The notes below the pieces were generated by a model. The model saw only the letters and a list, made by a program, of their open reading frames with translations, did not search any database and had not been told where the DNA came from. From positions 21,103,846 to 21,167,845 of the forward strand of contig NC_090414.1 in assembly GCF_036365525.1 (NCBI RefSeq): 64,000 nucleotides of DNA, in the 5' to 3' direction. Source of the DNA: Heterodontus francisci. Taxonomy: Eukaryota. A program made the position numbers and the translations under genes. This document shows positions 1-64,000 of this stretch, in pieces (positions within the stretch are counted from its first letter, which is position 1; the number at the start of each line of letters is the position of its first letter).

Positions 1-735
1 CTGTTTTTTTTTTATTTAAAAGAAAAAAGAGAAATCATATTTGGAACAACCCCCGCACAGACACTGCGTGGCCCAAGATAATGAACATACGTTGATGCAA
101 TCATTGAGGCACTGAATCAGAGGAGAGTGGATTCTGCACACACTCCGGGAATGATTTCTGATCACCGCAGAGCAGAATCCTGTCAAGAACAGCCCTTTGC
201 GTGCGTCAAGCAAGACTATTCAACTGTGGGGATCGTCACCTCCCACCTGATTGGGCCCTCAATGGAAGCATCCTCGCGCGCGCACAAGCCCTTACACACT
301 TGACAGCTAGCATCCATGCAGATAGGATGTTTGAATCGAGTGTGCACACTCCCAAATGTTAGGCAGGTAAAATAAGTCATCGCAAGATCGCCACTTGTGG
401 ACCCCCCCACCCCCCACCGCCCACCGCGCGCGTCACAGTGAAGTGTTGCATCGTTAGGAGGGGCTGCGGCCAACGTCCAAGCCCAGTCCAGAGGCTCAGC
501 CAACCCCTAGAGGCGCACGCATTCCCAGAAGGAGCAGTGACCGGCAGCAAGAACCTCTGGCTGATTCCTCCCTCCCCACAAAGGCAGAGGCAAACTGCAG
601 CTCGTGCTCCCACCGAGGTTGGAACCTTCCAGGGCGCACAGCTCAACACAGAACTGCGAGGGGCCTCGGGGGGGGGGGGGGGGGACGTGGCGAGGCAGCG
701 AAGGGCGCGGTTCCCCGCCTGCCGGGAGCAGCTAC

Positions 736-951
736 CTTTATCGTCGGGCAGATACTGGAACTCCATGGCGTCGCTGACTTCCTTGTCCGACGGGCGGCGG
801 AGCTGCATGTGGACTGTGACGGGCTGGCTCAGCGTCACGTCCCTGTAGGGCGGGGTCTTGAACACAATGGCCACCTGCCTGTGGACGTCTGCCTGAGAGA
901 AGGACCCCTTCCCTTCCCAGTCGTTGGTGAAGAATCGCACCTCAATATCCT
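736..951 (-). CDS. RELA: RELA (NF-kB p65) coding exon 8, IPT domain; gene continues beyond position 1
   Basis: [36 protein letters not shown]...[23 protein letters not shown]; cag acceptor at 952-953, gtag donor at 735; phase 1/1. Confidence 0.93.
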
Positions 952-1222
952 CTGATCGCGGAGGGGGGGGGACGCGGGATGGCGGAGGGAGAGAGAAGAA
1001 CATGGGTTACAGCTGGCCTTCCACCTCACCCAAACCCACCCCCTTCACTCCCCACCCACCCACATCCCATGAGGCATCGGCCCATTGCACAGGGACAATT
1101 TTCATGCCCTTCCCAAGTCCGGGATGGATTTGACCATGTCCGGTTTAAACTGCTCATATCACCCACTCCCGCCAGCAGGCCGAGCCAGAACCCGTCTTCC
1201 CCACACACAATATTCCAATCAC

Positions 1223-1327
1223 CTTTCTGAACTTTGTCACACAGCAGAAAGATCTCCTCTCCGCCCTTACAGCTCCCAGAGTTCTTGTTCACACGACAGA
1301 TCTTCAGCTCTGCGGTGTTCGGGGCCC
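1223..1327 (-). CDS. RELA: RELA coding exon 7
   Basis: [35 protein letters not shown]; 105 nt, AG/GT boundaries. Confidence 0.95.
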
Positions 1328-1383
1328 CTGAAATCGGAGAAAGTAATCCCTTCAAAACGCTGGCCATTATCGCACAAGGCGAT

Positions 1384-1748
1384 GTTAGATACAGAGTAAA
1401 GCTCCCTCTACACTGTCCCCATCAAACACTCCCAGGACAGGTACAGCACAGGGGTTAGATACAGAGTAAAGCTCCCTCTACACTGTCCCCATCAAACACT
1501 CCCAGGACAGGGACAGCACGGGGTTAGATACAGAGTAAAGCTCCCTCTACACTGTCCCCATCAAAAAAAAAAAGACGGGGGTTAGATACAGAGTAAAGCT
1601 CCCTCTACACTGTCCCCCATCAAACACTCCCAGGACAGGTACAGCACGGGGTTAGATACAGAGTAAAGCTCCCTCTACACTGTCCCCATCAAACACTCCC
1701 AGGACAGGTACAGCACGGGGTTAGATACAGAGTAAAGCTTCCCCTCAA
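1384..1748 (+). repeat. ~69-bp minisatellite (Tx1 target repeat), about 5 units, in a RELA intron
   Basis: Unit GGGGTTAGATACAGAGTAAAGCTCCCTCTACACTGTCCCCATCAAACACTCCCAGGACAGGTACAGCAC. Confidence 0.95.
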
Positions 1749-1800
1749 ACTGAGATGGAGACAGTCTGGTACCCGTTTCTACGGTGATTCTCCTACTCAC

Positions 1801-1941
1801 GGTTGTCATAGATTGGGTTGGAGACGACAGGCGGAAGGGGCGCTTTGCAAATCCCAAGCTCGTTGGGAAGAAAGACTTGGAAGCAGAGCCGGACCACGTT
1901 CAAATCTTCCTCTGTCTCGTTCATCAACTCCTCTGGTGAGA
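1801..1941 (-). CDS. RELA: RELA coding exon 6
   Basis: [14 protein letters not shown]...[14 protein letters not shown]; ttgcag acceptor, gtgagt donor. Confidence 0.93.
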
Positions 1942-2214
1942 CTGCAACGTACACAAGATGCCACGGATTAATCAAGAGAGCAGCAGATCCTGAGCAATTG
2001 GGTTGGGTTTGGGGGGGGAGGGGGCCGAGATTTATTCATTCCCAGGCCTCTGGTAATTAGTGCCAGTGGGCCCACTGCCTCCCCAGCCCCACCTCTCACC
2101 ACTACCCTGCGCCACCAAGTCGCACAAACTCAAAGGATTGCAGTTTTGTTGCCCCGTCAGCACCGCCGCCCGCAGTCGAATAGTCAGCCGACGCCATTGG
2201 TCCGAGGTACTCAC

Positions 2215-2306
2215 TGTTGAAGGGGTTGATGTTCTTGTTGAGCCGACTCTGGATGGCGATCGCCACCTCGCGCTTCTTCACGCACTGAATACCCAGGTTC
2301 TGGAAG
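2215..2306 (-). CDS. RELA: RELA coding exon 5
   Basis: [31 protein letters not shown]; 92 nt, AG/GT boundaries. Confidence 0.95.
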
Positions 2307-2499
2307 CTGGAGCACAAAGAGAGGAGGGAGAGGGTTAGGTGTCAACAGGCAGCCCCAGGGCCCCGCTCCGTGACCCCTGAACCCTGCCATTCCCCCCCCC
2401 TCCCTTCGCAGCCCACCCAAGTCCCTCGACCCCACTGGCCCTTCAATCCCTACCTTCCCCCCCCCCTCATCTCTCATACCTCCTTCCCCCTGCACAAAC

Positions 2500-2645
2500 C
2501 TGTGGATGCTCCTCTCAGGCAGCTCAGCCTCGTAGTATCCATCCTTGCAATCTTTCCCGACCAAGTCATGGGGGTGGGGCTTGTACGGTTCCTTTTTGGT
2601 GACGAGGCAGATTCGGATCTTGGCCGGGCCGACGTAGTTCACGAT
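2500..2645 (-). CDS. RELA: RELA coding exon 4
   Basis: [48 protein letters not shown]; AG/GT boundaries. Confidence 0.95.
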
Positions 2646-3037
2646 CTGAACCGCAAGCGGTTAAGAAAGAAAAAAAAAACACACACCGTGCAATTAACAG
2701 CAGCTCACCTGGCTCTCATTGGCGAACCCATTCTCGGGAGGAGACCGTCACCGGCAAGGCAGGGCATTGATTGATACAATGCAGTGGCACATTAACGTAA
2801 CCAGCCCTCAATAAAGGCCGCGTGGTTAAATGACCCGCCCAGTGAGGGACTGAGGCCCACACACACACACACACACACACGCAGCGCGAGTAGGGCCCTG
2901 CGACGGCCCCCCACAGTCAAATAGCTTGCTCACACATGAAGGTCTGGCCTCCCTGGAACAGCACCCGTGGAACCCAGACCCCAGCGAGAGAGAGCCCCTT
3001 GCAGAGAGGGAGGGGTGGGAAACCGGAACATCGAACA

Positions 3038-3470
3038 ATAGAAAGAAGTTACATTTCGATAGCGCCTTTCACCACCTCAGGATATCCCAAAGCGCTTTTC
3101 AGCCAATGAAGTATTTCCTGTTGCATTAGTCACTGTGGTAACGTAGGAAACATTGCAGCCAATTTGTGCACAGCAAGCTCCCACAAGCAGCGACATGATA
3201 ATGAGCAGAAAATCTGTAAATATTCTTCAGGACACTGCGGGGAAGCTCTCCGCTTTTTCTTTCCATTTGTGGCCGCAGGATCTTTGACATCCAACTGAGC
3301 GTGCCTCGGTTTAATGGGTCGTCAGAAAGATAGCCCCCTCTGACAGTGCAGCACTCACGCAGTACTGCACTGGGAGTGTCGGCCTGGATTGTGTGCTCAG
3401 GGCTCTGGGGCTCGAACCGACAAACCTTCTGACCCAGAGGCGCGACTGCTACCCGCTGAGCCATGGCTGA
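3038..3470 (-). mobile_element. Shark tRNA-derived SINE (SacSINE1/DeuSINE-like; family name tentative)
   Basis: Core gcacagcaagatcccacaaacagcaatgtgataatgacc and a B-box-like head; related copies near 7750-8250, 10390-10540, 13420-13680, 22706-23200, 25800-25960, 30990-31130, 32690-33010, 43680-44040, 44810-45160, 47280-47610, 54730-54950. Confidence 0.65.
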
Positions 3471-3549
3471 CAGCTCAATGCAGGGTCAGGGGGGTGGTGG
3501 TGAGAAATCGGCGCCGGTCAGACAGCCCCTCGCTTGCTCTGTGCCTTAC

Positions 3550-3706
3550 CTCAATAGCTGGGTAGGTCCTCGTGCTGTCAGTGCTCTTCTCCCCAGGGAT
3601 GCTCCCGGCCGACCGCCCCTCACACTTGTACCGGAAACGCATCCCTCGTTGTTTGGGTTGTTCCAGGATCCGGATATAAGGAGCTGCCGGGGGAAGAGCA
3701 CGAGAT
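3550..3706 (-). CDS. RELA: RELA coding exon 3, DNA-recognition loop
   Basis: [44 protein letters not shown]; gtaag donor. Acceptor at 3707 fits the phase of the upstream exons; an alternative acceptor exists at 3684. Confidence 0.9.
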
Positions 3707-3829
3707 CTGTGAGGAACCGCTCGGAAAACTAACCCCCCCCCCCACCCCGAAAAGTAAAACGCTGAAACAAGTGGAGCTTAGAAAGTGCTGCCAAACGGAA
3801 TTGTGGTAAAAGATTGATCACAGACTAAC

Positions 3830-3866
3830 CTGTACTGACAGCTGAGGGCCATTGTGTCGATCCTAT
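3830..3866 (-). CDS. RELA: RELA probable small coding exon 2 (37 nt)
   Basis: ttcag acceptor and gttag donor; joins exon 1 (phase 1) to exon 3 in frame: [29 protein letters not shown]. Confidence 0.6.
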
Positions 3867-4059
3867 CTGAAGGAAACCTACGGGGGGAGGTGGGGGAAGG
3901 AAAAAGGAAAAAAGAGGTTACTGGGAAATGTGTTTCCATCGCTGGTTCCAAACTCGAAGGATGGCTTCAAGTCTCAGGACTTAATTATTTTGGACTAGAG
4001 TTGCCGGTTGAGCCAGAGTCACGACACAGACCAGTCATGCTGCAACGGAATGGTATAGC

Positions 4060-4470
4060 AGGCTCGAGGCCTCGATTTTAACATTCTCATCCTTGCGTTC
4101 AAATCCCTCCATGGCCTCACCCCCACCTCCGTAACCTCCTCCAGCCCCTACAACCCTCCGAGGTCTCTGCGTTCTTCCAATTCCGCCCTCCTGTCCATCC
4201 CCCGATTTCCATCGCTCCACCATTGGCGGCCGTGTCTTCAGCTGCCTGGGGGGCCCCCAAGCTCTGGAATCCCCTCCCTAAACCTCTCCGCCCCTCCCTC
4301 TCTGCTTGAACACACTCCTTTAAAATCTACCTCTTTGGCCGAGCTTTTGGTCGCCCGTCCCTAATATGTGGCTTGGGGTCAAATTTTGTCTGATTTACGC
4401 TTCTGTGACGTGCCTTCGGACATTTTACGACGTTAAAGCCGCTATATTAATGAAAGTTGTTGTTGTTGTA
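4060..4470 (+). mobile_element. L2/CR1-group LINE 3' end fragment
   Basis: Ends in a (GTT)n tail; near-identical copies at 9890-10270 (+) and 41880-42500 (-). Confidence 0.6.
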
Positions 4471-5499
4471 AATCTAGGCCTGAACTGACTCCCAACTGGA
4501 CACAGAGAAACCTCTGAATGAACTGTGTGGACCTGGGACTGCTGTCCACAAGCAGTGGCCCACCCCCACCAGGGTCCTAGTGCCCGCCGTTTGGCCTTGC
4601 ACTGGCCCAGCGGCATGGCATGCTTCTTTCTCGTCCATGGCCGCACCTGCCTCCCTCTGAACCGTGCACTTCACAGAGGGCAGGGGATGCACTGCCCGAT
4701 GGTACACTCAGGTAGAGCCCACAGTCCGTGGAAACCCACAAGGTGGCAAAGAACTAAAGTCAGAGACTGCGTTTAACCTGGCCTGTCCCTTTAATGCCAC
4801 TAGACTGCGTACCTCCCATGAGGGATATGGGTCTGAATTGCAGTTGTAAACATCTAAGGTCAATTAGAGGGCAATTATAGTTGTTTGTAAACATCTGAGG
4901 TCAAATGGAGAGTAATTAGTATCCGAGATCAATTAGAGGGCAACAGTACCTGCTTGAAAAGTGTCTGAGGTTAATTACAGGGCCCTCAAGCATAGCAGGT
5001 TATTCAACTCATGAACCTGTGCAAGTGGTTTTCTTCATTTAAAGCACCCACTCTAATTCCCACCCTCCAGTTCACTTCTTAAACCTTTTAATATTACACC
5101 TTGTCTGCTCCCTCTACACTGTCCCCCTTCAAACACTGCCAAAGACAGATGCCCAGACGCATAGGGAAACTTGAAGAGGAGGGAGGGTAAATCTGATTGA
5201 TTAAAGATACTATTACAACATTAGTAAGAGAGGATATAGCTATGAGAAAGCAATCAGCGGAGATTCTATAGTCCATTTTGTGGAGCAAGAGGACTTAAAA
5301 ACTGCATTATCTACAGGCTTTCTGAAAACAACACTGAAGTAGCAGAATGTTTTAATTTGGAGCTTAGTAAATCTTGTAGCAGCAGCAGCAAAGTTGTTTT
5401 AATGGGAGACTTTACTTTTCATTCAGACTGGGAAGAGCAGACTAGTTCAAGTCAGGGAGGTAGTGAACTACTTGAGTCTATTCCCAACTGGAATACCCT

Positions 5500-6850
5500 C
5501 TCAGTTCCAGTATCATTCTAATATTGAAGTTCATTTGCCAGTTACACACCCATTCTGCAAGTTATGAATGTTGTCCTGTATTTCAATCGCAGCCCTCCTC
5601 AGTATTAAACACATCACAAATTTGGTGTAATTTCCAAATTATGAAATTGTATTCTCAAGTCCAATATTGTTTTACATAAAGGGTGAATATCAGTGGTTCC
5701 AGCACTGATCCATGTGGAACACCACTTCTCGCCATTTGTCAATCTGCTTAGCTACCTTTAAACCCTACTCTCTGTTTTCTGTTTTGTAGCCAGCTTGCTA
5801 TACATTCTGCTACTTGTCCACTGACTCCACATGTTCTGACCTTAATCACAAGTCTACTATGCGCCAACTTATCGAAGACTTTTTGGAAATATATTACATC
5901 CACCCTTTTTGGAAATCCAAATATATTACGTCAACTGCAATACCCTTATCTACCCTTTTTGGAAATCCAAATATATCACATCTACTGCAATACCCTTATT
6001 TAGCCTTTCTCTTCTTTCATCAAAGAAGTCAACAAGGTTGCTCAAGACTGACCTTTGCTTTATGAATCCATGCTGACTACTCGATTATATTTTTGGTTTC
6101 CGCAAGTTTCTCTATTACATTTTTGAGTAAGGATTCCATTATCTTTCCTATTGACATTAAGCTATAGCTCCCGAGACTTGTCCTATCTCCCACTTTAAAT
6201 ATCATATTAGCTGTCTGCCAGTCCTCTAGCACTATTCCTTTTCCTAATGAATTTTTATATGTGTGTGATCGTGCCTCTGCTCTTTTAATATGCACAGATA
6301 CAATCCATCTGGACAAGGAGTTTTATCCTCACTAAGATTGATCAGTTTATCAAATATCTCCCTCCTTTATCTTAAACGTCTTTATCTTTTCTTGATATCT
6401 TCTTCTAATGGTATGTCCACCACATTAGTCTCCCTGGTAAACGTCGAGGGAAGGTAACTGGTGAGTATTTCTGCCATGTCACTTTGTTAAATTTTAAATA
6501 TTATCCATTAGCCAATTAGGAATTGATTGGTAGATAGAGAGAATCTACCTGCTGGTCGTGGGAGGGGAGGGAGTCCTTAAAATTAGAGCCAGGGCATTCA
6601 GGACAGAAGCAGAGAAACACCTCTTCACACGAAGGGTGAGAGAAGTGTGGACATCTCTCCCACAAAAAAGCAGTGGAGCTCGCTCAATTGATCATTTTCA
6701 AACTGAGACCGGTAGATTTTTTGCTAGCCCTCGGTATAAAAGGACATGGAGTTAAGGCAGGTGGGAGAGCTTTCACATACACTTCAGCCATGATCTCACT
6801 AAATGGTCGAATGTGCTCGAGGGGCTGAATGGCCTCCTCCTGTTCCTATG
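5500..6850. mobile_element. Decayed CR1-type LINE fragments
   Basis: RT-like remnants on the minus strand (IVLEDWQTAN...SLMSIGKIMES) and a CR1 3' tail ggggctgaatggcctcctcctgttcct at ~6820. Confidence 0.65.
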
Positions 6851-6980
6851 TTAGATACAGGGTAAAGTTCCCGCCACAATATCCCATCAAACACTCCCAG
6901 GACAGGTACAGCACGGGGTTAGATACAGAGTTTTTTTTAAAAAAGGGGTTAGATACAGAATAAAGCTCCCTCTACACTGC
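6851..6980 (+). repeat. ~69-bp target repeat, about 1.5 degenerate units, RELA intron 1
   Basis: gttagatacagggtaaagttccc...caggacaggtacagcacggggttagatacagag. Confidence 0.85.
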
Positions 6981-6984
6981 CAGC

Positions 6985-7365
6985 ACAGCGCTCCCTCAGT
7001 ACTGACCCTCCGACAGCGCGGCGCTCCTTCAGCACTGACCCTCCGACAGCGCGGTGCTCCCTCAGCACTGACCCTCCGACAGCACGGTGCTCCCTCAGCA
7101 CTGACCCTCCGACAGCGCGGCGCTCCCTCAGCACTGACCCTCCGACAGCGCGGCGCTCCCTCAGCACTGACCCTCCGACAGCGCGGCGCTCCCTCAGCAC
7201 TGACCCTCCGACAGCGCGGCGCTCCCTCAGCACTGACCCTCCGACAGCGCGGTGCTCCCTCAGCACTGACCCTCCGACAGCGCGGTGCTCCCTCAGCACT
7301 GACCCTCCGACAGCGCGGTGCTCCCTCAGCACTGACCCTCCGACAGCGCGGCGCTCCCTCAGCAC
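6985..7365 (+). repeat. 33-bp tandem repeat, 11-12 copies, expanded inside a SINE
   Basis: Unit CAGCGCGGCGCTCCCTCAGCACTGACCCTCCGA, continuing into SINE sequence at 7366. Confidence 0.9.
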
Positions 7366-8852
7366 CGGGAGTGTCGGCCTGGATTGTGGGCTGAAGTCAC
7401 CGGACTGGGACTCGAACCCACGACCTTTGATTCAAGAGGGGAAAGGAACACCAACTGACATAAACCGATACCTGCAGTTAGATACACTGCTCAATTCCGT
7501 AAGAATTCCAAGACAGAAACGGGACCATTCAGCCTCACCAGTCCATGTTCGTGTTTATATATGAGCAGTCTCCGAATCCCATATACCCACACTATTCCCT
7601 TTAAACCCCTTTCGTTTAAACCACCTATCCAGCCTCTGCTTAAATACTGCCCCGATTTCGATTTCAGTCACCAACTCCAGTACTACATTCCACATCACAA
7701 CCCTCTGTCCTAAATCTCTTGCATATAACCTTATAATCTTAAAGACTTTCATTTCTACAGCACTAGCCACAATTTCGGGACATCCTAAAGCACTTTACAG
7801 ACAATGAAGTACATTTTGAAGTGTAGTCACTATTGTAAATGTAGGAAACACGACAGCCATTTTTGCGCACAGCAAGATCCCACAAACAGCAATGTGATAA
7901 TGACCCAGATCATTTTTTTTTTAAAGTGATGTTGGTTGAGGGATAAATATTGGCCCCAGGACACCGGGGAGAACCCCCACCCCCCCCCCCCATCCCCTGC
8001 TCTTCTTCCAATAGCGGCCATGGGCTTAGAGTAAAGCTCCCTCCTTGCTACCCCCCCCCCCCCCCCCCCCCCGAGGGGGCAGGCAGGGCCTCTGTTTAAC
8101 GCCTCATCCGAAAGAGGGCACCTCCGACAGTGTCGCGCCCCCTCGGGAGCGAGGGCGCGGACTCTGCGCTCAAGCCCCCCCCCCCCCCCCCCCGGAGTGG
8201 GACCCCAACCCACAGCCTTCCGAGGCAGGAGAGCTTACCCACTGATCCACAAAGGCCCAGTTTCCATCTTTCCCTCCCAGCGCTCACAAATGTTTCCCCG
8301 TGCCCTGGTAACCACAGGCTGGTGAATCAGGCCGCCTCCTCCCCCTCACATCCTGCTGTGTGCAGTTCCCTCGCACTCCCACCCACACCTTCCAAATCAA
8401 AACGCGCAAGACAATCCCCCTCCTTCGAGAAAAAAAAATAAGACATATAAAAACAAACCCTGATCGAGCTTCAGACCCGCTTGTAAACAGACAGGCAGCG
8501 TGAGACTGAGCACGCAGTCTTTAAAAGGGAAGTCAGATGCACAGAAACTTGGGCCCTACTCTGAGCCTCCAGGAGGGGAGGACAGAGGAAAATTAGCAGC
8601 AAATGAACAACGAGAGAGTCAAAACCTCCCAAGGAGGGACAGGTTGCTGCAAATGACAGACACCAGGAAAGAAAGTGCTCTCTTTTTTTCTTTAAAAAAA
8701 AAACACACACACACAAACGAAAGAGACGGGGGGAATCTGCAGACAGAAAGTAACAAGAGCCAGCAGACAGTCCAGGAGGAGGAAGACTGGTCATTTGATG
8801 GCGGGGGTAGAAATGCCTGGGCGTGATTTGAAAGGCTGGAAGACACACTAAC

Positions 8853-8859
8853 CTTCCAT
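8853..8859 (-). CDS. RELA: RELA probable first coding exon (ATG GAA G)
   Basis: ATGGAAG followed by gttagt donor; mammalian RELA also starts with a 7-nt coding segment; promoter motifs lie ~200 bp upstream. Confidence 0.6.
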
Positions 8860-9029
8860 TTGGGGTCCGGAGGGTGGGATGGGGGGTCCAGGTATCCAGG
8901 GAGGGAGAGAGGGAAGGGATGTGAGGGCGCTGAATCTGCAGCTTTACAGCAGGGTGAAGGGAAAAGGGGGGGGGGAGGAGGAGAGAAGTCGCAAACACCC
9001 CGCGTCAATTTCTCCTATTATTTATTGAA

Positions 9030-9130
9030 ACAAACACGGAAATGCCCAGACGCCTGACGTCAGCGCCGTAAAGGAACCCTCGTCACAATGTAACAACGTT
9101 CTGCAACAATGTATCCGGCGCCCCGCGTTC
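9030..9130 (-). promoter_or_regulatory. Probable RELA promoter
   Basis: Palindromic CRE TGACGTCA at 9055-9062, ETS-like CGGAAAT at 9037-9043, locally CpG-rich. Confidence 0.45.
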
Positions 9131-9399
9131 CAGCAGCCCTGGGACGGGTTCATTCATAAAAAAATAATAATAAACATATATAGAGATATATCTCGACACA
9201 TGCCCGCCCCGCAACAGAATCTTGACAGCGCAGAAGGAGGCCCTTCGGCCCCTCGGCTCTGCTCTGGCTCTGGGAAAGAGCAATTTACCCTGTGCCACTC
9301 CCCTGCCTTCTCTCCCCTCCCCCTCACCACCTTGCATGTTCTTCCTTTTCAGATAGCAACCCAATTCTCTCTCTCTCGACTGCCTCCACCACACTCTCT

Positions 9400-9880
9400 C
9401 AGGCAGATACTAAACACTGGCTGCGTGAAAAAGCTTCCCCCCCCCCCCCATCCATGTCGCCATTGCTTCTTTTTGCCAGTTACCTGTGCCCTCTTGTTGT
9501 CGGTCCTTCCCCCACCCCAATGGGAACTGTTTCTCCCTATCTGCCCTGTACAGAACCTCCCCCACCCCACTCATGATTTTGAACACCTCTATCAAATCTT
9601 CTCTCAACCTTCTCTCCAAGGAAAACTGTCCCAACTTCTCCAGGTCTATCCACATAACAAGTTCCTCATCCCTGGAACCATTCTCATGAATCTTTCCTGC
9701 ATCCCCTCTTTCTGAAAGTGTGGCACCCAGAACTGCACAATACTCCAGCTGAGGCTGTGCTAGTGTCCTATACAAGTTTAACATAACTTCCTGGCTCTTG
9801 TACTCCTATTAATGAAGCCCAGGACACTGTACGCTTTATTAACTGCTCTCTCAACCTGTCCTGCCACCTTCAAAGACTTA
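9400..9880 (-). mobile_element. CR1 LINE 3' ORF2 fragment
   Basis: MLNLYRTLAQPQLEYC...LERRLREDLIEVFKIM. Confidence 0.75.
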
Positions 9881-10556
9881 TGCACAGCAATGCCTCCATT
9901 TTAACATTCTCATCCTTGTGTTCAAATCCCACCGTGACTTCCTCACCCCCTCCCCATCTCTGTAACCTCCTACAACCCACCGAGACCTCTGTGCTGCTCC
10001 AATTCTGACCTCTTGCGCGTCCCCGATTCCCATCGCTCCACCATTGGCGGCCGTGCCTTCAGCTGCCTGGGGGCCCCTAAGCTCTGGAGTTCCCTCCCTA
10101 AACCTCTCCACCTCTCTCTCTCCTCCTTTAAGACGCTCCTTACAGCCACCCTCTTTGACCGAGCTTTTGGTCACCTGTCCCTAATATCTCTTCACATACA
10201 AGGGGTCAAATTTTGTTTCATATGCTCCTGTGATGCACCTTGGGTGACTTACTATGTTAAAAATGCTGTATTAAAAGGGGAGAGGAATAAAACCTGGTAA
10301 CTACAGGCCAATCAGTCTAATAGCCAATATAAGTGGTGGGGTGACTAGTAGAGAGACCATTGTCAAGGACAAAATTTATTCTCACTTGAAAAAAAGAAAA
10401 ACTTTCATTTATGTAGCACCTTTCACGACCACCAGATGTTTCAAAGTCAATGCAGTGTAGTCACTGTTGTAATACAGGAAACACAGTATGCGCACAGCAA
10501 GATCCAACAAACAGCAATGTGATAACGGCCAAATCATCTGGTTTTATATATATAGA

Positions 10557-10853
10557 GATACAGCACTGAAACAGGCCCTTCGGCCCACCGAGTCTGTGCA
10601 GACCAACAACCAACCATTTTATACTAACCCTACAGTAATTCCATATTCACTACCACCTACCTACACTAGGGGCAATTTACAATGGCCAATTTACCTATCA
10701 CCTGCAAGTCTTTGGCTGTGGGAGGAAACCAGAGCACCCGGCAAAAACCCACGCGGTCACATGGAGAACTTGCAAACTCCGCACAGGCAGTACCCAGAAT
10801 CGAACCCGGGTCCCTGGAGCTGTGAGGCTGCGGTGCTAACCACTGCGCCACCC
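10557..10853 (-). mobile_element. HE1/V-SINE-like tRNA-derived SINE
   Basis: Minus strand: A box TGGCGCAGTGG, B box GGTTCGATTC, CR1-like tail gggccgaagggcctgtttc. Confidence 0.75.
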
Positions 10854-10859
10854 CACTTT

Positions 10860-13400
10860 GTTAACTCTCGTTTTTAAATATCTATGGAAACTCTTACTAT
10901 ATGTTTTTATATTTCTCGCCAGCCTTCTCTCGTAATCTAATTTTTCACTCCTTATTAATCTTTTAGTCATTCTTTGCTGTTCTTTATATTCTGTCCAATC
11001 ACCTGACCTGCCATCCACCTTTGCGCAATTATATGCTTTTTCTTTCAGTTTGATACTATCTTTAACTTTTTTTTTAGTAAACCACGGATAGTGAGTCTTC
11101 CCCTTGGAATTCTTCTTTCTTGTTGGAATGCAGATATTCCCTGTATTCTGAAATATCCTCTTAATTGTCTGCCACTGCATCTCTATTGACCTATCCCTTC
11201 ACCTAATTTGCCAGTGCTCTTTAGCAAGCTCTGCTTTCATGCGTTTTACGTTTGAAATACCAGCCCTGGACCCACTCTTCTCTCCCTCAAACTGAATGTA
11301 AAATCAAACATATTATGATCACTGCTTCCTAGGGGAATCTTCACTTTGAGGTCAATTAATCCTAAGGCGTTGCATCTATTGCAAACTTAATCACAAAGAC
11401 TTGTCCATAGATTTAATTTTACCAACAAGGCTCCTATCCAGCACCTTATCAAACACCTTTGACAATCCATCTACACAACATCCACTGCATTTCCTTTATC
11501 ACTACACTGTTGTTCCCTCAAACAATCCCTGCTGTCTGTCCTGAATTAATCCATTTGACTAACAAATATTGAAATATTTGCTCCACACCCACAGGGTCAT
11601 AGAGTCAGAGTAATTTACTGCACGGAAGGAGGCCATTCAGCCCATCGAGTCTATGATGGCTCTCCATAGAGCTCTCCAGTCAGTCCCACTCCCTGACTCG
11701 ATCCACATAGTGCTGCAAGTTTATTTCCCTCAAGTGACCCACCAACTTCCTCTTGAAGTCAGTGATTGTCTTCTCTTCCACCACACTTGTGGGCAGCGAG
11801 TTCCAGGTCATTACCACCTGCTGTGTAAAAAAAGTTCTTCCTCATATTCCCCCTGTATCTCTTTCCCAAAACCTTCAATCTGTATCCTCTAGTCCTTGTA
11901 CTATTAATTAGTGGGCACAGTTTTTCCTTGTCTGACTCATTTAAGCCTGTCATAACCTTGTACACCTCTGTTAAATCTCCCCTCAATTTCCTTGATTCTG
12001 AGGAGAACAAACTTTTCCAACCTAACCTTGTATCTAAAATCCTCCATCCCTGGAACCATTCTGGTAAATCTCCTCTGCACCCTTTCAAGGACCCTCACAT
12101 CCTTCCTGAAGTGTGGTGACCAGAACTGGATGCAATACTCCAATTCGGGCCTAACGTAGCTTTATAAAGTTTCAGCATAACTTCCCTGCTTTTGTACTCA
12201 ATGCTTCTATTTATGAAGCCCAAGATCCCATATACTTTACTAACCAGTCTCTCAATATGTCCTGCCACCTTCAAAGATCCATGTACGTGCACCTCCAGGT
12301 CCCTCTGTTCCTGCACACTCTTTAGAACTGTACCATTATACATCACCTCACACTTATCAGTATTAAATTCCATCTTCCATCTCTCTCCCCATTCTGCTAG
12401 CCTATCTATGTCCTGTAGGAAGTGGTTCATATCCTCACTGTTTGCCACAGATCCAAGTTTGGTGTCATCGGTAAATTTTGTGATTCTACTCTGTATTCCA
12501 AGATGCAAGTCATTCATATATAAGCAACAATAAAAAATGTAGTAATCCCAACACTGACCCTTGGGGACTACCACTGTCTACCACCCTCCAATCTGAAAAC
12601 ACAACCATTTACACTGACTCGTTTTAGTCCTCGAGCCAATTTCTTATCCAATTAGACACTGACCCTCCAGTTCCATGAGCCTCAATTTTGTTCACCAGCT
12701 TTTTATGTGGTACTTTATCAAACACTTTCTTAAAATCCATATTAACAGCATCCACATTCCCATCATCAAAAAAATCAATTAGATTAGTTAAGCATGATCT
12801 GCCTTTTATAAATCTGTGCTGGATATCCTTAATTAACTGGAACCTCTCCAAGTGTTCATTGATTTTTCCCGCTGATTATTGTTTCTAAAACCTGAGCCAA
12901 TACTGATGTTAAACCAAGTGACCTGTAGTTACTGGGACGGTCCTACACCCTTTCTTGAATAAAGGGGTCATATTTGCCATTCTCCAATCCTCTGGCACCA
13001 CCCCTATATCCAGGGAAGACTGGAAGATTATGGCAAGCCCTTCTGCTACCTCCATCCCCACCTCCTTTAGCAACCTGGGATGCAAACCATCTGGACCAGG
13101 TGACTTATCGACCCGATGCATTGCCAGCCTTTCCAGTAGTTCCCCCTTCTCAATTTTTACCCTATCCATTGCCTCTACTCTCTCCCCTTCTATCGATAGT
13201 GTGTCAGATTCCACTTCCTTTGGTGAACACTGATACAAAATACTCATTAAGTATATTAGCCTTGCTGTGTTTCTAACCATATATTACCCTCTTTGTCCCT
13301 AATAGGCATCACTCCACCTCTTGCTACCCACTTACTATTTAGATGCTGGTAGAAGATTTTTGGTTTACCCTTTTGTGTTGACTGCCGTTCTATTCTCATA
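10860..13400 (-). mobile_element. Long decayed CR1 LINE segments
   Basis: Broken ORF2 motifs: KSPGPDGLHPRLLKEV, VPEDWRMAN, SCLTNL, DFKKVFDKVPH, KFTDDTKL, EYCIQFWSPH. Confidence 0.85.
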
Positions 13401-13689
13401 TACTCTCTTTGCCAGTTTTGTGACGTTGGTTGAGGGATAAATATTGGCCCCAGGACACCAGAGATAATTCCTTTTGCTTTTCTTCAAAATGGTACCAGGG
13501 GATCTTTTACAACCACCCAAGCAAATATTTGGGGCCTCAGTTTAATATCTTATCTGAAAGACAGCACCTCTGGCAGTGCAGCACTGTACTGAAGTGTTAG
13601 CCTTGATTTTTGTGCTTATGCCCAGGAGTGGGAATTGAACCGAGAACATTATAATCTACCAACTGAGCCACAGCTGACACTGAAGAAGC

Positions 13690-15110
13690 ATGACTTTAAT
13701 AAGGGACAGCCAGCTCAGATTTGTTGAAGACAAATTATGTCTGACTACCTGATTGAGCTTTTTGATGAAGTAACAGAGAGGGTCGATGAAGGTAGTGCAG
13801 TAGATGTCATATATATGGACTTTCAAAAGGCACTTGATAAAATATCACGTAACAGACTTATTTGGAAAATAGAAGCACACAGTTTTAAAGGCATGCTAAT
13901 AACTTGGGTATATTTTTTATTCTTTCACAGGATGTGAGCGTCACTGGCAAGGCCAGCATTTGTTGCCCCTCCTTAATTGTCCTGAATTGGCTCAGGGATG
14001 GGAAGCAAAGAGTAGTGGCGAACAGATGTCTTTTTGACTGGAAAGAAATTTGCAGTGGGGTCCGCCAGTACAATTTTGAAGTTTGCAAATGATACAAAAC
14101 TTGGCAACATAGTAAACAGAAGGACATAGACAGACTGGTGAAATGGGCAGATAAGTGGCAGATGCAGTTAAGTGTGTAGCGATGCACTTTGGGAGAAACA
14201 ACATGGAGAGTTAGTATAATCCAAATGATGTTATTTTGAAGGTGTGCAAGAGCAGAGGGAACTTGGACAAGTTGATAAGGAAGTTAAGAAAGCATATGGG
14301 CTACTTGGCTTTGTTAATAGGGGCATTGAGTACCAAAACAAGGAAGTCATGCTAAACATATAGGAACGGGAAGTGACCATTCAGCCCCTCAAGCCTGTTC
14401 TGTCATTCAGTGAGATTGTGGCTGATCTGTGACCTAACTCCATATACCCACCTTTGCCCCATAACCCTTCATATGCCTTTGTTTAATACAAATCTATCAA
14501 TCTCAGATTTAAAATTAACAATTGATCCAGCATCAATTGCCATTTGTGGAAGAGAGTTCCAAACTTCTCCCACCCTTTGTGTGGAGAAGTGTTTCCTCAT
14601 TTCACTCCTGAAAGGTCTGGCTCTAATTAATAGGCTCTTCCCTCTAGCCCTAAACTCCCCAACCAGCGAAAACAGTTTCTCTCTATCAGTCTTATATCTT
14701 CCCTTAATATCTTGAAAACTTTGATCAAATTTCCCCTTAACCTTCTAAGTTCCTGGCACTACAATCCTAGTTTGTGTAATCTCTCCTCGTAGTCATTCTG
14801 GTAAATCAACACTGCACTCCCTCCAAGGCCAATATATCCTTGCTAAGGTGTGGTGCCCAGAACTGCTCCCAGTCACTCCAGGTGTGGTCTAACAAGGGCT
14901 TTGTGTAGCTGAAGCCTGACTTCAACTCCCTTGTCTAGTCCTCGAGATATAAAAGCCAGCATTCCATTAGCCTTTGTAATTATCTTCTGTACCTGTTCAT
15001 GACATCTTAATGATCTGTGTATCTCGACACCACCCCCCCCCCCCCCCCGTCTCTTTGGATCTTCACTGTATCTTCTTTTCACCATTTAGAAAGTACCCTG
15101 TTCTGTCCTT
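13690..15110. mobile_element. CR1 LINE fragments in both orientations
   Basis: FDEVTERVDEGSAVDVIYMDFQKA (+); KANGMLAFISRG...LVRPHLE (-). Confidence 0.75.
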
Positions 15111-15260
15111 TTTAAGGCCGTGTGTGAAGCAACACTCAGAGACGACAGAAATCTTCCGCAGACACAGGATTGCAATGCACAATTTTATCCTTTAATAAAA
15201 TCATGATTTAAGATTATTGGGTGATTGATTACAGGATTTGAAATCTCGCTGATACGCTGA

Positions 15261-15360
15261 TCATTCAGTCAAGGTCCCCTGTGACGCTTCTTCAAGCTCC
15301 AAATCACCATTGGTGACTCCACATCCACTGCGGCTACGATGGAACATGTCACTCCCAGTC
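15261..15360 (-). CDS. Avidin-like protein, last coding exon
   Basis: tgtctctctgtttgatacag acceptor, phase 2; (G)TGSDMFHRSRSGCGVTNGDLELEEASQGTLTE*; TGSDMFHR matches avidin strand 8 VGINIFTR; ATTAAA at 15191-15196. Confidence 0.8.
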
Positions 15361-15501
15361 CTGTATCAAACAGAGAGACAAGAGTCCAGTAACCACGAAA
15401 TAGAAATAGGCAGATTTAGCTCGCACTATTTCATCAACTTGCAGTTGATGGGGACACTGTCCCCATCAAACACTCCCCAGGACAGGTACAGCACTGGGAT
15501 T

Positions 15502-18500
15502 GGCTGGGCAATTTGGAGCACTTCCTGCCAGCAATCAGGGGCAGCAACTGCAGAGTGGAGACTGCAGCAATTGGAGAGAGGAGAGTGGAATAACTGCAAA
15601 GAGGTGACTATAGAGTGGAGACAGCTGCATTTACTGTGGAACTGTTGCACTTTTTCAAGGATTAAGAAGACCTGCAAGTCATTTTGGAGAGGTGGGTGTT
15701 GGAGCACCAGAGAACTGTTGGTTGTTTGGACTGTTGGGGGAGGGAGGAGGCACCGGAAGATCCAGGGGTGGGGCTGCCAAATTCTATAGGGAGCCCTTGT
15801 ATTTGGTCTTGTGTTTATCTGCCATCCTGCACAAAAGGGGCTCCCTCCCCACCCCCAACTGTGTGGCTCGGGACAGCTGGAGCTGCCTGGCTGAAGACTA
15901 TATTTATACAACAACAGAAAAGGGAGAGAACCGGGCGGCTCGAGCCGACCCGGGCGAAGAGCACTCCCCTAACTGGAAGATTGAATTGTAGACTCTGCAG
16001 GAAGGTGCTCCAACCACCAATTGAAGTGTAACATCCTCGCAGCTGTTCTCTCTCTTCCATCACTCGGCCACCTATCCTCTCCTCTCCTTGTCCTTTTCAA
16101 CCCTATCCTCCTCTACTCCCATCCCCACCTCCCCCATCATATTGTTTGTGTTAAAGAAAACTGTCGTGTGCTTTGTTTTTTGGGGGTGGGCGTAGCTCTG
16201 CGACCCCATGGCAAGCCCCTCTTCGCCGGTGGCGGGGCCTTCCCGTTTATATGCTGCTGCGGCTGCTGCAGCTGCACCTGTTGCCCCGTCACCGTTTGCT
16301 TTATTAACATCGAAGCATGGAGTCAAGAGCTACGTCCACCCAAACATGACTATCGAGGCGTGCGTGAAAGCAATGGCCGAGGCTGTCGGCCCTTCAGCCA
16401 TTGTTGCAGCCTCTAAAATGTACGGGAAGGCAGTGTTATTCCTGAAGACCGAGCGGGCGGTGTCCCTGGCTCTGAGCAAGGGGCTCACCGTGGGCGGGAC
16501 CTTTCTGCCAGTGGACCCCCTGGAGGCCACTGCGCAAAGGCTCATTCTATCCAATGTCCCGCCCTTCATTCCTGGTGAGCTCCTCCTTCCCCACCTGCAC
16601 CATCTGGGGGAGGTAAAGACGGGGCTCACCCCAGTCCCGCTCGGTCTTCGGGAGAACAGCCTCCGACACGTGTACTCCTTCCGCCGCCAGTTATTCATGC
16701 AGCTGGCGCGGGAGGAGGTTACAGAGGGCCACTTTAATGTAGAATTCCAGGGGACGGCCTACCTCGTCTTCTGGACATTGGACGGGGTGCGGTGCCATGT
16801 CTGTAAGGGGGTGGGGCATGTTCGTAAGAACTGCCCCAACCTCCCGGCTGCCAACTCCAACTCGGTGGCCCAGGGTGGCGACACTGCACCTCCTCCCACC
16901 CCCACTACACCTCCACCAGATACCATTCAGTCGGTACTGGAGGCTGTGGTTTTCACGGCCTCCAGCAGGGAGGGGGGTGACCGTCCAAGTGGAAGGAAGG
17001 CGCAGAGGAGAAATAAACATCGAGAGGCGCGTCCCCTGGACACCGTGACACTACCCGAGCCTGAGCTCAGCCCAAGGCCCGATCTCGGGAAGTCAACTTG
17101 CCCCAGGGCTGGGCTCAGGCCCAGGGTGAATAAAAAAAAGGAGAGTGTGGAGGTGGAGGTCTCTGATGATATGGAGGTCTCTGAGCCTCCGCACACAACT
17201 GGGAAAAAGAGGAGAAGGCACCCCTCCACAGAGGTAATGAGGGACCCTGAGGCGCAGGGCCCATCTGTTGGAGGGGAGCTGTCTCCTGTTTCGGGTCCCC
17301 AGGTTTCCCCTACCGCCACCACCAAGGCTGCAAAGTCCGGGCAGGAGCACCCTATTCCTCAGGATGGAGGGGAGGGGAAGGCCCCGGTACTTGAGGCCCC
17401 TCCTGAAGGAGTAAGTGGGGCCCTGCTTGTGGTGGGGAGCCTGGGGACGCCGCCCATTCTGCCACTGCCACTGGGTTGGGTGCCCTGAGTAGAGGGGAGG
17501 GCGAGGCCTCAGAGGGTCGGCCCTCCCAGCCGGAGTCCACCACCAACCAGGAGACACCCGACCCGGTTATAGCTGAGAATGCTGCCCCATCTGCTGGGCC
17601 TGTGGGTGCTGGCGGAGCGGGAGATAGCCTCCTCCCTCCGCCTCCAATCTCGGCTCCGGCTGGTTTCCCGGAGTCGGGAACTTCTGTCTCCCCTGGACCA
17701 CTCATTGCCCTGGGGACGGAGGTGGAGGGGGGTCCTGAGCCGCTGGTGCCTACAGGCTCCAGTTTCACAATAGAACCCAGAGAGGACTCCTCCGCCATCG
17801 ATCCTGGGGGTGGGATCGTGACGGAGGCGGGACCAGCTGGCGCGGCCGGGACGTTCGCCCCACAGCGTGCGGTGGGAGTGTCGGCCGCTGGCGGTGACGA
17901 CCCGGAGGAGGATGGGGATTCAGTGGGGGGCACGGAGGATGATCTTGATTCCATCGCCAGTGAGATGGTGGAGTCCCTCATGCCTCCCACCGAATCTCCT
18001 CTCATCCCCACGGCGGAACTCCAGGATTTCCTCGCGGTTTGCAGGGGCTGCCGCAATAAAGTTCAGCTGGCCCTCGACCGTTGGTCGAATCTGGCGCTGA
18101 TCATCCAGTCCGTCCGTGCCGCCCTTAAGATAGCGGGCAAGCGCACGGGCGTGAAACTGGTTGAGAGGCGCCGTTTTAATGTGTTCCTCAATGGGTTGCT
18201 GGGGGAGTGGAAGGCCAGGTGCACGTCCACTCCCTCCTCACAGTGAGCTGTTGGTGACGGGTTTTAAGTACCTTTGACATGAAGATAACCATAGCCAGCC
18301 TCAACACCAACGGCAGCAGGGGGTCTCACCGCAGATTTCACAATCTCTCAGTCCTCAGGGAAGGGAGATACGCGGTGAGCTTTCTGCAGGAAACCCACAC
18401 CGTTCCGGGAGACGAAGCCACCTGGCTCCTGGAGTGGCAGGGTGGGGTCTACATGAGTCACCTCACCCCTATTTATAGTGGGGTGGCTATCTTGTTGGCC

Positions 18501-21500
18501 CCGACTTTTCAGCCGGAGATCTTGGGGGTCAAGGAGCTAGTGCCGGGCCGCTTGCTCCACCTCGCCGTTCGCCTGGGTAGCGTGCCACTCCACTTTGTGA
18601 ACGTGTACGCACCCAGACCTGGCGCGTTGCAAGCGCGCTTCTTTGAAGAAGTGTCCGCTCTCTTGAGCTCCATCGATAGCGGCGAGTGCATCATCCTCGG
18701 GGGGGATTTTAACTGCACCCTCGAGGTGGGGGATCGCTCCGGTCCCCAGCGCGGCCAAGCGTCGGTGGAGAAGTTGAGGGGACTGATCAGCTCCCTTAAC
18801 TTGGTGGACGTCTGGCGGAATCTCCATCCCGACTCCAGCGCCTTCACATGGAGGTCTGGAGGAGGAGGGTCGCGAATCGACCGCCTCTACATTTCGCATG
18901 CGTACGCCTCCCGCATCTCGGCGGCCTCCATGCGGCTGGTGCCGTGCTCGGACCACCGCTTGGTGTGGGCGGAGTTCACTCCGCTCCGCACGCGGGCGGG
19001 GTCCGCGTACTGGCACTTTAACAAACGGCTGCTGGAGGACGAGCGATTTCGGGACTCGTTCTGTCGATTCTGGGCCGACTGGAGAAGGGAGCAGGGGGGC
19101 TTCCCCTCCTTGAGGCTATGGTGGGATGTGGGCAAGACTCACATCCGCGTCTTCTGTCAGGAGTACGCGAAGGGGTCGACCAAGAGGCGAGAAGCCGAGA
19201 TCGGGCGCCTTGAGAGGGAGGTGCTCGACTTGGAGTCCCGCCTCGGTCATGCCGTCGCGGACCCGGCCCTGTGGCAGGCCTACAAAGAGAAAAGGGCGCG
19301 CTGAGAGACCTGCAGCTCTTAGGGTCCCGAGGCGCGTACGTGAGGTCGCGGATCCAGATCCTGGAAGATTTGGACCGTGCCTCACCCTTCTTCTACTCGC
19401 TGGAAAAATGGCGGGGGGTCCGTAAGCAGCTCGTCGAGCTGCTGGCCGACGACGGATCCTCCATCACGGATCCGGAGGGAATGGGCCTCCTGGTACGTAC
19501 TTATTACAGTGCGTTGTTCCCTCCGGATCCGTCCGGCGAGGATGCGCGCAGAGTTTTGTGGGAGGACCTGCCGCAGGTCAGCCCGGAGGGCGCCGAAGGA
19601 TTGGAGGCTCCGCTCACGTTGTTTGGAGCTGACTGGCGCCCTCCACCAGCTCTCGAGGGGCAAATCCCCGGGGCTGGATGGGTTGACCGTGGAGTTCCTC
19701 AGGGCGTTCTGGGACGTCCTGGGGGACGATTACGCGCGGGTCCTGGGGGAAAGCCTGGCGACCGGGGAGATGCCCCTCTCGTGGCGCAGGGCGGTTATCG
19801 TCCTGCTGCCGAAGAGGGGCGACCTCCGCCTGCTTAAAAACTGGCGTCCGGTCTCCCTCCTCAGCACGGATTATAAGATCTTTGCCGCCGCAGAGTGTCT
19901 AGTCAAAGTTAACGGGTCCTTGACGGCGCCCCTTCGATTTGGGAGAGGAGTGCGTCAGGGGTGCCCCATGTCCGGCCAATTGTATACCATCTGCGTGGAG
20001 CCCTTCCTGTGCCTGCTTCGCAGGAGGTTGACGGGATTGACTCTGCGCGAGCCGGCCATGCGGGTCGTCCTCTCGGCTTACGCCGACGACGTGCTCCTCG
20101 CAATCACAGATCCCGTTGACTTGCGGAGGATGCGCGACTGCCAGCAGACCTTTTCTGCCGCGTCCTCCGCGAGGATCAATTGAGAGAAATGTTCCGGACT
20201 CCTGGTTGGTCAGTGGCGGGTGGACTCCCTGCCGGAGGAGATGACACCTTTTGCGTGGAGCACCACGCACCTCCTCTATCTGGGAGTCCACCTTAGCCCC
20301 GCTGAGGAAGCCTGGCCGGCAAACTGGCAGGAGTTGGAGGCGAAAGTCACCGCTCGGCTGGGGCGCTGGACAGGACTGCTCCGAGTGCTTTCCTACAGGG
20401 GCCGAGCGCTGGTCATAAACCAACTGGTGGCCTCCATGCTGTGGTACCGGTTGGTCACTTTGGCCCCGCCCCCTGTATTTGCCACCAAGATCCAGAAGAA
20501 ACTCGTCGGTTTCTGCTGGGGCAAGAGGAAACACTGGGTCTCTGCCGCGGTCCTGAGTCTCCCGATCGAGGAGGGCGGTCAGTCGCTGGTGTGCGTCCGC
20601 ACCCAGGCTGCGACTCTCCGCCTTCGGACCCTGCAGAGATACCTGTACGTCGAGCGTCCTCCCAGATGGTGTGCGCTGGCGACGTATTTTTTCCGCCAGT
20701 GTCACTGCCTTCAAGACGACACGCAGCTCCCGGTGGAGTCCGTTAGCCGCGCCTCTCTGAGGGAGTTGCCTGTCTTTTACCGGGATCTTTTCCGAGTCTG
20801 GAACATGGTCGCCTCCAGTCAGGGCGCTCCCCCGCCGGCGGAGGAGAGCGCCTCGGCTGTCCGGGCGACCGACTCCGGGGACGGTCCGGCGGGTGGAGGA
20901 GTAGCCGAAACCCCCGGGACGCCCCTCACTGCGGGTGGCGAGGGGGCTCGGGAGTGCGGAGCGATCCCGGCCGAGCTGACCCCCGCTCGGCCGGAACTGC
21001 TCATCGGACCCAGGCCCCGAAACCCTCCTCGGGAGCCGGTCCCGCACAACCCGAGCCGCCTCTCGGAAATGCCCTCCGTGCCATTCCAATCGGCGCGGAG
21101 GGGTTTCCTGTACGGGTTGCTCCTGCACACTCTCCACTTCCTCGCCCTCGTCAGCCGGCCGGACACGCCCTGGCGGTCCGCGTTGCCATCTGACGGCGAG
21201 GGGAAACCCCGATGGAGGTCTCTCTACGCGGGAGTCTTCCCCCTTTACATCGGGGACCTGGGGTGGAGGGTGCTGCACAGAGCAGTCCCGTGCAATAGGC
21301 TTTTAAGTAGGTTCACGGACTCCCAGGCCTCCTGTACTTTCTGCAGCCTGGACGAGTCCGTGTTCCACGTTTACATGGAGTGTGCGAGGTTGCAGCCCCT
21401 CTTTGAGTATCTGAAGGGGCTGCTCCTCAAATTCTGGCTGCACTTCAGTCCCACGCTCCTGATCTTTGGGCACCCGGTGCGGAGGGGCTCGGGCCGGGAG

Positions 21501-21885
21501 GAGGATCTCCTCGTCGGTCTGCTCCTGGGCCTGGCCAAGGTGGCGATTCACAGGTCCAGGCTGCGGGCCGTCGGGGGTTCCGTCCTCCCCGATTGCCTGC
21601 CCCTCTTCCGCGGTTACGTTCGCGCCCGGGTGTCCCTGGAGAAGGAGCACGCGGTGTCCGCCGGTACGCTTGAGGCCTTCCGCGACTGGTGGGCACCGCA
21701 GGGACTGGAGTGCATTGTCGACACCGAGAATGGCATTTTAATTTGAGTTTTTGTTTATTTCTGTTTTTAATAAAGTTATTTTAAAAATATAGGTGTGTAT
21801 ATAAAGGGGGCCTGAGGAATAAAGGCCCCCTCGACATAAAATATATAAAAGGGGCCTGGGGTTTCAAGGCCACCTAAAAAAAAAA
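15502..21885 (+). mobile_element. Tx1-clade non-LTR retrotransposon, near full length, defective (copy 1), antisense in avidin intron 3
   Basis: ORF1 16208-18246 with CCHC knuckle CHVCKGVGHVRKNC (frameshift ~17440); ORF2 18279-21746 with APE endonuclease (FLQETH, GGDFN, SDH), RT (YADD) and C-terminal CTFC..H..C; frameshifts ~19290 and ~19620, deletion at ~19886, stop at 20181; poly(A) 21876-21885. Confidence 0.95.
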
Positions 21886-22125
21886 CGGGGGTTAGATACA
21901 GAGTAAAGCTCCCTCTACACTGTCCACATCAAACACTCCCAGGACAGGTACAGCACGGGGTTAAATAACGGTTCCTTGAGATGATGAGGCTCTGAAGCAT
22001 CACTTCCACCCCTTGGTATTCCCGCCTCCCTTGAGATAAAGACTAACATCCACTCACATTGCTTGTAAGTAAGTACCTGTGGGCAGGATTTACAATCCTA
22101 TCTACACAAGAGATGCTTTAATTAC

Positions 22126-22249
22126 CCGGTAGCTCCCCAGTTATCCTCTGGGTTCGACGCACTTCGCCGGTGTAACCACATGGTTTTCAAGACCTCTCTA
22201 TTTTTTATCTTAAAGTGCTGTCCGGTCCAAGCTGTGACACACCCTGGGT
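22126..22249 (-). CDS. Avidin-like protein, exon 3
   Basis: DPGCVTAWTGQHFKIKNREVLKTMWLHRRSASNPEDNWGATG, compare avidin STTVFTGQCF...EVLKTMWLLRS...DDWKATR; AG/GT, phase 1/2. Confidence 0.92.
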
Positions 22250-22455
22250 CTGTGGGCGAAGGAAATACAAAACAGTCATTAGGGTATGTGTCATTGTCGG
22301 TTTAAACAGAGAAAACCAAACACTAGGGTTTGTTTCTGGAGGGATAGAATCGAAAGCAGGGAGGTTATGTGAAACTTGGACAGAACCTTCGTTAGACCTA
22401 GTCATATACGTGGCTGCCCAGAGCATCATACAGCTCAATAAATACTATGGGTTAC

Positions 22456-22642
22456 CTGTGATCCACCTCACTATAAACCCAAACGTTGGTTGGCTGAGGT
22501 TCTGCTGATATCCAGTTACAACCCCTCTTGCACTGCGTCCAGTCTTCAACATGTAAGAGCCACTTATGAGCCCAGAGTCACGCACTACGATGTTCAGGCT
22601 TGACCCGAGTTCACTTATCCAACAGCCAGTCAGTGGCAGTGC
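22456..22642 (-). CDS. Avidin-like protein, exon 2
   Basis: ALPLTGCWISELGSSLNIVVRDSGLISGSY...GYQQNLSQPTFGFIVRWIT, compare avidin SLTGKWTNDLGS...GTY...QPTFGFTVNW; AG/GT, phase 0/1. Confidence 0.92.
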
Positions 22643-23446
22643 CTGCCGGGAAGGTAAGGCATTTATTAAACATCATTGACTCTACATCTATTTCATTGAT
22701 AGATAAAGAAACTTGCGTTTCTATAGCGCCTTTCAGGGCCTCAGGACATGCCAAAGTGCTTCACAGCCACAACGTACCTTTTACGAAGTGCCGTCACTGT
22801 TACAGGAAACGCGGTGACCAATTTGCGCGCAGCAAGATCCCGCAAACAGCAATGTGATAATGACCCAGGTCGTCTGTTAGTGATGTTGGTTGAGGGGTAA
22901 ATATTGGCCCCGGGACACCGGGGACACAGGTCTCGGGAGTGGGGCTTAAACCCATATCTGACTCAGAGGGAGGGGAGGTCTGCCCGGTGTCCTGGGTCAA
23001 TATTTATCCCTCAACCAACATGGCTAAACAAAAAAAGCAGATGATCTGGCCATTGCCACAGTGCTGTGTATGGGATCCTGCTGTGCGCAAAATTGGCTGC
23101 CAGGTTTGCTACATTGCAACAGTGAGCACACCTCAGAAGGTACTTCATTGCCTGTAAAGCGCTTTGGAATGTTTTGAGAATGTGAAAGGCACTACAGAAA
23201 TGCCCTTATACATCTCTACTGACGGAGTGCAGCACTGGCAGAGGTGCCCTCTCTCAACTGACTCTTCGCCACATACTTTACCTCAGGCTTGACCCCTCAT
23301 CATCCAGTGCTCCTGGATGGAAAATGCAGGGCTGTAATTGTCAGGGGCAGACCGAAGGAGACTGCAGTGAACAAGCAACAAACATAAACGTTCCTCCTTT
23401 TCCTTACCCCGGGTACCTTGCTTGAGGCTCTCTGTGTTGGGAAATC

Positions 23447-24252
23447 TCTAACCCAGGGGTCACTGGACAGTGATCAGGAGCAGGAACCCTGACTGATTCT
23501 CCCCCCTCTCTCTAACCCAGGGTCACTGGACAGTGATCAGGAGCAGGAACCCTGACTGATTCTCCCCCCTCTCTCTAACCCAGGGTCACTGGACAGTGAT
23601 CAGGAGCAGGAACCCTGACTGATTCTCCCCCCTCTCTCTAACCCAGGGGTCACTGGACAGTGATCAGGAGCAGGAACCCTGACTGATTCTCCTCTCTCTC
23701 TAACCCAGGGTCACTGGACAGTGATCAGGAGCAGGAACCCTGACTGATTCTCCTCTCTCTCTAACCCAGGGTCACTGGACAGTGATCAGGAGCAGGAACC
23801 CTGACTGATTCTCCCCCCTCTCTCTAACCCAGGGGTTACTGGACAGTGATCAGGAGCAGGAACCCTGACTGATTCTCCCCCCTCTCTCTAACCCAGGGGT
23901 CACTGGACAGTGATCAGGAGCAGGAACCCTGACTGATTCTCCCCCTCTCTAACCCAGGGGTCACTGGACAGTGATCAGGAGCAGGAACCCTGGCTGATTC
24001 TCCCCCCTCTCTCAAACCCAGGGGTCACTGGACAGTGATCAGGAGCAGGAACCCTGGCTGATTCTCCCCCTCTCTAACCCAGGGGTCACTGGACAGTGAT
24101 CAGGAGCAGGAACCCTGACTGATTCTCCCCCCCTCTCTCTAACCCAGGGGTCACTGGACAGTGATCAGGAGCAGGAACCCTGACTGATTCTCCTCTCTCT
24201 CTAACCCAGGGGTCACTGGACAGTGATCAGGAGCAGGAACCCTGACTGATTC
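23447..24252. repeat. ~62-bp tandem repeat, about 13 copies, avidin intron 1
   Basis: Unit CTCTAACCCAGGGGTCACTGGACAGTGATCAGGAGCAGGAACCCTGACTGATTCTCCCCCT(CT)n. Confidence 0.92.
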
Positions 24253-24389
24253 TACCCCCACCCACCCCACCTACCCTCTCTCCCCAACCCAGGCGATTAC
24301 TCTGACCGATTCTGACCGGCGTACCCCCCCCCCCCCCCCCCCCCAACTTTCCTGCAGGAACCCATTCTCCAGACGGTCTACTGACTTAC

Positions 24390-24461
24390 CATTTCTTCAC
24401 AGGAGGTGCTGAAGACACACAAGGAAAGCGTGAGCGCCAGGTACACAATCTTGCCCTGCAT
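24390..24461 (-). CDS. Avidin-like protein, exon 1 (signal peptide)
   Basis: gcagcagcATG context; MQGKIVYLALTLSLCVFSTSCEEM has a basic residue, hydrophobic core and small-residue cleavage region; gtaagt donor in phase 0 matches exon 2. Confidence 0.8.
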
Positions 24462-25079
24462 GCTGCTGCCCTCTCTCAGTCCGTCTGTTACCGAGGGGCG
24501 GCTGCAGCCAAACAGTCCCGACCCGTCGGCGAGGGTGGCTGTGAGGTCATGTTGTCTAACAGTTGAACAAGCGCAACACTTGAAAGAGGAGCAAGTAAAG
24601 TGACACAGGAATAACTGACGGGGGATCAGCCTATCTGAGCTGTAACTGAACCCATACAGTGCACATGCTGTGTGCAGAATAAGCTGTCAGTAAGGAAAAG
24701 GGTGGTGGGGTTGGGGGGGGGGGGGGGGAAGTCTCCTCTTGTAGCCCATTCCCAGGTATTCCCCTGTCTCATTCTGTCCCTCCATGACTATCACACCCCA
24801 GCATCTTTCACCCCCAGGTTACCGGATAATGAGACATTGAACCCAGGGCAAAATATCTCACAGCCGTCCAGCTGCAGCTAGGATTTTCATTTAGATAGCG
24901 CCTTTCCCATCCCGCAGCGCTTATATCGTCAGCGATTCTTTTTTTTTGTGTGTGTGTGCAGCCACTTCGCGCGCACAGCAAGATCCCACAAGCACAGCAA
25001 TGGGACCAAGCTTAACCGGCTTTTATTGATGCCGGTTGAGAGATGAATACCGGCCCCAGGACACCGGGGAGAACTTCTC

Positions 25080-25660
25080 ACCCTACTGGGTCTATTTTAT
25101 AGGCCTGCGAAGAGTGTGTGTGTGTGTGTGTGTGAGATGCGTTCAGGAGAATTTCATTGATCGGTATGTCCTCGGTCCCAAGTAGAAAGGAGGCGTTGCT
25201 GGAATGAGGTGGGAGAATTGGACCAAGTGTCTGTGGGGGGAAGCACTTGGGCAAGAGCGATCATAACATCTAGACTCGTAATGCAGAAAAGCAGGGAACG
25301 ATACAAGGTGGATGGTCTAGATTGGAAAAGGGCTCATTTCAACGTGATGAGAAGGGATCTAGTCAGGATAAAATGGAACCAAAGACCAACAGGAAAAGCT
25401 GTCTCGGAAAAATGGGTGACCTTCCAGGAAGAGATGCTGCGGGTACAGGCTCGGTACATTTCAACAAGGACGAAAGGGAAGGGGAACCAAAAGCAGGGCT
25501 CCTTGGGTGACGAGGGAGATAAAGAATATGATGAAACAAGAAAAAAATGATGCATGTCAGGTGAATTCTTCAAGTGAGAACCAGGCAATATACAATAAGT
25601 TGACAGGGGAGGTGAAGAGGAAAATAAGACTGGCAAAGAAAGAATATCAATGGATAGGGT
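25080..25660 (+). mobile_element. CR1 LINE fragment (endonuclease C-terminus and linker)
   Basis: LDWKRAHFNVMRRDLVRIKW...KWVTFQEEMLRVQARYI. Confidence 0.65.
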
Positions 25661-27060
25661 GAGAATTGAGAGGCAGGAGGTTGGAAGGAAATAGACTTGC
25701 GGGGCGACAGGGATCAAGCAGGGGAGTGGGCTGATCGGATTGCTTCACACAGAACCAGCATGGAGAGGTCAGACAAAGGGGGTGGGGGCAGGGAGTGGCC
25801 TCGGTTCTATCTACATCCAAAAGACGGCACCTCCGACAGTGCGGCACTCCCTCAGCAGTGGCACTGGGAGCGCCGGCCTGGATTTTGTGCTCAAGTCCCT
25901 GGGGTGGGACCCGAAGCCACAACCTTCTGCCTTCAGGAGGCGAGAGAGCTACAAAGTGAGTCACGGGATGTGCAATGCAAGGAGATAGCTGGTCGAGCAA
26001 CAGCAAAGGAAAGAAAGAAAAAAAAAAATCTCTTCTTAAATCATTGCGAAATTTTATTGTAATCTCACTGGTACAGCAAATCTTCAGATGTGATTGAACA
26101 GAACACATCAGAGAATCACAACCTCATGTCCCAGTTCAATTATGCTAAATCACTCCAGTGTCAAATAAATTGAGACAAATGAAAGGGGGACCGAAAGGAG
26201 CATGAGCTTTTTGGGGAGGTTCAGTTGGAGGAGGGGCAGTTTGAGCTGCCGTTTGCACGGATACCTTGCGGCAAAGTTTATTTTCAAGAGGGAAGGTGTT
26301 GTTGGCATGCACCATTCAGTCTCCAAGTTTGCCGTTTGTTTCAGAGAAAGCTTCACAACCTCAGGAACGTGTTACTGCCAACGTTCTGAAGTCTGGTCAC
26401 TGCTGTTTTTTTGTAGGAAAACGCAGCAGCCCACGCGCCCCACTGCAAGTGGTACTCAAAAGCAGGGCGAGGGGGCCTCCAGCCAATGGCAGAGAGCCTT
26501 GCTTTGCTTGGCTTTGGTCAAATGGGAAAGCGCTGCTCATTGGTCCCGTGAAGCCCCTGGGTCGCAGAGGTCACGGGTGAGGTTTCTGGACTCTTGAGCC
26601 CACAGCCTCTGGGTGACCTGGTCCCGAAATTCCCTGGTTGGAGTGAGAAGGAAACGTGGGGGTTGCCAACCCCTCCAGGATTGCCCTGGCACCTCCAGCA
26701 ATCGAGAGGTTAATCTCCGGGGTGAACAAAAACCCAGGCAGTTTTGGGGGCGGGGGGGGGTTGAAGGGAGTGGTCATGTGATAAAGCCTCCAGGACTAGG
26801 CCCAGCCAGAGCTGGCAACTGGAGAACTGTGCGTCCTGTTGAAAATCAAACACAAAGGAAACATTCATCTGCAGAGCAGGCCTGGCTGATGACGACTGTG
26901 AGACAAAAGGCCGCAGCAGGGGTTAGCAGTCGGTCAACGGGCCTGCTCTGGTTAGTTTGGTTAAATTTGCCTCATTAACCCGACGAGACGCAATTTTCTG
27001 GAACATTCCAGTCACCGGCTTCAAATCTGATCAACAACGCGCGTCTGGAACCGGGTGAAT

Positions 27061-27214
27061 TCAAAGGTTGGCGACAGGCGGCTCCTTCAAGTTGCGGCCC
27101 GTCCCGGCGATTGGCCGATCTCTCTCCTCCCACAGGGTCACACCGTCGCACGAGCAGATCTTTTTCGGATTCTGGAAGAGTCCAGCGGAGCGAGCTATAA
27201 TTCCGCAGGCCAAA
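27061..27214 (-). CDS. CCS: Copper chaperone for SOD1, exon 8
   Basis: [51 protein letters not shown]; CXC motif. Confidence 0.95.
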
Positions 27215-27866
27215 CTTGGTGGGGGGGTGGGGGGGGGGAAAGCAAGGATCTGAGATCAGGCACAGCATGTGTTACATACAGAGTAAAGCTCCCTCTACAC
27301 TGTCCCCATCAAAAAACACACACACAGCCCCATATCCAGAACTGGAGAATAATGGGGGTAAACTGCAGGAATACATAATGAGGGCAGGTCTCATGGGCTA
27401 TGCTCGTGCTCCCACCGCACCCCCACCCCCCCAAAAAAAAACAGGTTTAACATTTCGTCTGAAAGACGGCACCTGTGACAGTGCAGCACTCCCTCGGTAC
27501 TGCACTGGGAGCGTCCGCCTGAACTATACGCTCAGCAACATAAGATGCATTTTTTATACAATTTCAAGCCTTATGAAGCATCTGCTAAGGTTCTGCATTT
27601 AAACCCGACTGTGTCCTCCCCTCGAAGCAGGATTGCAGGATCTTGTAGTACGGATGCACCCTCCCTCCTCCGTCCCACCTCGGCTCTCCCCTCGCTCTAT
27701 AAAATGAGAGGGTAGTACAGTTCCCCTCACTTGGTCTATAGCTCGGCTCTCCGAGGGGCATCAAGCAGCCGAAGGCCTGGCATACGGTGCCCGTCGGCCG
27801 CCAGCCAGCCACCAGGGATGCCCGCCGCACGCGTGTCGGTCCGAGCTGGTTCGCCCGCTAACCTAC

Positions 27867-27970
27867 CGGTCTCCAGAGTTGCCTGTAATCTGGGACAGTG
27901 GGTGGGCTCCTTTGCCCAAGTCGTCCTCGTTACTGTCAACCACCACCGACCGGCCTATGATGTCCCAGAC
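27867..27970 (-). CDS. CCS: CCS exon 7
   Basis: VWDIIGRSVVVDSNEDDLGKGAHPLSQITGNSGDR; 104 nt, AG/GT. Confidence 0.95.
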
Positions 27971-28639
27971 CTGGGGAGGGAGGGACAAAGTTAGTGACAT
28001 GCAGCTCGTTACAAAGCATCTCCCCTGGGTCAACACCCCAGTGCCTCTGGAGCCGGCCATCAAGCCCCCTTTACCATTCTGCCCTCCCACATACCTGCAT
28101 GGTTCCACACCCAGTCTATTTGAATAGAGTCCAATTCACCTCTCGATGTGTGTGTGTGTGAGAGAGAAAGAAAGAGAGAGAGAGAGAGGGGGAAGAGATA
28201 AACGACCAATATCTCTTTCCTGATCAGTCTGCAGTGACTCCTGGAAAGAGTTTGCACGAACACTGGAGTGAAAATGAGAGCGAGAGTGTGCGCACGAGGG
28301 AGTAGCTGTTCAGAACAAAGTGAGACGCGGAAGCTATTAAAGGCAGTAAACGTGACAGTTTTACAGACGGTCCCTGTGATATGCTAGATTTAATTTAAAA
28401 CTGGTGGATCTCACACCCATTAATCACACGGAGACAGAGGATGTGCTGTTTTATACAGGCTGGACTTTTGTACCCAGAAACAGCGTAACAATCTGAAGGA
28501 GGAGAATCTCCCCCCATCTGACTACTGACAAGGTGTTCTGGCTTTCTCCACATCCAGTGACCCTGAATTCACATCACAGAAACATTGAGTCCACGCTGGT
28601 TCTCTGCGGAGCAATCCGGGCAGCCCATTCTCCTGCTTG

Positions 28640-29160
28640 ATCCCTGTCGCCCTGCTTTCCTGCATTACGAGTCTAGATGTTATGATCGCTCTTGCCCAAG
28701 TGCTTCCCCCACAGACACTTGGTCCAATTCTCCCATCTCATTCCAGCAACGCCTCCTTTCTACCTGGGACCGAGAACATACCGATCAATGAAGTTCTCCT
28801 GAACACATTTTAGAAATTCCTCCCCCTCCTCTCTCTTCAATATTATCCCAATCGATATTTGGGTAATTCAAGTCCCCCAATATCACCACTCTATAGTTCT
28901 TGCCTTCCCGAATCAGCACTGCCAACCCACCTCCTTTTTTCCCTTCTCTAACTTTTCGGCACGCTTTATTTCCTTGTATATTAAGAGCCCAGTCCTTTCC
29001 ATTTGTAAGCCACGTTTCCATTATCGCCACTACATCATATTCCCACACGGCTATTTGTGCTTGTAACTCACCAGCCTCATTCACCACACTGTGTGCGTTT
29101 ACACACATGTATTGTAACCCTGTCTTTGCATTTCTTGTGCTCCTTCTCAGCCCACTCCTA
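28640..29160 (-). mobile_element. CR1 LINE endonuclease fragment
   Basis: YDVVAIMETWL...GGGLAVLI...VVILGDLNYPNIDW. Confidence 0.75.
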
Positions 29161-29173
29161 TCTCGTACAGACT

Positions 29174-29558
29174 GGGAGGAGGATCTCCTCGTCGGTCTGC
29201 TCCTGGGCCTGGCCAAGGTGGCAATTCACAGGTCCAGGCTGCGGGCCGTCGGGGGGTCTGTCCACCCTGATTGCCTGCCCCTCTTCCGCGGTTACATTCA
29301 CGCCTGGGTGTCCCCGGAGAAGGAGCATGCGGTGCCCGCCGGTACGCTTGAGGCCTTCCGCGACCGGTGGGCACCGCAGGGATTGGAGTGCATTGTTGAC
29401 GCCGAGAATGGCATTTTAATTTGAGGTTTGTTTTATTTTTTCAATTTTAATAAAGTTATTTTGTAAAATGTATATCAGGGGGACCTGAGGAATAAAGGCC
29501 CCCTCGACATAAAATACATAAAAGGGGCCTGGGGTATAAAGGCCACCTTAAAAAAAAA
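29174..29558 (+). mobile_element. 5'-truncated Tx1 copy (~0.39 kb)
   Basis: Matches ORF2 end EEDLLVGLLLGLAKVAIH...ENGILI, 3'UTR and poly(A); followed by tggggttagatacagagtaa. Confidence 0.93.
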
Positions 29559-31240
29559 TGGGGTTAGATACAGAGTAAGGATCCCATAAAAATGACACAA
29601 AGTGTAGCGGAAATCTGGAATTCTCTTTCCCAACTGAAGTGTTCAAGATTGAGATCAATAGATTTTTATTGAGTAAAGGGTTTTTAAGGAATATGGAGCC
29701 AATCTGGGTCGGGTTAGAATACAGATCAGCCACTGAATGCACAGCAGGGTCGAGGGGCTGAATGGCCTCCTCCTGGACGTGCTTGCGGGCGGATAAGGAT
29801 CCAACCGAGGACTTGGAATTATAAGAGTGAGAATCAACGCGGAATGGCTTTCATCAGATATCCGTTCGGAGTGGGGGAAAAAACCTGGATGAATTCCCCC
29901 CCTCACTACCCGAAGGCGGTGGGCAAGCCTACTTGTATCATTAAACCACCGTCCCAAATCCGATCCGCTCGGTCAGTAGGGGGCTGAAGCGTAAGGCGCA
30001 GTCGGAGACGGACAGGCAGCTAGCTCACTGATCTAATGTCACAGCCACTTGCAGGTAAAATTCGCAAAGCTGTCCTGAAACATGCGAAATCGACAGGCAG
30101 GAAATGACCCAGCTCAACCATCAAGCCCTGCCCTACGCTCGCCATTTGCGCAGCGTCAGGTCTAAACATTTCCTCCCTCCCGTTCCTCTCCCCACCCCCT
30201 CCCCTCCCCTCCCCTCGGCTCCGTCCTACTGCCATGCAATCTCCTGGAAGAGGCAAAGAACCAGAGGAAAACCCCAGGAACAATAAGGAGAACATTACTG
30301 GATCAAGTGTGACCTATACAGACACTTCCCTTCCGGAAGACACCATCTCTGGCTCCCTCGGAGAGTCAGCACGGATTTCAAAGTGCTCTCTTCTCGGGGA
30401 AACCATCCAACTTCCAGTCTATTGCTGCTCTTAAATAGTTTACACACATGTCCCTGGTCCTCTCTGATCTCTCAATGGACCCGCTACCCAGCATTTTAAT
30501 TATTTTATCGACCTCGATTAGGTCATCTCCACGCTACTGTGAAGTAAACAGAAGGAGGTCATAACAAGATAAGAAATAGCAGCAGGAAGAGGCCATTCGG
30601 CCCATCAAGCCTGCTCCACCATTCAATACGACCATGGCTGATCCTTGGCCTCGACTCCACTCCAAGGCAAGTGCATCCTTCCTTAAAGATGGAGACCAAA
30701 ACTGCGCACAGGGCTCCAGGTGTAGTCTCACCAAAGCCCTGTACAATTGTAGCAAGACTTACTGAAGTCATGTATTCCAATCGCCTTGCAATAAAGGCCA
30801 ACATGGTTGGTTCTTAAGCATACCTGAGTAACTAAGTTCCTTTAAGCTAGGAATCGTTTTTGCAGCTTTTCTCGGGGCATTTTCCAAGACGACTTTCTTG
30901 TGTGTGGGGACCAAAATTGGGCCAGCACGCTAGATGTGGTCCAACCAATGAGACCGTGGGAGCTGCACCTGAGAGGGCCGACAGGGTTGAATGTCTCACC
31001 CGGAAGGGTGGCACTGCCGACACTGCAGCACTCCCTCAGTACTGGCACTGGGAGTGTCGGCCTGGATTTTGTGCTCAAGTCTCTGGAGTGGGGGTCAAAC
31101 CCGCGACCTTCTGGCTCAGAGGTGAGTGTGCAATCGCTGTTAGCATTGTCCCTGAACCTTTGATGGGAGGGTTTCAGGAGGACCTCGGAGCGGACACTTC
31201 CCCACCACCACCCCTCCCCCCGCGACTGCCGCTGTCCTAC

Positions 31241-31318
31241 CTTGAGACGGTCATCCTGGATTCGGAAGTTGGCCCTCCCATCTTCATTGGCTTGGATGTT
31301 TCCCAGGTCACCAACGTG
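31241..31318 (-). CDS. CCS: CCS exon 6
   Basis: HVGDLGNIQANEDGRANFRIQDDRLK; 78 nt, AG/GT. Confidence 0.95.
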
Positions 31319-31789
31319 CTGGAAGAGAGGCAACAATAAGGACACTTCGAGGGACAGGATTCCTCAAGGATTGGGAAACAGATGGAGAAAAGGTGAGGAA
31401 AAAAAAGTAGGCATTAAGCGATGCCAAGCTTGAGGTTGGAGGAGGAGGTGGACCTGGGAGGGGGCAATAGTTCCAGGCGTGGACAGCCCTGGGAGTGAGT
31501 GAGGTAGAGGAGAAAGAGCGATATGAGGGGGAAGGCAGAGCGTGAAGGATGGGGGATTTGAAGAAGCTCCGAGTGGGAAGGAGGGGATCAATACAGAAAA
31601 CCTGCAGCAGACAGAAGAACCAACCAACACCTAATCAGTGGCTGCTGTGTAGACTGCAGCACTTCACACATAATGCACACATCAACACAGGAACCCTGAG
31701 GATGTACAATATAGTACGATGAAACTACACACCAACTCATCTCCTGTCCAAAGGTCATCTGTGTAGAGTGAGATGAAGGACAGGTAACC

Positions 31790-32305
31790 CCAGGTACAGT
31801 ACGGGGGTTAGATACAGAGTAAAGCTCCCTCTACACTGCCCCCATCAAACACTCCCAGGACAGGTACAGTACGGGGGTTAGATACAGAGTAAAGCTCCCT
31901 CTACACTGTCCCCATCAAACACTCCCAGGACAGGTACAGTACGGGGGTTAGATACAGAGTAAAGCTCCCTCTACACTGTCCCCATCAAACACTCCCAGGA
32001 CAGGTACAGCACGGGGGTTAGATACAGAGTAAAGCTCCCTCTACACTGTCCACATCAAACACTCCCAGGACAGGTACAGCACGGGGTTAGATACAGAGTA
32101 AAGCTCCCTCTACACTGTCCCCCATCAAACACTCCCAGGACAGGTACAGCACGGGGGTTAGATACAGAGTAAAGCTCCCTCTACACTGTCCCCCATCAAA
32201 CACTCCCAGGACAGGTACAGCACGGGGTTAGATACAGAGTAAAGCTCCCTCTACACTGTCCCCATCAAACACTCCCAGGACAGGTACAGCACGGGGTTAG
32301 ATACC
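31790..32305 (+). repeat. ~69-bp target minisatellite, about 7.5 units, CCS intron 5
   Basis: Same unit as 1384-1748, no insertion. Confidence 0.95.
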
Positions 32306-32587
32306 CACCTGAATAATGCGTTTGGGATCCAACTGGAGAGTGATACTTTCCTGTATCTTATACCTGCCGTCCAACTGCCTTTCTGAGTGAGATTACCGAA
32401 TTGGAAGGTATTTATTTTGTGGGGAGATCCGATCCTCTGTGACATGGGAAGAGATTGCCCCCAATTATTTATAGCCTCCTGGGCTCCCTGTTGAGGAGAA
32501 CTGTTGAAACATCCCTCGGACATACTGTGCGAGTCACCCTCACTGCAACTCCCTGGGTGGGCACGGAGCAACACAGACCTCACTTAC

Positions 32588-32648
32588 CCGGTCTACATCC
32601 TGCGGACCGCCGTGCCTGTTTTTTCCTGGATTGTAGTGGTTGCCACAG
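32588..32648 (-). CDS. CCS: CCS exon 5
   Basis: SCGNHYNPGKNRHGGPQDVDR; 61 nt, gtaag donor. Confidence 0.93.
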
Positions 32649-33548
32649 CTGTGGAGGAATCACATGCAAACATTAATCTGCAGCGAGGATGTCACAAAGG
32701 GTGGCTCAACGGTTACGTCCCTTGCCTCTGATTCACGAAGGCCGTGGGTTCGAATCCCACTCCCACTCGCTTCCGGGCTGGCGCTCCCAGTGCCGCACTG
32801 TCGGAGGTGCCGTCTTTTGGACGAGACTAAAACCGAGGCCCCGTTTTCCTTCTCAAGGACGTAAAAGATCCCTTTGGAAGGAGAGCCCCTCCCCGGAGTT
32901 CTGGCCAATATTTATTCCTCAACTAACAACACTTAAATGAAAAAAAAACCCAGATGATCTGGTCACTGCAGTTTATGGGATCTTGCTGTGTACAGTTTGG
33001 CCGCTGCCAGTGGGATAACTGGCTTGTGCACAACGGTGCCACTTTCCAAAACCATTCTGGAACTGGAGATATGTCGCCAATGAAAGGAGCCACAAAACTG
33101 TTGGATTGTCCTAAAAAAATACCCGACCGGCCCCAGCCTGTATGTGACTCCCGTCACACGCCAATGTGGTTGACTCTGAAACGGTTGAGCAAGCAGCTCA
33201 GTTGTCTCCAACCACTTAACAGCACTTTCGACTCACGGGCTGTAGCGGTTCAAGCAGGTAGCTTCCCCACCTCAAGGGGCAATTATTGGATGGGCAACAA
33301 ATGCTGGGCCTTGCCAGCAGTGCTTGTATCCTAAGAACGAGCGAAGAAGAAAATTGGGTTTGGTTGTGATTCCTACCGTGGCCAAATAGCCAGCCGGTGT
33401 CAAGTGCCCAGACTTGGGAATCAGATGGCGCAGCAAAAGTCGGGAACCGGGGACGGGAGAAAAAAGCTGGGCCCCCAACTTTGCTGCCCGTCACCTGTGG
33501 AATCCACCTCAGTATCTCCCTCACACACATTCACGGGCGACACACTAC

Positions 33549-33726
33549 CTGAAGCAGGAACTGCTCAGGTCCCCAAACTCATGCACATGTAAACCGTGCA
33601 GGCCTGGTCTCAGACCGTCGATTGTCCCTTCGATGACACACTGCTTCTCTGACAGCTGCAGGAACCGCACTGCGCCCTTGATGTCACCCTCTGGGCCCAG
33701 CATCGCCACAGCAGCACCCAGGTCCT
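33549..33726 (-). CDS. CCS: CCS exon 4 (SOD-like domain)
   Basis: DLGAAVAMLGPEGDIKGAVRFLQLSEKQCVIEGTIDGLRPGLHGLHVHEFGDLSSSCF; 178 nt. Confidence 0.95.
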
Positions 33727-33753
33727 CTATGGAGAAATGGCACAAGGGCACAG

Positions 33754-34287
33754 GTTAGATACAGAGTAAAGCTCCCTCTACACTGTCCCATCAAACACTC
33801 CCAGGACAGGTACAGCATGGGGGTTAGATACAGAGTAAAGCTCCCTCTACACTGTCCCATCATAAACTCCCAGTGCAGGTACAGCATGGGGGTTAGATAC
33901 AGAGTAAAACTCCCTCTACACTGTCCCATCATAAACTCCCAGTGCAGGTACAGCATGGGGGTTAGATACAGAGTAAAACTCCCTCTACACTGTCCCATCA
34001 TAAACTCCCAGGGCAGGTACAGCACGGGTTACATACAGAATAAAGCTCCCTCTGCACTGTCCCATCATAAACTCCCAGGGCAGGTACAGCATGGGTTACA
34101 TATAGAGAAAAGCTCCCTCAAAAAAAACAAAAAAAAAAACGGGGTTAGATACAGAGTAAAGCTCCCTCCACACTGTCCCCATCAAACACTCACAGGACAG
34201 GTACAGCACGGGGGTTAGATACAGAGTAAAGCTCCCTCTACACTGTCCCCATCAAACACTCCCCAGGACAGGTACAGCACGGGGGTT
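33754..34287 (+). repeat. ~69-bp target minisatellite, about 8 units with variants, CCS intron 3
   Basis: Same unit; the array resumes at 41308-41365 after the Tx1 insertions. Confidence 0.93.
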
Positions 34288-34690
34288 GGCTGGCCGGGAG
34301 GAGGATCTCCTCGTCGGTCTGCTCCTGGGCCTGGCCAAGGTGGCAATTCACAGGTCCAGGTTGCGGGCCGTCGGGAGGTCCGTCCTCCCCGATTGCCTGC
34401 CCCTCTTCCGCGGTTACGTTCGCGCCCGGGTGGCCGTGGAGAAGGAGCATGCGGTGTCCGCCGGTACGTTTGAGGCTTTCCGCGACCGGTGGGCACCGCA
34501 GGGACTGGAGTGCATCGTCGACGCCGAGAATGGCATTTTAATTTGAGTTTTTTGTTTATTTATCTGGTTTTAATAAAGTTATTTTAAAACTGTAAATATG
34601 TACATAAAGGGGGCCTGAGGAATAAAGGCCCTCTCGATGTGAAAAATATAAAAGGGGCCTGGGGTATAAAGGCCACCTTTAAAAAAAAAA
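34288..34690 (+). mobile_element. 5'-truncated Tx1 copy (~0.40 kb)
   Basis: Preceded by cagcacgggggtt; ORF2 end, 3'UTR, poly(A) 34681-34690; followed by cggggtttag. Confidence 0.93.
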
Positions 34691-34717
34691 CGGGGTTTAG
34701 AAAAAAAAACGGGGGTT

Positions 34718-37700
34718 GGCTGCTGTCTAATTGGGGTGTTGACTGCTGATTGCAGCAACGAGCCTCAGCTGAGAGTGCTGGTGGCAGTTGGAGGTTGCTG
34801 AGGTGGAGAGAGGAGCTGGACTGAGCAAGGGAAAGCAGTTACAACCAAGCAGAGGGAAAGCTTCAACAACAATCACCATTAAAGAGAAGAGAGAGATATT
34901 TTTTGTTGGAAACAAGGCTTTGTCTGGAGGTGGGGGCTGAACACCAGTAATTTGCTTTACTTTGGACTGTTGTGGGACGAACAAGTGGCCGGAACAACAA
35001 GGGGTGGGGCTGCCAATTCAGCAGGAATCTGTGCTGCTGCACAAGCACACAGGAAAGCTCCCTCCCCACCCCAATTGCCAAGCCTGGGTCAGCTGAAGCT
35101 GCCCGGCTAAAGAGACGGAAGGGGATAGATAGTGCCTGGGCAGCTTCAGCTGACTCAGGTGAAGATACCTCCCTCAACCAGAAGATCGGAAGACCAAGTG
35201 CAAAGACTGTTTTAAGTGTACTGTGAGCACCACCTCCAGAAAGCAAGTCATCCCTTACCACATGTCTTTACCTCTCCTCTATTCCCTCAGCCTCTCCACT
35301 AACCTGTTGTTTGTTTTTTTTTTAATACATATCCAATATCTTTTGTGAATCTTTTGTTATTCGGTTTGCAAGCCCACAATTTGGGGTGGGTTTAGCTCTT
35401 GGATCCATGGCAAGCCCTTCAACCCCGGTGGCCGGGCCCTCTACAACCTATGCAGCTGCAGCCTCTGTGGCTGCCCACGTGGCCCCGTCACCCTTTAAAT
35501 TGCTAACATCCAGCCATGGGGTGAAGAGCTATCCCCACCCCAACATGTCTATTGAGGCCTGCGTAAAGGCAATGGCCGAGGTTGTCGGCCCCTCGGCCAT
35601 TGTTGCGGCCTCAAAGATGTATGGGAAGGCTGTGTTCTTTTTGAGGACCGAGCGGGTGGTGTCCCTGGCCCTGAGTAAAGGGATCACTGTGTGTGGGGGG
35701 GGTGGGGGACCTTCCTGCTGGTGGACCCTCTGGGGGCCACTGTGCAGCGGATAATGCTATCAAACGTCCCACCCTTCATTCCCAGTGAGCTCCTCCTCCC
35801 CCATCTGCACCATCTGGGGGAGGTGAGGTCGGGGATCACCCCAATCCCGCTCGGTCTTCGGGAGCACAGCCTCCAACATGTCTACTCCTTCCGCCGCCAG
35901 TTATTTATGCAGCTGGCGCGGGAGGACACGGCAGGCCAATTTAATGTGGAGTTCCAGGGGACGGCCTACCGTGTCTTCTGGACCTCAGGCGGGGCGCGGT
36001 GCCACGTCTGCAAGGGGGTGGGGCATGTTCGCAAGAACTGCCCCAACCTCCCGGCCGCCAGCTCCACCTCGGCGGCCCAGGTTGATGCCGCTGCACCTCC
36101 TCCCACTACCCCCACACATCCTACAGACACAGCTCAGTCGGTTCCGGAGGCTGTGGTTTTCACAGCCTCCAGCGGGGAGGGGAGTGCCCGTCCGAGTGGA
36201 AGGAAGACGCGGGGAAAAATAAACACTGAGAGGCGCGTCCCCTGGACACCATGACACAACCCGAGCCTGAGCTCAGCCCAAGGCCCGTTCTCACGGAATC
36301 CACCTGTCCCAGGGCTGGGCTCAGGCCCAGAGTAATGAAAAAGAAGGAGGGTGCGGAGGCCTCTGATGACATGGAGGTCTCTATGCCTCCGTGCCCTAGT
36401 GGGAAAAAAGAGGAGAAGGCACCCCTCCACTGAGGTAACGAGGGGCCCTGAGGTGCAGGGCCCATCTGTTGGAGGGGAGCTGTCTCCTGGTTCAGGTCCC
36501 CAGGTTCCCCCTACCGCCACCACCAAGGCTACAAAGTCTGGGCAGGAGCACCCTATTCCTCAGGATGGAGGGGAGGGGAAGACACCTGTACATGCAGCCC
36601 CTCTGGGGGAAGCCAGTGGAGCCCTGCTTGTGGTGGGGAAGCCTGGGGACGCCTCCCATTCTGCCACTGGGTCGGGTGCCCTGAGTGGAGGGGAGGGCGA
36701 GGCCCCAGATGGTCGGCCCTCCCAGCCAGAATCCACTCACAACCAGGAAACACCCGACCCGGTTATAACCGAGAATGCTGCCCCATCTGCTGGGCCTGTG
36801 GGTGCTGGCGGAGCGGGAGATGGCCTCCTCTCTCCGCCTCCAGTCTTGGCTCCGGCTGGATTTCCGGAGTCGGGCACTTCTGTCTCCCCTGGGCCGCTCA
36901 TTGGCCTGGGGACGGAGGTGGAGTGGGGTCCTGAACCGCTGGCGCCCACAGGCTCTAGTTTCACAGCAGAACCCAGAGAGGACTCCTCCGCCATCGATCC
37001 TGGGGGTGGGATCGTGACGAAGGCGGGACCAGCTGGCGCGGTCGGGAGTCCGCCCCACAGTGTGCGGTGGGCGTGTCGGCCGCTGGCAGTGACGACCCGG
37101 AGGAGGATGGGGATTCGGTGTGGGGCACGGAGGGTGATCTTGATTCCATCGCCAGTGGGGTGGTGGAGTCCCTCGTGCCTCCCGAGTCACCTCTAATCCC
37201 CACGGCGGAACTCCGGGATTTCCTCACGGCTTGCAGGGGTTGCCGCGATAAAGTTCAGCTGGCCGTCGGCCGTTGGTCGAATCTGGCGCTGATCATTCAG
37301 TCCGTCCGTGCCACCCTCAAGAAAGTGGGCAAGGGTGGGGGCGTGAAACTGGTTGAGAGGCGCCGTTTTAATGTGTTCCTCAATGGGTTGCTGGGGGAGT
37401 GGAGGGCCAGGTGCACTTCCACTCCCTCCTCACAGTGAGGTGTTGGTGACGGTTTTAAGTACCTTTGACAAGAAGATAACCATAGCCAGCCTCAACATCA
37501 ACGGCAGCAGAGGGGCTCACCGCAGATTTCACAATCTCTCAGTCCTTAGGGAAGGGAGATACGCGGTGAGCTTTCTGCAGGAAACCCACACCGGTCCGGG
37601 AGACGAAGCCACCTGGCTCCTGGAGTGGCAGGGTGGGGTCTACATGAGTCACCTCACCGCTATTTCTAGTGGGGTGGCTATCTTGTTGGCCCCGACTTTT

Positions 37701-40700
37701 CAGCCGGAGATCTTGGGGGTCAAGGAGCTAGTGCCGGGCCGCTTGCTCCACCTCGCCGTTCACCTGGGTAGCGTGCCGCTCCACTTTGTGAACGTGTACG
37801 CGCCCAGGCCCGGCGCTTTGCAAGCGCGCTTCTTTGAAGAAGTGTCCACTCTCTTGAGCTCCATCGATAGCGGCGAGTGCATCATCCTCGGGGGGGATTT
37901 TAACTGCACCCTCGAGGTGGGGGAATCGCTCCGGACCCCAGCACGGCCAAGCGTCGGTGGAGAAGTTGAGGGAACTGATCAGCTCCCTTAACTTGGTGGA
38001 CGTCTGGCGGAATCTCCATCCCGACTCCAGCGACTTCACGTGGAGGTCTGGAGGAGGAGGTCCGCAAATCGACCGCCTCTACTTTTCACAGGCATACGTC
38101 TCCCGCGTCTCGGCGGCCTCCATGCGGCTGGTGCCGTGCTCGGACCACCGCCTGGTGTGGGTGGAGTTCACTTTGCTCCGCACGCGGGCGGGGTCCGCGT
38201 ACTGGCACTTTTACAACTGGCTGCTGGAGGACGAGCGATTTCGGGACTCGTTCTGTCGATTCTGGGCCGACTGGAGAAGGAAGCAGGGGGGCTTCCCCTC
38301 CTTGAGGCTATGGTGGGATGTGGGCAAGATTCACATCCGCCTCTTCTGTCAGGAGTACGCGAAGGGGTCGACCAAGAGGCGGGAAGCCGAGATCGGGCGC
38401 CTTGAGAGGGAGGTGCTCGACTTGGAATCCCGCCTCGGTCATGCCGTTGCGGACCCGGCTCTGTGGCAGGCGTACAAAGAGAAGAAGGGCGCGCTGAGGG
38501 ACCTGCAGCTCATAGGGTCCCGAGGCGCGTACGTGAGGTCGCGGATCCAGATCCTGGAAGATTTGGACCGCGCCTCACCCTTCTTCTACTCGCTGGAAAA
38601 ATGGCGGGGGGTCCGTAAGCAGCTCGACGAGCTGCTGGCCGACAACGGATCCTCCATCACGGATCCGGAGGGAATGGGCCTCCTGGTCCGTACTTATTAC
38701 AGTGCGTTGTTCTCTCCGGATCCGTCCAGCGAGGATGCGCGCAGAGTTTTGTGGGAGGACCTGCCGCAGGTCAGCCCGGAGGGCGCCGACGGATTGGAGG
38801 CTCCGCTCACGTTGGCGGAGCTGACTGGCGCCCTCCACCAGCTCTCGAGGGGCAAATCCCCAGGGCTGGATGGGTTGACCGTGGAGTTCCTCAGGGCGTT
38901 CTGGGACGTCCTGGGGGACGATTACGCGCGGGTCCTGGGGGAAAGCCTGGCGACCGGAGAGATGCCCCTCTCGTGGCGCAGAGCGGTCATCGTCCTGCTG
39001 CCGAAGAGGGGCGATCTCCGCCTGCTTAAAAACTGGCGTCCGGTCTCCCTCCTCAGCACGGATTATAAGATCTTTGCCCGGGCTATGTCTACCCGCCTGG
39101 GCTCCGTGCTGGCCCACATGATCCACCCCGACCAGTCCTACACGGTCCCGGGCCAGTCCATCCAGGACAACATCCACCTGGTCCGGGACCTGATCCATCT
39201 TTCCCAGAGGACTGGTCAGTCGGTCGCCTTTCTCTCCCTCGATCAGGAGAAGGCGTTCGACAGGGTGAATCACAAATATCTTTTCGGGACTCTGCGCGCT
39301 TTCGGACTCGGGCCGCATTTTGTGGCCCGGGTCCGACTTTTATACGCCGCCGCAGAGTGTCTAGTCAAAGTTAACGGGTCCTTGACGGCGCCCCTTCGCT
39401 TTGGGAGAGGAGTGCGTCAGGGGTGCCCCATGTCCGGCCAATTGTACACCATCTGCGTGGAGCCCTTCCTGTGACTGCTTCGCAGGAGGTTGACGGGATT
39501 GGCTCTGTGCGAGCCGGCCATGCGGGTCGTCCTCTCGGCTTACGCCGACGACGTGCTCCTCGCGGTCACAGTTCCCGTTGACTTGTGGAGGATGCGCGAC
39601 TGCCAGCAGACCTTTTCTGCCGCGTCCTCCGCGAGGATCAATTGGGAGAAATGTTCCGGACTCCTGGTGGGTCAGTGGCGGGTGGACTCCCTGCCGGAGG
39701 AGGTGACACTTTTTGCGTGGAGCACCACGCACCTCCTCTATCTGGGAGTCCACTTTAGCCCCGCTGAGGAAGCCTGGCCGGCAAATGCCAGGAGTTGGAG
39801 GCGAAAGTCACCGCTCGGCTGGGGCGCTAAACAGGACTGCTCCGAGTGCTTTCCTACAGGGGCCGAGCGTTGGTCATAAACCAACTGGTGGCCTCCATGT
39901 TGTGGTACCGGTTGGTCACTTTGGCCCCGCCCCCTGTATTTGCCACCAAGATCCAGAAGAAACTCGTTGATTTCTTCTGGGGCAAGAGGAAACACTGGGT
40001 CTCTGCCGCGGTTCTGAGTCTCCCGATTGAGGAGGGTGGCCAGTCGCTGGTGTGCGTCCGCACCAGGCTGCGACTCTCCGCCTTCGGACCCTGCAGAGAT
40101 ACCTGTACGTCGAGTGTCCTCCCAGATGGTGTGTGCTGGCGACGTATTTTTTCCGCCAGTGTCACTGCCTTCAAGACGACACGCAGCTCCCGGTGGAGTC
40201 CGTTAGCCGCGCTTCTCTGAGGGAGTTGCCTGTCTTTTACCGGGATCTATTCCGAGTCTGGAACATGGTCGTCTCCAGTCAGGGTGCTCCCCTGCCGGCG
40301 GAGGAGAGCGCCTCAGCTGCCCGTGCGGCCGAATCTGGGGACCGTCCGGCGGGCGGAGGAGTAGCCGAAACCCCCGGTTGCCCCTCACTGCGGGTGGCGA
40401 GGGGGCTCGGGAGTGCGGAGCGATCCCGGCTGAGCTGACTCCCGCTCGGCCGGAACTGCTCATCGGACCCAGGCCCCGAAACCCTCTTCGGGAGCCGGTC
40501 CCGCACAACCCGAGCCGCCTCTCGGAAATGCCCTCCGTGCCATTCCAGTTGATGCGGAGGGGTTTCCTGTACGGGCTGCTCCTGCACACTCTCCACTTCC
40601 TCGCCCTCGTCAGCCAGCCGGACACGCCCTGGCGGCCCGCGTTGCCATCTGGCGGCAAGGGGAAACCCCGATGGAGGTCTCTCTGCACGGGAGTCTTCCC

Positions 40701-41307
40701 CCTTTACATCGGGGACTTGGGATGGAGGGTGCTGCACAGAGCAGTCCCGTGCAATAGACTTTTAAGTAGGTTCATGGACTCCCAGGCCACCTGTACTTTC
40801 TGCGGCCTGGACGAGTCCGTGTTCCACATTTATACGGAGTGTGCGAGGTTGCAGCCCCTCTTTGAGTATCTGAAGGGGCTGCTCCTCAAATTCTGGCTGC
40901 ACTTCAGTCCCACGCTCCTGATCTTTGGGCACCCGGTGCGGAGGGGCTCGGGCCGGGAGGAGGATCTCCTCGTCGGTCTGCTCCTGGGCCTGGCCAAGGT
41001 GGCAATTCACAGGTCCAGGTTGCGGGCCGTCGGGGGGTCCGTCCTCCCCGATTGCCTGCCCCTCTTCCGCGGTTACGTTCGCGCCCGGGTGTCCCTGGAG
41101 AGGGAGCACGCGGTGTCCGCCGGTACGCTTGAGGCCTTCCGCGACCGGTGGGCACCGCAGGGACTGGAGTGCATCGTCGACGCCGAGAATGGCATTTTAA
41201 TTTGAGTTTTTTGTTGATTTATCTGGTTTTAATAAAGTTATTTTAAAAATATAAGTGTGTATATAAAGGGGGCCTGAGGAATAAAGGCCCCCTTGATAAA
41301 AAAAAAA
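34718..41307 (+). mobile_element. Tx1-clade non-LTR retrotransposon, full length, defective (copy 2), antisense in CCS intron 3
   Basis: ORF1 from 35407 (CCHC knuckle, several frameshifts) to 37438; ORF2 ~37469-41205 with start ATG changed to AAG, stop at 39472 and frameshifts; exact duplication CGGGGGTT at 34710-34717 and 41308-41315. Confidence 0.95.
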
Positions 41308-41418
41308 CGGGGGTTAGATGCAGAGTAAAGCTCCCTCCGCACTGTCCCCATCGAACACTCCCAGGGTGTCCTCAACCCATAGCCCAGGACTCTAACAACA
41401 TCTGGTCATTCTACTTAC

Positions 41419-41556
41419 CGAGAGTGGTCGGGCCCATTCCTTTCAGCACAGCCCGTCTCCCCGTGCTCTCTATCAGTGCCTGCACTTCCCCAGACGTCAA
41501 CGTAGTGTCGATCAGAACCTGCTCCGTGCTCACATTAATATCCACCGAGTGGATTC
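41419..41556 (-). CDS. CCS: CCS exon 3
   Basis: GIHSVDINVSTEQVLIDTTLTSGEVQALIESTGRRAVLKGMGPTTL; 138 nt, AG/GT. Confidence 0.93.
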
Positions 41557-41804
41557 CTGTAAGGAATCAGAGGTCAGTCATTAACAGTACAGCTGCTGCA
41601 CCATCAGTATCCTTCCCCCATGGCACAGACCATCCTAACAACTGAAGGGGGGGGATCTCACAGTTATTAGTATATCTCTTGTCTCCCACAAACCCCCCCC
41701 ACACACCATGGCCGGTGATTGGCGCCTGCTATGTTCCGCCTTGTGCCAGAAAAGGGAATTTTGAACAATAATTTGGAGGGACACAATCTCAGGGTAGAAC
41801 CTAC

Positions 41805-41877
41805 CGTTAACCCCCTTCAGGGTATTTCGGATCGCATTGGCACAACTCTCACAACTCATCTGCACCGCAAACTCCAG
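41805..41877 (-). CDS. CCS: CCS exon 2 (Atx1-like HMA domain)
   Basis: LEFAVQMSCESCANAIRNTLKGVN with MXCXXC; 73 nt. Confidence 0.95.
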
Positions 41878-42199
41878 CTGAAAACAACAACAATTTGCAT
41901 TTAATTAGCACCTTCAATGTAGTAAAGCATCTCAAAGCTCTTCACAGGGGCATTATCAGACAAAAACGCCGCACCGAGCTGCATAATGAAATATTAGAAG
42001 CGACCCAAAGCTGGCTCAAAGAGGCAGGTCTTTAGGAGCGTCTTAAAGGAGGAGAGAGAGAGAGAGGCGGAGCGGTTTAGGGAGGGAATTCCAGAGTTTA
42101 GGGCCCCCCAGGGCAGCTGAAGGCACGGCCGCCAATGGTGGAGCGATGGGAGTCGGGGGATGGACAAGAGGGCGGAAATGGAGGAGCGCAGAGATCTCG

Positions 42200-42460
42200 G
42201 AGGGTTGTAGGGGCTGGAGGAGGTTACAGAGATGGGAGGGTTGTGGAGTCTGGAGGAGGTTACAGAGATAGGGAGGGTTGTGGAGTCTGGAGGAGGTTAC
42301 AGAGATAGGGAGGGTTGTGGAGTCTGGAGGAGGTTACAGAGATAGGGAGGGTTGTGGAGTCTGGAGGAGGTTACAGAGATAGGGAGGGTTGTGGAGTCTG
42401 GAGGAGGTTACAGAGATAGGGAGGGTTGTAGAGTCTGGAGGAGGTTACAGAGATAGGGAG
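42200..42460. repeat. 37-bp tandem repeat, about 7 copies, inside a LINE 3' fragment
   Basis: Unit GGGAGGGTTGTGGAGTCTGGAGGAGGTTACAGAGATA. Confidence 0.9.
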
Positions 42461-44461
42461 GGGCGAGGCCATAGAGGGATTGAAAAACAAGGAAGAGAAT
42501 TCTAAAATTAACAGGGGGTGGTGGATGAATGGGACTTGCTGCGAGTTAGGTTTACGGATGGCGGAAAATGGGAAGCCGGTCAGAGGTGACAAAGTCCTGG
42601 ATGAGCCGAGGCAGGGGCGGACACGAGCGATGTCACAGAGATGGAAGTTGGCGATCTTGGTGACGGAGGGGATACAGGGGGATTCGGAAGCTCATCTCAG
42701 GGTTAAATAGGACGCCGGGGGTTTGAACCAGACCGTTCAGTTTTGAGAGAATGGCCAGGCAGAACAGGGTACGTGGTGGGGAGCGAAGACACGCACCCTT
42801 CAAATACTGCCACACGCTGCGTCAACATTATAACGGCAAGTCAAACGAACAGGTCTACATACAGCTCTCCAATGTTTTTCTTTATCATCTCTCTCCCTTC
42901 CAAGGTGGCTCTCACTGGGGGGTCCCGCTTCCACGAATGACCTCCAATTAGCCATTCTCAATGTGTGAACTGGTGGGCTGTTCAACTGTGTAGGGCATCA
43001 CACAATGGCAATCTGCCCAACTGTACACGTGCAGGTATTCTCCAGCAGGAGTCACCGACTTATGACCCGGAGCAGGAACTCACTGCTTTTCCTGCTCCCA
43101 GGAGGGTCGGTGTTCAGAGGAAACACATTAAAGATACGTGGCGAAAGAACTGGAGCAAGGTGATGAGGAGAATTTAAACAAATATATATAAACAGTGTGA
43201 GTTATTACAATCTGGAACACACAGCCTTAGAAACCAATGGAAGCAAAACTCAGCAGTAACTTTCAGAAGGAAATTGGAGAAATAATTGGAGGGAAATCTT
43301 CTGTCGGGCTGAGTAGAACAAGCGGGGGCTGATGTTTAGCGGGACAAATCACAGAGCTCTTTCAAAGAGCCAGCACAGGCAGGATGGGCCGAATGGTCTC
43401 CCTTTATGCCGTACAATTCTACATGGGTGTTGATGGAATGCTCTTGGTGATCGATCGGGCCCTTCCTGCTCCCCCCACCCCAACAAAAACCGTCCGCTAC
43501 AGATTTGTTGATGCCTTTCATGGTTGATCAGCCGATGTGGTCACCCGGGCTGAAATTAGCCAACTCGGTACCATCACGTGACCTTCTAGCCCTGACGAAA
43601 AGGACTTCGGAGAGCAGACGGCTCCAGATACAGTCATAACAGAGCGGTACTGCGTCCCAAGGCTAGTAAGGCGATGAGAAAGACAGAACTTGCATTTATA
43701 TAGCACCTATCACCACCTCGGGACGCCCCAAAGCGCTTTACAGCGAATGAAGTACTTCTGAAGCGCAGTCACCGTTGTAAAGTAGGAAACACGGCAGCCG
43801 ACTTGCGCACAGCAGGATCCCACAAACAGCAAAGTGATAATGACCCAGATCATTTTTGTTTTCTTTTTTCGCGATGGTGATTGAGGATAAATGTTGGTCC
43901 CAGGACACCAGGGAGAAACTGCCCCGCTCTTAGCGGCAGTGGGCTGTTTAGCACCCCGCCCGCAGGGAGAGCTACGTCTGAACCGAAAGATGGCACCTCC
44001 GACAGTGCAGCACCTGCACCTGGGGAGTGTCGTCCTGGATTACGTACGTACGCAAGTTTCTTATCGTGGTCCAGCTGTACGGGTCTGTTTGTACCCTGTG
44101 CGAGCCTTGTGCAAACTATGACTCAGCACAATCTCTGCAACATTTTTCTTTAAAAAAAAAACGTAATTTTCCTGAAAGCACCCCCCGCCCCCGGAAAACA
44201 CACAAGAGAGGGGCGGCAGATAAAGCGGGGGAAGAGGCTTTAAACGGTTTGCCCCTCCACCAAACCAGGAAGGTAACAACAAACCCAAAGGAAATAATGA
44301 AACAGGCGGCAGACTGCGTCAAAAACAGGCAAAGGGCAAGAAAGGGATGCAGCCGACATGCTGTGGCGAGGCAAACACTGAATAGGAGAATAATTGGGGT
44401 TTTCCTCTTTTGCAAGCATTTGTCAGCGACAAATATTGCTTATCCCTGGACATATTCATAC

Positions 44462-44494
44462 CTTACTGCTATCTGAGCTGCTGGTTGCTGCCAT
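44462..44494 (-). CDS. CCS: CCS probable first coding exon
   Basis: aacATGG Kozak context; MAATSSSDSSK then AAG|gtatg donor in phase 0, matching exon 2. Confidence 0.7.
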
Positions 44495-45227
44495 GTTGAA
44501 TGTTACACTTGAACTTCCCCCTCTGACCTGGTAGTAAATCCTTTCCAGCTGTTGTCTCTCAGCTAATTTGTTTGAAGAATCTCTTAACTCAACATTCTTA
44601 AAGCAACATTGACCTGCAAGACATTTCATGTCTCCCCGGGCACCTCTATTGCTGAAAGACAGCGATATAACATGTTTGAAGTGCTTTTATTCTGTTAGGG
44701 CAAGATTTAACGTTAGTTTATATGTAAGGGAACAGGTTGAGACTTTTTTTTATGCAAAGGGTAAAAATTTAAACTTAGCACCTTCCGCGTCCTCGGGTGC
44801 CTCACTGATAATTAAGTACTTCTGAAGTGTGCTCACTGTTGTAAATGTATGAGACACAGAGCAGCCAATTTGCACACAGCAAGATCCCACATGCGAAAAT
44901 GAGCTGGTAATCAGTTCTTATTGATGCTGGTTGAGGAATACATTTTGACTCAGGACGTTGGGGAGAACTCCCCTGCTCTTCTTCGGAATAGTGCCATGGG
45001 ATTCTTGACATCCACCTGAGAGGGTAGACGGGGGCCTCAGTTTAATGTCTCATCACTCAGTGCTGCACTGGGAGTACCAGCCTGGATTATGTGTGTAAAT
45101 CTCTGGAGTGGGACTGGAGTCCACCAGCTTCTGACACTGAGTGCTCCCACTGAGCCACGATTGGTGTTATGTTCTACAATGGCCCATCAGGTTATTGCCA
45201 GAGATTTTCCTTTTCAAAAGCCATTTT

Positions 45228-46520
45228 GTCTAATCTCCCATACCCTTTAATATCCCACCCAGTCTAATCCCACTCTCCCCCTCACTCCCCGTAACCTTTC
45301 ATATCCCACCCAGTCTAATCCCACTCTGCCCCTCACTCCCCATACCCTTTCATATCCCACCCAGTCTAATCCCACTCTCCCCCTCACTCCCCGCACCCTT
45401 TAATATCCCACCCAGTCTAATCCCACTCTCCCCCTCACTCCCTGCACACTTTAATATCCCACCCAGTCTAAACCCGCTCTCCAGCTCACTCCCCACACCC
45501 TTTAATATCCCACCCAGTCTAATCACACTCTCCTCCTCACTCCCCGCACCCTTTAATATCCCACCCAGTCTAATCCCACTCTCCCCCTCACTCCCCACAC
45601 CCTTTCATATCCCACCCAGTCTAATCCCACTCTGCCCCTCACTCCCCATACCCTTTCATATCCCACCCAGTCTAAACCCGCTCTCCAGCTCACTCCCCAC
45701 ACCCTTTAATATCCCACCCAGTCTAATCCCACTCTCCCCCTCAATCCCCTCACCCTTTAATATCCCACCCAGTCTAATCACTCTCCAGCTCACTCCCCAC
45801 ACCCTTTAATATCCCACCCAGTCTAATCCTACTCTCCCTCTCATTCCCCACGCCCTTTAATATCCCACCCAGTCTAATCCCACTCTCCTTCTCACACCCT
45901 TTAATATCCCACCCAGTCTAATCCCACTCTCCAGCTCACTCCCCGCACACTTTCATATCCCACCCAGTCTAATCCCACTCTCCCCCTCACCCTTTAATAT
46001 CCCACCCAGTCTAATCCCACTCTCCCCTCACCCTTTAATATCCCACCCAGTCTAATCCCATTCTCCCCCTCAATCCCTGCACCCTTTAATATCCCACCCA
46101 GTCTAATCCCACTCTCCAGCTCATTCCCCGCACCCTTTCATATCCCACCCAGTCTAATCCCACTCTCCCCCTTTAATATCCCACCCAGTCTAATCCCACT
46201 CTCCCCCTCAATCCCTGCACCCTTTAATATCCCACCCAGTCTAATCCCACTCTCCAGCTCACTCCCCGCACCCTTTCATATCCCACCCAGTCTAATCCCA
46301 CTCTCCCCCTCATCCTTTAGCATCCCACCCAGTCTAATCCCAATCTATCCCATATATTTTAATATCCCAAGTCTAATCCTACTCTATCCCCATATATTTT
46401 AATATCCCAAATTCAATCCCTCTCCCACCTCATACCCTTTAATATCCCACAAAATCTAATCCCACTCTCCCGTTCACTTTCCAAACCCTTTAAAGCCCAC
46501 CCAACCTAATCCTACTCACT
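45228..46520. repeat. ~44-54-bp pyrimidine-rich minisatellite, degenerating rightwards
   Basis: Unit ACCCTTTAATATCCCACCCAGTCTAATCCCACTCTCCCCCTCACTCCCC(GC). Confidence 0.92.
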
Positions 46521-47820
46521 CCCTGTAACATTTAATATCCCATTTTATCTACTCTCACTCTCTGCCTTTACTCTTAGATTTGTGTCATGCTGACTTCCTC
46601 TAACACTTTCTGCCATCATACTTGGGCTGAGAGCATTGCTATTGTAAAAGTTATCCTCACTCAGAAAAGTCCCTCGACAGATTTATTAGCGTACATGTAT
46701 ATATATTTTAAAATTGGTCTCCTGTGGCAACGGACACAGGAATCAAAGAAAATAGGAGGTAACTATCGCTATGGGAAAGTGGTAATGACACTGAACTAAT
46801 TCATGGCCCAGTTTAATGCTCTGGGGACACGAGTTCAAATCCCACCACGGTAGATGGCAAAATTTGAATGAATAAATCTGGAATTTAAAAAGCTAGTCTA
46901 ATGATGACCATGAAATCATTGTTGTTAATGCCCTTTAGAGAGGGAAGTCTGCTGTCGTCTTTACCTGTGACTCCAGCAATGTGGTTGCTTCTTGAAATGG
47001 CAAGGGCAATAAATGCTGGCCGAGCTAGTAATGCCCAAATCCCACCAAAAAAAAAAATAGGGTGCCTGTTTATTAATATATGACTTTCCCCAATCTCGTT
47101 CTTGCTGATACAGCCCCCACCTCCATCATGATTTTGAGTCAGGCACTGCCAACTGTACACAAACATCACAGCTGACCTTTTCTTTAAATGTCTCCATCAT
47201 TAATTCTATGCCTCAGGTCAGATGCCTGCACCCAGTGATGTGGTGTATCAATGTTACTCACCTTAATTTATGGTGTCCGCATTTATACAGCGCACATCAC
47301 CAAATCAGGATGTCCCAAAATACCTTACAGCTAGTGTGGTCAGCGTTGTAATGTAGCAGCCAATTTGTGCACAGCAAGATCCCCCAAACAGCAATGTGAT
47401 AATGACTAGATGTCTCGGTGATTGAGGGCTAAGTATGGATGTTATACATCCACCAGAGAGGGCAGACAGGGTCCCATCTGAAAGACCCGCAGTGCTCCCT
47501 CAGCACTGCACTGCAGCTTCAACCGAGATTTTGCGTCCAAGTCTCTGGAGTGGGTCTTGAACCCACAGCCTTCCGACTGAGAGGCAAGAGATAGCAAGGC
47601 TGACACCCTGGCTAACAACAAGATCAGACCTCAACAGCTATGCATTTCAAACATGTCAGACTAGCGAGTTTGAAGAAGAAAAATGGGCACAACAGGACTT
47701 AGGTGAATGGGGTTTGAGAACCAGATTGTCTGGGCCCCTGGGGAAGGGAACACAGTTGTATGACAACATTTGACAAGTGCAAACATCCAGACACACACAA
47801 AGAAGGTAATTCAGATTAGT

Positions 47821-47826
47821 TTTATT
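47821..47826 (-). terminator. Probable poly(A) signal of the RBM14/RBM4-family gene
   Basis: AATAAA on the minus strand ending a ~2.1-kb stretch below the stop codon with no transposon fragments recognised. Confidence 0.5.
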
Positions 47827-49955
47827 GAATCTCAGCTACACGTTACGTTACAAACACCCCTCCCCACCCCCTTCCAACTCTTTAATTTCAGACACTGGTT
47901 CTCTAGTGTAGGCAATTATTACATAAACTACTAAATTATTTGTCATACTACAAGTAAATTAAATGAGCCTCATTTTTGTTTTATGTAACACCAGACGTGT
48001 AAACTCACCTCCCCCAATCCCATTCCTCTCCTATCCTATCCCTCCCCCAGCCTAAAGAAAACCTTTATTTGCTCTTTCTCTCTCACCATCCATCCTACCG
48101 AAGGCACAGTCCCACAGATGACAGCTCCCCATCAGCAACACACCAGATGGTCATGCTTTAAAGTGTGGTATATTCAATGTTGACCAGCAGTTCGACCATG
48201 GGGAGGGCGTTGCAACTAGAATTTATCCTCACTACCTGCAAAACGCATCGGCTTCAGGAGTCAGCAGCTAGCCAGCGGGTGCTGGAGTTCTGCCAGACCT
48301 GGTCCCTCCGCAGGCAGGGATGCAGTCCCCTCCCACAGAGCACTCATCATAGACCAGGGCATGAGTGTCGAGCCTCCTGCTCTGTACGGCTCAGCGGCAA
48401 ACCGCATGGTACATTTACAGACTGGATCACCAGGGGAGCTACACATTTTGCAAGACGCAGCTCCCTCTACCAAAGCTCTAGCACATGAACGCAAATAGGT
48501 GCGTGCACGTGAGTAGTGCACCCTACCTACCAGATTAAAAAGTATTGAGTACAGCTTTGTTTGCAGTTTTGCCATGGTCTTCATATAAAATGCACACATA
48601 CCCACAGATAAACACACACACACTCTCACTCCATCTGGAAAAGGTACACTGTGCCCTCTCGCAGCAAATCCAGCAGCCAGACATGGAAATATTCTGGAAG
48701 CCAACCAACTTTCCACCCTGGCTTCCTCTCGGTGCGCAACCTGCAGTGGCACCGACAGCTGTAACCTCACCAGCTTTCCCTTTTGTGTCAGTGCGATGGC
48801 ACTGGTCACAGCACGTCGCTTTTAGCAGTAAAAGGGGACGGGCCTGTTTCTCAGGGAAGTCAGGCGGTACGAACTGTTATCTCTAAACCTGGCCAGTAAT
48901 GTACGGGTTACGCACTCTGCGACTGTGCCACCACCACACTGAGCAGAGCCGAGGCTGCAGGAAGATAAAGGACCAAAATAAAAGCACAAGTGCAGAAGGT
49001 GGATCATCCGTTCTTGTGCGTCCCTCAGCAGCCAGTAGCTGAGCAGCGTCGGCAAGCGTAGGAATGCAGCACCCAACTGAGGCAGGGAGACTGAAAAGCA
49101 GCTTTTAATTCGTTTTTAATTATTTGCGGCGGCATAGTTAAGGGCGAGGATAATTTAAAAGGTGGGAGTCTGTTCCGCTTCACTGTACAATCCCTGAAAC
49201 TGTACCACGCGCCTCAGCCGTCTCTAGCTGCTGTTTTTTTAATACCTCGAGGGCTGCCGCTTTGCAGAGGCAGGAGGAGCGACACAGCAGCGGGGCAAAT
49301 GCCTCGATGCCCCTGCACCATCCCTCGAGCTCTGCACTCGTGTGAACTGGGCCCTTCACAAGACGGCCAGCCCCCGAGAAGCAGCCTGCACTCAAGTCGT
49401 GAGGGATGACCAGAGACTGCAGGAGTAATTACAACCGCTGCTCTCTCTCTCTCTCTCTCGAGGGACTGCAAGGCAAATCAGAACAGGCTTCCCCCCTTTA
49501 AAAGGCAGCGTCGTGCGGGAGAACGTCAGTGTTAAGGTGGCCTTTGCCACATGGAGAAAGCACTTGCGTTTGGTGAGGCGATTAGCAGGACTTGTACGAA
49601 GGGAGGTTCGTTGGTTTTTTCGGAGGGGGGGGGGGGGGGGGGAGAGGGGAGGGAAGGGGTGGGGATTGGTGGGAAGTGGGGAAGGTAAGTGTTCGGGAAA
49701 GAAACAAAAAAAAAATTCTGGTGAGTCGCATCTGATCACAATCATCAGTGAGAAAGAGAGCGTTAAGAGTGTTTGCAGAACCTACAGATCACAAGGCTGA
49801 GCTGCAGAGATTATTATTTTTTTTTGAGAGATATATATTTTGTTAAATGCCACGCGCTGTCGTGCCGCGATTGAGCGGGTCGTGTATTCGTCTGGAGAGA
49901 GCAAACTTCTGGTCGGACGGCGGCGGCGGAGGAGGAGGAAGAGGAAATCGTCGGT

Positions 49956-50007
49956 TCATTGGGCATAGCGGGTTTCGGTGGAATTATCGTAGTCGAACTG
50001 ATCATAC
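49956..50007 (-). CDS. RBM14/RBM4-family protein, last coding exon
   Basis: ctttttctcttag acceptor, phase 2; RYDQFDYDNSTETRYAQ*. Confidence 0.75.
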
Positions 50008-53000
50008 CTAAGAGAAAAAGCACATCATGTCAATACAGGGTGGGCGGAAAGGAAAGTCTCTCATGCATTCACTGAGAGGGAGCCAGGCCGGAACCAGATG
50101 TGGCAGGGCTTCAGACGACGGGGGCAGGGTGGGGGGTGAGTTTTATGTTTTAAAATGTGCCTCCCGCCATCGAAATGAGAAATTTTAAGTATGGTATTTG
50201 ATCAGGTTATGTGACTGTACCGGGGGCCTTGTTTTCCAGTAGCTGAAAGCGACATTGATTATGGAGCTCACCCACCCACCCACCCAGTCAGTCATTCAGA
50301 AGCCCACTTATTTCAGAAGGTAAATTATCCATCAGCTCTTCATCCCTCCACCTGCTTTGATTAAACAGCCAAAAGGCTGCGGCACACATACTTTCACCTG
50401 GAAAACCTGGAGAGAGAGATAACGGACATCCCAGCACCATTCTGTCCAGCTGCCTCCCCACAGGCTACAACCAGGATTTGGGTCCACAAAGCAGGGAGCT
50501 TGCTGTGTATAACCCATCTGCCATCTATCCCCACGCTGCAGGCGTTCACACCTCATAAATACTTAATTGGCTGAGAAGCACTCGGATCTATTTTACCCAG
50601 CTATAAGCACTGAGCGAACCCCATCATTAATTCACAATCCTATTAAACTGTCTTGCGACCTTTAATAATGTAACAAGTGGTGTGGTTGTACAGTGAAGAC
50701 GACAGGAAGTGGGATGCTCAACTTGCTGAGCGCACGTGAGGAAGAGATGTCGGTCAGTGGAGAGGAACAAACCCAGGCCCCCTGTGTTGTGCTGACAAGC
50801 GAAGGGTACGCCAGCAGTGGCAGAGGCCTGGGTACAAAATCACCTGCCTGCTCTCAGTCTGCGAGTGGCGTGTGGTTCAGGGGGTTGGGGAGAATGAATG
50901 AAGCTGATGGGCCGTTCCCCTATTTTATCGATCATACCTTGGGGAAATCCAAGTGCGTCACACACCCGTGTACTGAGAATTGTGTTTGCGGACAGGCGGT
51001 TAGGAGGAGGGGTACGTAAGCAAGCAGCTTTGCAAGCGAATGGATTTGATCATGGAGGATGCTCGGCTGCAACATCCTGGAGTGGACAGGGGTAGTTAAG
51101 GCAGACAGGTTCCTGACACAATACACAAAACCCATCTGGGAGATGGGGGATAAAGAAGCACCTGATACAAAAGATATTATTTGAACACTGGAACAACAAC
51201 TGCTGCACTCAGCCCCAGGAGGTGCGCCAGTTACAGAAACAAGCTCACTGATGTTACCTCCCTTCATCATTCGAAGCAGAATGATGAAGGAAGTCACAAC
51301 TGTTCACAGTGCCATTGTGTGGGCCAATCTGATACCACAAATGGCAAGCAGATTCCTCGTTAGGGAAGGTACCTGCCCCCAGAAACCTCTCATCCTCTTC
51401 ATTAACAGCTCACCCACACCTAACATGATCGAGTCCCTCAAAGCTGCAAAGTTTGCACTTTCTTTAGTAACTTGTACTTGGGAAAGGTCTTCGTGCTTCT
51501 AACTATTTTGTAAAAGAACAGAATATCCTGATCTTTTAAACACAGCCAAAAATATATATATAGCCGGGTAGCTCATGGCAAGATCCCAAAGAGTGAAACC
51601 AAGGGTAAATGGAAGGTCAAAAAAAAACCAACCATTTTCAAATGAGGCCAAAGTTCAGGAGCAACCCACCCAGGGGAACAGACATTTTCTGCAAAAATAA
51701 TAGTCTGTATGAGATTCTCTGAGGTAGTCACACGTTTTAGAACTGATCAGCGAGACAAGGTACTGCAATGGATTAGACTTTGGCTTTGCAGAATTAACAA
51801 GGGGCCCCCACACCAAGACTTATCTTGTCTTTTCACATCTAGATGCAACCCGCCTTTGGTAAGTTGGTCCAGAACTATATCATTTGAGTTCACGCAGGCA
51901 GAGAGCAAAAGATTTCACACACTCCCCATTTCATTTCACTGAAGGCATCGAGACAGTGCTGCTGTCTAGGGTTTTACTGTTGACTGCCGCAGTCATGGCA
52001 AATTATACAGTCACTCATCTGTTACGCTTCAGAGAGTTTTCTTAAGTCTATCAGCTCTTCTGAAACTTGCTGTCATCTCACAAGACTTTTGGGTTAGCAG
52101 AAGACATATTAAGGAGGTGATGCTTCTAACAAGGGCAGAAAACAAGGTGAGGTCTCCACGAATCTCTGGAATTAGGAACATGTCTAATTCCACTCTAGCG
52201 GCTCTGACAAAATCCCTTCTGCAGTTGAGACGCTTGTGATAAAAACCAGATGGGGGTCTCTAAGCAATCATGTCCAGTCCTTCATAATACAAATACTTCG
52301 CAAAAAGCAAAGCTCATTCAGGACATGCGATGAAACAACCACACCATCATAAAATCATTTAGCAGGCCATTCGGTCCATCGTGCCTGTGCCATTATCTGA
52401 TCAGTTATCCAGTCAGTCCTGTCGTATTTACTGTCAAAACCCTTCATGATTTTGAACACCTCTATCAAATCTCTCTTTAACCTCCTCTGCTCCAAGGAGA
52501 ACAATCCCAGTTCTCTGGTCCGACCCGAAGTCGGTCATCCCTGATAGCATTTGAGTAAATCTGTTCTACACCCTCTCTGAAGCTTTGACATCCCAAAGTT
52601 CTCCACCACTGGGGGTTTTCCTCACATCGTGTCTGGGTTTGTAGTAGACTGATAGAAATTGATTGCTATAATTAGTCAACAACTCTTTGTATCATTGCTT
52701 CAGGATGGTTGAGAGGAAACGAGATGGTCTTGAGTCCAGCAACTCCCAAGAAAGGAGTTCGCTGGAAGGGTATCAAAATTTGTACACCAATGCCTCACAG
52801 AAGTACTGCCTTTATATTACACAGCTCACATCACTCTCTCCAGACACCACCTCGGCTTAAATGATTCAAGAAGCTACACAAGAGCTGCTGGCTATTCCCC
52901 CGCAGTTCGACTGAACTGGCCCACAATTATTCCCCGAAATCCGACAACAACCAGGCATGCGTCCCCGAATTGCACAAACATGAAAGGATCTGGTCAAATT

Positions 53001-53346
53001 ATTAAAACACATTCAAAAGTAAAAAAGCAAAAACACCCATGGCTAGAGGATAAGGAGACTTGGCGTTTGACCTCTTCCCCGACACAACGTATACCGCTCC
53101 ATGCCAGCATTTGGATCTGCGTTACTTACTGCGGAGCCCACAGCATTCCTCAGCTGGCATTATTGCTCGGAAACCAGGGCACTGCCAAGGGAAGAGTCTT
53201 CAACGGGCGTCTCTGAATTCCATGTGGGAGTGGAGAGACAAGTTAAATTAATCGCAGGCGAGGTTGAACTTTCCTCCCCTGCCCCTAATCGAGAAGCCTG
53301 GCAGCCCCCCTCACTCCCCGGGTTTTTGTCTGTAATGGATACATAC

Positions 53347-53839
53347 CTACTGATGCTATCGTCTATGAATTTCTCGTTCTGATATTTTGGCACAGTGAGC
53401 GGTGAGAGACGGGTGCGCTCGTACAGAGTGCAGCTGTTGGCCGCTGCTGCTGCTGATGTGCTTAGGCGGTTAGGGCTCCTCTCCCTCACATAATTGAGCG
53501 CCATGTAACTTGCTGCGGGAGCCGCGGTCTGGTAATCTTCATAATAGTCGTAATAGGAGGCGTGACCATAGTCGTAATCGTAATACGAATAGTAAGAGGG
53601 GTAATATTGAGTCGGGAACTGGTACTGGCTATACTGATTGTAACGCGCGGAGTGGCAATCTCTCGCTTGGTGGCCCTGCCTTCCACAGCGCTGGCACACA
53701 TCCCGCTGCCCGCCAGATTTCCCGTAGGTCGACCGGGAGAGCTGGACCCTGAGCCTGTTCCCATTGAATTCCTTCTCGTCCAGGTTGGTAATTGCTTGGA
53801 CTGCATCTTCCTCCTTCTCCATGTGCACAAAGGCGTAAT
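53347..53839 (-). CDS. RBM14/RBM4-family protein, exon 2 (end of RRM2, CCHC knuckle, Tyr-rich tail)
   Basis: DYAFVHMEKEEDAVQAITNLD...CQRCGRQGHQARDC...RERSP...YERTRLSP; gtatgt donor. Confidence 0.9.
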
Positions 53840-55103
53840 CTGCAAAGCGAGAAGAATAGAGTTCATGTTAACCAAATCTTACTTACAGCACAGGTGCCAG
53901 CACACTATCGGAAAGGAGTCACACTTAACACCTTTTAACATGGTGCCTGTCGACATTTTAGGGGAAGATCGATAGGTCCAAGGGAGAAGGGAATAAAGAA
54001 TATTCTCGAGGGTGAGTGGAGGCTCATGTGGAGCATAAACACTGGCTTGAACCTGTTGGACCGAATGGCCCATTTCTCTGCTGCAAATACTATGTAATTC
54101 CACACAGTGGAATTCACTTCGGTTGCGGTAGCACCATTTCTTTCTGCAGCCTGTCCTGTAAAAAAGGACACAGTTGATCAACTGTATAACACTTTTGCCA
54201 ACAAAACACTTGATCCCAATCACCTGGCTTCAGCTATGTAGGTTTGCGGTTAGCAACTTCAAAACAAAAAAAAGGCAGAAATAGTCGGAAGCAAAGTAAA
54301 AGCGTTTACAGTGGAGTTCTCCACCCCCCCTGCACCCCAATCATTGGAAAGTGTGTGTGCGCGTGCACACACAGGATTGGGTTCTGCTATTTAGTGACAG
54401 ATCTGCGAGAGTTAGTGCCATCAGAACACGAAGTAAAATGTTTGACAACAAAGGTTCAAATGCAAAACACAGGGATTTACCTCTATGAGATATAGGTCTC
54501 TAAACAGCTCCCACAAATATAAAACACTTCAATATTATCAGGATGGCTAGGACGGTGGATTTGGGGAGGGGAAAAGAGACACAGGGAAGACAGAACTTTC
54601 TCCTCAAACTGGTAGACCAACTGGGCTTCACCAGTGTTTTATTTCATTTGAAACCTTTTCACTCCCTCTCCAATTTCTCACTTTGGTGTCCCACGCCCCA
54701 AGCATTTACATTCTGGTTTGTCTCTCCATAGCCTCATTCCAGTGCAGCACTGAGCGAGGCGATGCCTCTTCAGATGGGACATTAAAAACGGAGGCCCCAT
54801 TAGGTGGCCTTATAAGAGACACGGCCACTATTTTGAAGAGTATGGGATGTCTCCCCAGTGTCCCGGCCAATACTTATCTGTCAACCAACATCATTAAAAT
54901 GGATTCACTGGTCATTATCACATTATTGTGGGATCTTACTGTGCTGGGGCTAAAAGCATTAAATTACAATGAGGCATGAGTTTGGAAGTTTAAGGGTGAA
55001 CCTTTTAGAGTTATACAACACTGAAACAGGCCCTTCGGCCCATCATGTCTATACTGGCCATCAAGCACTGAAAACTGAATTTGAACTGTTTTAAGATGAT
55101 TAA

Positions 55104-55460
55104 CGGCACAGTGGCGCAGTGGTTAGCACCGCAGCCTCACAGCTCCAGCGACCCGGGTTCAATTCTGGGTGCTGCCTGTGTGGAGTTTGCAAGTTCTCCC
55201 TGTGTCTGTGTGGGTTTTCTCCGGGTGCTCCGGTTTCCTCCCACAAGCCAAAAGACTTGCAGGTTGATAGGTAAATTGGCCATTATAAATTGCCCCTAGT
55301 ATAGGTAGGTGGCAGGGAAATACAGGGACAGGTGGGGATGCGGTAGGAATATGGGATTAGTGTAGGATTCGTATAAAATGGGTGGTTGATGGTCAGCACA
55401 GACTCGGTGGGCCGAAGGGCCTGTTTCAATGCTGTATCTCTAAACTAAACTAAACTAAAC
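55104..55460 (+). mobile_element. HE1/V-SINE-like tRNA-derived SINE, full length
   Basis: A box TGGCGCAGTGG, B box GGTTCAATTC, CR1-like tail, (TAAAC)n end; close to the copy at 10557-10853. Confidence 0.8.
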
Positions 55461-55639
55461 GGATTTGCGAGGGTAAATAGAGAAAAACAATTTCCTCTGG
55501 TGGAGGAATCCAGAACGGGGGACGGGGGTCTAACCTTCAAACAGCACTGGGTTGTTCAGGGCTGATGTGTAAGAAACACTGCTATAAACAGTAGACTGGA
55601 AGGGCTGGACAATCTCCTGTGGTACCAATATAGAATCAG

Positions 55640-55975
55640 ACTGGAGGGGCTGAATGGCCTCCTCTTGTTTATCGGAAACAGACCGGAGGGGCTGAATGGC
55701 CGCCTCTGGTTCCGATATAGAAACAGACCGGAGGGGCTGAATGGCCTCCTCTGGTTCCGATATAGAAACAGACCGGAGGGGCTGAATGGCCTCCTCTGGT
55801 TCCGATATAGAAACAGACCGGAGGGGCTGAATGGCCTCCTCTGGTTCCGATATAGAAACAGACCGGAGGGGCTGAATGGCCTCCTCTGGTTCCGATATAG
55901 AAACAGACCGGAGGGGCTGAATGGCCTCCTCTGGTTCCGATATAGAAACAGACCGGAGGGGCTGAATGGCCTCCT
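55640..55975. repeat. 45-bp tandem repeat, about 7.5 copies
   Basis: Unit GACCGGAGGGGCTGAATGGCCTCCTCTGGTTCCGATATAGAAACA. Confidence 0.92.
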
Positions 55976-56070
55976 GCCTGGAGGTGCTGAATGGCCTCCG
56001 ACGTGCAATGGCACCGCCTGCGTGACGCCGTGACGTCACTGGGAAAGCCCCCCCCCCCGCGCCGCCTCAC

Positions 56071-56401
56071 CTTTGACGATGTCGCACTCCACCACCCGGC
56101 CGTACTCCTCGAACTTGGCCCTCAACTCCTGGTTGGTGCAGCCAGGCGCCAGGTTGCCGACGTAGACCTTGGTGACGGCGGCCGGCCGGGGCCGCGACTC
56201 GGCCACGTTGAGCTTCTTGCCGTGCAGCTCATACTGGTTGAGCGCCGCGATGGCCTGGCTCGCCTCCTCGGCGCTGTCCATATGCACGAAACCGTAGTGC
56301 CGGATGATATCGCACTCCCGCACCGTGCCGTAGTACTCGAACAGCGTGCGCAGCTCCTCCACCGTGCCTTCGCTGGGTATATTACCCACGAAGATCTTCA
56401 T
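56071..56401 (-). CDS. RBM14/RBM4-family protein, exon 1 (RRM1 and start of RRM2); total 291 aa
   Basis: MKIFVGNIP...HYGFVHM...SRPRPAAVTKVYVGNL...FEEYGRVVECDIVK; gtgag donor, phase 1. Confidence 0.93.
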
Positions 56402-56429
56402 TTTTTCCCCCAGTTTTTGGCCGGTCGGT

Positions 56430-56840
56430 TTAAATCGCTATCTCTCTGTTTTTCCCCCTCCTCACCTCACGGCGACTATGCCGCCGTCTACACAAAATGG
56501 CGCCGATCCTAACGTTCGTTAAAACGGGTGGGGGGGGAGGAGGCCGTCTTTCTTTAACTGACAGCTGTTCCGGCCAATCAGAGTCAGGGCGCCTCAGACG
56601 GACAACCAATCAAATGTCGCATCCGGGCTTTGCCAAAGCACGCCCCTCTTCCGCCACTTCCGGCCGAGGGGGGCGGGCGCCTGGCGACGGGATGCGAGCC
56701 CCCCCTGATTGGCTGGCGCTCGGCCGACCCGTGATCCGATTGGTGTCACGACCTGCCGCTCAGGATGGGCAGCGCGGGCGGCGGCCATTTTGTGTTGCCT
56801 CTCGGACTGCAGCGGGCGGAAGGCGGGGTGGGAGCCTGGG
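56430..56840. promoter_or_regulatory. CpG-island bidirectional promoter
   Basis: YY1-type AAAATGGCG at 56494 and GCCATTTT at 56784; CCAAT at 56574 and 56606; ATTGG at 56708 and 56739; ETS ACTTCCGG ~56656; GC box ~56670. Confidence 0.8.
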
Positions 56841-57035
56841 AATGTGATCAAAAGGCCCGGCTTAGCGTGCAGGGGAGACCGCCGGGCGCGCTATCCACGC
56901 CCAGCCCCGGAGGTAGCAGCAAGGCCGCCAAAAAGATATATCTATATCGCCAACGTGTCGCTGGACAGCAGCAGCAACGTGCTTCAGGCCCGCTTCGGGG
57001 TGTTCGGCCGAGTGACTGGGTGCAAGTCGTCAGAG
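56765..57035 (+). pseudogene. Damaged first exon of an RBM14/RBM4-family paralog (N-terminal half of one RRM)
   Basis: IYIANVSLDSSSNVLQARFGVFGRVTGC resembles RRM2 of the neighbour; 4-nt insertion ~56936 and 1-nt deletion ~57026 by manual alignment; gtgag donor at 57036. Confidence 0.6.
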
Positions 57036-57299
57036 GTGAGATGTCGCTTGGCTCCGCCCATCTTTAGGTGGCCATGTGGAAGGATTTCACAGTGACGTCA
57101 CGGGTAGCCGCGAACCGCCGCCATTACTCTGTAGGAGGCGGCTGTTCTGCCACTCAATGAAAGCAAGGCGATTCTGTATCCTAAGTCCATTCTCACGCCT
57201 TAGCCCCACACTCCTTAATACCCTTGGCTAGCAATAATCTTATTTATTGATTGAGCTAGCATCTCCTTTGCTTTCGTGGGAGATCTTGCTTTTGAAATT

Positions 57300-57980
57300 T
57301 TCAATTGACCTAGTATTTAGACAGGGAGTTTTATGATGAACCTTTTAACACTGGTTCGGCCTCAACTGAAGCATTGTGCCAATTCTGGGTGCCACACTTT
57401 AGGAAGGATGTGAAGGCTTTGGAGAGAATGCAGAAAAGATTTATGAGAATAGGGTTGAGCGACTTCAGTTACGAGGATAGACTGGAGATACTGGAGTTGT
57501 TCTTAGAGAAGGTCGAGAGGAAATTTGATAGAGGTTTTCAAAATCATGCGTTGAGGCAGAGTAGATAGAAAGAAATTGTTCCCATTGGCGGAAGGGTTGA
57601 GAACCAGAGGACAGACATTTAAGGAGATTGGCAAAAGAAGCATTTTTACACAACAATAAAAACAGAAAGTGCTGGAAATACTCAGCATGTCAGACAGTAT
57701 TTGTGGGGAGAGAAGCAGAGTTAACGTTTCAGGTTTGTGACCTTTCATCAGAACTGGCTGGTGTAATCTCTCTTGGAGTCCAGCTATCATTCTGGTACAT
57801 CTATGCTGCACTCTGTCTGGTGTCTCCACATAATTTCCTTCATCCCTGGTATCATTCTAGCAAATCTTCTCTACGCCCTCTCCAAGGCCTTGAACTCCTT
57901 TCTAAAATGTGGTGCCTAGAGTTTGACACAGTATTCCAGCTGAGACCTGACCCGTAGTTTATAAAGGTTTAGCATAAGAT
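57300..57980. mobile_element. CR1 LINE 3' fragments
   Basis: QFWVPHFRKDVKALERMQKRF (+) and an opposite-strand piece at 57820-57980. Confidence 0.65.
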
Positions 57981-58085
57981 TACCGTACCAAACTAGTCAG
58001 AAACCAGCAGAGATCAAGGATCAAACCTGGTCAGTGTGTAACTAATTAATCCTTCTCCTCTCTCTCAGTTTAGGCCTTTGTACAC

Positions 58086-60752
58086 ATGGAACACAAGGAG
58101 GAAGCACTGAAAGCCATTAACAAGATGGATCTCACTGACGTTAAGGGAAGGAAGATTAGGGTACAGCCATCCAAGACAAGTGCCAAGCCAGAATCCGGCG
58201 GTGGTCCTGTGGAAAATTGCCAGGACGGCAGAAGACCAAGCCACCAGGCAATAGAATGCTTCTGGGCTCCTTATGATTCCCTAGATAGGTATGGCCCCCA
58301 AACTTCATGCTACCCTCTCTATGGCCAGCATTGTGGATATGACAGTGCTACCAGGCAGTACGTCAGTTATTACAAACAGCTTCCTCCCCGGCCACAGCTT
58401 CTACTCCAGCGGAAGCTCCTGCCTGAGCCTCAGCTTCACTCACAGCCCAAAGCCGTCTGCAGTGCGTCTGGGGACAGCCCACTCCGGTGGCCAAGCACGA
58501 CCCAGTACAATCGCTTCCGTCTTCCTCCATCTCCAAAGCTGGAAAACAGAAAACCCATGAAGAGGAAGGTGCCGCAGGATAAACTGGCCTTCGGCAAAAG
58601 GGCCCGCACCTCTCTGGTAAATACCCACACTTTGGGAGAGAGAGCTCAATCTGGCCTGTTAAATACCCCCACCCTGGGAGAGAGAGCCCAATCCGGCCTT
58701 TTAAATACCCCCACCCTGGGAGAGAGAGCCCAATTCGGCCTGTTAAATACACCTGCCCTGAGAGAGTGTGTCCGACCCAGCCTGTTAAATACACCTGCAC
58801 TGGGAGAGGGAGCCTGGCCCGGCCTGTTAAAAAGCCCCACCCTGGGAGAGAGTGTCCGACCAGGCCTGTTAAATAGACCCACCCTGGGAAAGAGAGCCCA
58901 ATCCGGCCTGTTAAAAAGCCCCACCCTGGGAGACAATGTCCAACCAGGCCTGTTAAATAGACCCACCCTGGATGAGATAGCCCAATCCGGCCTATTAAAA
59001 AGCCCCACCCTGGGAGAGAGTGTCCGACCAGGCCTGTTAAGTAGACCCACCCTGGATGAGATAGCCCAATCCGGCCTGTTAAAAAGCCCCACCCTGGGAG
59101 AGAGTGTCCGACCAGGCCTGTTAAATAGACCCACCCTGGGAGAGAGTGTCCGACCAGGCCTGTTAAATAGACCCACCCTGGATGAGATAGCCCAATCCGG
59201 CCTGTTAAAAAGCCCCACCCTGGGAGAGAGTGTCCGACCAGGCCTGTTAAATAGACCCACCCTGGATGAGATAGCCCAATTCGGCCTGTTAAAAAGCCCC
59301 ACCCTGGGAGTGAGTGTCCGACCAGGCCTGTTAAATAGACCCACCCTGGGTGAGAGAGTCCAATCCGGCCTGTTAAAAAGCCCCACCCTGGGAGAAAGTA
59401 TCCGACCAGGCCTGTTAAGTAGACACACCCTGGGAAAGAGTGCCCAATCTGGCCTGTTAAATACCCCCACCCAGGGAGAGAATGTCCGAACCAGCCTGTT
59501 AAATACACCCATCCTGGGAGAGAGTGTCCGACCCAGTCTATTAAATATCCCCACGCTGGGAGAGAGAGCCCAGTCCGGCCTGTTAAATATTCCCACCCTG
59601 AGAGAGAGAGTCCAGTCCGGCCTGTTAAATTCACCCATTCTGGGAGAGAGTGTCCGACCCAGTCTATTAAATATCCCCACAATGGGAGAGAGAGCCCAGT
59701 CCGGCCTGTTAAATACCCCCACCCTGAGAGAGAGAGCCCAGTCCGGCCTGTTAAATTCACCCGTTCTGGGAGAGAGTGTCCGACCCAGTCTATTAAATAT
59801 CCCCACAATGGGAGAGAGAGCCCAGTCTGGCCTGTTAAATACCCCCACCCTGAGAGAGAGAGCCCAGTCCGGCCTGTTAAATTCACCCGTTCTGGGAGAG
59901 AGTGTCCGACCCAGTCTATTAAATATCCCCACAATGGGAGAGAGAGCCCAGTCCGGCCTGTTAAATACCCCCACCCTGAGAGAGAGAGCCCAATCCGGCC
60001 TGTTAAATACCCTCACCCTGGCAGAGAGAGCCCGGTTCGGCCTGTTAAATACCCCGACCCTGGGAGAGAGAGCCCAGTCTGGCCTGTTAAATGCCCCCAC
60101 CCTGGGAGAGAGAGCCCAGTCTGGCCTATTAAAAACCCCCACCCTAGGAGAGAGAGCCCAGTCCAGCCTGTTAAATACCCCGACCCTGGGAGAGAGAGAC
60201 CAGTCCGGCCTGTTAAATACCCCGACCCTGGGAGAGAGAGCCCAGTCCGGCCTATTAAAAGCCCCCACCCTGGGAAAGAGAGCCCAGTCCGGCCTGTTAA
60301 ATACCCCGATCCTGGGAAAGAGAGCCCAATCTGGCCTGTTAAATACCCCGACCCTGGGAGAGATAGCTCAGTCCGGCCTATTAAAAACCCCCACCCTGGG
60401 AAAGAGAGCCCAGTCCGGCCTGTTAAATACCCCGACCCTGGGAGAGAGAGCCCAGTCCGGCCTGTTAAATACCCTGACCCTCGGAGAGAGAGCCCGGTCC
60501 GGCCTGTTAAATTCACCCACCCTGGGAGAGAGTGTTCGACCCAGCCTGTTAAATACTCTCGCTCTGCGAGAGAGCCCAAACCGACCTGGCCTGTTAAATA
60601 AACCCATCCTGGGAATGAGTGCCCCATTTGGTCTGTCACACAAGCCCTCTGTCTATGCCTCTGCTCACCCGAGGATGTACTTGCTGGATCGTGCTCCCCA
60701 CTATTCTGTACCTCCCAAGCGAGCTGTCAGTTCCTGCACCCCTGTGGTGTAA
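58086..60752 (+). CDS. RBM14/RBM4-family paralog exon 2: half RRM, decayed knuckle, long 13-aa repeat region; coding status uncertain
   Basis: AFVHMEHKEEALKAINKMD...GRKIRVQPSK; 888 open codons; AATAAA at 60927-60932. Confidence 0.6.
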   Translation: MEHKEEALKAINKMDLTDVKGRKIRVQPSKTSAKPESGGGPVENCQDGRRPSHQAIECFWAPYDSLDRYGPQTSCYPLYGQHCGYDSATRQYVSYYKQLPPRPQLLLQRKLLPEPQLHSQPKAVCSASGDSPLRWPSTTQYNRFRLPPSPKLENRKPMKRKVPQDKLAFGKRARTSLVNTHTLGERAQSGLLNTPTLGERAQSGLLNTPTLGERAQFGLLNTPALRECVRPSLLNTPALGEGAWPGLLKSPTLGESVRPGLLNRPTLGKRAQSGLLKSPTLGDNVQPGLLNRPTLDEIAQSGLLKSPTLGESVRPGLLSRPTLDEIAQSGLLKSPTLGESVRPGLLNRPTLGESVRPGLLNRPTLDEIAQSGLLKSPTLGESVRPGLLNRPTLDEIAQFGLLKSPTLGVSVRPGLLNRPTLGERVQSGLLKSPTLGESIRPGLLSRHTLGKSAQSGLLNTPTQGENVRTSLLNTPILGESVRPSLLNIPTLGERAQSGLLNIPTLRERVQSGLLNSPILGESVRPSLLNIPTMGERAQSGLLNTPTLRERAQSGLLNSPVLGESVRPSLLNIPTMGERAQSGLLNTPTLRERAQSGLLNSPVLGESVRPSLLNIPTMGERAQSGLLNTPTLRERAQSGLLNTLTLAERARFGLLNTPTLGERAQSGLLNAPTLGERAQSGLLKTPTLGERAQSSLLNTPTLGERDQSGLLNTPTLGERAQSGLLKAPTLGKRAQSGLLNTPILGKRAQSGLLNTPTLGEIAQSGLLKTPTLGKRAQSGLLNTPTLGERAQSGLLNTLTLGERARSGLLNSPTLGESVRPSLLNTLALRESPNRPGLLNKPILGMSAPFGLSHKPSVYASAHPRMYLLDRAPHYSVPPKRAVSSCTPVV
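58611..60620 (+). repeat. 39-bp in-frame tandem repeat, about 50 copies
   Basis: Unit GGCCTGTTAAATACCCCCACCCTGGGAGAGAGAGCCCAGTCC-like, encoding GLLNTPTLGERAQS-type units. Confidence 0.95.
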
Positions 60753-63700
60753 AAATAATACTAAATAGCAGTAGTGTCTAATTGTCCCCACTTCTTTCCA
60801 GAGTCACGTGTTGATTTTCCACCTCTCGTATGTATACTGTGTTACCGTTCTGGAGTTTTAGCTGTTATTTTGTCACACCAAGGATTGTTATGTTTACATA
60901 CAACATAGGAACTGATCCTGCTTAGAAATAAAGATTTGTTTTCCAGCCACCAGCCCCCCCCCCCCCCCCCCCACCCCCAAACCCGGTTACAGTAACATCT
61001 TCTTGCCTTTCTGTCGGCGTGTTATTTCCTCGCTCTGTCCTCTCGCTGTCCCGCTTTTTGTGCAATCTGTCATAGTGAAGGCTGCCTCCCACGCACACCA
61101 AAGATCTTGTGCTCAAGGCAAATGGCAGCGATTGCCACTCCCGATCTGAGGGCACTGGGTGAGTGTAACAGCCCCCCCAACTCCTTCTCCCCCAGGGTCC
61201 ACAGCAAGCCGCCACTGCGCTGCATTGTGTGGTTTGGCTGGATCTTAAACTGTCATGTGGTTTTGACCTGCCTGATCATTCCTTGGCACTAAGGGGCACT
61301 CGCAATTCCTGCTGCTCTCAGCGAGATCTGATATATGCCGTTCCTCTTAACACCAAACTGATGGGATCCAATTTAACCAACTGCACACAAAAGCTTTATG
61401 GAATGAATTAAACATTACAGTGCTTATCTCTATGGAAGCAGTGGCTGTCAACTCAAAGTAAGTCAGAAACAATAGACCCAAATTCATACTTAAAAGACTG
61501 ATCAAATTAAATCAAAATGCTTTTGGCCATATCAACTATGCTCTCCAATCCATTCCCTCTTCTACTAAGATCCTGTATTTCTCTATGGCTATTTGGTCCC
61601 TGCATAATTTCGATCGCGGGAGTTAACCGTCTCAAATCCCAAGGGCCAGGAATGATGTGTTCATTTCTTGCCTAAGCGTTCCAGCAAAGTCAAACTTGTA
61701 CACTGTAATAAATTATTTCTAGAAATCCACATTGTTAGAAATTGCACGCCTGCTTGTAGAAATTGTAGTTTGTTACAGACGCTTCAAGAGGAGCTGCAAG
61801 TTCGTGGCTACAACCAGAACTTGATCAATGCGTTCCAATCTGCAATTAAACTCTAATTGGCCCAATCTGTGTTTACTTAACAACGTTAGACTTGCACTAT
61901 CAATCCAACATGTTACCACTTGACCTATAGAACAATTAATTCTGTATTACATGGTATAACGCTCCTGTTCTTTTAAAATGGCATCTGATTCGACTTGTTT
62001 GAGCAATGCCATTGAATATTTGTTAGTATTTTTTTTAAATATATTAAATGGTATTTCAACACACAGCTATCACACTCTTAAATATTGACCTAAAGCCTGA
62101 AATGGGCACATTTTTCAATCTGCAAAATCACTGCCCAAACAAATCAAATCAGATTGCACTATGTTTATTTAACAACACATGGTCTCAATGGCCTACACAG
62201 TACAATGCGTGCTTCTACACGTCAGGCGTTACACATCACCAGAGGCTCAAAACAGTCCTGAACAGTTACTTGCTTCTCCGCGTCAACCTGAAATCAACAC
62301 GGTCACGTTCCAGTTTGCGAAGTTATTGGGCCGAAAAGACAATTTAATCTCTGAATGACCCAAGTTTCCCCTTCCTTAACATTTAAACCTTGTTCGCAGC
62401 TGCATCTTGCCAACAGAATAACACATTGTGAGTTAAATGATAAAGCATTTCTGTTCCTGCAAGATCAGGGGCATCACCGACTTGGCCAGCGTGAAACTGC
62501 AGTAAATATGCCCTGCATACATAGTAATGATCACCGCACAATGAGTTGCTTTTAACGTGGTGTAAACCACCAAAAACTGACGTTTAAATGCACTTTTTGA
62601 ACCTTATTTCTTGCTCGCCCGTTCATAAGTTTTCTCTTGTGAACATATTTTTCTTTCAACTCATCTCTGATCGGTCGTTCCCGTGTGAAGGTGCTGCCTG
62701 TCTGGCTTCTGGTTCTTCATACATGAGGCAACGCACAGCATCAGTTGGCTACTGGCAGGGTTTTCCGCAGCCGGTTCCTCACACACGTGTTACATTCGAG
62801 CAAGAGTCACTGGAGACTGTGTGCAGTCCGATACTGCATATGGTTCTAGTCTCTGATACTAAGCACAGTTCTGGTCTCCATATTTAAAAAAAAAGAGGTA
62901 TAGAGGCATTGGAGAAGGTGCAAAATGGATGATACCAGTACTTAGAGGCTTTAACTTTTCAGGAAAGACTGAATAGACTGGGCCTTTTCTCTTCCCTTAA
63001 AAAGATAGAAGACTGAGAGGTGACCCGAAACCACATCTGGGAACTTCTGACTTGCTTTCATGTGCTCACACATGGCCCTTATGAACAAGGCTGTTGTGGG
63101 GACTTGCCTCAGCAATTTTAGGTATCGCATCTGCCTGGCACAGTGCTAATAGGGACAGACTGTCTACAAGTCCTACTCATAGCTGTGCTCTTGAAAATCT
63201 GCATTACTTGTGAGCAGGGCTGGCGGGGGTGGGGTTGTCACAGATTGATTTCATCCACGTTAAGGATATGGGAGGCTTGGTGCATTCATTTTGGGCCGCT
63301 CTCTCCCTCCTCTGCTGCTCCGTCACTGGATAACATCCAGGAGCAAGGACTCTTTTCCCCATTTAAAATAAAACTGGAAGGGGGGGAAAAGAATTGCAGG
63401 GTCATAGGGGGTGTGGGACTAATTGGATAGCTTTTCCATAGAGCTAGCACAGGCACGATGGGCTGAGTGGCCTCCACCCATGCTGTGAGTCTAATTTGTT
63501 ACGTCTGTACCTCAAGAGTGTTCAAGCCAGCTGTGATGTCCTGGCCAAGATCAGCTAAGTAAGCACAGGTCTGGTATCTAACTCGGGATCTTGTCGTCTC
63601 CATGTATTTTTTTTTATATAGTGGTACTGTGCAGTGCCTTTACGAGCAGGACTGGGCATTAGACCTTGTTGGGGTGACGGTGTATCTTATATCCACATGC

Positions 63701-64000
63701 ATCTCTGCCTTGTAACTGGTGCATGGCCATCACATAACGTGTCACATTTCTACTACCCGATTGCCTGACTCAGATGCCATTCATAAAACAGCAACGGAAC
63801 GGCCAGGGCACCTACCAATCAGCAAGTGGCAAGTAGGATGAAAAACCACCAAGCAAGTAACTAAGAAGGTCCAAAAACTACCAACCAGCAAACAGCGACC
63901 AAGGACCAAAGAAATCACTCAAAATAACTTTTACAATTTTTTTTTCCAGTCGCTGCCTTGTTCTGTTATTAACCTGAGGGTAATGAACAAGAAACATGAA

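Follow-up and report, generated by a model that had tools for sequence, protein, structure and literature searches.

Contacts between avidins and biotin have been described residue by residue. The ureido oxygen is held by N12, S16 and Y33 and the ring NH groups by T35 and N118, T77 holds the sulfur, and T38 and A39 hold the side-chain carbonyl (PMC6274289). The single T35A mutation lowered the affinity of avidin about 200-fold, remodelling of the lid loop in an avidin variant cost about 500-fold (PMC3201017), and the triple mutant N23A/S27D/S45A is known as "dead" streptavidin (PMC5175265). A review nevertheless cautions that binding is not reliably predictable from substitutions (PMC8033661). 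Among cartilaginous fishes, Saralahti et al. (2026; PMC13425791) described a second avidin clade, whose members lack the canonical disulfide, and Table S2 of the same paper gives a canonical clade-1 avidin for 11 of 11 chondrichthyan species (18 chondrichthyan rows).

We analysed a 64-kb stretch of the horn shark (Heterodontus francisci) genome, hereafter the window, in which tblastn found one avidin copy. The gene runs on the minus strand from 24461 to 15261, and its four exons of 72, 187, 124 and 100 bases, joined at GT-AG sites with introns in phases 0/1/2, give an open frame of 160 residues; exon 1 lies outside the span 15261-22642. Residues written in full (Cys31) refer to this product, and avidin positions follow chicken numbering, taken from a PDB-derived avidin sequence. 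The features, with residues assigned by alignment and the tail by translation, are as follows.

24390..24461, minus strand: exon 1, start codon and signal peptide-like segment (residues 1-24), matching the N terminus of the NCBI protein
22456..22642, minus strand: exon 2, strands 1-5 and the shortened lid loop
Within exon 2, minus strand: Cys31 (avidin position 9, 22624-22622), Ser34 (N12S, 22615-22613), Ser38 (S16)
Also within exon 2, minus strand: Tyr54 (Y33), Leu56 (S/T35L, 22549-22547), Trp84 (W70)
22126..22249, minus strand: exon 3, strands 6-7
Within exon 3, minus strand: Cys90 (S75C, 22241-22239), Thr92, Trp94 (F79W), His98 (C83 lost)
Also within exon 3, minus strand: Trp111, His113 (L99H, 22172-22170), Trp124 (W110)
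16180..21840 (bounds approximate), plus strand: broken non-LTR retrotransposon (LINE) inside intron 3, in antisense orientation
15261..15360, minus strand: exon 4, strand 8 with Asp132 (N118D) and Arg136, the tail and the stop codon
Within exon 4, minus strand: the tail, with Cys141 (15323-15321) followed by a 19-residue acidic stretch

The chicken avidin gene also has four exons. The horn shark product is identical, letter for letter, to NCBI XP_067877801.1, annotated as "avidin-like [Heterodontus francisci]", and matches the Pfam Avidin domain (PF01382) over residues 28-135 with E=2.5e-24 (86.3 bits against a cut-off of 24). Its signal peptide was judged by eye, and the probable cleavage site falls at Cys21 or close to it. 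Strand 8 and the tail are encoded in one exon, which means that use of exon 4 would rule out a splicing artefact as the origin of the tail. When an alternative last exon was sought, 24 acceptor candidates fitted a loose pattern, and avidin strand 8 followed only from the site at 15360 and from one 9 bases inside it. An exon 3 acceptor 6 bases downstream was set aside, as the NCBI model takes the upstream one. Intron 3 measures 6.8 kb because of the retrotransposon of about 5.6 kb inside it, which we recognised as a LINE from a zinc-knuckle ORF together with endonuclease and zf-RVT Pfam matches, and which is presumably Tx1-like. This element, which is non-avidin sequence, accounts for about 5.6 kb of the 7.4-kb span 15261-22642, and a second copy, 90.6-95.7% identical, lies at about 35.4-41.3 kb.

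Eight of nine candidate public sequencing runs, whose kind was guessed, contained 0.15-0.30 of the window's words, and no RNA run was among those listed. Contigs covered the exon-2 bin in all four runs compared with the window (run kind guessed; repeat contigs dominate). Among the 15 joints listed for these four runs (57 others stood outside the list) there was no exon junction, an outcome compatible with splicing as well as with its absence. The exons contained none of the 40 listed differences from the window, with 468 more beyond that list.

The alignment to chicken avidin agreed with the residue assignments of an earlier, sequence-only reading of this locus. Together with the eight-stranded barrel, the horn shark protein shares S16, Y33, W70, T77, W97 and W110 with chicken avidin, AVR2, AVR4 and xenavidin (PF01382). 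It differs from these chicken-type avidins by N12S, T35L, S75C and L99H, by a lid (L3,4) loop four residues shorter (Y33-G51 spans 15 residues against 19 in chicken), by Leu26 and His98 in place of the C4-C83 disulfide partners, by the added cysteines Cys31 (position 9) and Cys141 (in the tail, five residues past the Arg122 equivalent), and by the tail itself, which comprises 24 residues with a net charge of -4. The calculated pI is 6.4-7.8, compared with 9.7 for chicken avidin. F79W and N118D, correctly described earlier as streptavidin-like, match the Trp and Asp of streptavidin at these positions; streptavidin also has a short lid loop, although it is one residue longer than that of the horn shark. 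A re-check of the alignment register by structural superposition concurred, placing residues 137-139 of the model on avidin 123-125.

To place these differences, we collected relatives by three protein searches, which added 27 subfamily proteins from sharks and rays; after the partial sequence P0176 was dropped, 27 rows including the query were left. They form one group with support 94/90 in a tree built without chondrichthyan clade-1 rows, and the group includes the C. carcharias 2A and 2B, C. plagiosum 2 and S. tigrinum 2 avidins as labelled in Table S2 of PMC13425791. Judged by this grouping, the subfamily corresponds to clade 2 of the chondrichthyan avidins in Saralahti et al. The horn shark protein is 41-56% identical to the members aligned with it and shares with clade-2 avidins the absence of the canonical disulfide, Cys9, the tail cysteine, W79 and D118. 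It differs from them by N12S, S35L, a three-residue lid deletion, S75C and L99H, each found in the horn shark only (1/27). The sequence-only reading had treated all of these features as a single remodelling of the protein. That picture did not hold for the cysteines, the tail, F79W and N118D, which are old subfamily traits, present also in relatives whose polar pocket is intact; only the five remaining changes are specific to this gene. The two sets are therefore considered separately.

The first set concerns the cysteines. C4 and C83 are absent from all 27 clade members, W79 is present in 27/27 and D118 in 26/27. Cys9 occurs in 26/27, a cysteine one to six residues past the last strand 8 arginine (R) in 27/27, and Cys9 together with a cysteine within R+1..R+7 in 26/27, a count that represents a single inherited event. 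For comparison we used 220 other avidins (18 multi-domain or synthetic proteins were left out of 265), in which both canonical cysteines were found in 132/220, Cys9 in 2/220 and such a tail cysteine in 8 of 207 scorable proteins. Avidin strands 1 and 8 adjoin and close the barrel. In 15 of the 27 members Cys9 and the tail cysteine are the sole cysteines of the mature region; four members stop 1-4 residues past the arginine with a cysteine at R+1, and three stop two residues past an R+5 cysteine. P0084, an independent case outside the clade, has Cys9 and a terminal cysteine without C4/C83. In the AlphaFold2 model of the short-tailed sawshark orthologue P0009, the last ten residues including the cysteine average a pLDDT of 93. 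These patterns point to an intrachain Cys31-Cys141 disulfide, relocated from C4-C83, which we consider likely; Cys31 in strand 1 would pair with Cys141 just past strand 8 and staple the barrel in place of the canonical bridge. Evidence against the pair comes from one catshark copy and the lungfish avidin P0027, which have a tail cysteine without Cys9. These lone cysteines would better suit a linkage between subunits or tetramers, as known for AVR4 C122 and AVR6 C58 (PMC1831776), and the horn shark protein does carry an odd Cys90 and possibly Cys21. Such inter-chain bonding is nevertheless quite unlikely in view of the co-occurrence of exactly these two cysteines in so many members, the truncations directly after the R+1 cysteine and the arrangement in P0084; residues 31 and 141 were also not named among the confident interface contacts of the tetramer model described below, an absence that weighs little.

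The fold appears to have tolerated these exchanges. AlphaFold2 predicted an eight-stranded barrel for the monomer with pLDDT 87-98 over residues 31-140; the block mean was 95 for residues 131-140, and 59 and 53 for the tail beyond. The model superposes on AVR4 with Z 17.3 and an rmsd of 1.6 Å over 112 residues, and Z was 16-17 to avidins overall. Folding of four copies by ESMFold2 scored 0.91, compared with 0.01 for the best of three controls, although this may be memory of solved avidins; the tetramer runs gave at least 89% contact agreement and pLDDT of at least 79. At the pass mark used, 17 of 29 eukaryotic homo-pairs and 0 of 30 single chains qualify. Trp124, the equivalent of the W110 donated to the neighbouring pocket in avidins, is retained, and Thr58 is among the inter-subunit contacts of the tetramer model, whose confident interface list names no tail residue (again a weak absence). 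The models thus suggest that the horn shark avidin folds as a tetramer with an intact barrel.

The second set of changes lies in the pocket. N12 is kept in 26/27 clade members, S35 in 26/27 and a Y33-G51 span of 18 residues in 26/27, and the horn shark is the exception each time, its lid loop being three residues shorter than in its relatives. No other member of the 27 has Cys at 75 or His at 99, though both positions vary in rays (S75 to D, N or A in 5 and L99 to F, R, A or E in 6 of the other 26). Of the polar set N12, S16, Y33, T/S35, T77 and N/D118, 4/6 are kept, N12S and S35L being the losses, and the aromatic cage of W70, F/W79, W97 and W110 is complete (Trp84, Trp94, Trp111 and Trp124). 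With the pocket defined as residues within 4 Å of biotin (PMC1831776), a 70% conservation threshold gave 14 conserved pocket columns, 6 of them changed in the horn shark, and 37 conserved columns elsewhere, 3 of them changed (Fisher p=0.008; p=0.021 when the deletion is counted once), in a test that was post hoc, choice-dependent and suggestive only: p was 0.037/0.081 at 80%, 0.055/0.125 at 90%, and 0.125 with an earlier pocket list of our own choosing. The other 26 members pooled had no pocket excess (17/364 vs 76/970). A gene that merely evolves fast was rejected as an explanation, the horn shark branch being 0.41 compared with 0.47-0.51 for zebra shark and Mustelus.

The gene-specific changes include two of the three "dead" streptavidin sites, N23 and S45, which align with Ser34 and Leu56, an alteration unique among the 27. 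The horn shark protein differs from that mutant by keeping the S27 equivalent (Ser38) and by having Ser rather than Ala for N23 and Leu for S45. Since N12, the hydroxyl at position 35 and part of the lid are lost, and given the precedents of T35A and the "dead" mutant and the predicted tetramer, the product is likely to be a secreted tetramer that binds biotin much more weakly than avidin does, probably by orders of magnitude. The reduced affinity proposed in the sequence-only reading is in this sense upheld by inference. The horn shark lineage would have lost the ureido-oxygen contact N12 and the ureido-NH contact S35, cut three residues from the lid loop, and replaced S75 by a probably unpaired cysteine and L99 by histidine. 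The remaining S16, Y33, T77, D118 and four tryptophans may provide residual binding, which we guess to be roughly nM-µM and thus below avidin grade.

The same retained residues could also mean that the protein is still a good biotin binder, at nM or better, with a streptavidin-length lid that closes and Ser34 substituting for Asn12. The lid may indeed still close, because the loop is only one residue below that of streptavidin and Thr58 takes part in inter-subunit contacts. N12S is seen in 10 of the 220 other avidins, and zebavidin works at 3.7 nM (PMC13425791). However, Leu at 35 drops a hydrogen bond and adds bulk, positions 12 and 35 are both changed in only 2 of the 220, and six departures at 15 pocket positions, scored against allowed residues that we chose ourselves, place the protein in the top six of 235 avidins by degree of alteration. 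Tight binding therefore seems improbable to us.

A different possibility, named in the sequence-only reading as well, is adaptation of the horn shark copy to another ligand, such as a steroid, a small hydrophobic molecule or a peptide, with Ser34, Leu56, His113, Arg60 and Cys90 forming a new pocket. The clustering of changes in the pocket would fit, as conserved columns outside the pocket show just three changes, V67I, K69R and V78A, and the reading frame, the splice sites and the predicted tetramer interface are intact. A steroid-binding avidin has been obtained by randomising loops 1-2 and 3-4 (PMC3201017). The selected steroid binders, however, retained N12 (PMC3201017), none of the steroid-selected pocket mutants in the antidin table matches the horn shark set (PMC6382169), and lost constraint on the biotin contacts predicts an identical pattern. 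No second species with the same pocket residues was found, so nothing shows that they are conserved. We thus regard a new ligand as unlikely, and slightly more so a ligand switch under positive selection that employs a reactive Cys90 at the pocket mouth and His113 on a scaffold with an undescribed strand-1-to-tail disulfide.

The tail suggested one more explanation for altered binding. In bradavidin, a C-terminal extension past strand 8 is likewise present, and its residues 129-138 occupy the neighbouring pocket and bring the biotin affinity down to about 2.8e-7 M (PMC3344845; PMC5398887), so the precedent invoked in the sequence-only reading is real. At positions 79 and 118 bradavidin also has a Trp and an Asp (Trp75 and Asp107; PMC3344845), as does the horn shark protein, whose tail is long enough in principle to cap the pocket in the manner of the Brad-tag. 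Unlike the horn shark protein, bradavidin keeps Asn9 (N12), Ser71 (S75) and Leu91 (L99), and its tag, conserved also in rhodavidin, works on a pocket that is intact, whereas the horn shark tail follows a cysteine and is unconserved among orthologues. Tail length ranges from 1 to 42 across the 27 clade members, with 7 or fewer residues in 7/27, and the net charge from -8 to +2. Past the cysteine, just 4 of 15 comparisons showed similarity at p<0.05 before correction, and none did after it. Long tails also occur in relatives with intact pockets, and no likeness to the Brad-tag was apparent by eye. Self-capping is highly improbable, because the tail is short in a quarter of the clade or so (7/27), unconserved past the cysteine and modelled with low confidence (pLDDT 53-59 in the monomer, which does not exclude contact). 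More plausibly, the 19 residues past Cys141 would be a flexible acidic appendage, dispensable for the fold, that lowers the calculated pI from 9.3-9.8 to 6.4-7.8.

We therefore lean towards a secreted tetrameric clade-2 avidin with a relocated disulfide, whose pocket was eroded in the horn shark lineage under relaxed selection. By analogy with the species of Table S2 (PMC13425791), the horn shark would be expected to have a clade-1 avidin; no further horn shark avidin paralogue appeared among the best 120 of 497 protein search matches. Relaxed selection on a redundant paralogue beside such a clade-1 avidin is most likely the route by which the pocket was lost. The avidin copy of the bird Leptosomus is more altered at the pocket than that of the horn shark, so eroded avidins have a precedent.

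The catalogued shark and ray clade was already known, and what is added here is a probable clade-wide relocated disulfide, as judged from sequence comparison, and an eroded pocket specific to one lineage. Heterodontus does not occur in the accessible text or supplements of Saralahti et al. (PMC13425791), and their main text, as accessible, makes no mention of a replacement cysteine pair or a tail. In the open-licence literature no paper on a Heterodontus avidin-like protein was found, and the matches listed for elasmobranch egg or reproductive-tract avidin included nothing relevant. Within that literature the replacement pair and the horn shark pocket appear unpublished, although the alignment in Figure 1B of PMC13425791 may display the cysteines.

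There is no settled view of what avidins do in vertebrates, and an avidin knockout in zebrafish had no phenotype (PMC13425791). If the horn shark pocket is merely decaying, the finding is of modest value, as another degenerate avidin paralogue like the bird copy. The relocated disulfide, if true, would give avidin engineering a new stabilising motif. Biotin contacts that are kept across sharks and rays and lost in one lineage would offer a natural comparison for biotin sequestration as the selected function.

The avidin gene shares the window with the following genes and repeats (coordinates are window-relative).

380-1006, minus strand: Rel homology dimerisation exon (Pfam match)
about 16180-21840: broken LINE, copy 1
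about 23460-24250: tandemly repeated unit of some 60 bases, inside intron 1 of the avidin gene
27066-27970, minus strand: Cu/Zn SOD-domain exons (Pfam match), immediately upstream of the avidin gene
about 35380-41300: broken LINE, copy 2
53163-53867, minus strand: RRM gene (Pfam match)
58074-60749, plus strand: RRM gene

The SOD-domain exons resemble the copper chaperone CCS, and both RRM genes resemble RBM4/RBM14. The two broken LINE copies, which are Tx1-like, are 90.6-95.7% identical to each other, and each is adjoined by a roughly 70-base repeat unit, clusters of which are scattered over the window and which is very abundant in public contigs. This arrangement looks like targeted insertion adjoining that repeat.

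The Heptranchias perlo protein P0011 (XP_067831661.1), named transmembrane protein 223 by NCBI, carries a clade-2 avidin domain as its C-terminal part and is probably a fused gene model; the contig on which it lies is exactly as long as the one that bears avidin P0161. In P0061, an avidin-like protein of the bird Leptosomus discolor, N12, L14, S16, T35, V37, S75 and N118 are all altered, an erosion greater than that in the horn shark avidin. Seven proteins of 350-420 residues (P0013, P0014, P0015, P0019, P0031, P0032 and P0034, one of them from the annelid Owenia) contain two avidin domains and are natural tandem avidins; their C-termini are hydrophobic, and they are possibly membrane-anchored.

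Among the ray avidins (the group of P0008, P0155, P0160, P0163, P0164 and P0162), several have a second Cys pair, located one and either 17 or 20 residues after the last Arg of strand 8 (R+1 and R+17 or R+20). Because P0162 from Mobula hypostoma has Tyr at both positions, the aligned sequences suggest a second tail disulfide in ray avidins that was lost as a pair in this species. Outside the shark clade, the avidin P0084 also combines Cys9 and a terminal Cys with the absence of C4 and C83. Judging from these residues, the same Cys9-to-tail staple may have arisen independently in P0084.

Follow-up and report, generated by a model that had tools for sequence, protein, structure and literature searches.

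Does the DNA between RELA and CCS in the horn shark Heterodontus francisci hold an avidin gene, and if so, would its product still bind biotin? The question arises from a first-pass annotation of a 64-kb stretch of horn shark DNA (the window; positions count from its first letter), which had placed a hidden four-exon gene for a secreted avidin-like protein between these two genes. Rel-homology exons on one side and CCS exons on the other (Table 1) agree with this placement, and the exons of RELA, CCS and the avidin gene are all on the minus strand; an upstream RELA exon was looked for and not found. Farther out lie RRM-coding frames at 56039-56437 and 58074-60749, which we take to be RBM4 and RBM14, after the human CCS-RBM14-RBM4 cluster. 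TMEM223, which is fused to an avidin in one Heptranchias model, is absent from the 64-kb window. Between RELA and CCS, the 75 stop-to-stop frames of at least 70 aa (a length above that of short exons) yielded LINE remnants and a tandem-repeat artefact, and no other gene.

Table 1. Features of the avidin locus in the horn shark window
Feature	Position	Strand	Remark
RELA (p65), downstream neighbour, five Rel-homology exons	380..3777	-	the exon searched in PDB matches p65/RelA best
Candidate polyadenylation hexamer ATTAAA, 65 nt beyond stop	15191..15196	-	consensus match only
Exon 4, coding part	15261..15360	-	profile of shark relatives, E 0.0028
L1-group (probably Tx1) non-LTR retrotransposon, 6.4 kb, intron 3, antisense to avidin gene	15502..21885	+	
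Exon 3 (strands 6-7; Ser75Cys, Leu99His; Trp124 = Trp110 equivalent)	22126..22249	-	Pfam Avidin E 1.7e-8
Exon 2 (barrel strands 1-5)	22456..22642	-	Pfam Avidin E 2.7e-9
64-bp minisatellite, 13 copies, intron 1	23445..24259	.	
Exon 1, 24 codons of coding sequence (phase-0 donor; contains the start codon and the predicted signal peptide)	24390..24461	-	residues 1-24 of XP_067877801.1
CCS, upstream neighbour, five exons (HMA, SOD-like domain, CxC tail)	27064..41904	-	

Spliced translation of the four exons (72/187/124/100 nt) yields 483 nt, that is, 160 codons plus the stop codon, without an interruption; the introns (1747, 206 and 6765 nt) all run from GT to AG with pyrimidine-rich acceptors and lie in phases 0/1/2, which confirms the intact precursor of 160 aa proposed at the outset. 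The product is letter for letter RefSeq XP_067877801.1, "avidin-like [Heterodontus francisci]", a computational model from which it shows no sequence difference and which was the one protein among 20 candidates matched by an exon 2 query with 100% identity and a length of 160 aa. As a gene model the avidin gene is genuine and was already present in RefSeq; "hidden" does not describe it, the less so as shark and ray avidins have been catalogued (PMC13425791). The exon set is beyond chance, since exon 2 alone and exon 3 alone already exceed the Pfam Avidin cut-off of 24 (37.8 and 35.2 bits), exon 4 is matched by a profile of shark relatives and the whole is identical to the RefSeq protein. Taken singly, exons 1 and 4 have no Pfam Avidin match; with the profile built from seven shark relatives, the horn shark protein being excluded, exon 4 was recovered from 2757 six-frame peptides at E 0.0028, and exon 1 just at E 2. 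Exon 4 is required because it supplies most of strand 8, because read-through into intron 3 stops immediately and because the exon has this profile match of its own; read-through as the natural end of the gene was rejected for the same loss of strand 8. Exon 4 also contributes Asp132 (the Asn118 equivalent) and an acidic tail with its cysteine, Cys141, before the reading frame ends at the stop codon. Exon 2 carries Cys31, the changes Asn12Ser and Ser35Leu (avidin numbering), an L3,4 lid that is shortened, and a single N-glycosylation sequon at Asn72. An N-terminal signal peptide is predicted, as had been suggested, from the hydropathy maximum of 2.31 over residues 5-15 and from the relatives. 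Two profiles run against the 2757 six-frame peptides of the 64-kb window matched this gene's exons and showed neither another avidin copy nor an unused last exon. A weak tblastn match at 11664-11750 was rejected as avidin sequence, being LINE-like.

The full protein matches Pfam Avidin (PF01382) with 86.3 bits (cut-off 24; E 2.5e-24) over profile positions 2-116 of 116, which bears out its assignment as a cartilaginous-fish protein of the avidin family, and every motif on which that assignment was based (LTGxW...LGS, GxY, QPTFGF.V.W, EVLKTMW, DxWxAT) is present; xenavidin was matched in a sequence search at E 2.8e-18. The AlphaFold2 model, built with 127 sequences, has eight strands and a mean pLDDT of 86.2, high up to residue 140; it overlays on the structures of xenavidin, avidin and AVR4, with a TM score of 0.89 and an rmsd of 1.6 against xenavidin in Foldseek, and a Z of 17.8 and an rmsd of 1.6 over 112 aligned residues in the VIA structural comparison. 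As modelled, the protein is a beta-barrel with eight antiparallel strands, of the avidin/streptavidin family; with a pI of 9.8 the barrel is basic. Modelled in four copies, the protein scored 0.91 (best control 0.48), with at least 96% agreement of contacts between runs and a partner pLDDT of at least 86, a mark that 21 of 30 solved homo-pairs reach and none of 23 monomers does (17/29 and 0/30 for eukaryotes); avidin tetramers have been solved, so this pass may reflect solved structures already known to the program and is to be read as likeness only. In this model the subunits touch at residues 110/129/131 and 124, positions that belong to the classic 1-3 and 1-2 interfaces.

The chondrichthyan avidins fall into two clades according to PMC13425791 (2026), which treats 130 fish avidins and describes clade 2 as being without the disulfide cysteines; its text and four supplements contain 0 mentions of Heterodontus. 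In our tree, 18 shark and ray proteins make up one side of one branch (support 79/91; 98% of 200 bootstrap trees), and a quick tree of 136 of the 138 rows recovers the same group with an SH-aLRT of 92. The horn shark protein groups with XP_043538978.1, XP_048380958.1 and XP_041037893.1, which Table S2 of PMC13425791 assigns to clade 2; among its nearest relatives are C. plagiosum_2, S. tigrinum_2 and C. carcharias_2A of the same table. By this grouping it is a chondrichthyan clade-2 avidin, with moderate support and an uncertain root; 17 other clade-2 proteins of sharks and rays were aligned with it. It shares 54% identity with the Chiloscyllium plagiosum protein XP_043538978.1 and 57% with an avidin-like protein of Heptranchias perlo. 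Its end branch (0.45) lies within the range of the relatives (0.26 for Heptranchias, 0.44 for Mustelus, 0.54 for Stegostoma, 0.76 at most), and accelerated evolution of the whole protein was rejected on this ground. One copy is present in the 64-kb horn shark window; the matches listed included three proteins of Scyliorhinus torazame and two of Heptranchias, in each case on contigs of a single length. Sharks also have a second avidin, of clade 1 (PMC13425791); none from the horn shark was among 120 of 658 matches listed, which argues weakly for its absence.

Common to the clade-2 avidins, including that of the horn shark, are the lack of Cys4/Cys83, cysteines in strand 1 and in the tail, Trp at position 79, Asp at 118 and an extended tail. 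The positions of Cys4 and Cys83 are occupied by Leu and His in the horn shark protein. The combination of a strand-1 and a tail cysteine (a Cys just before Trp10 and another 4-11 residues past position 118) with absence of the classic pair was found in 19 of 235 scored rows, namely in 18/18 clade-2 proteins and in one protein elsewhere in the tree; 247 rows had been aligned, 12 of them remaining unscored, after 21 of 268 were left out for exceeding 215 aa. Incomplete patterns comprise three rows with the strand-1 but no tail cysteine and nine with the tail cysteine alone. By eye, six of seven clade-2 rows of PMC13425791 contain both, and S. canicula 2A the tail cysteine only. Rays have additional tail cysteines. 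Since strand 1 adjoins strand 8 in the avidin barrel, a Cys31-Cys141 bond is plausible. Judged by co-occurrence in essentially one clade of related rows, the two cysteines probably form a disulfide that replaces the classic Cys4-Cys83 in clade 2, a swap that would simply explain why the classic cysteines are missing there; the extra Cys90 of the horn shark protein could pair otherwise.

For the biotin pocket, contact residues were taken from the lists in PMC3811995 and PMC2761383. Leu14, Ser16, Tyr33, Trp70, Thr77, Trp79, Trp97, Trp110 and Asp118 (avidin numbering) are kept, and the aromatic cage (Tyr33, Trp70, Phe/Trp79, Trp97, Trp110) is present in all five positions. The remaining pocket positions of the horn shark protein were given avidin numbers as well. 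Three of five members of the ureido hydrogen-bond set listed in PMC3811995 (Asn12, Ser16, Tyr33, Thr/Ser35, Asn/Asp118) are retained. Alone in clade 2, the horn shark protein has Ser at position 12 (Asn in 17/17 relatives), Leu at 35 (Ser in 17/17), Cys at 75 (Ser in 15/17), His at 99 (Leu in 14/17) and an L3,4 lid three residues shorter, 13 residues against 16 in the 9/9 clade relatives measured; this is the only indel, and it is in frame. Leu at 35 occurs in 0/136 rows, and in a set of 246 other rows it does not rank with the eight most frequent residues; Ser at 12 is also found in 10 of these 246, and could still hydrogen-bond. Altogether the protein departs from nine clade-conserved columns, compared to 0-5 in 16 of the 17 relatives and 10 in the fused Heptranchias model. 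Six of the nine departures fall into the pocket when counted by column (p 0.019), and five of eight (p 0.054) or four of seven (p 0.13) when the deletion is taken as a single event; the enrichment in the pocket is suggestive only. In chicken avidin T35A alone lowers the affinity about 200-fold and L3,4 changes cost about 500-fold (PMC3201017), and "dead" streptavidin is N23A/S27D/S45A (PMC5175265). PMC8033661 cautions that substitutions do not reliably foretell binding.

The 6.4-kb element said in the first-pass annotation to be a Tx1 cutting off the last exon does exist, but it sits inside intron 3, where it leaves the avidin splice sites intact and does not separate exon 4 from the gene. It encodes an L1-type endonuclease, a reverse transcriptase, a zf-RVT domain and a zinc-knuckle ORF1, and has a poly(A) tail; ORF1 is split across two frames and ORF2 interrupted by stops, so both are broken. 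The insertion lies in a 70-bp minisatellite unit and is flanked by what looks like an 8-bp target duplication (15494-15501 and 21886-21893). A related LINE at 34718-41307 is 90-94% identical in the coding part; for the 5' UTR the figure is 55%, compared with 38-45% after shuffling. Two further 3' fragments have their ends at 34690 and 29558. In 4/4 cases the poly(A) tail is followed by the same point of the 70-bp minisatellite, the copies being from one window with a local history that is not independent; A-runs followed by the minisatellite motif number 6 of 43 in the window against 0.04 expected, and on their 5' side two of the copies are preceded by the unit's upstream half. This pattern fits a target-specific Tx1, target specificity being known in that clade (PMC4494074, PMC3747384); the element is likely a Tx1, its placement by sequence reaching the L1-group level. 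Rfam gave 0 matches across the 64 kb, which puts the 70-bp target repeat outside the curated RNA families.

What would such a protein do? The reading that we prefer, tentatively and with slightly less than even confidence, is that of an intact secreted clade-2 avidin, tetrameric and stapled by a disulfide, with weak and reversible binding of biotin. Its gene structure, family, clade and residue changes are established by the analysis; its secretion, oligomeric state, disulfide, affinity and role are inferred. The precursor would be exported by means of its signal peptide, and the barrel of eight strands would be held by Cys31-Cys141 instead of Cys4-Cys83. In the homotetramer, Trp124 would cap the pocket of the neighbouring subunit, and biotin would still be accepted through the aromatic cage together with Ser16, Thr77 and Asp118. 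With two ureido donors changed (Asn12 and Thr/Ser35), a lid shorter by three residues and His in place of Leu99, binding would be weaker by orders of magnitude and reversible, and the protein might serve as a low-affinity extracellular buffer or carrier of biotin, not as an irreversible antimicrobial sink.

The same nine departures, which nearly all relatives fail to approach, could also mean that selection has been relaxed on a duplicate whose pocket is eroding randomly on its way to a pseudogene, the intronic LINE perhaps disturbing splicing or polyadenylation. Intron 3 opens onto an in-frame stop and an ATTAAA, with an AATAAA on the gene strand at 21759, so that truncated transcripts without strand 8 are possible; moreover, laboratory zebrafish can do without their avidin and sharks have the clade-1 avidin (both PMC13425791), although the horn shark has none among the 120 of 658 matches. 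Against such decay stand the open frame, six canonical splice sites, the retention of all five aromatics in the pocket and of the two cysteines of the clade, as well as the single in-frame indel and the unremarkable end branch, and we regard it as rather unlikely.

Still less probable is that barrel and tetramer were kept while the pocket turned to another small ligand (more hydrophobic or acidic, given Leu35 and His99) or to a role apart from biotin like that of fibropellin. Polar contacts and lid are altered around an intact cage, laboratory mutation of the same two loops made chicken avidin bind steroid (PMC3201017), and the avidin domain of fibropellin is a natural non-binder (PMC8033661). 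Yet the pocket enrichment is marginal, the changes are known from one species, there is no candidate ligand, and fibropellin has lost binding through Trp70 and Trp110 (PMC8033661), both of which are intact here. If it did apply, a natural avidin would have exchanged biotin for a different small molecule by way of the engineers' loops, and on a shark-and-ray scaffold with an undescribed strand-1-to-tail disulfide, a prospect that we hold to be similarly improbable. An ordinary high-affinity avidin starving microbes of biotin in egg or mucosa, in line with the defence role first suggested as possible, is doubtful to the same degree: the secreted avidin fold, most contact residues and a basic barrel are there, infection induces chicken avidin and zebavidin occurs in eggs (PMC13425791), but Asn12 and Ser35 are lost along with a stretch of the lid, and zebavidin gave no protection against S. 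agalactiae (PMC13425791).

Zebrafish avidin knockouts have no developmental or S. agalactiae phenotype (PMC13425791), and a weakly binding, reversible or retargeted horn shark avidin would bear on what vertebrate avidins do. Discovery of the gene itself is of little weight, given the RefSeq model and the catalogue of shark avidins; the value lies in a natural variant that can be tested, and that would interest protein engineers if it proved to be of low affinity, reversible or retargeted. A literature search, with most subscription papers beyond its reach, returned no publication on a Heterodontus avidin, on a disulfide replacing the classic one within clade 2 or on a shark Tx1 aimed at a 70-bp minisatellite; within that scope the cysteine swap and the horn shark pocket changes were not found in print, whereas the gene and the shark avidins are already known.

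With chicken avidin, xenavidin (2UYW) and zebavidin (4BJ8) the horn shark protein has in common the eight-stranded barrel, at 33-40% identity in structural alignments, as well as Met96 of the 1-3 interface and Trp110; it differs from them in being without the Cys4-Cys83 disulfide, Asn12, Thr35 and Leu99, in its acidic tail of 23 residues and in a glycosylation sequon that is placed elsewhere. The intron phases of chicken avidin are 0/1/2. The four-exon layout claimed for the horn shark, with the predicted signal peptide lying in exon 1, agrees with the four exons of zebavidin (87/211/120/42), whose layout is said to resemble that of all characterised avidins (PMC3811995). The zebavidin exon sizes as printed would give phases 0/1/1 if wholly coding. 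Of the three positions mutated in "dead" streptavidin, two are altered here also, aligned to Ser34 and Leu56 of the horn shark protein, which we take to correspond to streptavidin 23 and 45; S27 is mutated there and its counterpart Ser16 is intact here, the substitutions differ, and the horn shark variant is natural. Like the engineered avidins that bind steroids, it has a changed L3,4 loop.

The L1-group (Tx1-like) copies and fragments of the window belong to one family, and the poly(A) 3′ ends of all four of them lie at the identical position within the unit of a 70-bp minisatellite, which also forms three separate arrays; an apparent target duplication of 8 bp is present. The family as represented in the window looks target-specific, and no match for the 70-bp minisatellite as a LINE target was found in the literature searched. 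Within a CCS intron (34288-41307), a short copy, in which the first few bases of the element are fused to its final 400 bp, is directly tandem to a near-full-length one. Remnants of older LINEs, with endonuclease and reverse transcriptase fragments, are scattered between RELA and the avidin gene, and the two RRM frames at the window end are presumably RBM4 and RBM14.

Repeats and RRM frames of the window
Feature	Position	Strand
L1-group (Tx1-like) copies/fragments	15502-21885, 34718-41307, 34288-34690, 29174-29558	
70-bp minisatellite arrays	1384-1739, 31791-32304, 33753-34287	
Older LINE remnants	5246-5518	+
Older LINE remnants	11400-12875	-
Older LINE remnants	14360-15000	
Tandem RRM exon	56039-56437	-
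892-codon frame: RRM end, then 47 copies of a 42-bp repeat	58074-60749	+

On the minus strand, the exon-3 donor of the avidin gene is overlapped by an in-frame stop and an ATTAAA (22110-22125), and the end of the antisense LINE contributes an AATAAA at 21759; transcripts cut off before strand 8 are therefore possible. An out-of-frame ATG, read by eye, lies 89 nt 5′ of the avidin start (24488-24550, minus strand); its short frame ends ahead of the main start and would matter only if it is within the transcript.

In Heptranchias perlo, XP_067831661.1 (P0011 in our alignment), named “transmembrane protein 223” in RefSeq, has a complete avidin domain as its C-terminal part; the annotation has probably merged two neighbouring genes. 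A search of the 64-kb horn-shark window revealed no TMEM223.

In clade 2, the cartilaginous-fish avidins devoid of the Cys4-Cys83 pair, this pair is substituted clade-wide by one cysteine in strand 1 and one in the tail (P0002, P0003, P0006-P0010, P0155, P0158, P0161, P0163, P0165, P0182, P0200, P0222, P0258, and the fused P0011). The identical strand-1 and tail pair is present in P0084, an unrelated avidin, where it perhaps arose independently.

Follow-up and report, generated by a model that had tools for sequence, protein, structure and literature searches.

The analysed window, a stretch of 64,000 bp, carries two near-full-length copies of a Tx1 retrotransposon (A and B) and two 3′ fragments of ~385 nt (C and D), each of which ends in A9-10 at the same base of a minisatellite (Table 1). 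The minisatellite has a unit of 69-71 bp, is dispersed, and makes up 1853 of the 64000 bp. All minisatellite loci and all element copies lie on the same strand, and the insertions are interstitial and mostly intronic.

Table 1 Features of the Tx1 copies and their minisatellite target in the window (positions from the first base of the window).
Feature	Position	Strand	Remark
Inter-exon minisatellite array in a Rel-homology gene	1384..1745	+	scar of A11 alone at 1563-1573, with loss of about 22 bp of target
Short minisatellite array with T8-A6 scar	6850..6979	+	scar ends at 6944, displaced by one base from the usual junction; the weakest of the events
Upstream minisatellite half of copy A	15454..15501	+	ends in degenerate 8-bp duplication (15494-15501)
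Copy A, near-full-length Tx1 element	15502..21885	+	starts GGCTG, ends A10
ORF1 of A, with candidate zinc knuckle	16208..18246	+	zf-CCHC E 0.008, below cut-off; ZCCHC3-like RNA-binding features (lead); reading frame interrupted near 17438
ORF2 of A: APE endonuclease, RT, C-terminal zinc region	18279..21746	+	
ORF2 lesions of A		+	frameshifts near 19292 and 19622, 270-bp gap at 19884, stop at 20181
Endonuclease domain of A	18279..18998	+	frame unbroken; LNTNG, QETH, NVYAP, GDFN, RIDR, SDH
betaB6-betaB5 hairpin loop of A	18849..18869	+	7 residues, Gly-rich (WRSGGGG)
Low-complexity in-frame linker in place of the conserved ORF2 wrist block, A	20828..20991	+	also in B, about 40288-40450
Two GC-rich 3′ UTR hairpins with 9-nt loops, A	21805..21875	+	B has the first only; z -3.2 for 21800-21880
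Downstream target of A	21886..21967	+	about 1.2 minisatellite units
Copy C, 3′ fragment	29174..29558	+	ends A9; antisense in intron of a CCS-like gene
Short remnant of downstream target, C	29559..29585	+	
Unoccupied minisatellite array	31791..32304	+	7.4 units, 8 empty sites
Minisatellite array hit by D, B and two A-run-only events	33753..34287	+	ends in duplication 34280-34287
A-run-only scar (A7 C A11) at the insertion base	34121..34139	+	about 43 bp of upstream target lost
Copy D, 3′ fragment	34288..34690	+	starts GGCTG, ends A10
Target piece, A9-only scar (34701-34709) and 5′ duplication of B (34710-34717)	34691..34717	+	three stacked events
Copy B, near-full-length	34718..41307	+	different 5′ UTR subfamily; ORF1 from 35407, ORF2 about 37470-41205
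ORF2 lesions of B		+	altered start codon, frameshifts near 37924, 39786, 40063 and 40376, stop at 39472
Downstream target of B	41308..41365	+	carries exact 8-bp duplication

The 3′ junctions proved to be as the initial annotation had described them, with an A-run followed by (C/T)GGGG(G)TT(T)AG at 21886, 29559, 34691 and 41308. The upstream target halves that it had listed were also found, ending at 15501 (degenerate), 34287 and 34717, as was the exact 8-bp duplication CGGGGGTT in the second long copy (B; 34710-34717 and 41308-41315). The CGGGGGTT duplication of the short copy at 34288 (D) has one mismatch and the duplication of copy A has two (15494-15501 vs 21886-21893); in total, 3 of the 4 copies have an upstream target half in register together with the 8-bp duplication. 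The junction is invariably ...CAGCA^(C/T)GGGG(G)TTAG and the 5′ joint lies 8 bp further on, giving rise to the duplication. An A-tail, 5′ truncation and a target-site duplication, which mark non-LTR retrotransposons of the Tx1 clade, were all observed. When element copies and fragments were collected from the window (blastn word 7, E<=0.01), 4/4 sat at the minisatellite base; if insertions were independent and random, the probability that all four land in the minisatellite would be 7e-7, and their shared phase and strand would bring a further chance factor of 4e-7. Among A-runs of at least 6 in the window, the target follows 8 of 40 on the + strand and 0 of 30 on the − strand. Four of these 8 (at 1563, 6939, 34129 and 34701), missing from the initial annotation, have no element body and are A-run-only scars at the insertion base or one base off, and insertion events stack at a single site. 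Within this one 64-kb window, where all copies lie within 26 kb, site-specific insertion is thus strongly supported by 4/4 copies at one base and the scars at that base or next to it, and the shared junctions are confirmed as real; the element is very probably a target-specific Tx1 element.

Long copies A and B are members of different subfamilies: they are 52% identical in the 5′ UTR, 83% in the N-terminal half of ORF1 and 96% in ORF2, and their ORF1 differences fall preferentially on third codon positions (80, against 26 and 30). The earlier proposal that an intact consensus can be rebuilt from two copies with different lesions stands in that the ORF2 lesions do not overlap, but it is overstated, because two copies of different subfamilies, with 133 ORF2 differences that are not polarisable, cannot define one consensus. 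In their 3′ parts C and D are 93% identical and D and B 97%, and the flanks beyond the target showed no homology among the copies. The divergent 5′ UTRs, the C-D identity and the unrelated outer flanks mean that the insertions are independent events. At their 5′ ends C and D start no more than 4 nt apart. Their derivation from a short, non-autonomous family was unsupported, since of 3 informative sites one joins C with D and two join D with B, and a hairpin was likewise rejected as the source of the common breakpoint (z -1.19, not significant; the best local segment ranks 17/1125 overlapping segments). That the tails are uniformly A9-10 was dismissed as evidence for templated read-through, because every one of the 26 A/T runs of at least 9 in the window is 9-11 long. 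Just upstream of C lies GTACAG, a candidate 5′ target remnant with a background of 17/8836 positions that overlaps a CR1-like fragment. The 5′ neighbour of B is an A9 run, unlike the normal upstream target, and the order of the D, A9 and B events is unreadable.

Two readings would make the junction something other than a record of repeated targeting. If the block after the A-tail were element RNA, either a fixed 3′ end or read-through, insertion would not be site-specific at all. The single strand shared by copies and minisatellite loci would suit this, as would downstream flanks that vary in length between 27 and 82 bp; yet the window contains 20 empty minisatellite sites, the upstream half is in register and accompanied by the duplication in three copies, no second A-tail occurs at the ends of the downstream flanks, and element queries gave no match to the minisatellite arrays. 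On these grounds GGGGTTAG, which the initial annotation had singled out as possibly belonging to the element, is rejected as a part of it, and the element-RNA reading is very improbable. Spread of one old insertion together with the minisatellite by local duplication, with an inherited junction, would explain why all copies are confined to 26 kb and why C and D start almost alike. It is largely refuted and scarcely credible: the diverged 5′ UTRs and the third-position-rich ORF1 differences between A and B require separate active lineages, no homology extends beyond the target flanks, and C and D are less alike than D and B.

Other alternatives concern what is recognised rather than whether recognition occurs, and recognition may involve far fewer bases than the 69-71-bp unit holds. 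The endonuclease might read the short telomere-like GGGTTAG alone, the minisatellite being merely its main local supply. GGGTTAG adjoins the cut in the target, about 10 bp are read by the Tx1L and TRAS1 endonucleases (PMC1919474), and Tx1-1_ACar of the anole, which belongs to the same Tx1 clade and is cited in PMC10088271, is telomere-specific, unlike the interstitial insertions here. Against it, 18 of 41 GGGTTAG sites in the window lie outside the minisatellite and 0/18 are occupied, although a single other tandem array supplies 12 of the 18; the resulting figures, calculated by hand for a window without tandem telomeric repeat, are weak ((23/41)^4 = 0.10 for four copies, ^8 = 0.01 with the scars), and we consider this reading unlikely. 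It is possible, though still rather doubtful, that the minisatellite arose by amplification of part of another transposon, which would be the true target, in the way of Tx1L with Tx1D and Tx1-Mar with Mariner-N4_AMi. Transposon targets are common in the Tx1 clade (PMC4494074), and 3 of 6 other minisatellites tested (33-, 37- and 45-bp units) match dispersed repeats elsewhere in the window. The 69-bp loci, however, start and stop at variable phases and share no flanks, transposon-like or otherwise, when the loci of the window are compared with one another; the unit matched the rest of the window outside its own loci in one 16-bp hit only, and no Rfam family reached the gathering score in the window, minisatellite included. 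Such an origin would be compatible with our preferred reading, site-specific insertion at the minisatellite base, and would, if true, make the target class ordinary.

Searches beyond the window returned no further instance of the target. Two minisatellite patterns gave 0 matches in a set of bacterial and archaeal genomes, the outcome to be expected of animal DNA; the translated minisatellite was found in 0/2403 candidates with no Atlas match >=0.9, and a query of the target plus copy D retrieved 57 proteins, with the minisatellite translation in 0/57 and in 0/268 earlier proteins. The target is therefore unconfirmed outside this genome. We found no paper describing the family or its target, a weak result as most subscription papers and Repbase Reports lie outside the searched literature. 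The minisatellite is probably uncatalogued as a Tx1 target; the family itself may have been catalogued before, since satellite-targeting Tx1 families are already on record.

Tx1L makes a target-site duplication of roughly 23 bp, longer than the 8 bp seen here, and its target is the Tx1D transposon, where here it would be a free 69-71-bp minisatellite. The Tx1 assignment of the initial annotation holds, and the closest characterised protein is Xenopus Tx1L ORF2 (P14381; 55% identity over 96% of the linker-RT query, 48% over endonuclease-linker). In phylogenies built from Tx1-like matches alone and midpoint-rooted with no L1 outgroup, the element groups with Tx1L in both trees, within a 30-row clade for RT (SH-aLRT 100) and an 11-row clade for the endonuclease (100/99). 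ORF2 has the Tx1-clade layout of N-terminal APE endonuclease, RT and C-terminal zinc region (Pfam Exo_endo_phos 5.5e-17, RVT_1 8.4e-25; zf-RVT below cut-off), and although the zf-CCHC match of ORF1 itself falls below cut-off (E 0.008), Atlas look-alikes of ORF1 (0.92-0.94) carry zf-CCHC and in a minority RBD_ZCCHC3. Tx1L of X. laevis likewise has two ORFs and the endonuclease-RT-zinc region order, and it inserts precisely at one site of a repeat (PMC1950540). The bases 3′ of the inferred nick are TGCT here and AGTT in Tx1L.

The target preference, fixed insertion positions and tandem insertions around a duplication are shared with Tx1-Mar, SINEU-3 (crocodilians), Keno, Kibi and Koshi (PMC4494074). 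The targets of the Tx1-Mar/Keno/Kibi/Koshi group are different, being Mariner-N4, U2 snRNA and microsatellites, and our trees hold no labelled members of these families. Membership of Keno or Tx1-Mar was rejected, as there is neither a U2 snRNA target nor an snRNA-derived head: neither 5′ UTR has a U1/U2-derived head, only sub-threshold unrelated matches, and no window match reached the Rfam gathering score. Kibi and Koshi, with (TC)n or (TTC)n targets, were rejected because the flanks are the 69-bp unit. Satellites ('Sat, satellites') appear among the known targets of Tx1 elements in the Fig. 3 legend of Kojima 2015, and on that wording such families share the clade and a tandem-repeat target with the present element. 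By the rule of Kojima 2015, a Tx1 family is target-specific when one sequence type makes up >20% of its genome-wide flanks. What is new relative to these known systems is the shortened endonuclease loop, the wrist-less ORF2 and the two-subfamily structure.

The betaB6-betaB5 loop of the endonuclease has 7 residues and is Gly-rich in both A and B, whereas that of Tx1L has 11 with an RDGH tip, so neither copy has the loop of Tx1L/Tx2L proper. Of 160 matched proteins, out of 270 examined that include many near-identical turtle copies, 147 have a loop of 11 residues, and the short loop marks a 4-row clade of the endonuclease tree (support 100/100), made up of the element and three relatives. The best PDB sequence match of the endonuclease is 2v0s, the LR1 chimera with the R1Bm loop, which aligns with no gap at the loop. 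The R1Bm loop is of equal length, but R1Bm belongs to the R1 clade and targets 28S rDNA; the shared length is convergence, not kinship. The catalytic motifs that nicking would call for are present in copy A. The hairpin is important in TRAS1 and R1Bm (PMC1919474). The Tx1L endonuclease nicks almost exclusively at its own target, and loop grafts shift nicking preference (PMC1950540); in L1, such grafts changed nicking without carrying specificity over, and short loops were nearly inactive (LR1 6%, L3G 10% nicking), although R1Bm itself works with such a loop. A link from loop to target may be suggested, tentatively, by the one correlation seen here.

The conserved wrist block, which Tx1L has, is absent from ORF2, where the anchor distance is 167 against 203-220 in 22 relatives, and a six-frame search gave no match to a wrist block hidden in another frame. 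A predicted ORF2 model could be superposed on L1 ORF2p 738-1275 (Z 15.5, rmsd 4.3, 415 aligned). Between A and B the ORF2 dN/dS is 0.52, or 0.47 without CpG sites (P 0.001), which shows that ORF2 was under purifying selection despite the missing wrist block, by a rough measure from two decayed copies that leaves cis activity unproven. Large wrist deletions impair L1 (PMC10830420). Folding of the 3′ UTR beats shuffles in 3 of the 4 copies (z -2.5, -4.2 and -3.4; -1.4 for C).

Taken as a whole, the element is very probably a Tx1L-subgroup APE-type non-LTR retrotransposon, represented by two subfamilies, which uses target-primed reverse transcription to insert at one minisatellite base. The endonuclease would nick the bottom strand either opposite A^C or at the next base on the left, an ambiguity that exists because the last target A is indistinguishable from the tail. 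The freed 3′ end would then prime cDNA synthesis on the A-tail, the 3′ UTR hairpins probably serving as the RNA recognition signal, and the top strand would be cut after GGGGGTT. Aborted events would leave a lone A-run, usually with 20-45 bp of upstream target lost; such scars could alternatively be what deletion left of whole insertions, or have arisen by slippage. Less surely, the 4-residue loop shortening may have accompanied the move from a Tx1L-type target to the G-rich site, and the shortened-wrist ORF2 may have worked in cis. A broader scenario, in which a Tx1L-relative lineage, probably of cartilaginous fish, switched target through loss of four loop residues, used a wrist-less ORF2 and produced landing pads for itself by seeding and reshaping the minisatellite through read-through transcripts and repeated nicking, so that element and target spread as a pair, is a distinctly improbable one as a whole; such seeding would account for arrays and copies all facing the same way.

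Many Tx1 families are target-specific, some of them recorded from satellites, and at a specificity and activity that are predicted the appeal of the element as an integration tool is modest. The element bears on how APE-type retrotransposon endonucleases switch target: it is a natural near-relative, about half identical, of Tx1L, whose enzyme is among the few that have been tested, and it differs from Tx1L in its target and by a clean deletion of 4 loop residues. The endonuclease frame of copy A is intact, so loop swaps with Tx1L are directly testable. A working ORF2 that lacks part of the wrist would, if true, mark a dispensable part of the domain.

The Tx1 insertions into the minisatellite are a real feature, far beyond chance. 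The two near-full-length copies (A and B) and the two 3' fragments (C and D) all end in poly(A), here A9-10, with (C/T)GGGG(G)TT(T)AG right behind it, as the initial annotation had described, and the junction base is one base of the 69-71-bp unit. Its two other observations on the junctions were also borne out: A, B and D carry target sequence at their 5' ends, and the 8-bp duplication is exact in B. The 5' target sequence is cut 8 bp beyond the 3' junction base, and the first bases of these three copies are alike (GGCTG). Under a random-insertion model, P is 7e-7 for four of four copies lying inside the minisatellite and a further 4e-7 for their common phase and strand; a more sensitive search of the window found no other copy. 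C and D start at most 4 nt apart, ~380-385 nt 5' of the tail, in a G-rich region resembling the element's own 5' start, and we detected neither a shared-ancestry signal nor a significant hairpin for this common start. CCAAT-box-like motifs lie on the reverse strand at the 5' junctions of A (15494-15530) and B (34710-34745), possibly forming an internal promoter, and a 23-bp triple repeat occupies 15541-15609 of A.

Features located in the window (copies by self-comparison of the window; genes from a domain survey of 144 of the 157 listed ORFs)
Feature	Position	Strand	Remark
A, long copy	15502-21885	+	
B, long copy	34718-41307	+	
C, 3' fragment	29174-29558	+	
D, 3' fragment	34288-34690	+	
A-run scar	1563	+	~22 bp of target gone
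A-run scar	34129	+	~43 bp of target gone
A-run scar	34701	+	between D and B
A-run scar, T8-A6	6939	+	one base off junction; weakest of the four
69-71-bp unit arrays	start 1384, 31791, 33753	+	shorter pieces elsewhere
Rel-homology gene	exons ~380-3777	-	
CCS-like gene	~41900 down to 27050	-	HMA and Sod_Cu exons
RRM/zinc-knuckle gene (RBM4-like)	~53160-56440	-	

Target sequence follows 8 of the 40 A-runs of at least 6 on the plus strand and none of the 30 on the minus strand of the window, and half of these eight have no element body (table). We read such scars as aborted priming or leftovers of deleted insertions, two origins that sequence cannot separate. D, an A9 scar and B are stacked at a single site. 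Junction geometry, 8-bp duplication and stacking are observed, and 3' UTR hairpins are present in three of the four copies; the steps behind them are inferred from the established TPRT model, by which the bottom strand would be nicked at CCCCCG^TGCT or at the adjacent base, cDNA would be primed on the A-tail, and the top strand would be cut after GGGGGTT. Microhomology to the 5' end of the element could equally account for the final two T bases. We hold site-specific insertion into the repeat to be highly probable, and a nick at exactly that position to be fairly likely.

Two other explanations are contradicted by the window itself: 20 empty target sites speak against an element-borne 3' block after the tail, the outcome that the initial annotation had regarded as fatal to its proposal, and the diverged 5' parts of A and B speak against one insertion inherited by local duplication. 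The endonuclease may read only a short telomere-like motif, GGGTTAG, although none of the 18 such sites outside the minisatellite is occupied, which is weak evidence against it. The unit may also derive from another transposon, as 3 of the 6 other minisatellites in the window appear to, but no parent element was seen there. The 33-, 37- and 45-bp minisatellites (6981-7365, 42199-42462 and 55614-55975) resemble segments of dispersed repeats at other places in the window, so fragments of transposons seem to be amplified into tandem arrays in this genome. A 64-bp minisatellite at 23445-24259 carries GGGTTAG in each unit on the minus strand (12 matches) and has no insertion within it.

By BLAST, the unit occupies 11 loci in the window (1853 bp, all on the plus strand), one of them a 16-bp match that chance could produce. 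All these loci and all Tx1 copies (1384-41365) run antisense to both the CCS-like and the Rel-homology gene (P ~0.001-0.004 if independent). The plus strand of the unit bears acceptor-like (pyrimidine run then CAG) and donor-like (CAGGTA) motifs, so one idea is selection against sense copies within introns. B and D share one CCS-like intron and C lies in another, all antisense, while A is beyond the last exon. The window is vertebrate DNA, and its three genes, which follow one another on the minus strand, are presumably neighbours in other vertebrates too. An origin in a cartilaginous fish is likely, given a stingray protein match (below) and dispersed repeats that seem to resemble shark SINEs and CR1 LINEs. 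A presumed CR1-like 3' end at 6581-6850 adjoins the minisatellite, and only 3-4 nt separate this contact from the base of the Tx1 junction, which may reflect use of the same nick or chance. Decayed minus-strand LINE fragments with endonuclease and RT matches lie at 12098-13181 and 28788-29173, the latter adjoining C. An 892-codon frame without stops at 58074-60752, largely a 42-bp repeat (47 copies), gave no match in a Pfam search.

The ORF pieces contain APE endonuclease and RT domains. Among the 120 matches listed of 588, Xenopus Tx1L ORF2 (P14381) shows 55% identity over 96% of the query, and of the named ones a stingray protein has the top identity (72%). For the RT tree, 134 of 148 proteins were retained, those not spanning the region, including the stingray match, being dropped; its 135 rows group the element with Tx1L, sea-turtle proteins and one protein from a sturgeon (SH-aLRT 100). 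The endonuclease tree, built on 106 of the 198 proteins that cover the domain with only 4 turtle rows left in, concurs at 100/99, in agreement with the annotated Tx1-clade affiliation; Tx1L is the only tree row with a nameable target. The sea-turtle cluster P0016 is a young high-copy sister family of 403 members, with several full 1306-aa ORF2s and an 11-residue loop. Identity between A and B rises from 52% in the 5' UTR through 83% and 90% in the N- and C-halves of ORF1 to 96% in ORF2. Differences in the ORF1 N-half concentrate at third codon positions (80, against 26 and 30 at the other two), and dN/dS there is 0.30, so A and B are two once-active lineages with a common recent ORF2, and a swap of 5' parts is their likely history. 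The initial annotation had expected their different lesions to allow an intact consensus; the ORF2 lesions do lie at separate places, and 270 bp of RT is kept only in B, but two copies do not suffice to polarise the 133 ORF2 substitutions.

The endonuclease betaB6-betaB5 loop, which between its anchoring T and S enters the minor groove according to the part of PMC1950540 consulted, is WRSGGGG in A and B but YVRVRDGHVSQ in Tx1L. A loop pattern matched 160 of 270 proteins, many of them near-identical turtle copies, with 11 residues in 147, 12-13 in 9 and 7-8 in 4 (A, B, P0152 and the unrelated P0036). Under a relaxed pattern, the short loop marks one clade of the endonuclease tree (100/100), made up of A and the relatives P0149, P0151 and P0152; the loss of residues is thus a property of the lineage and no product of decay. 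The top PDB sequence match is an L1 chimera with the R1Bm loop, with no gap at the loop. In the same paper, that chimera keeps only 6% nicking and loop grafts do not transfer specificity, which counts against a simple loop reading, and we regard a causal role of the short loop in the target as tentative.

ORF2 of A and B also lacks the block EPL..N...RVGDLL...W...R..RLL, replaced in frame by a shorter low-complexity linker. The block profile matched 86 of 96 long relatives, a partly circular count as 52 of the same set built it, and, with E up to 0.011, 4 of 57 C-terminal relatives, a set whose members mostly do not reach far enough for such a test; it matched none of the six frames of the window. 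The predicted structure of A's C-terminal 520 residues (mean pLDDT 85.7, below 50 only at 229-264) aligns with L1 ORF2p 738-1275 at Z 15.5. Since model residues 4-317 cover L1 739-1061 and the L1 wrist is 863-1061 in the available text of PMC10830420, the model places the loss in the wrist, at the level of the region, not of single residues. The comparison of ORF2 in A and B (dN/dS 0.52; 0.47 with CpG sites removed, P 0.001) suggests that the shortened protein was under selection; mobilisation in trans is a possible alternative to a working shortened ORF2.

Our search of the published literature found no paper on this element family or target. In the portions consulted, Kojima 2015 (PMC4494074) gives transposons, U2, U5, 5S, microsatellites and satellites as Tx1 targets, PMC10088271 cites a telomere-specific Tx1 family, and PMC8455134 reports Tx1-like repeats of whale shark and Callorhinchus but gives no targets for them; the consulted parts of PMC1919474, PMC3747384, PMC4640811, PMC8869645, PMC11406177, PMC10620051 and bioRxiv 2026.06.26.734816 do not describe the family. 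Judged from this literature, the target is probably uncatalogued. The element belongs to the Tx1 clade and works like Tx1L, yet is not Tx1L proper. The changes in its loop and wrist, both shortened, are at the level of the lineage and would allow a simple experiment on specificity.
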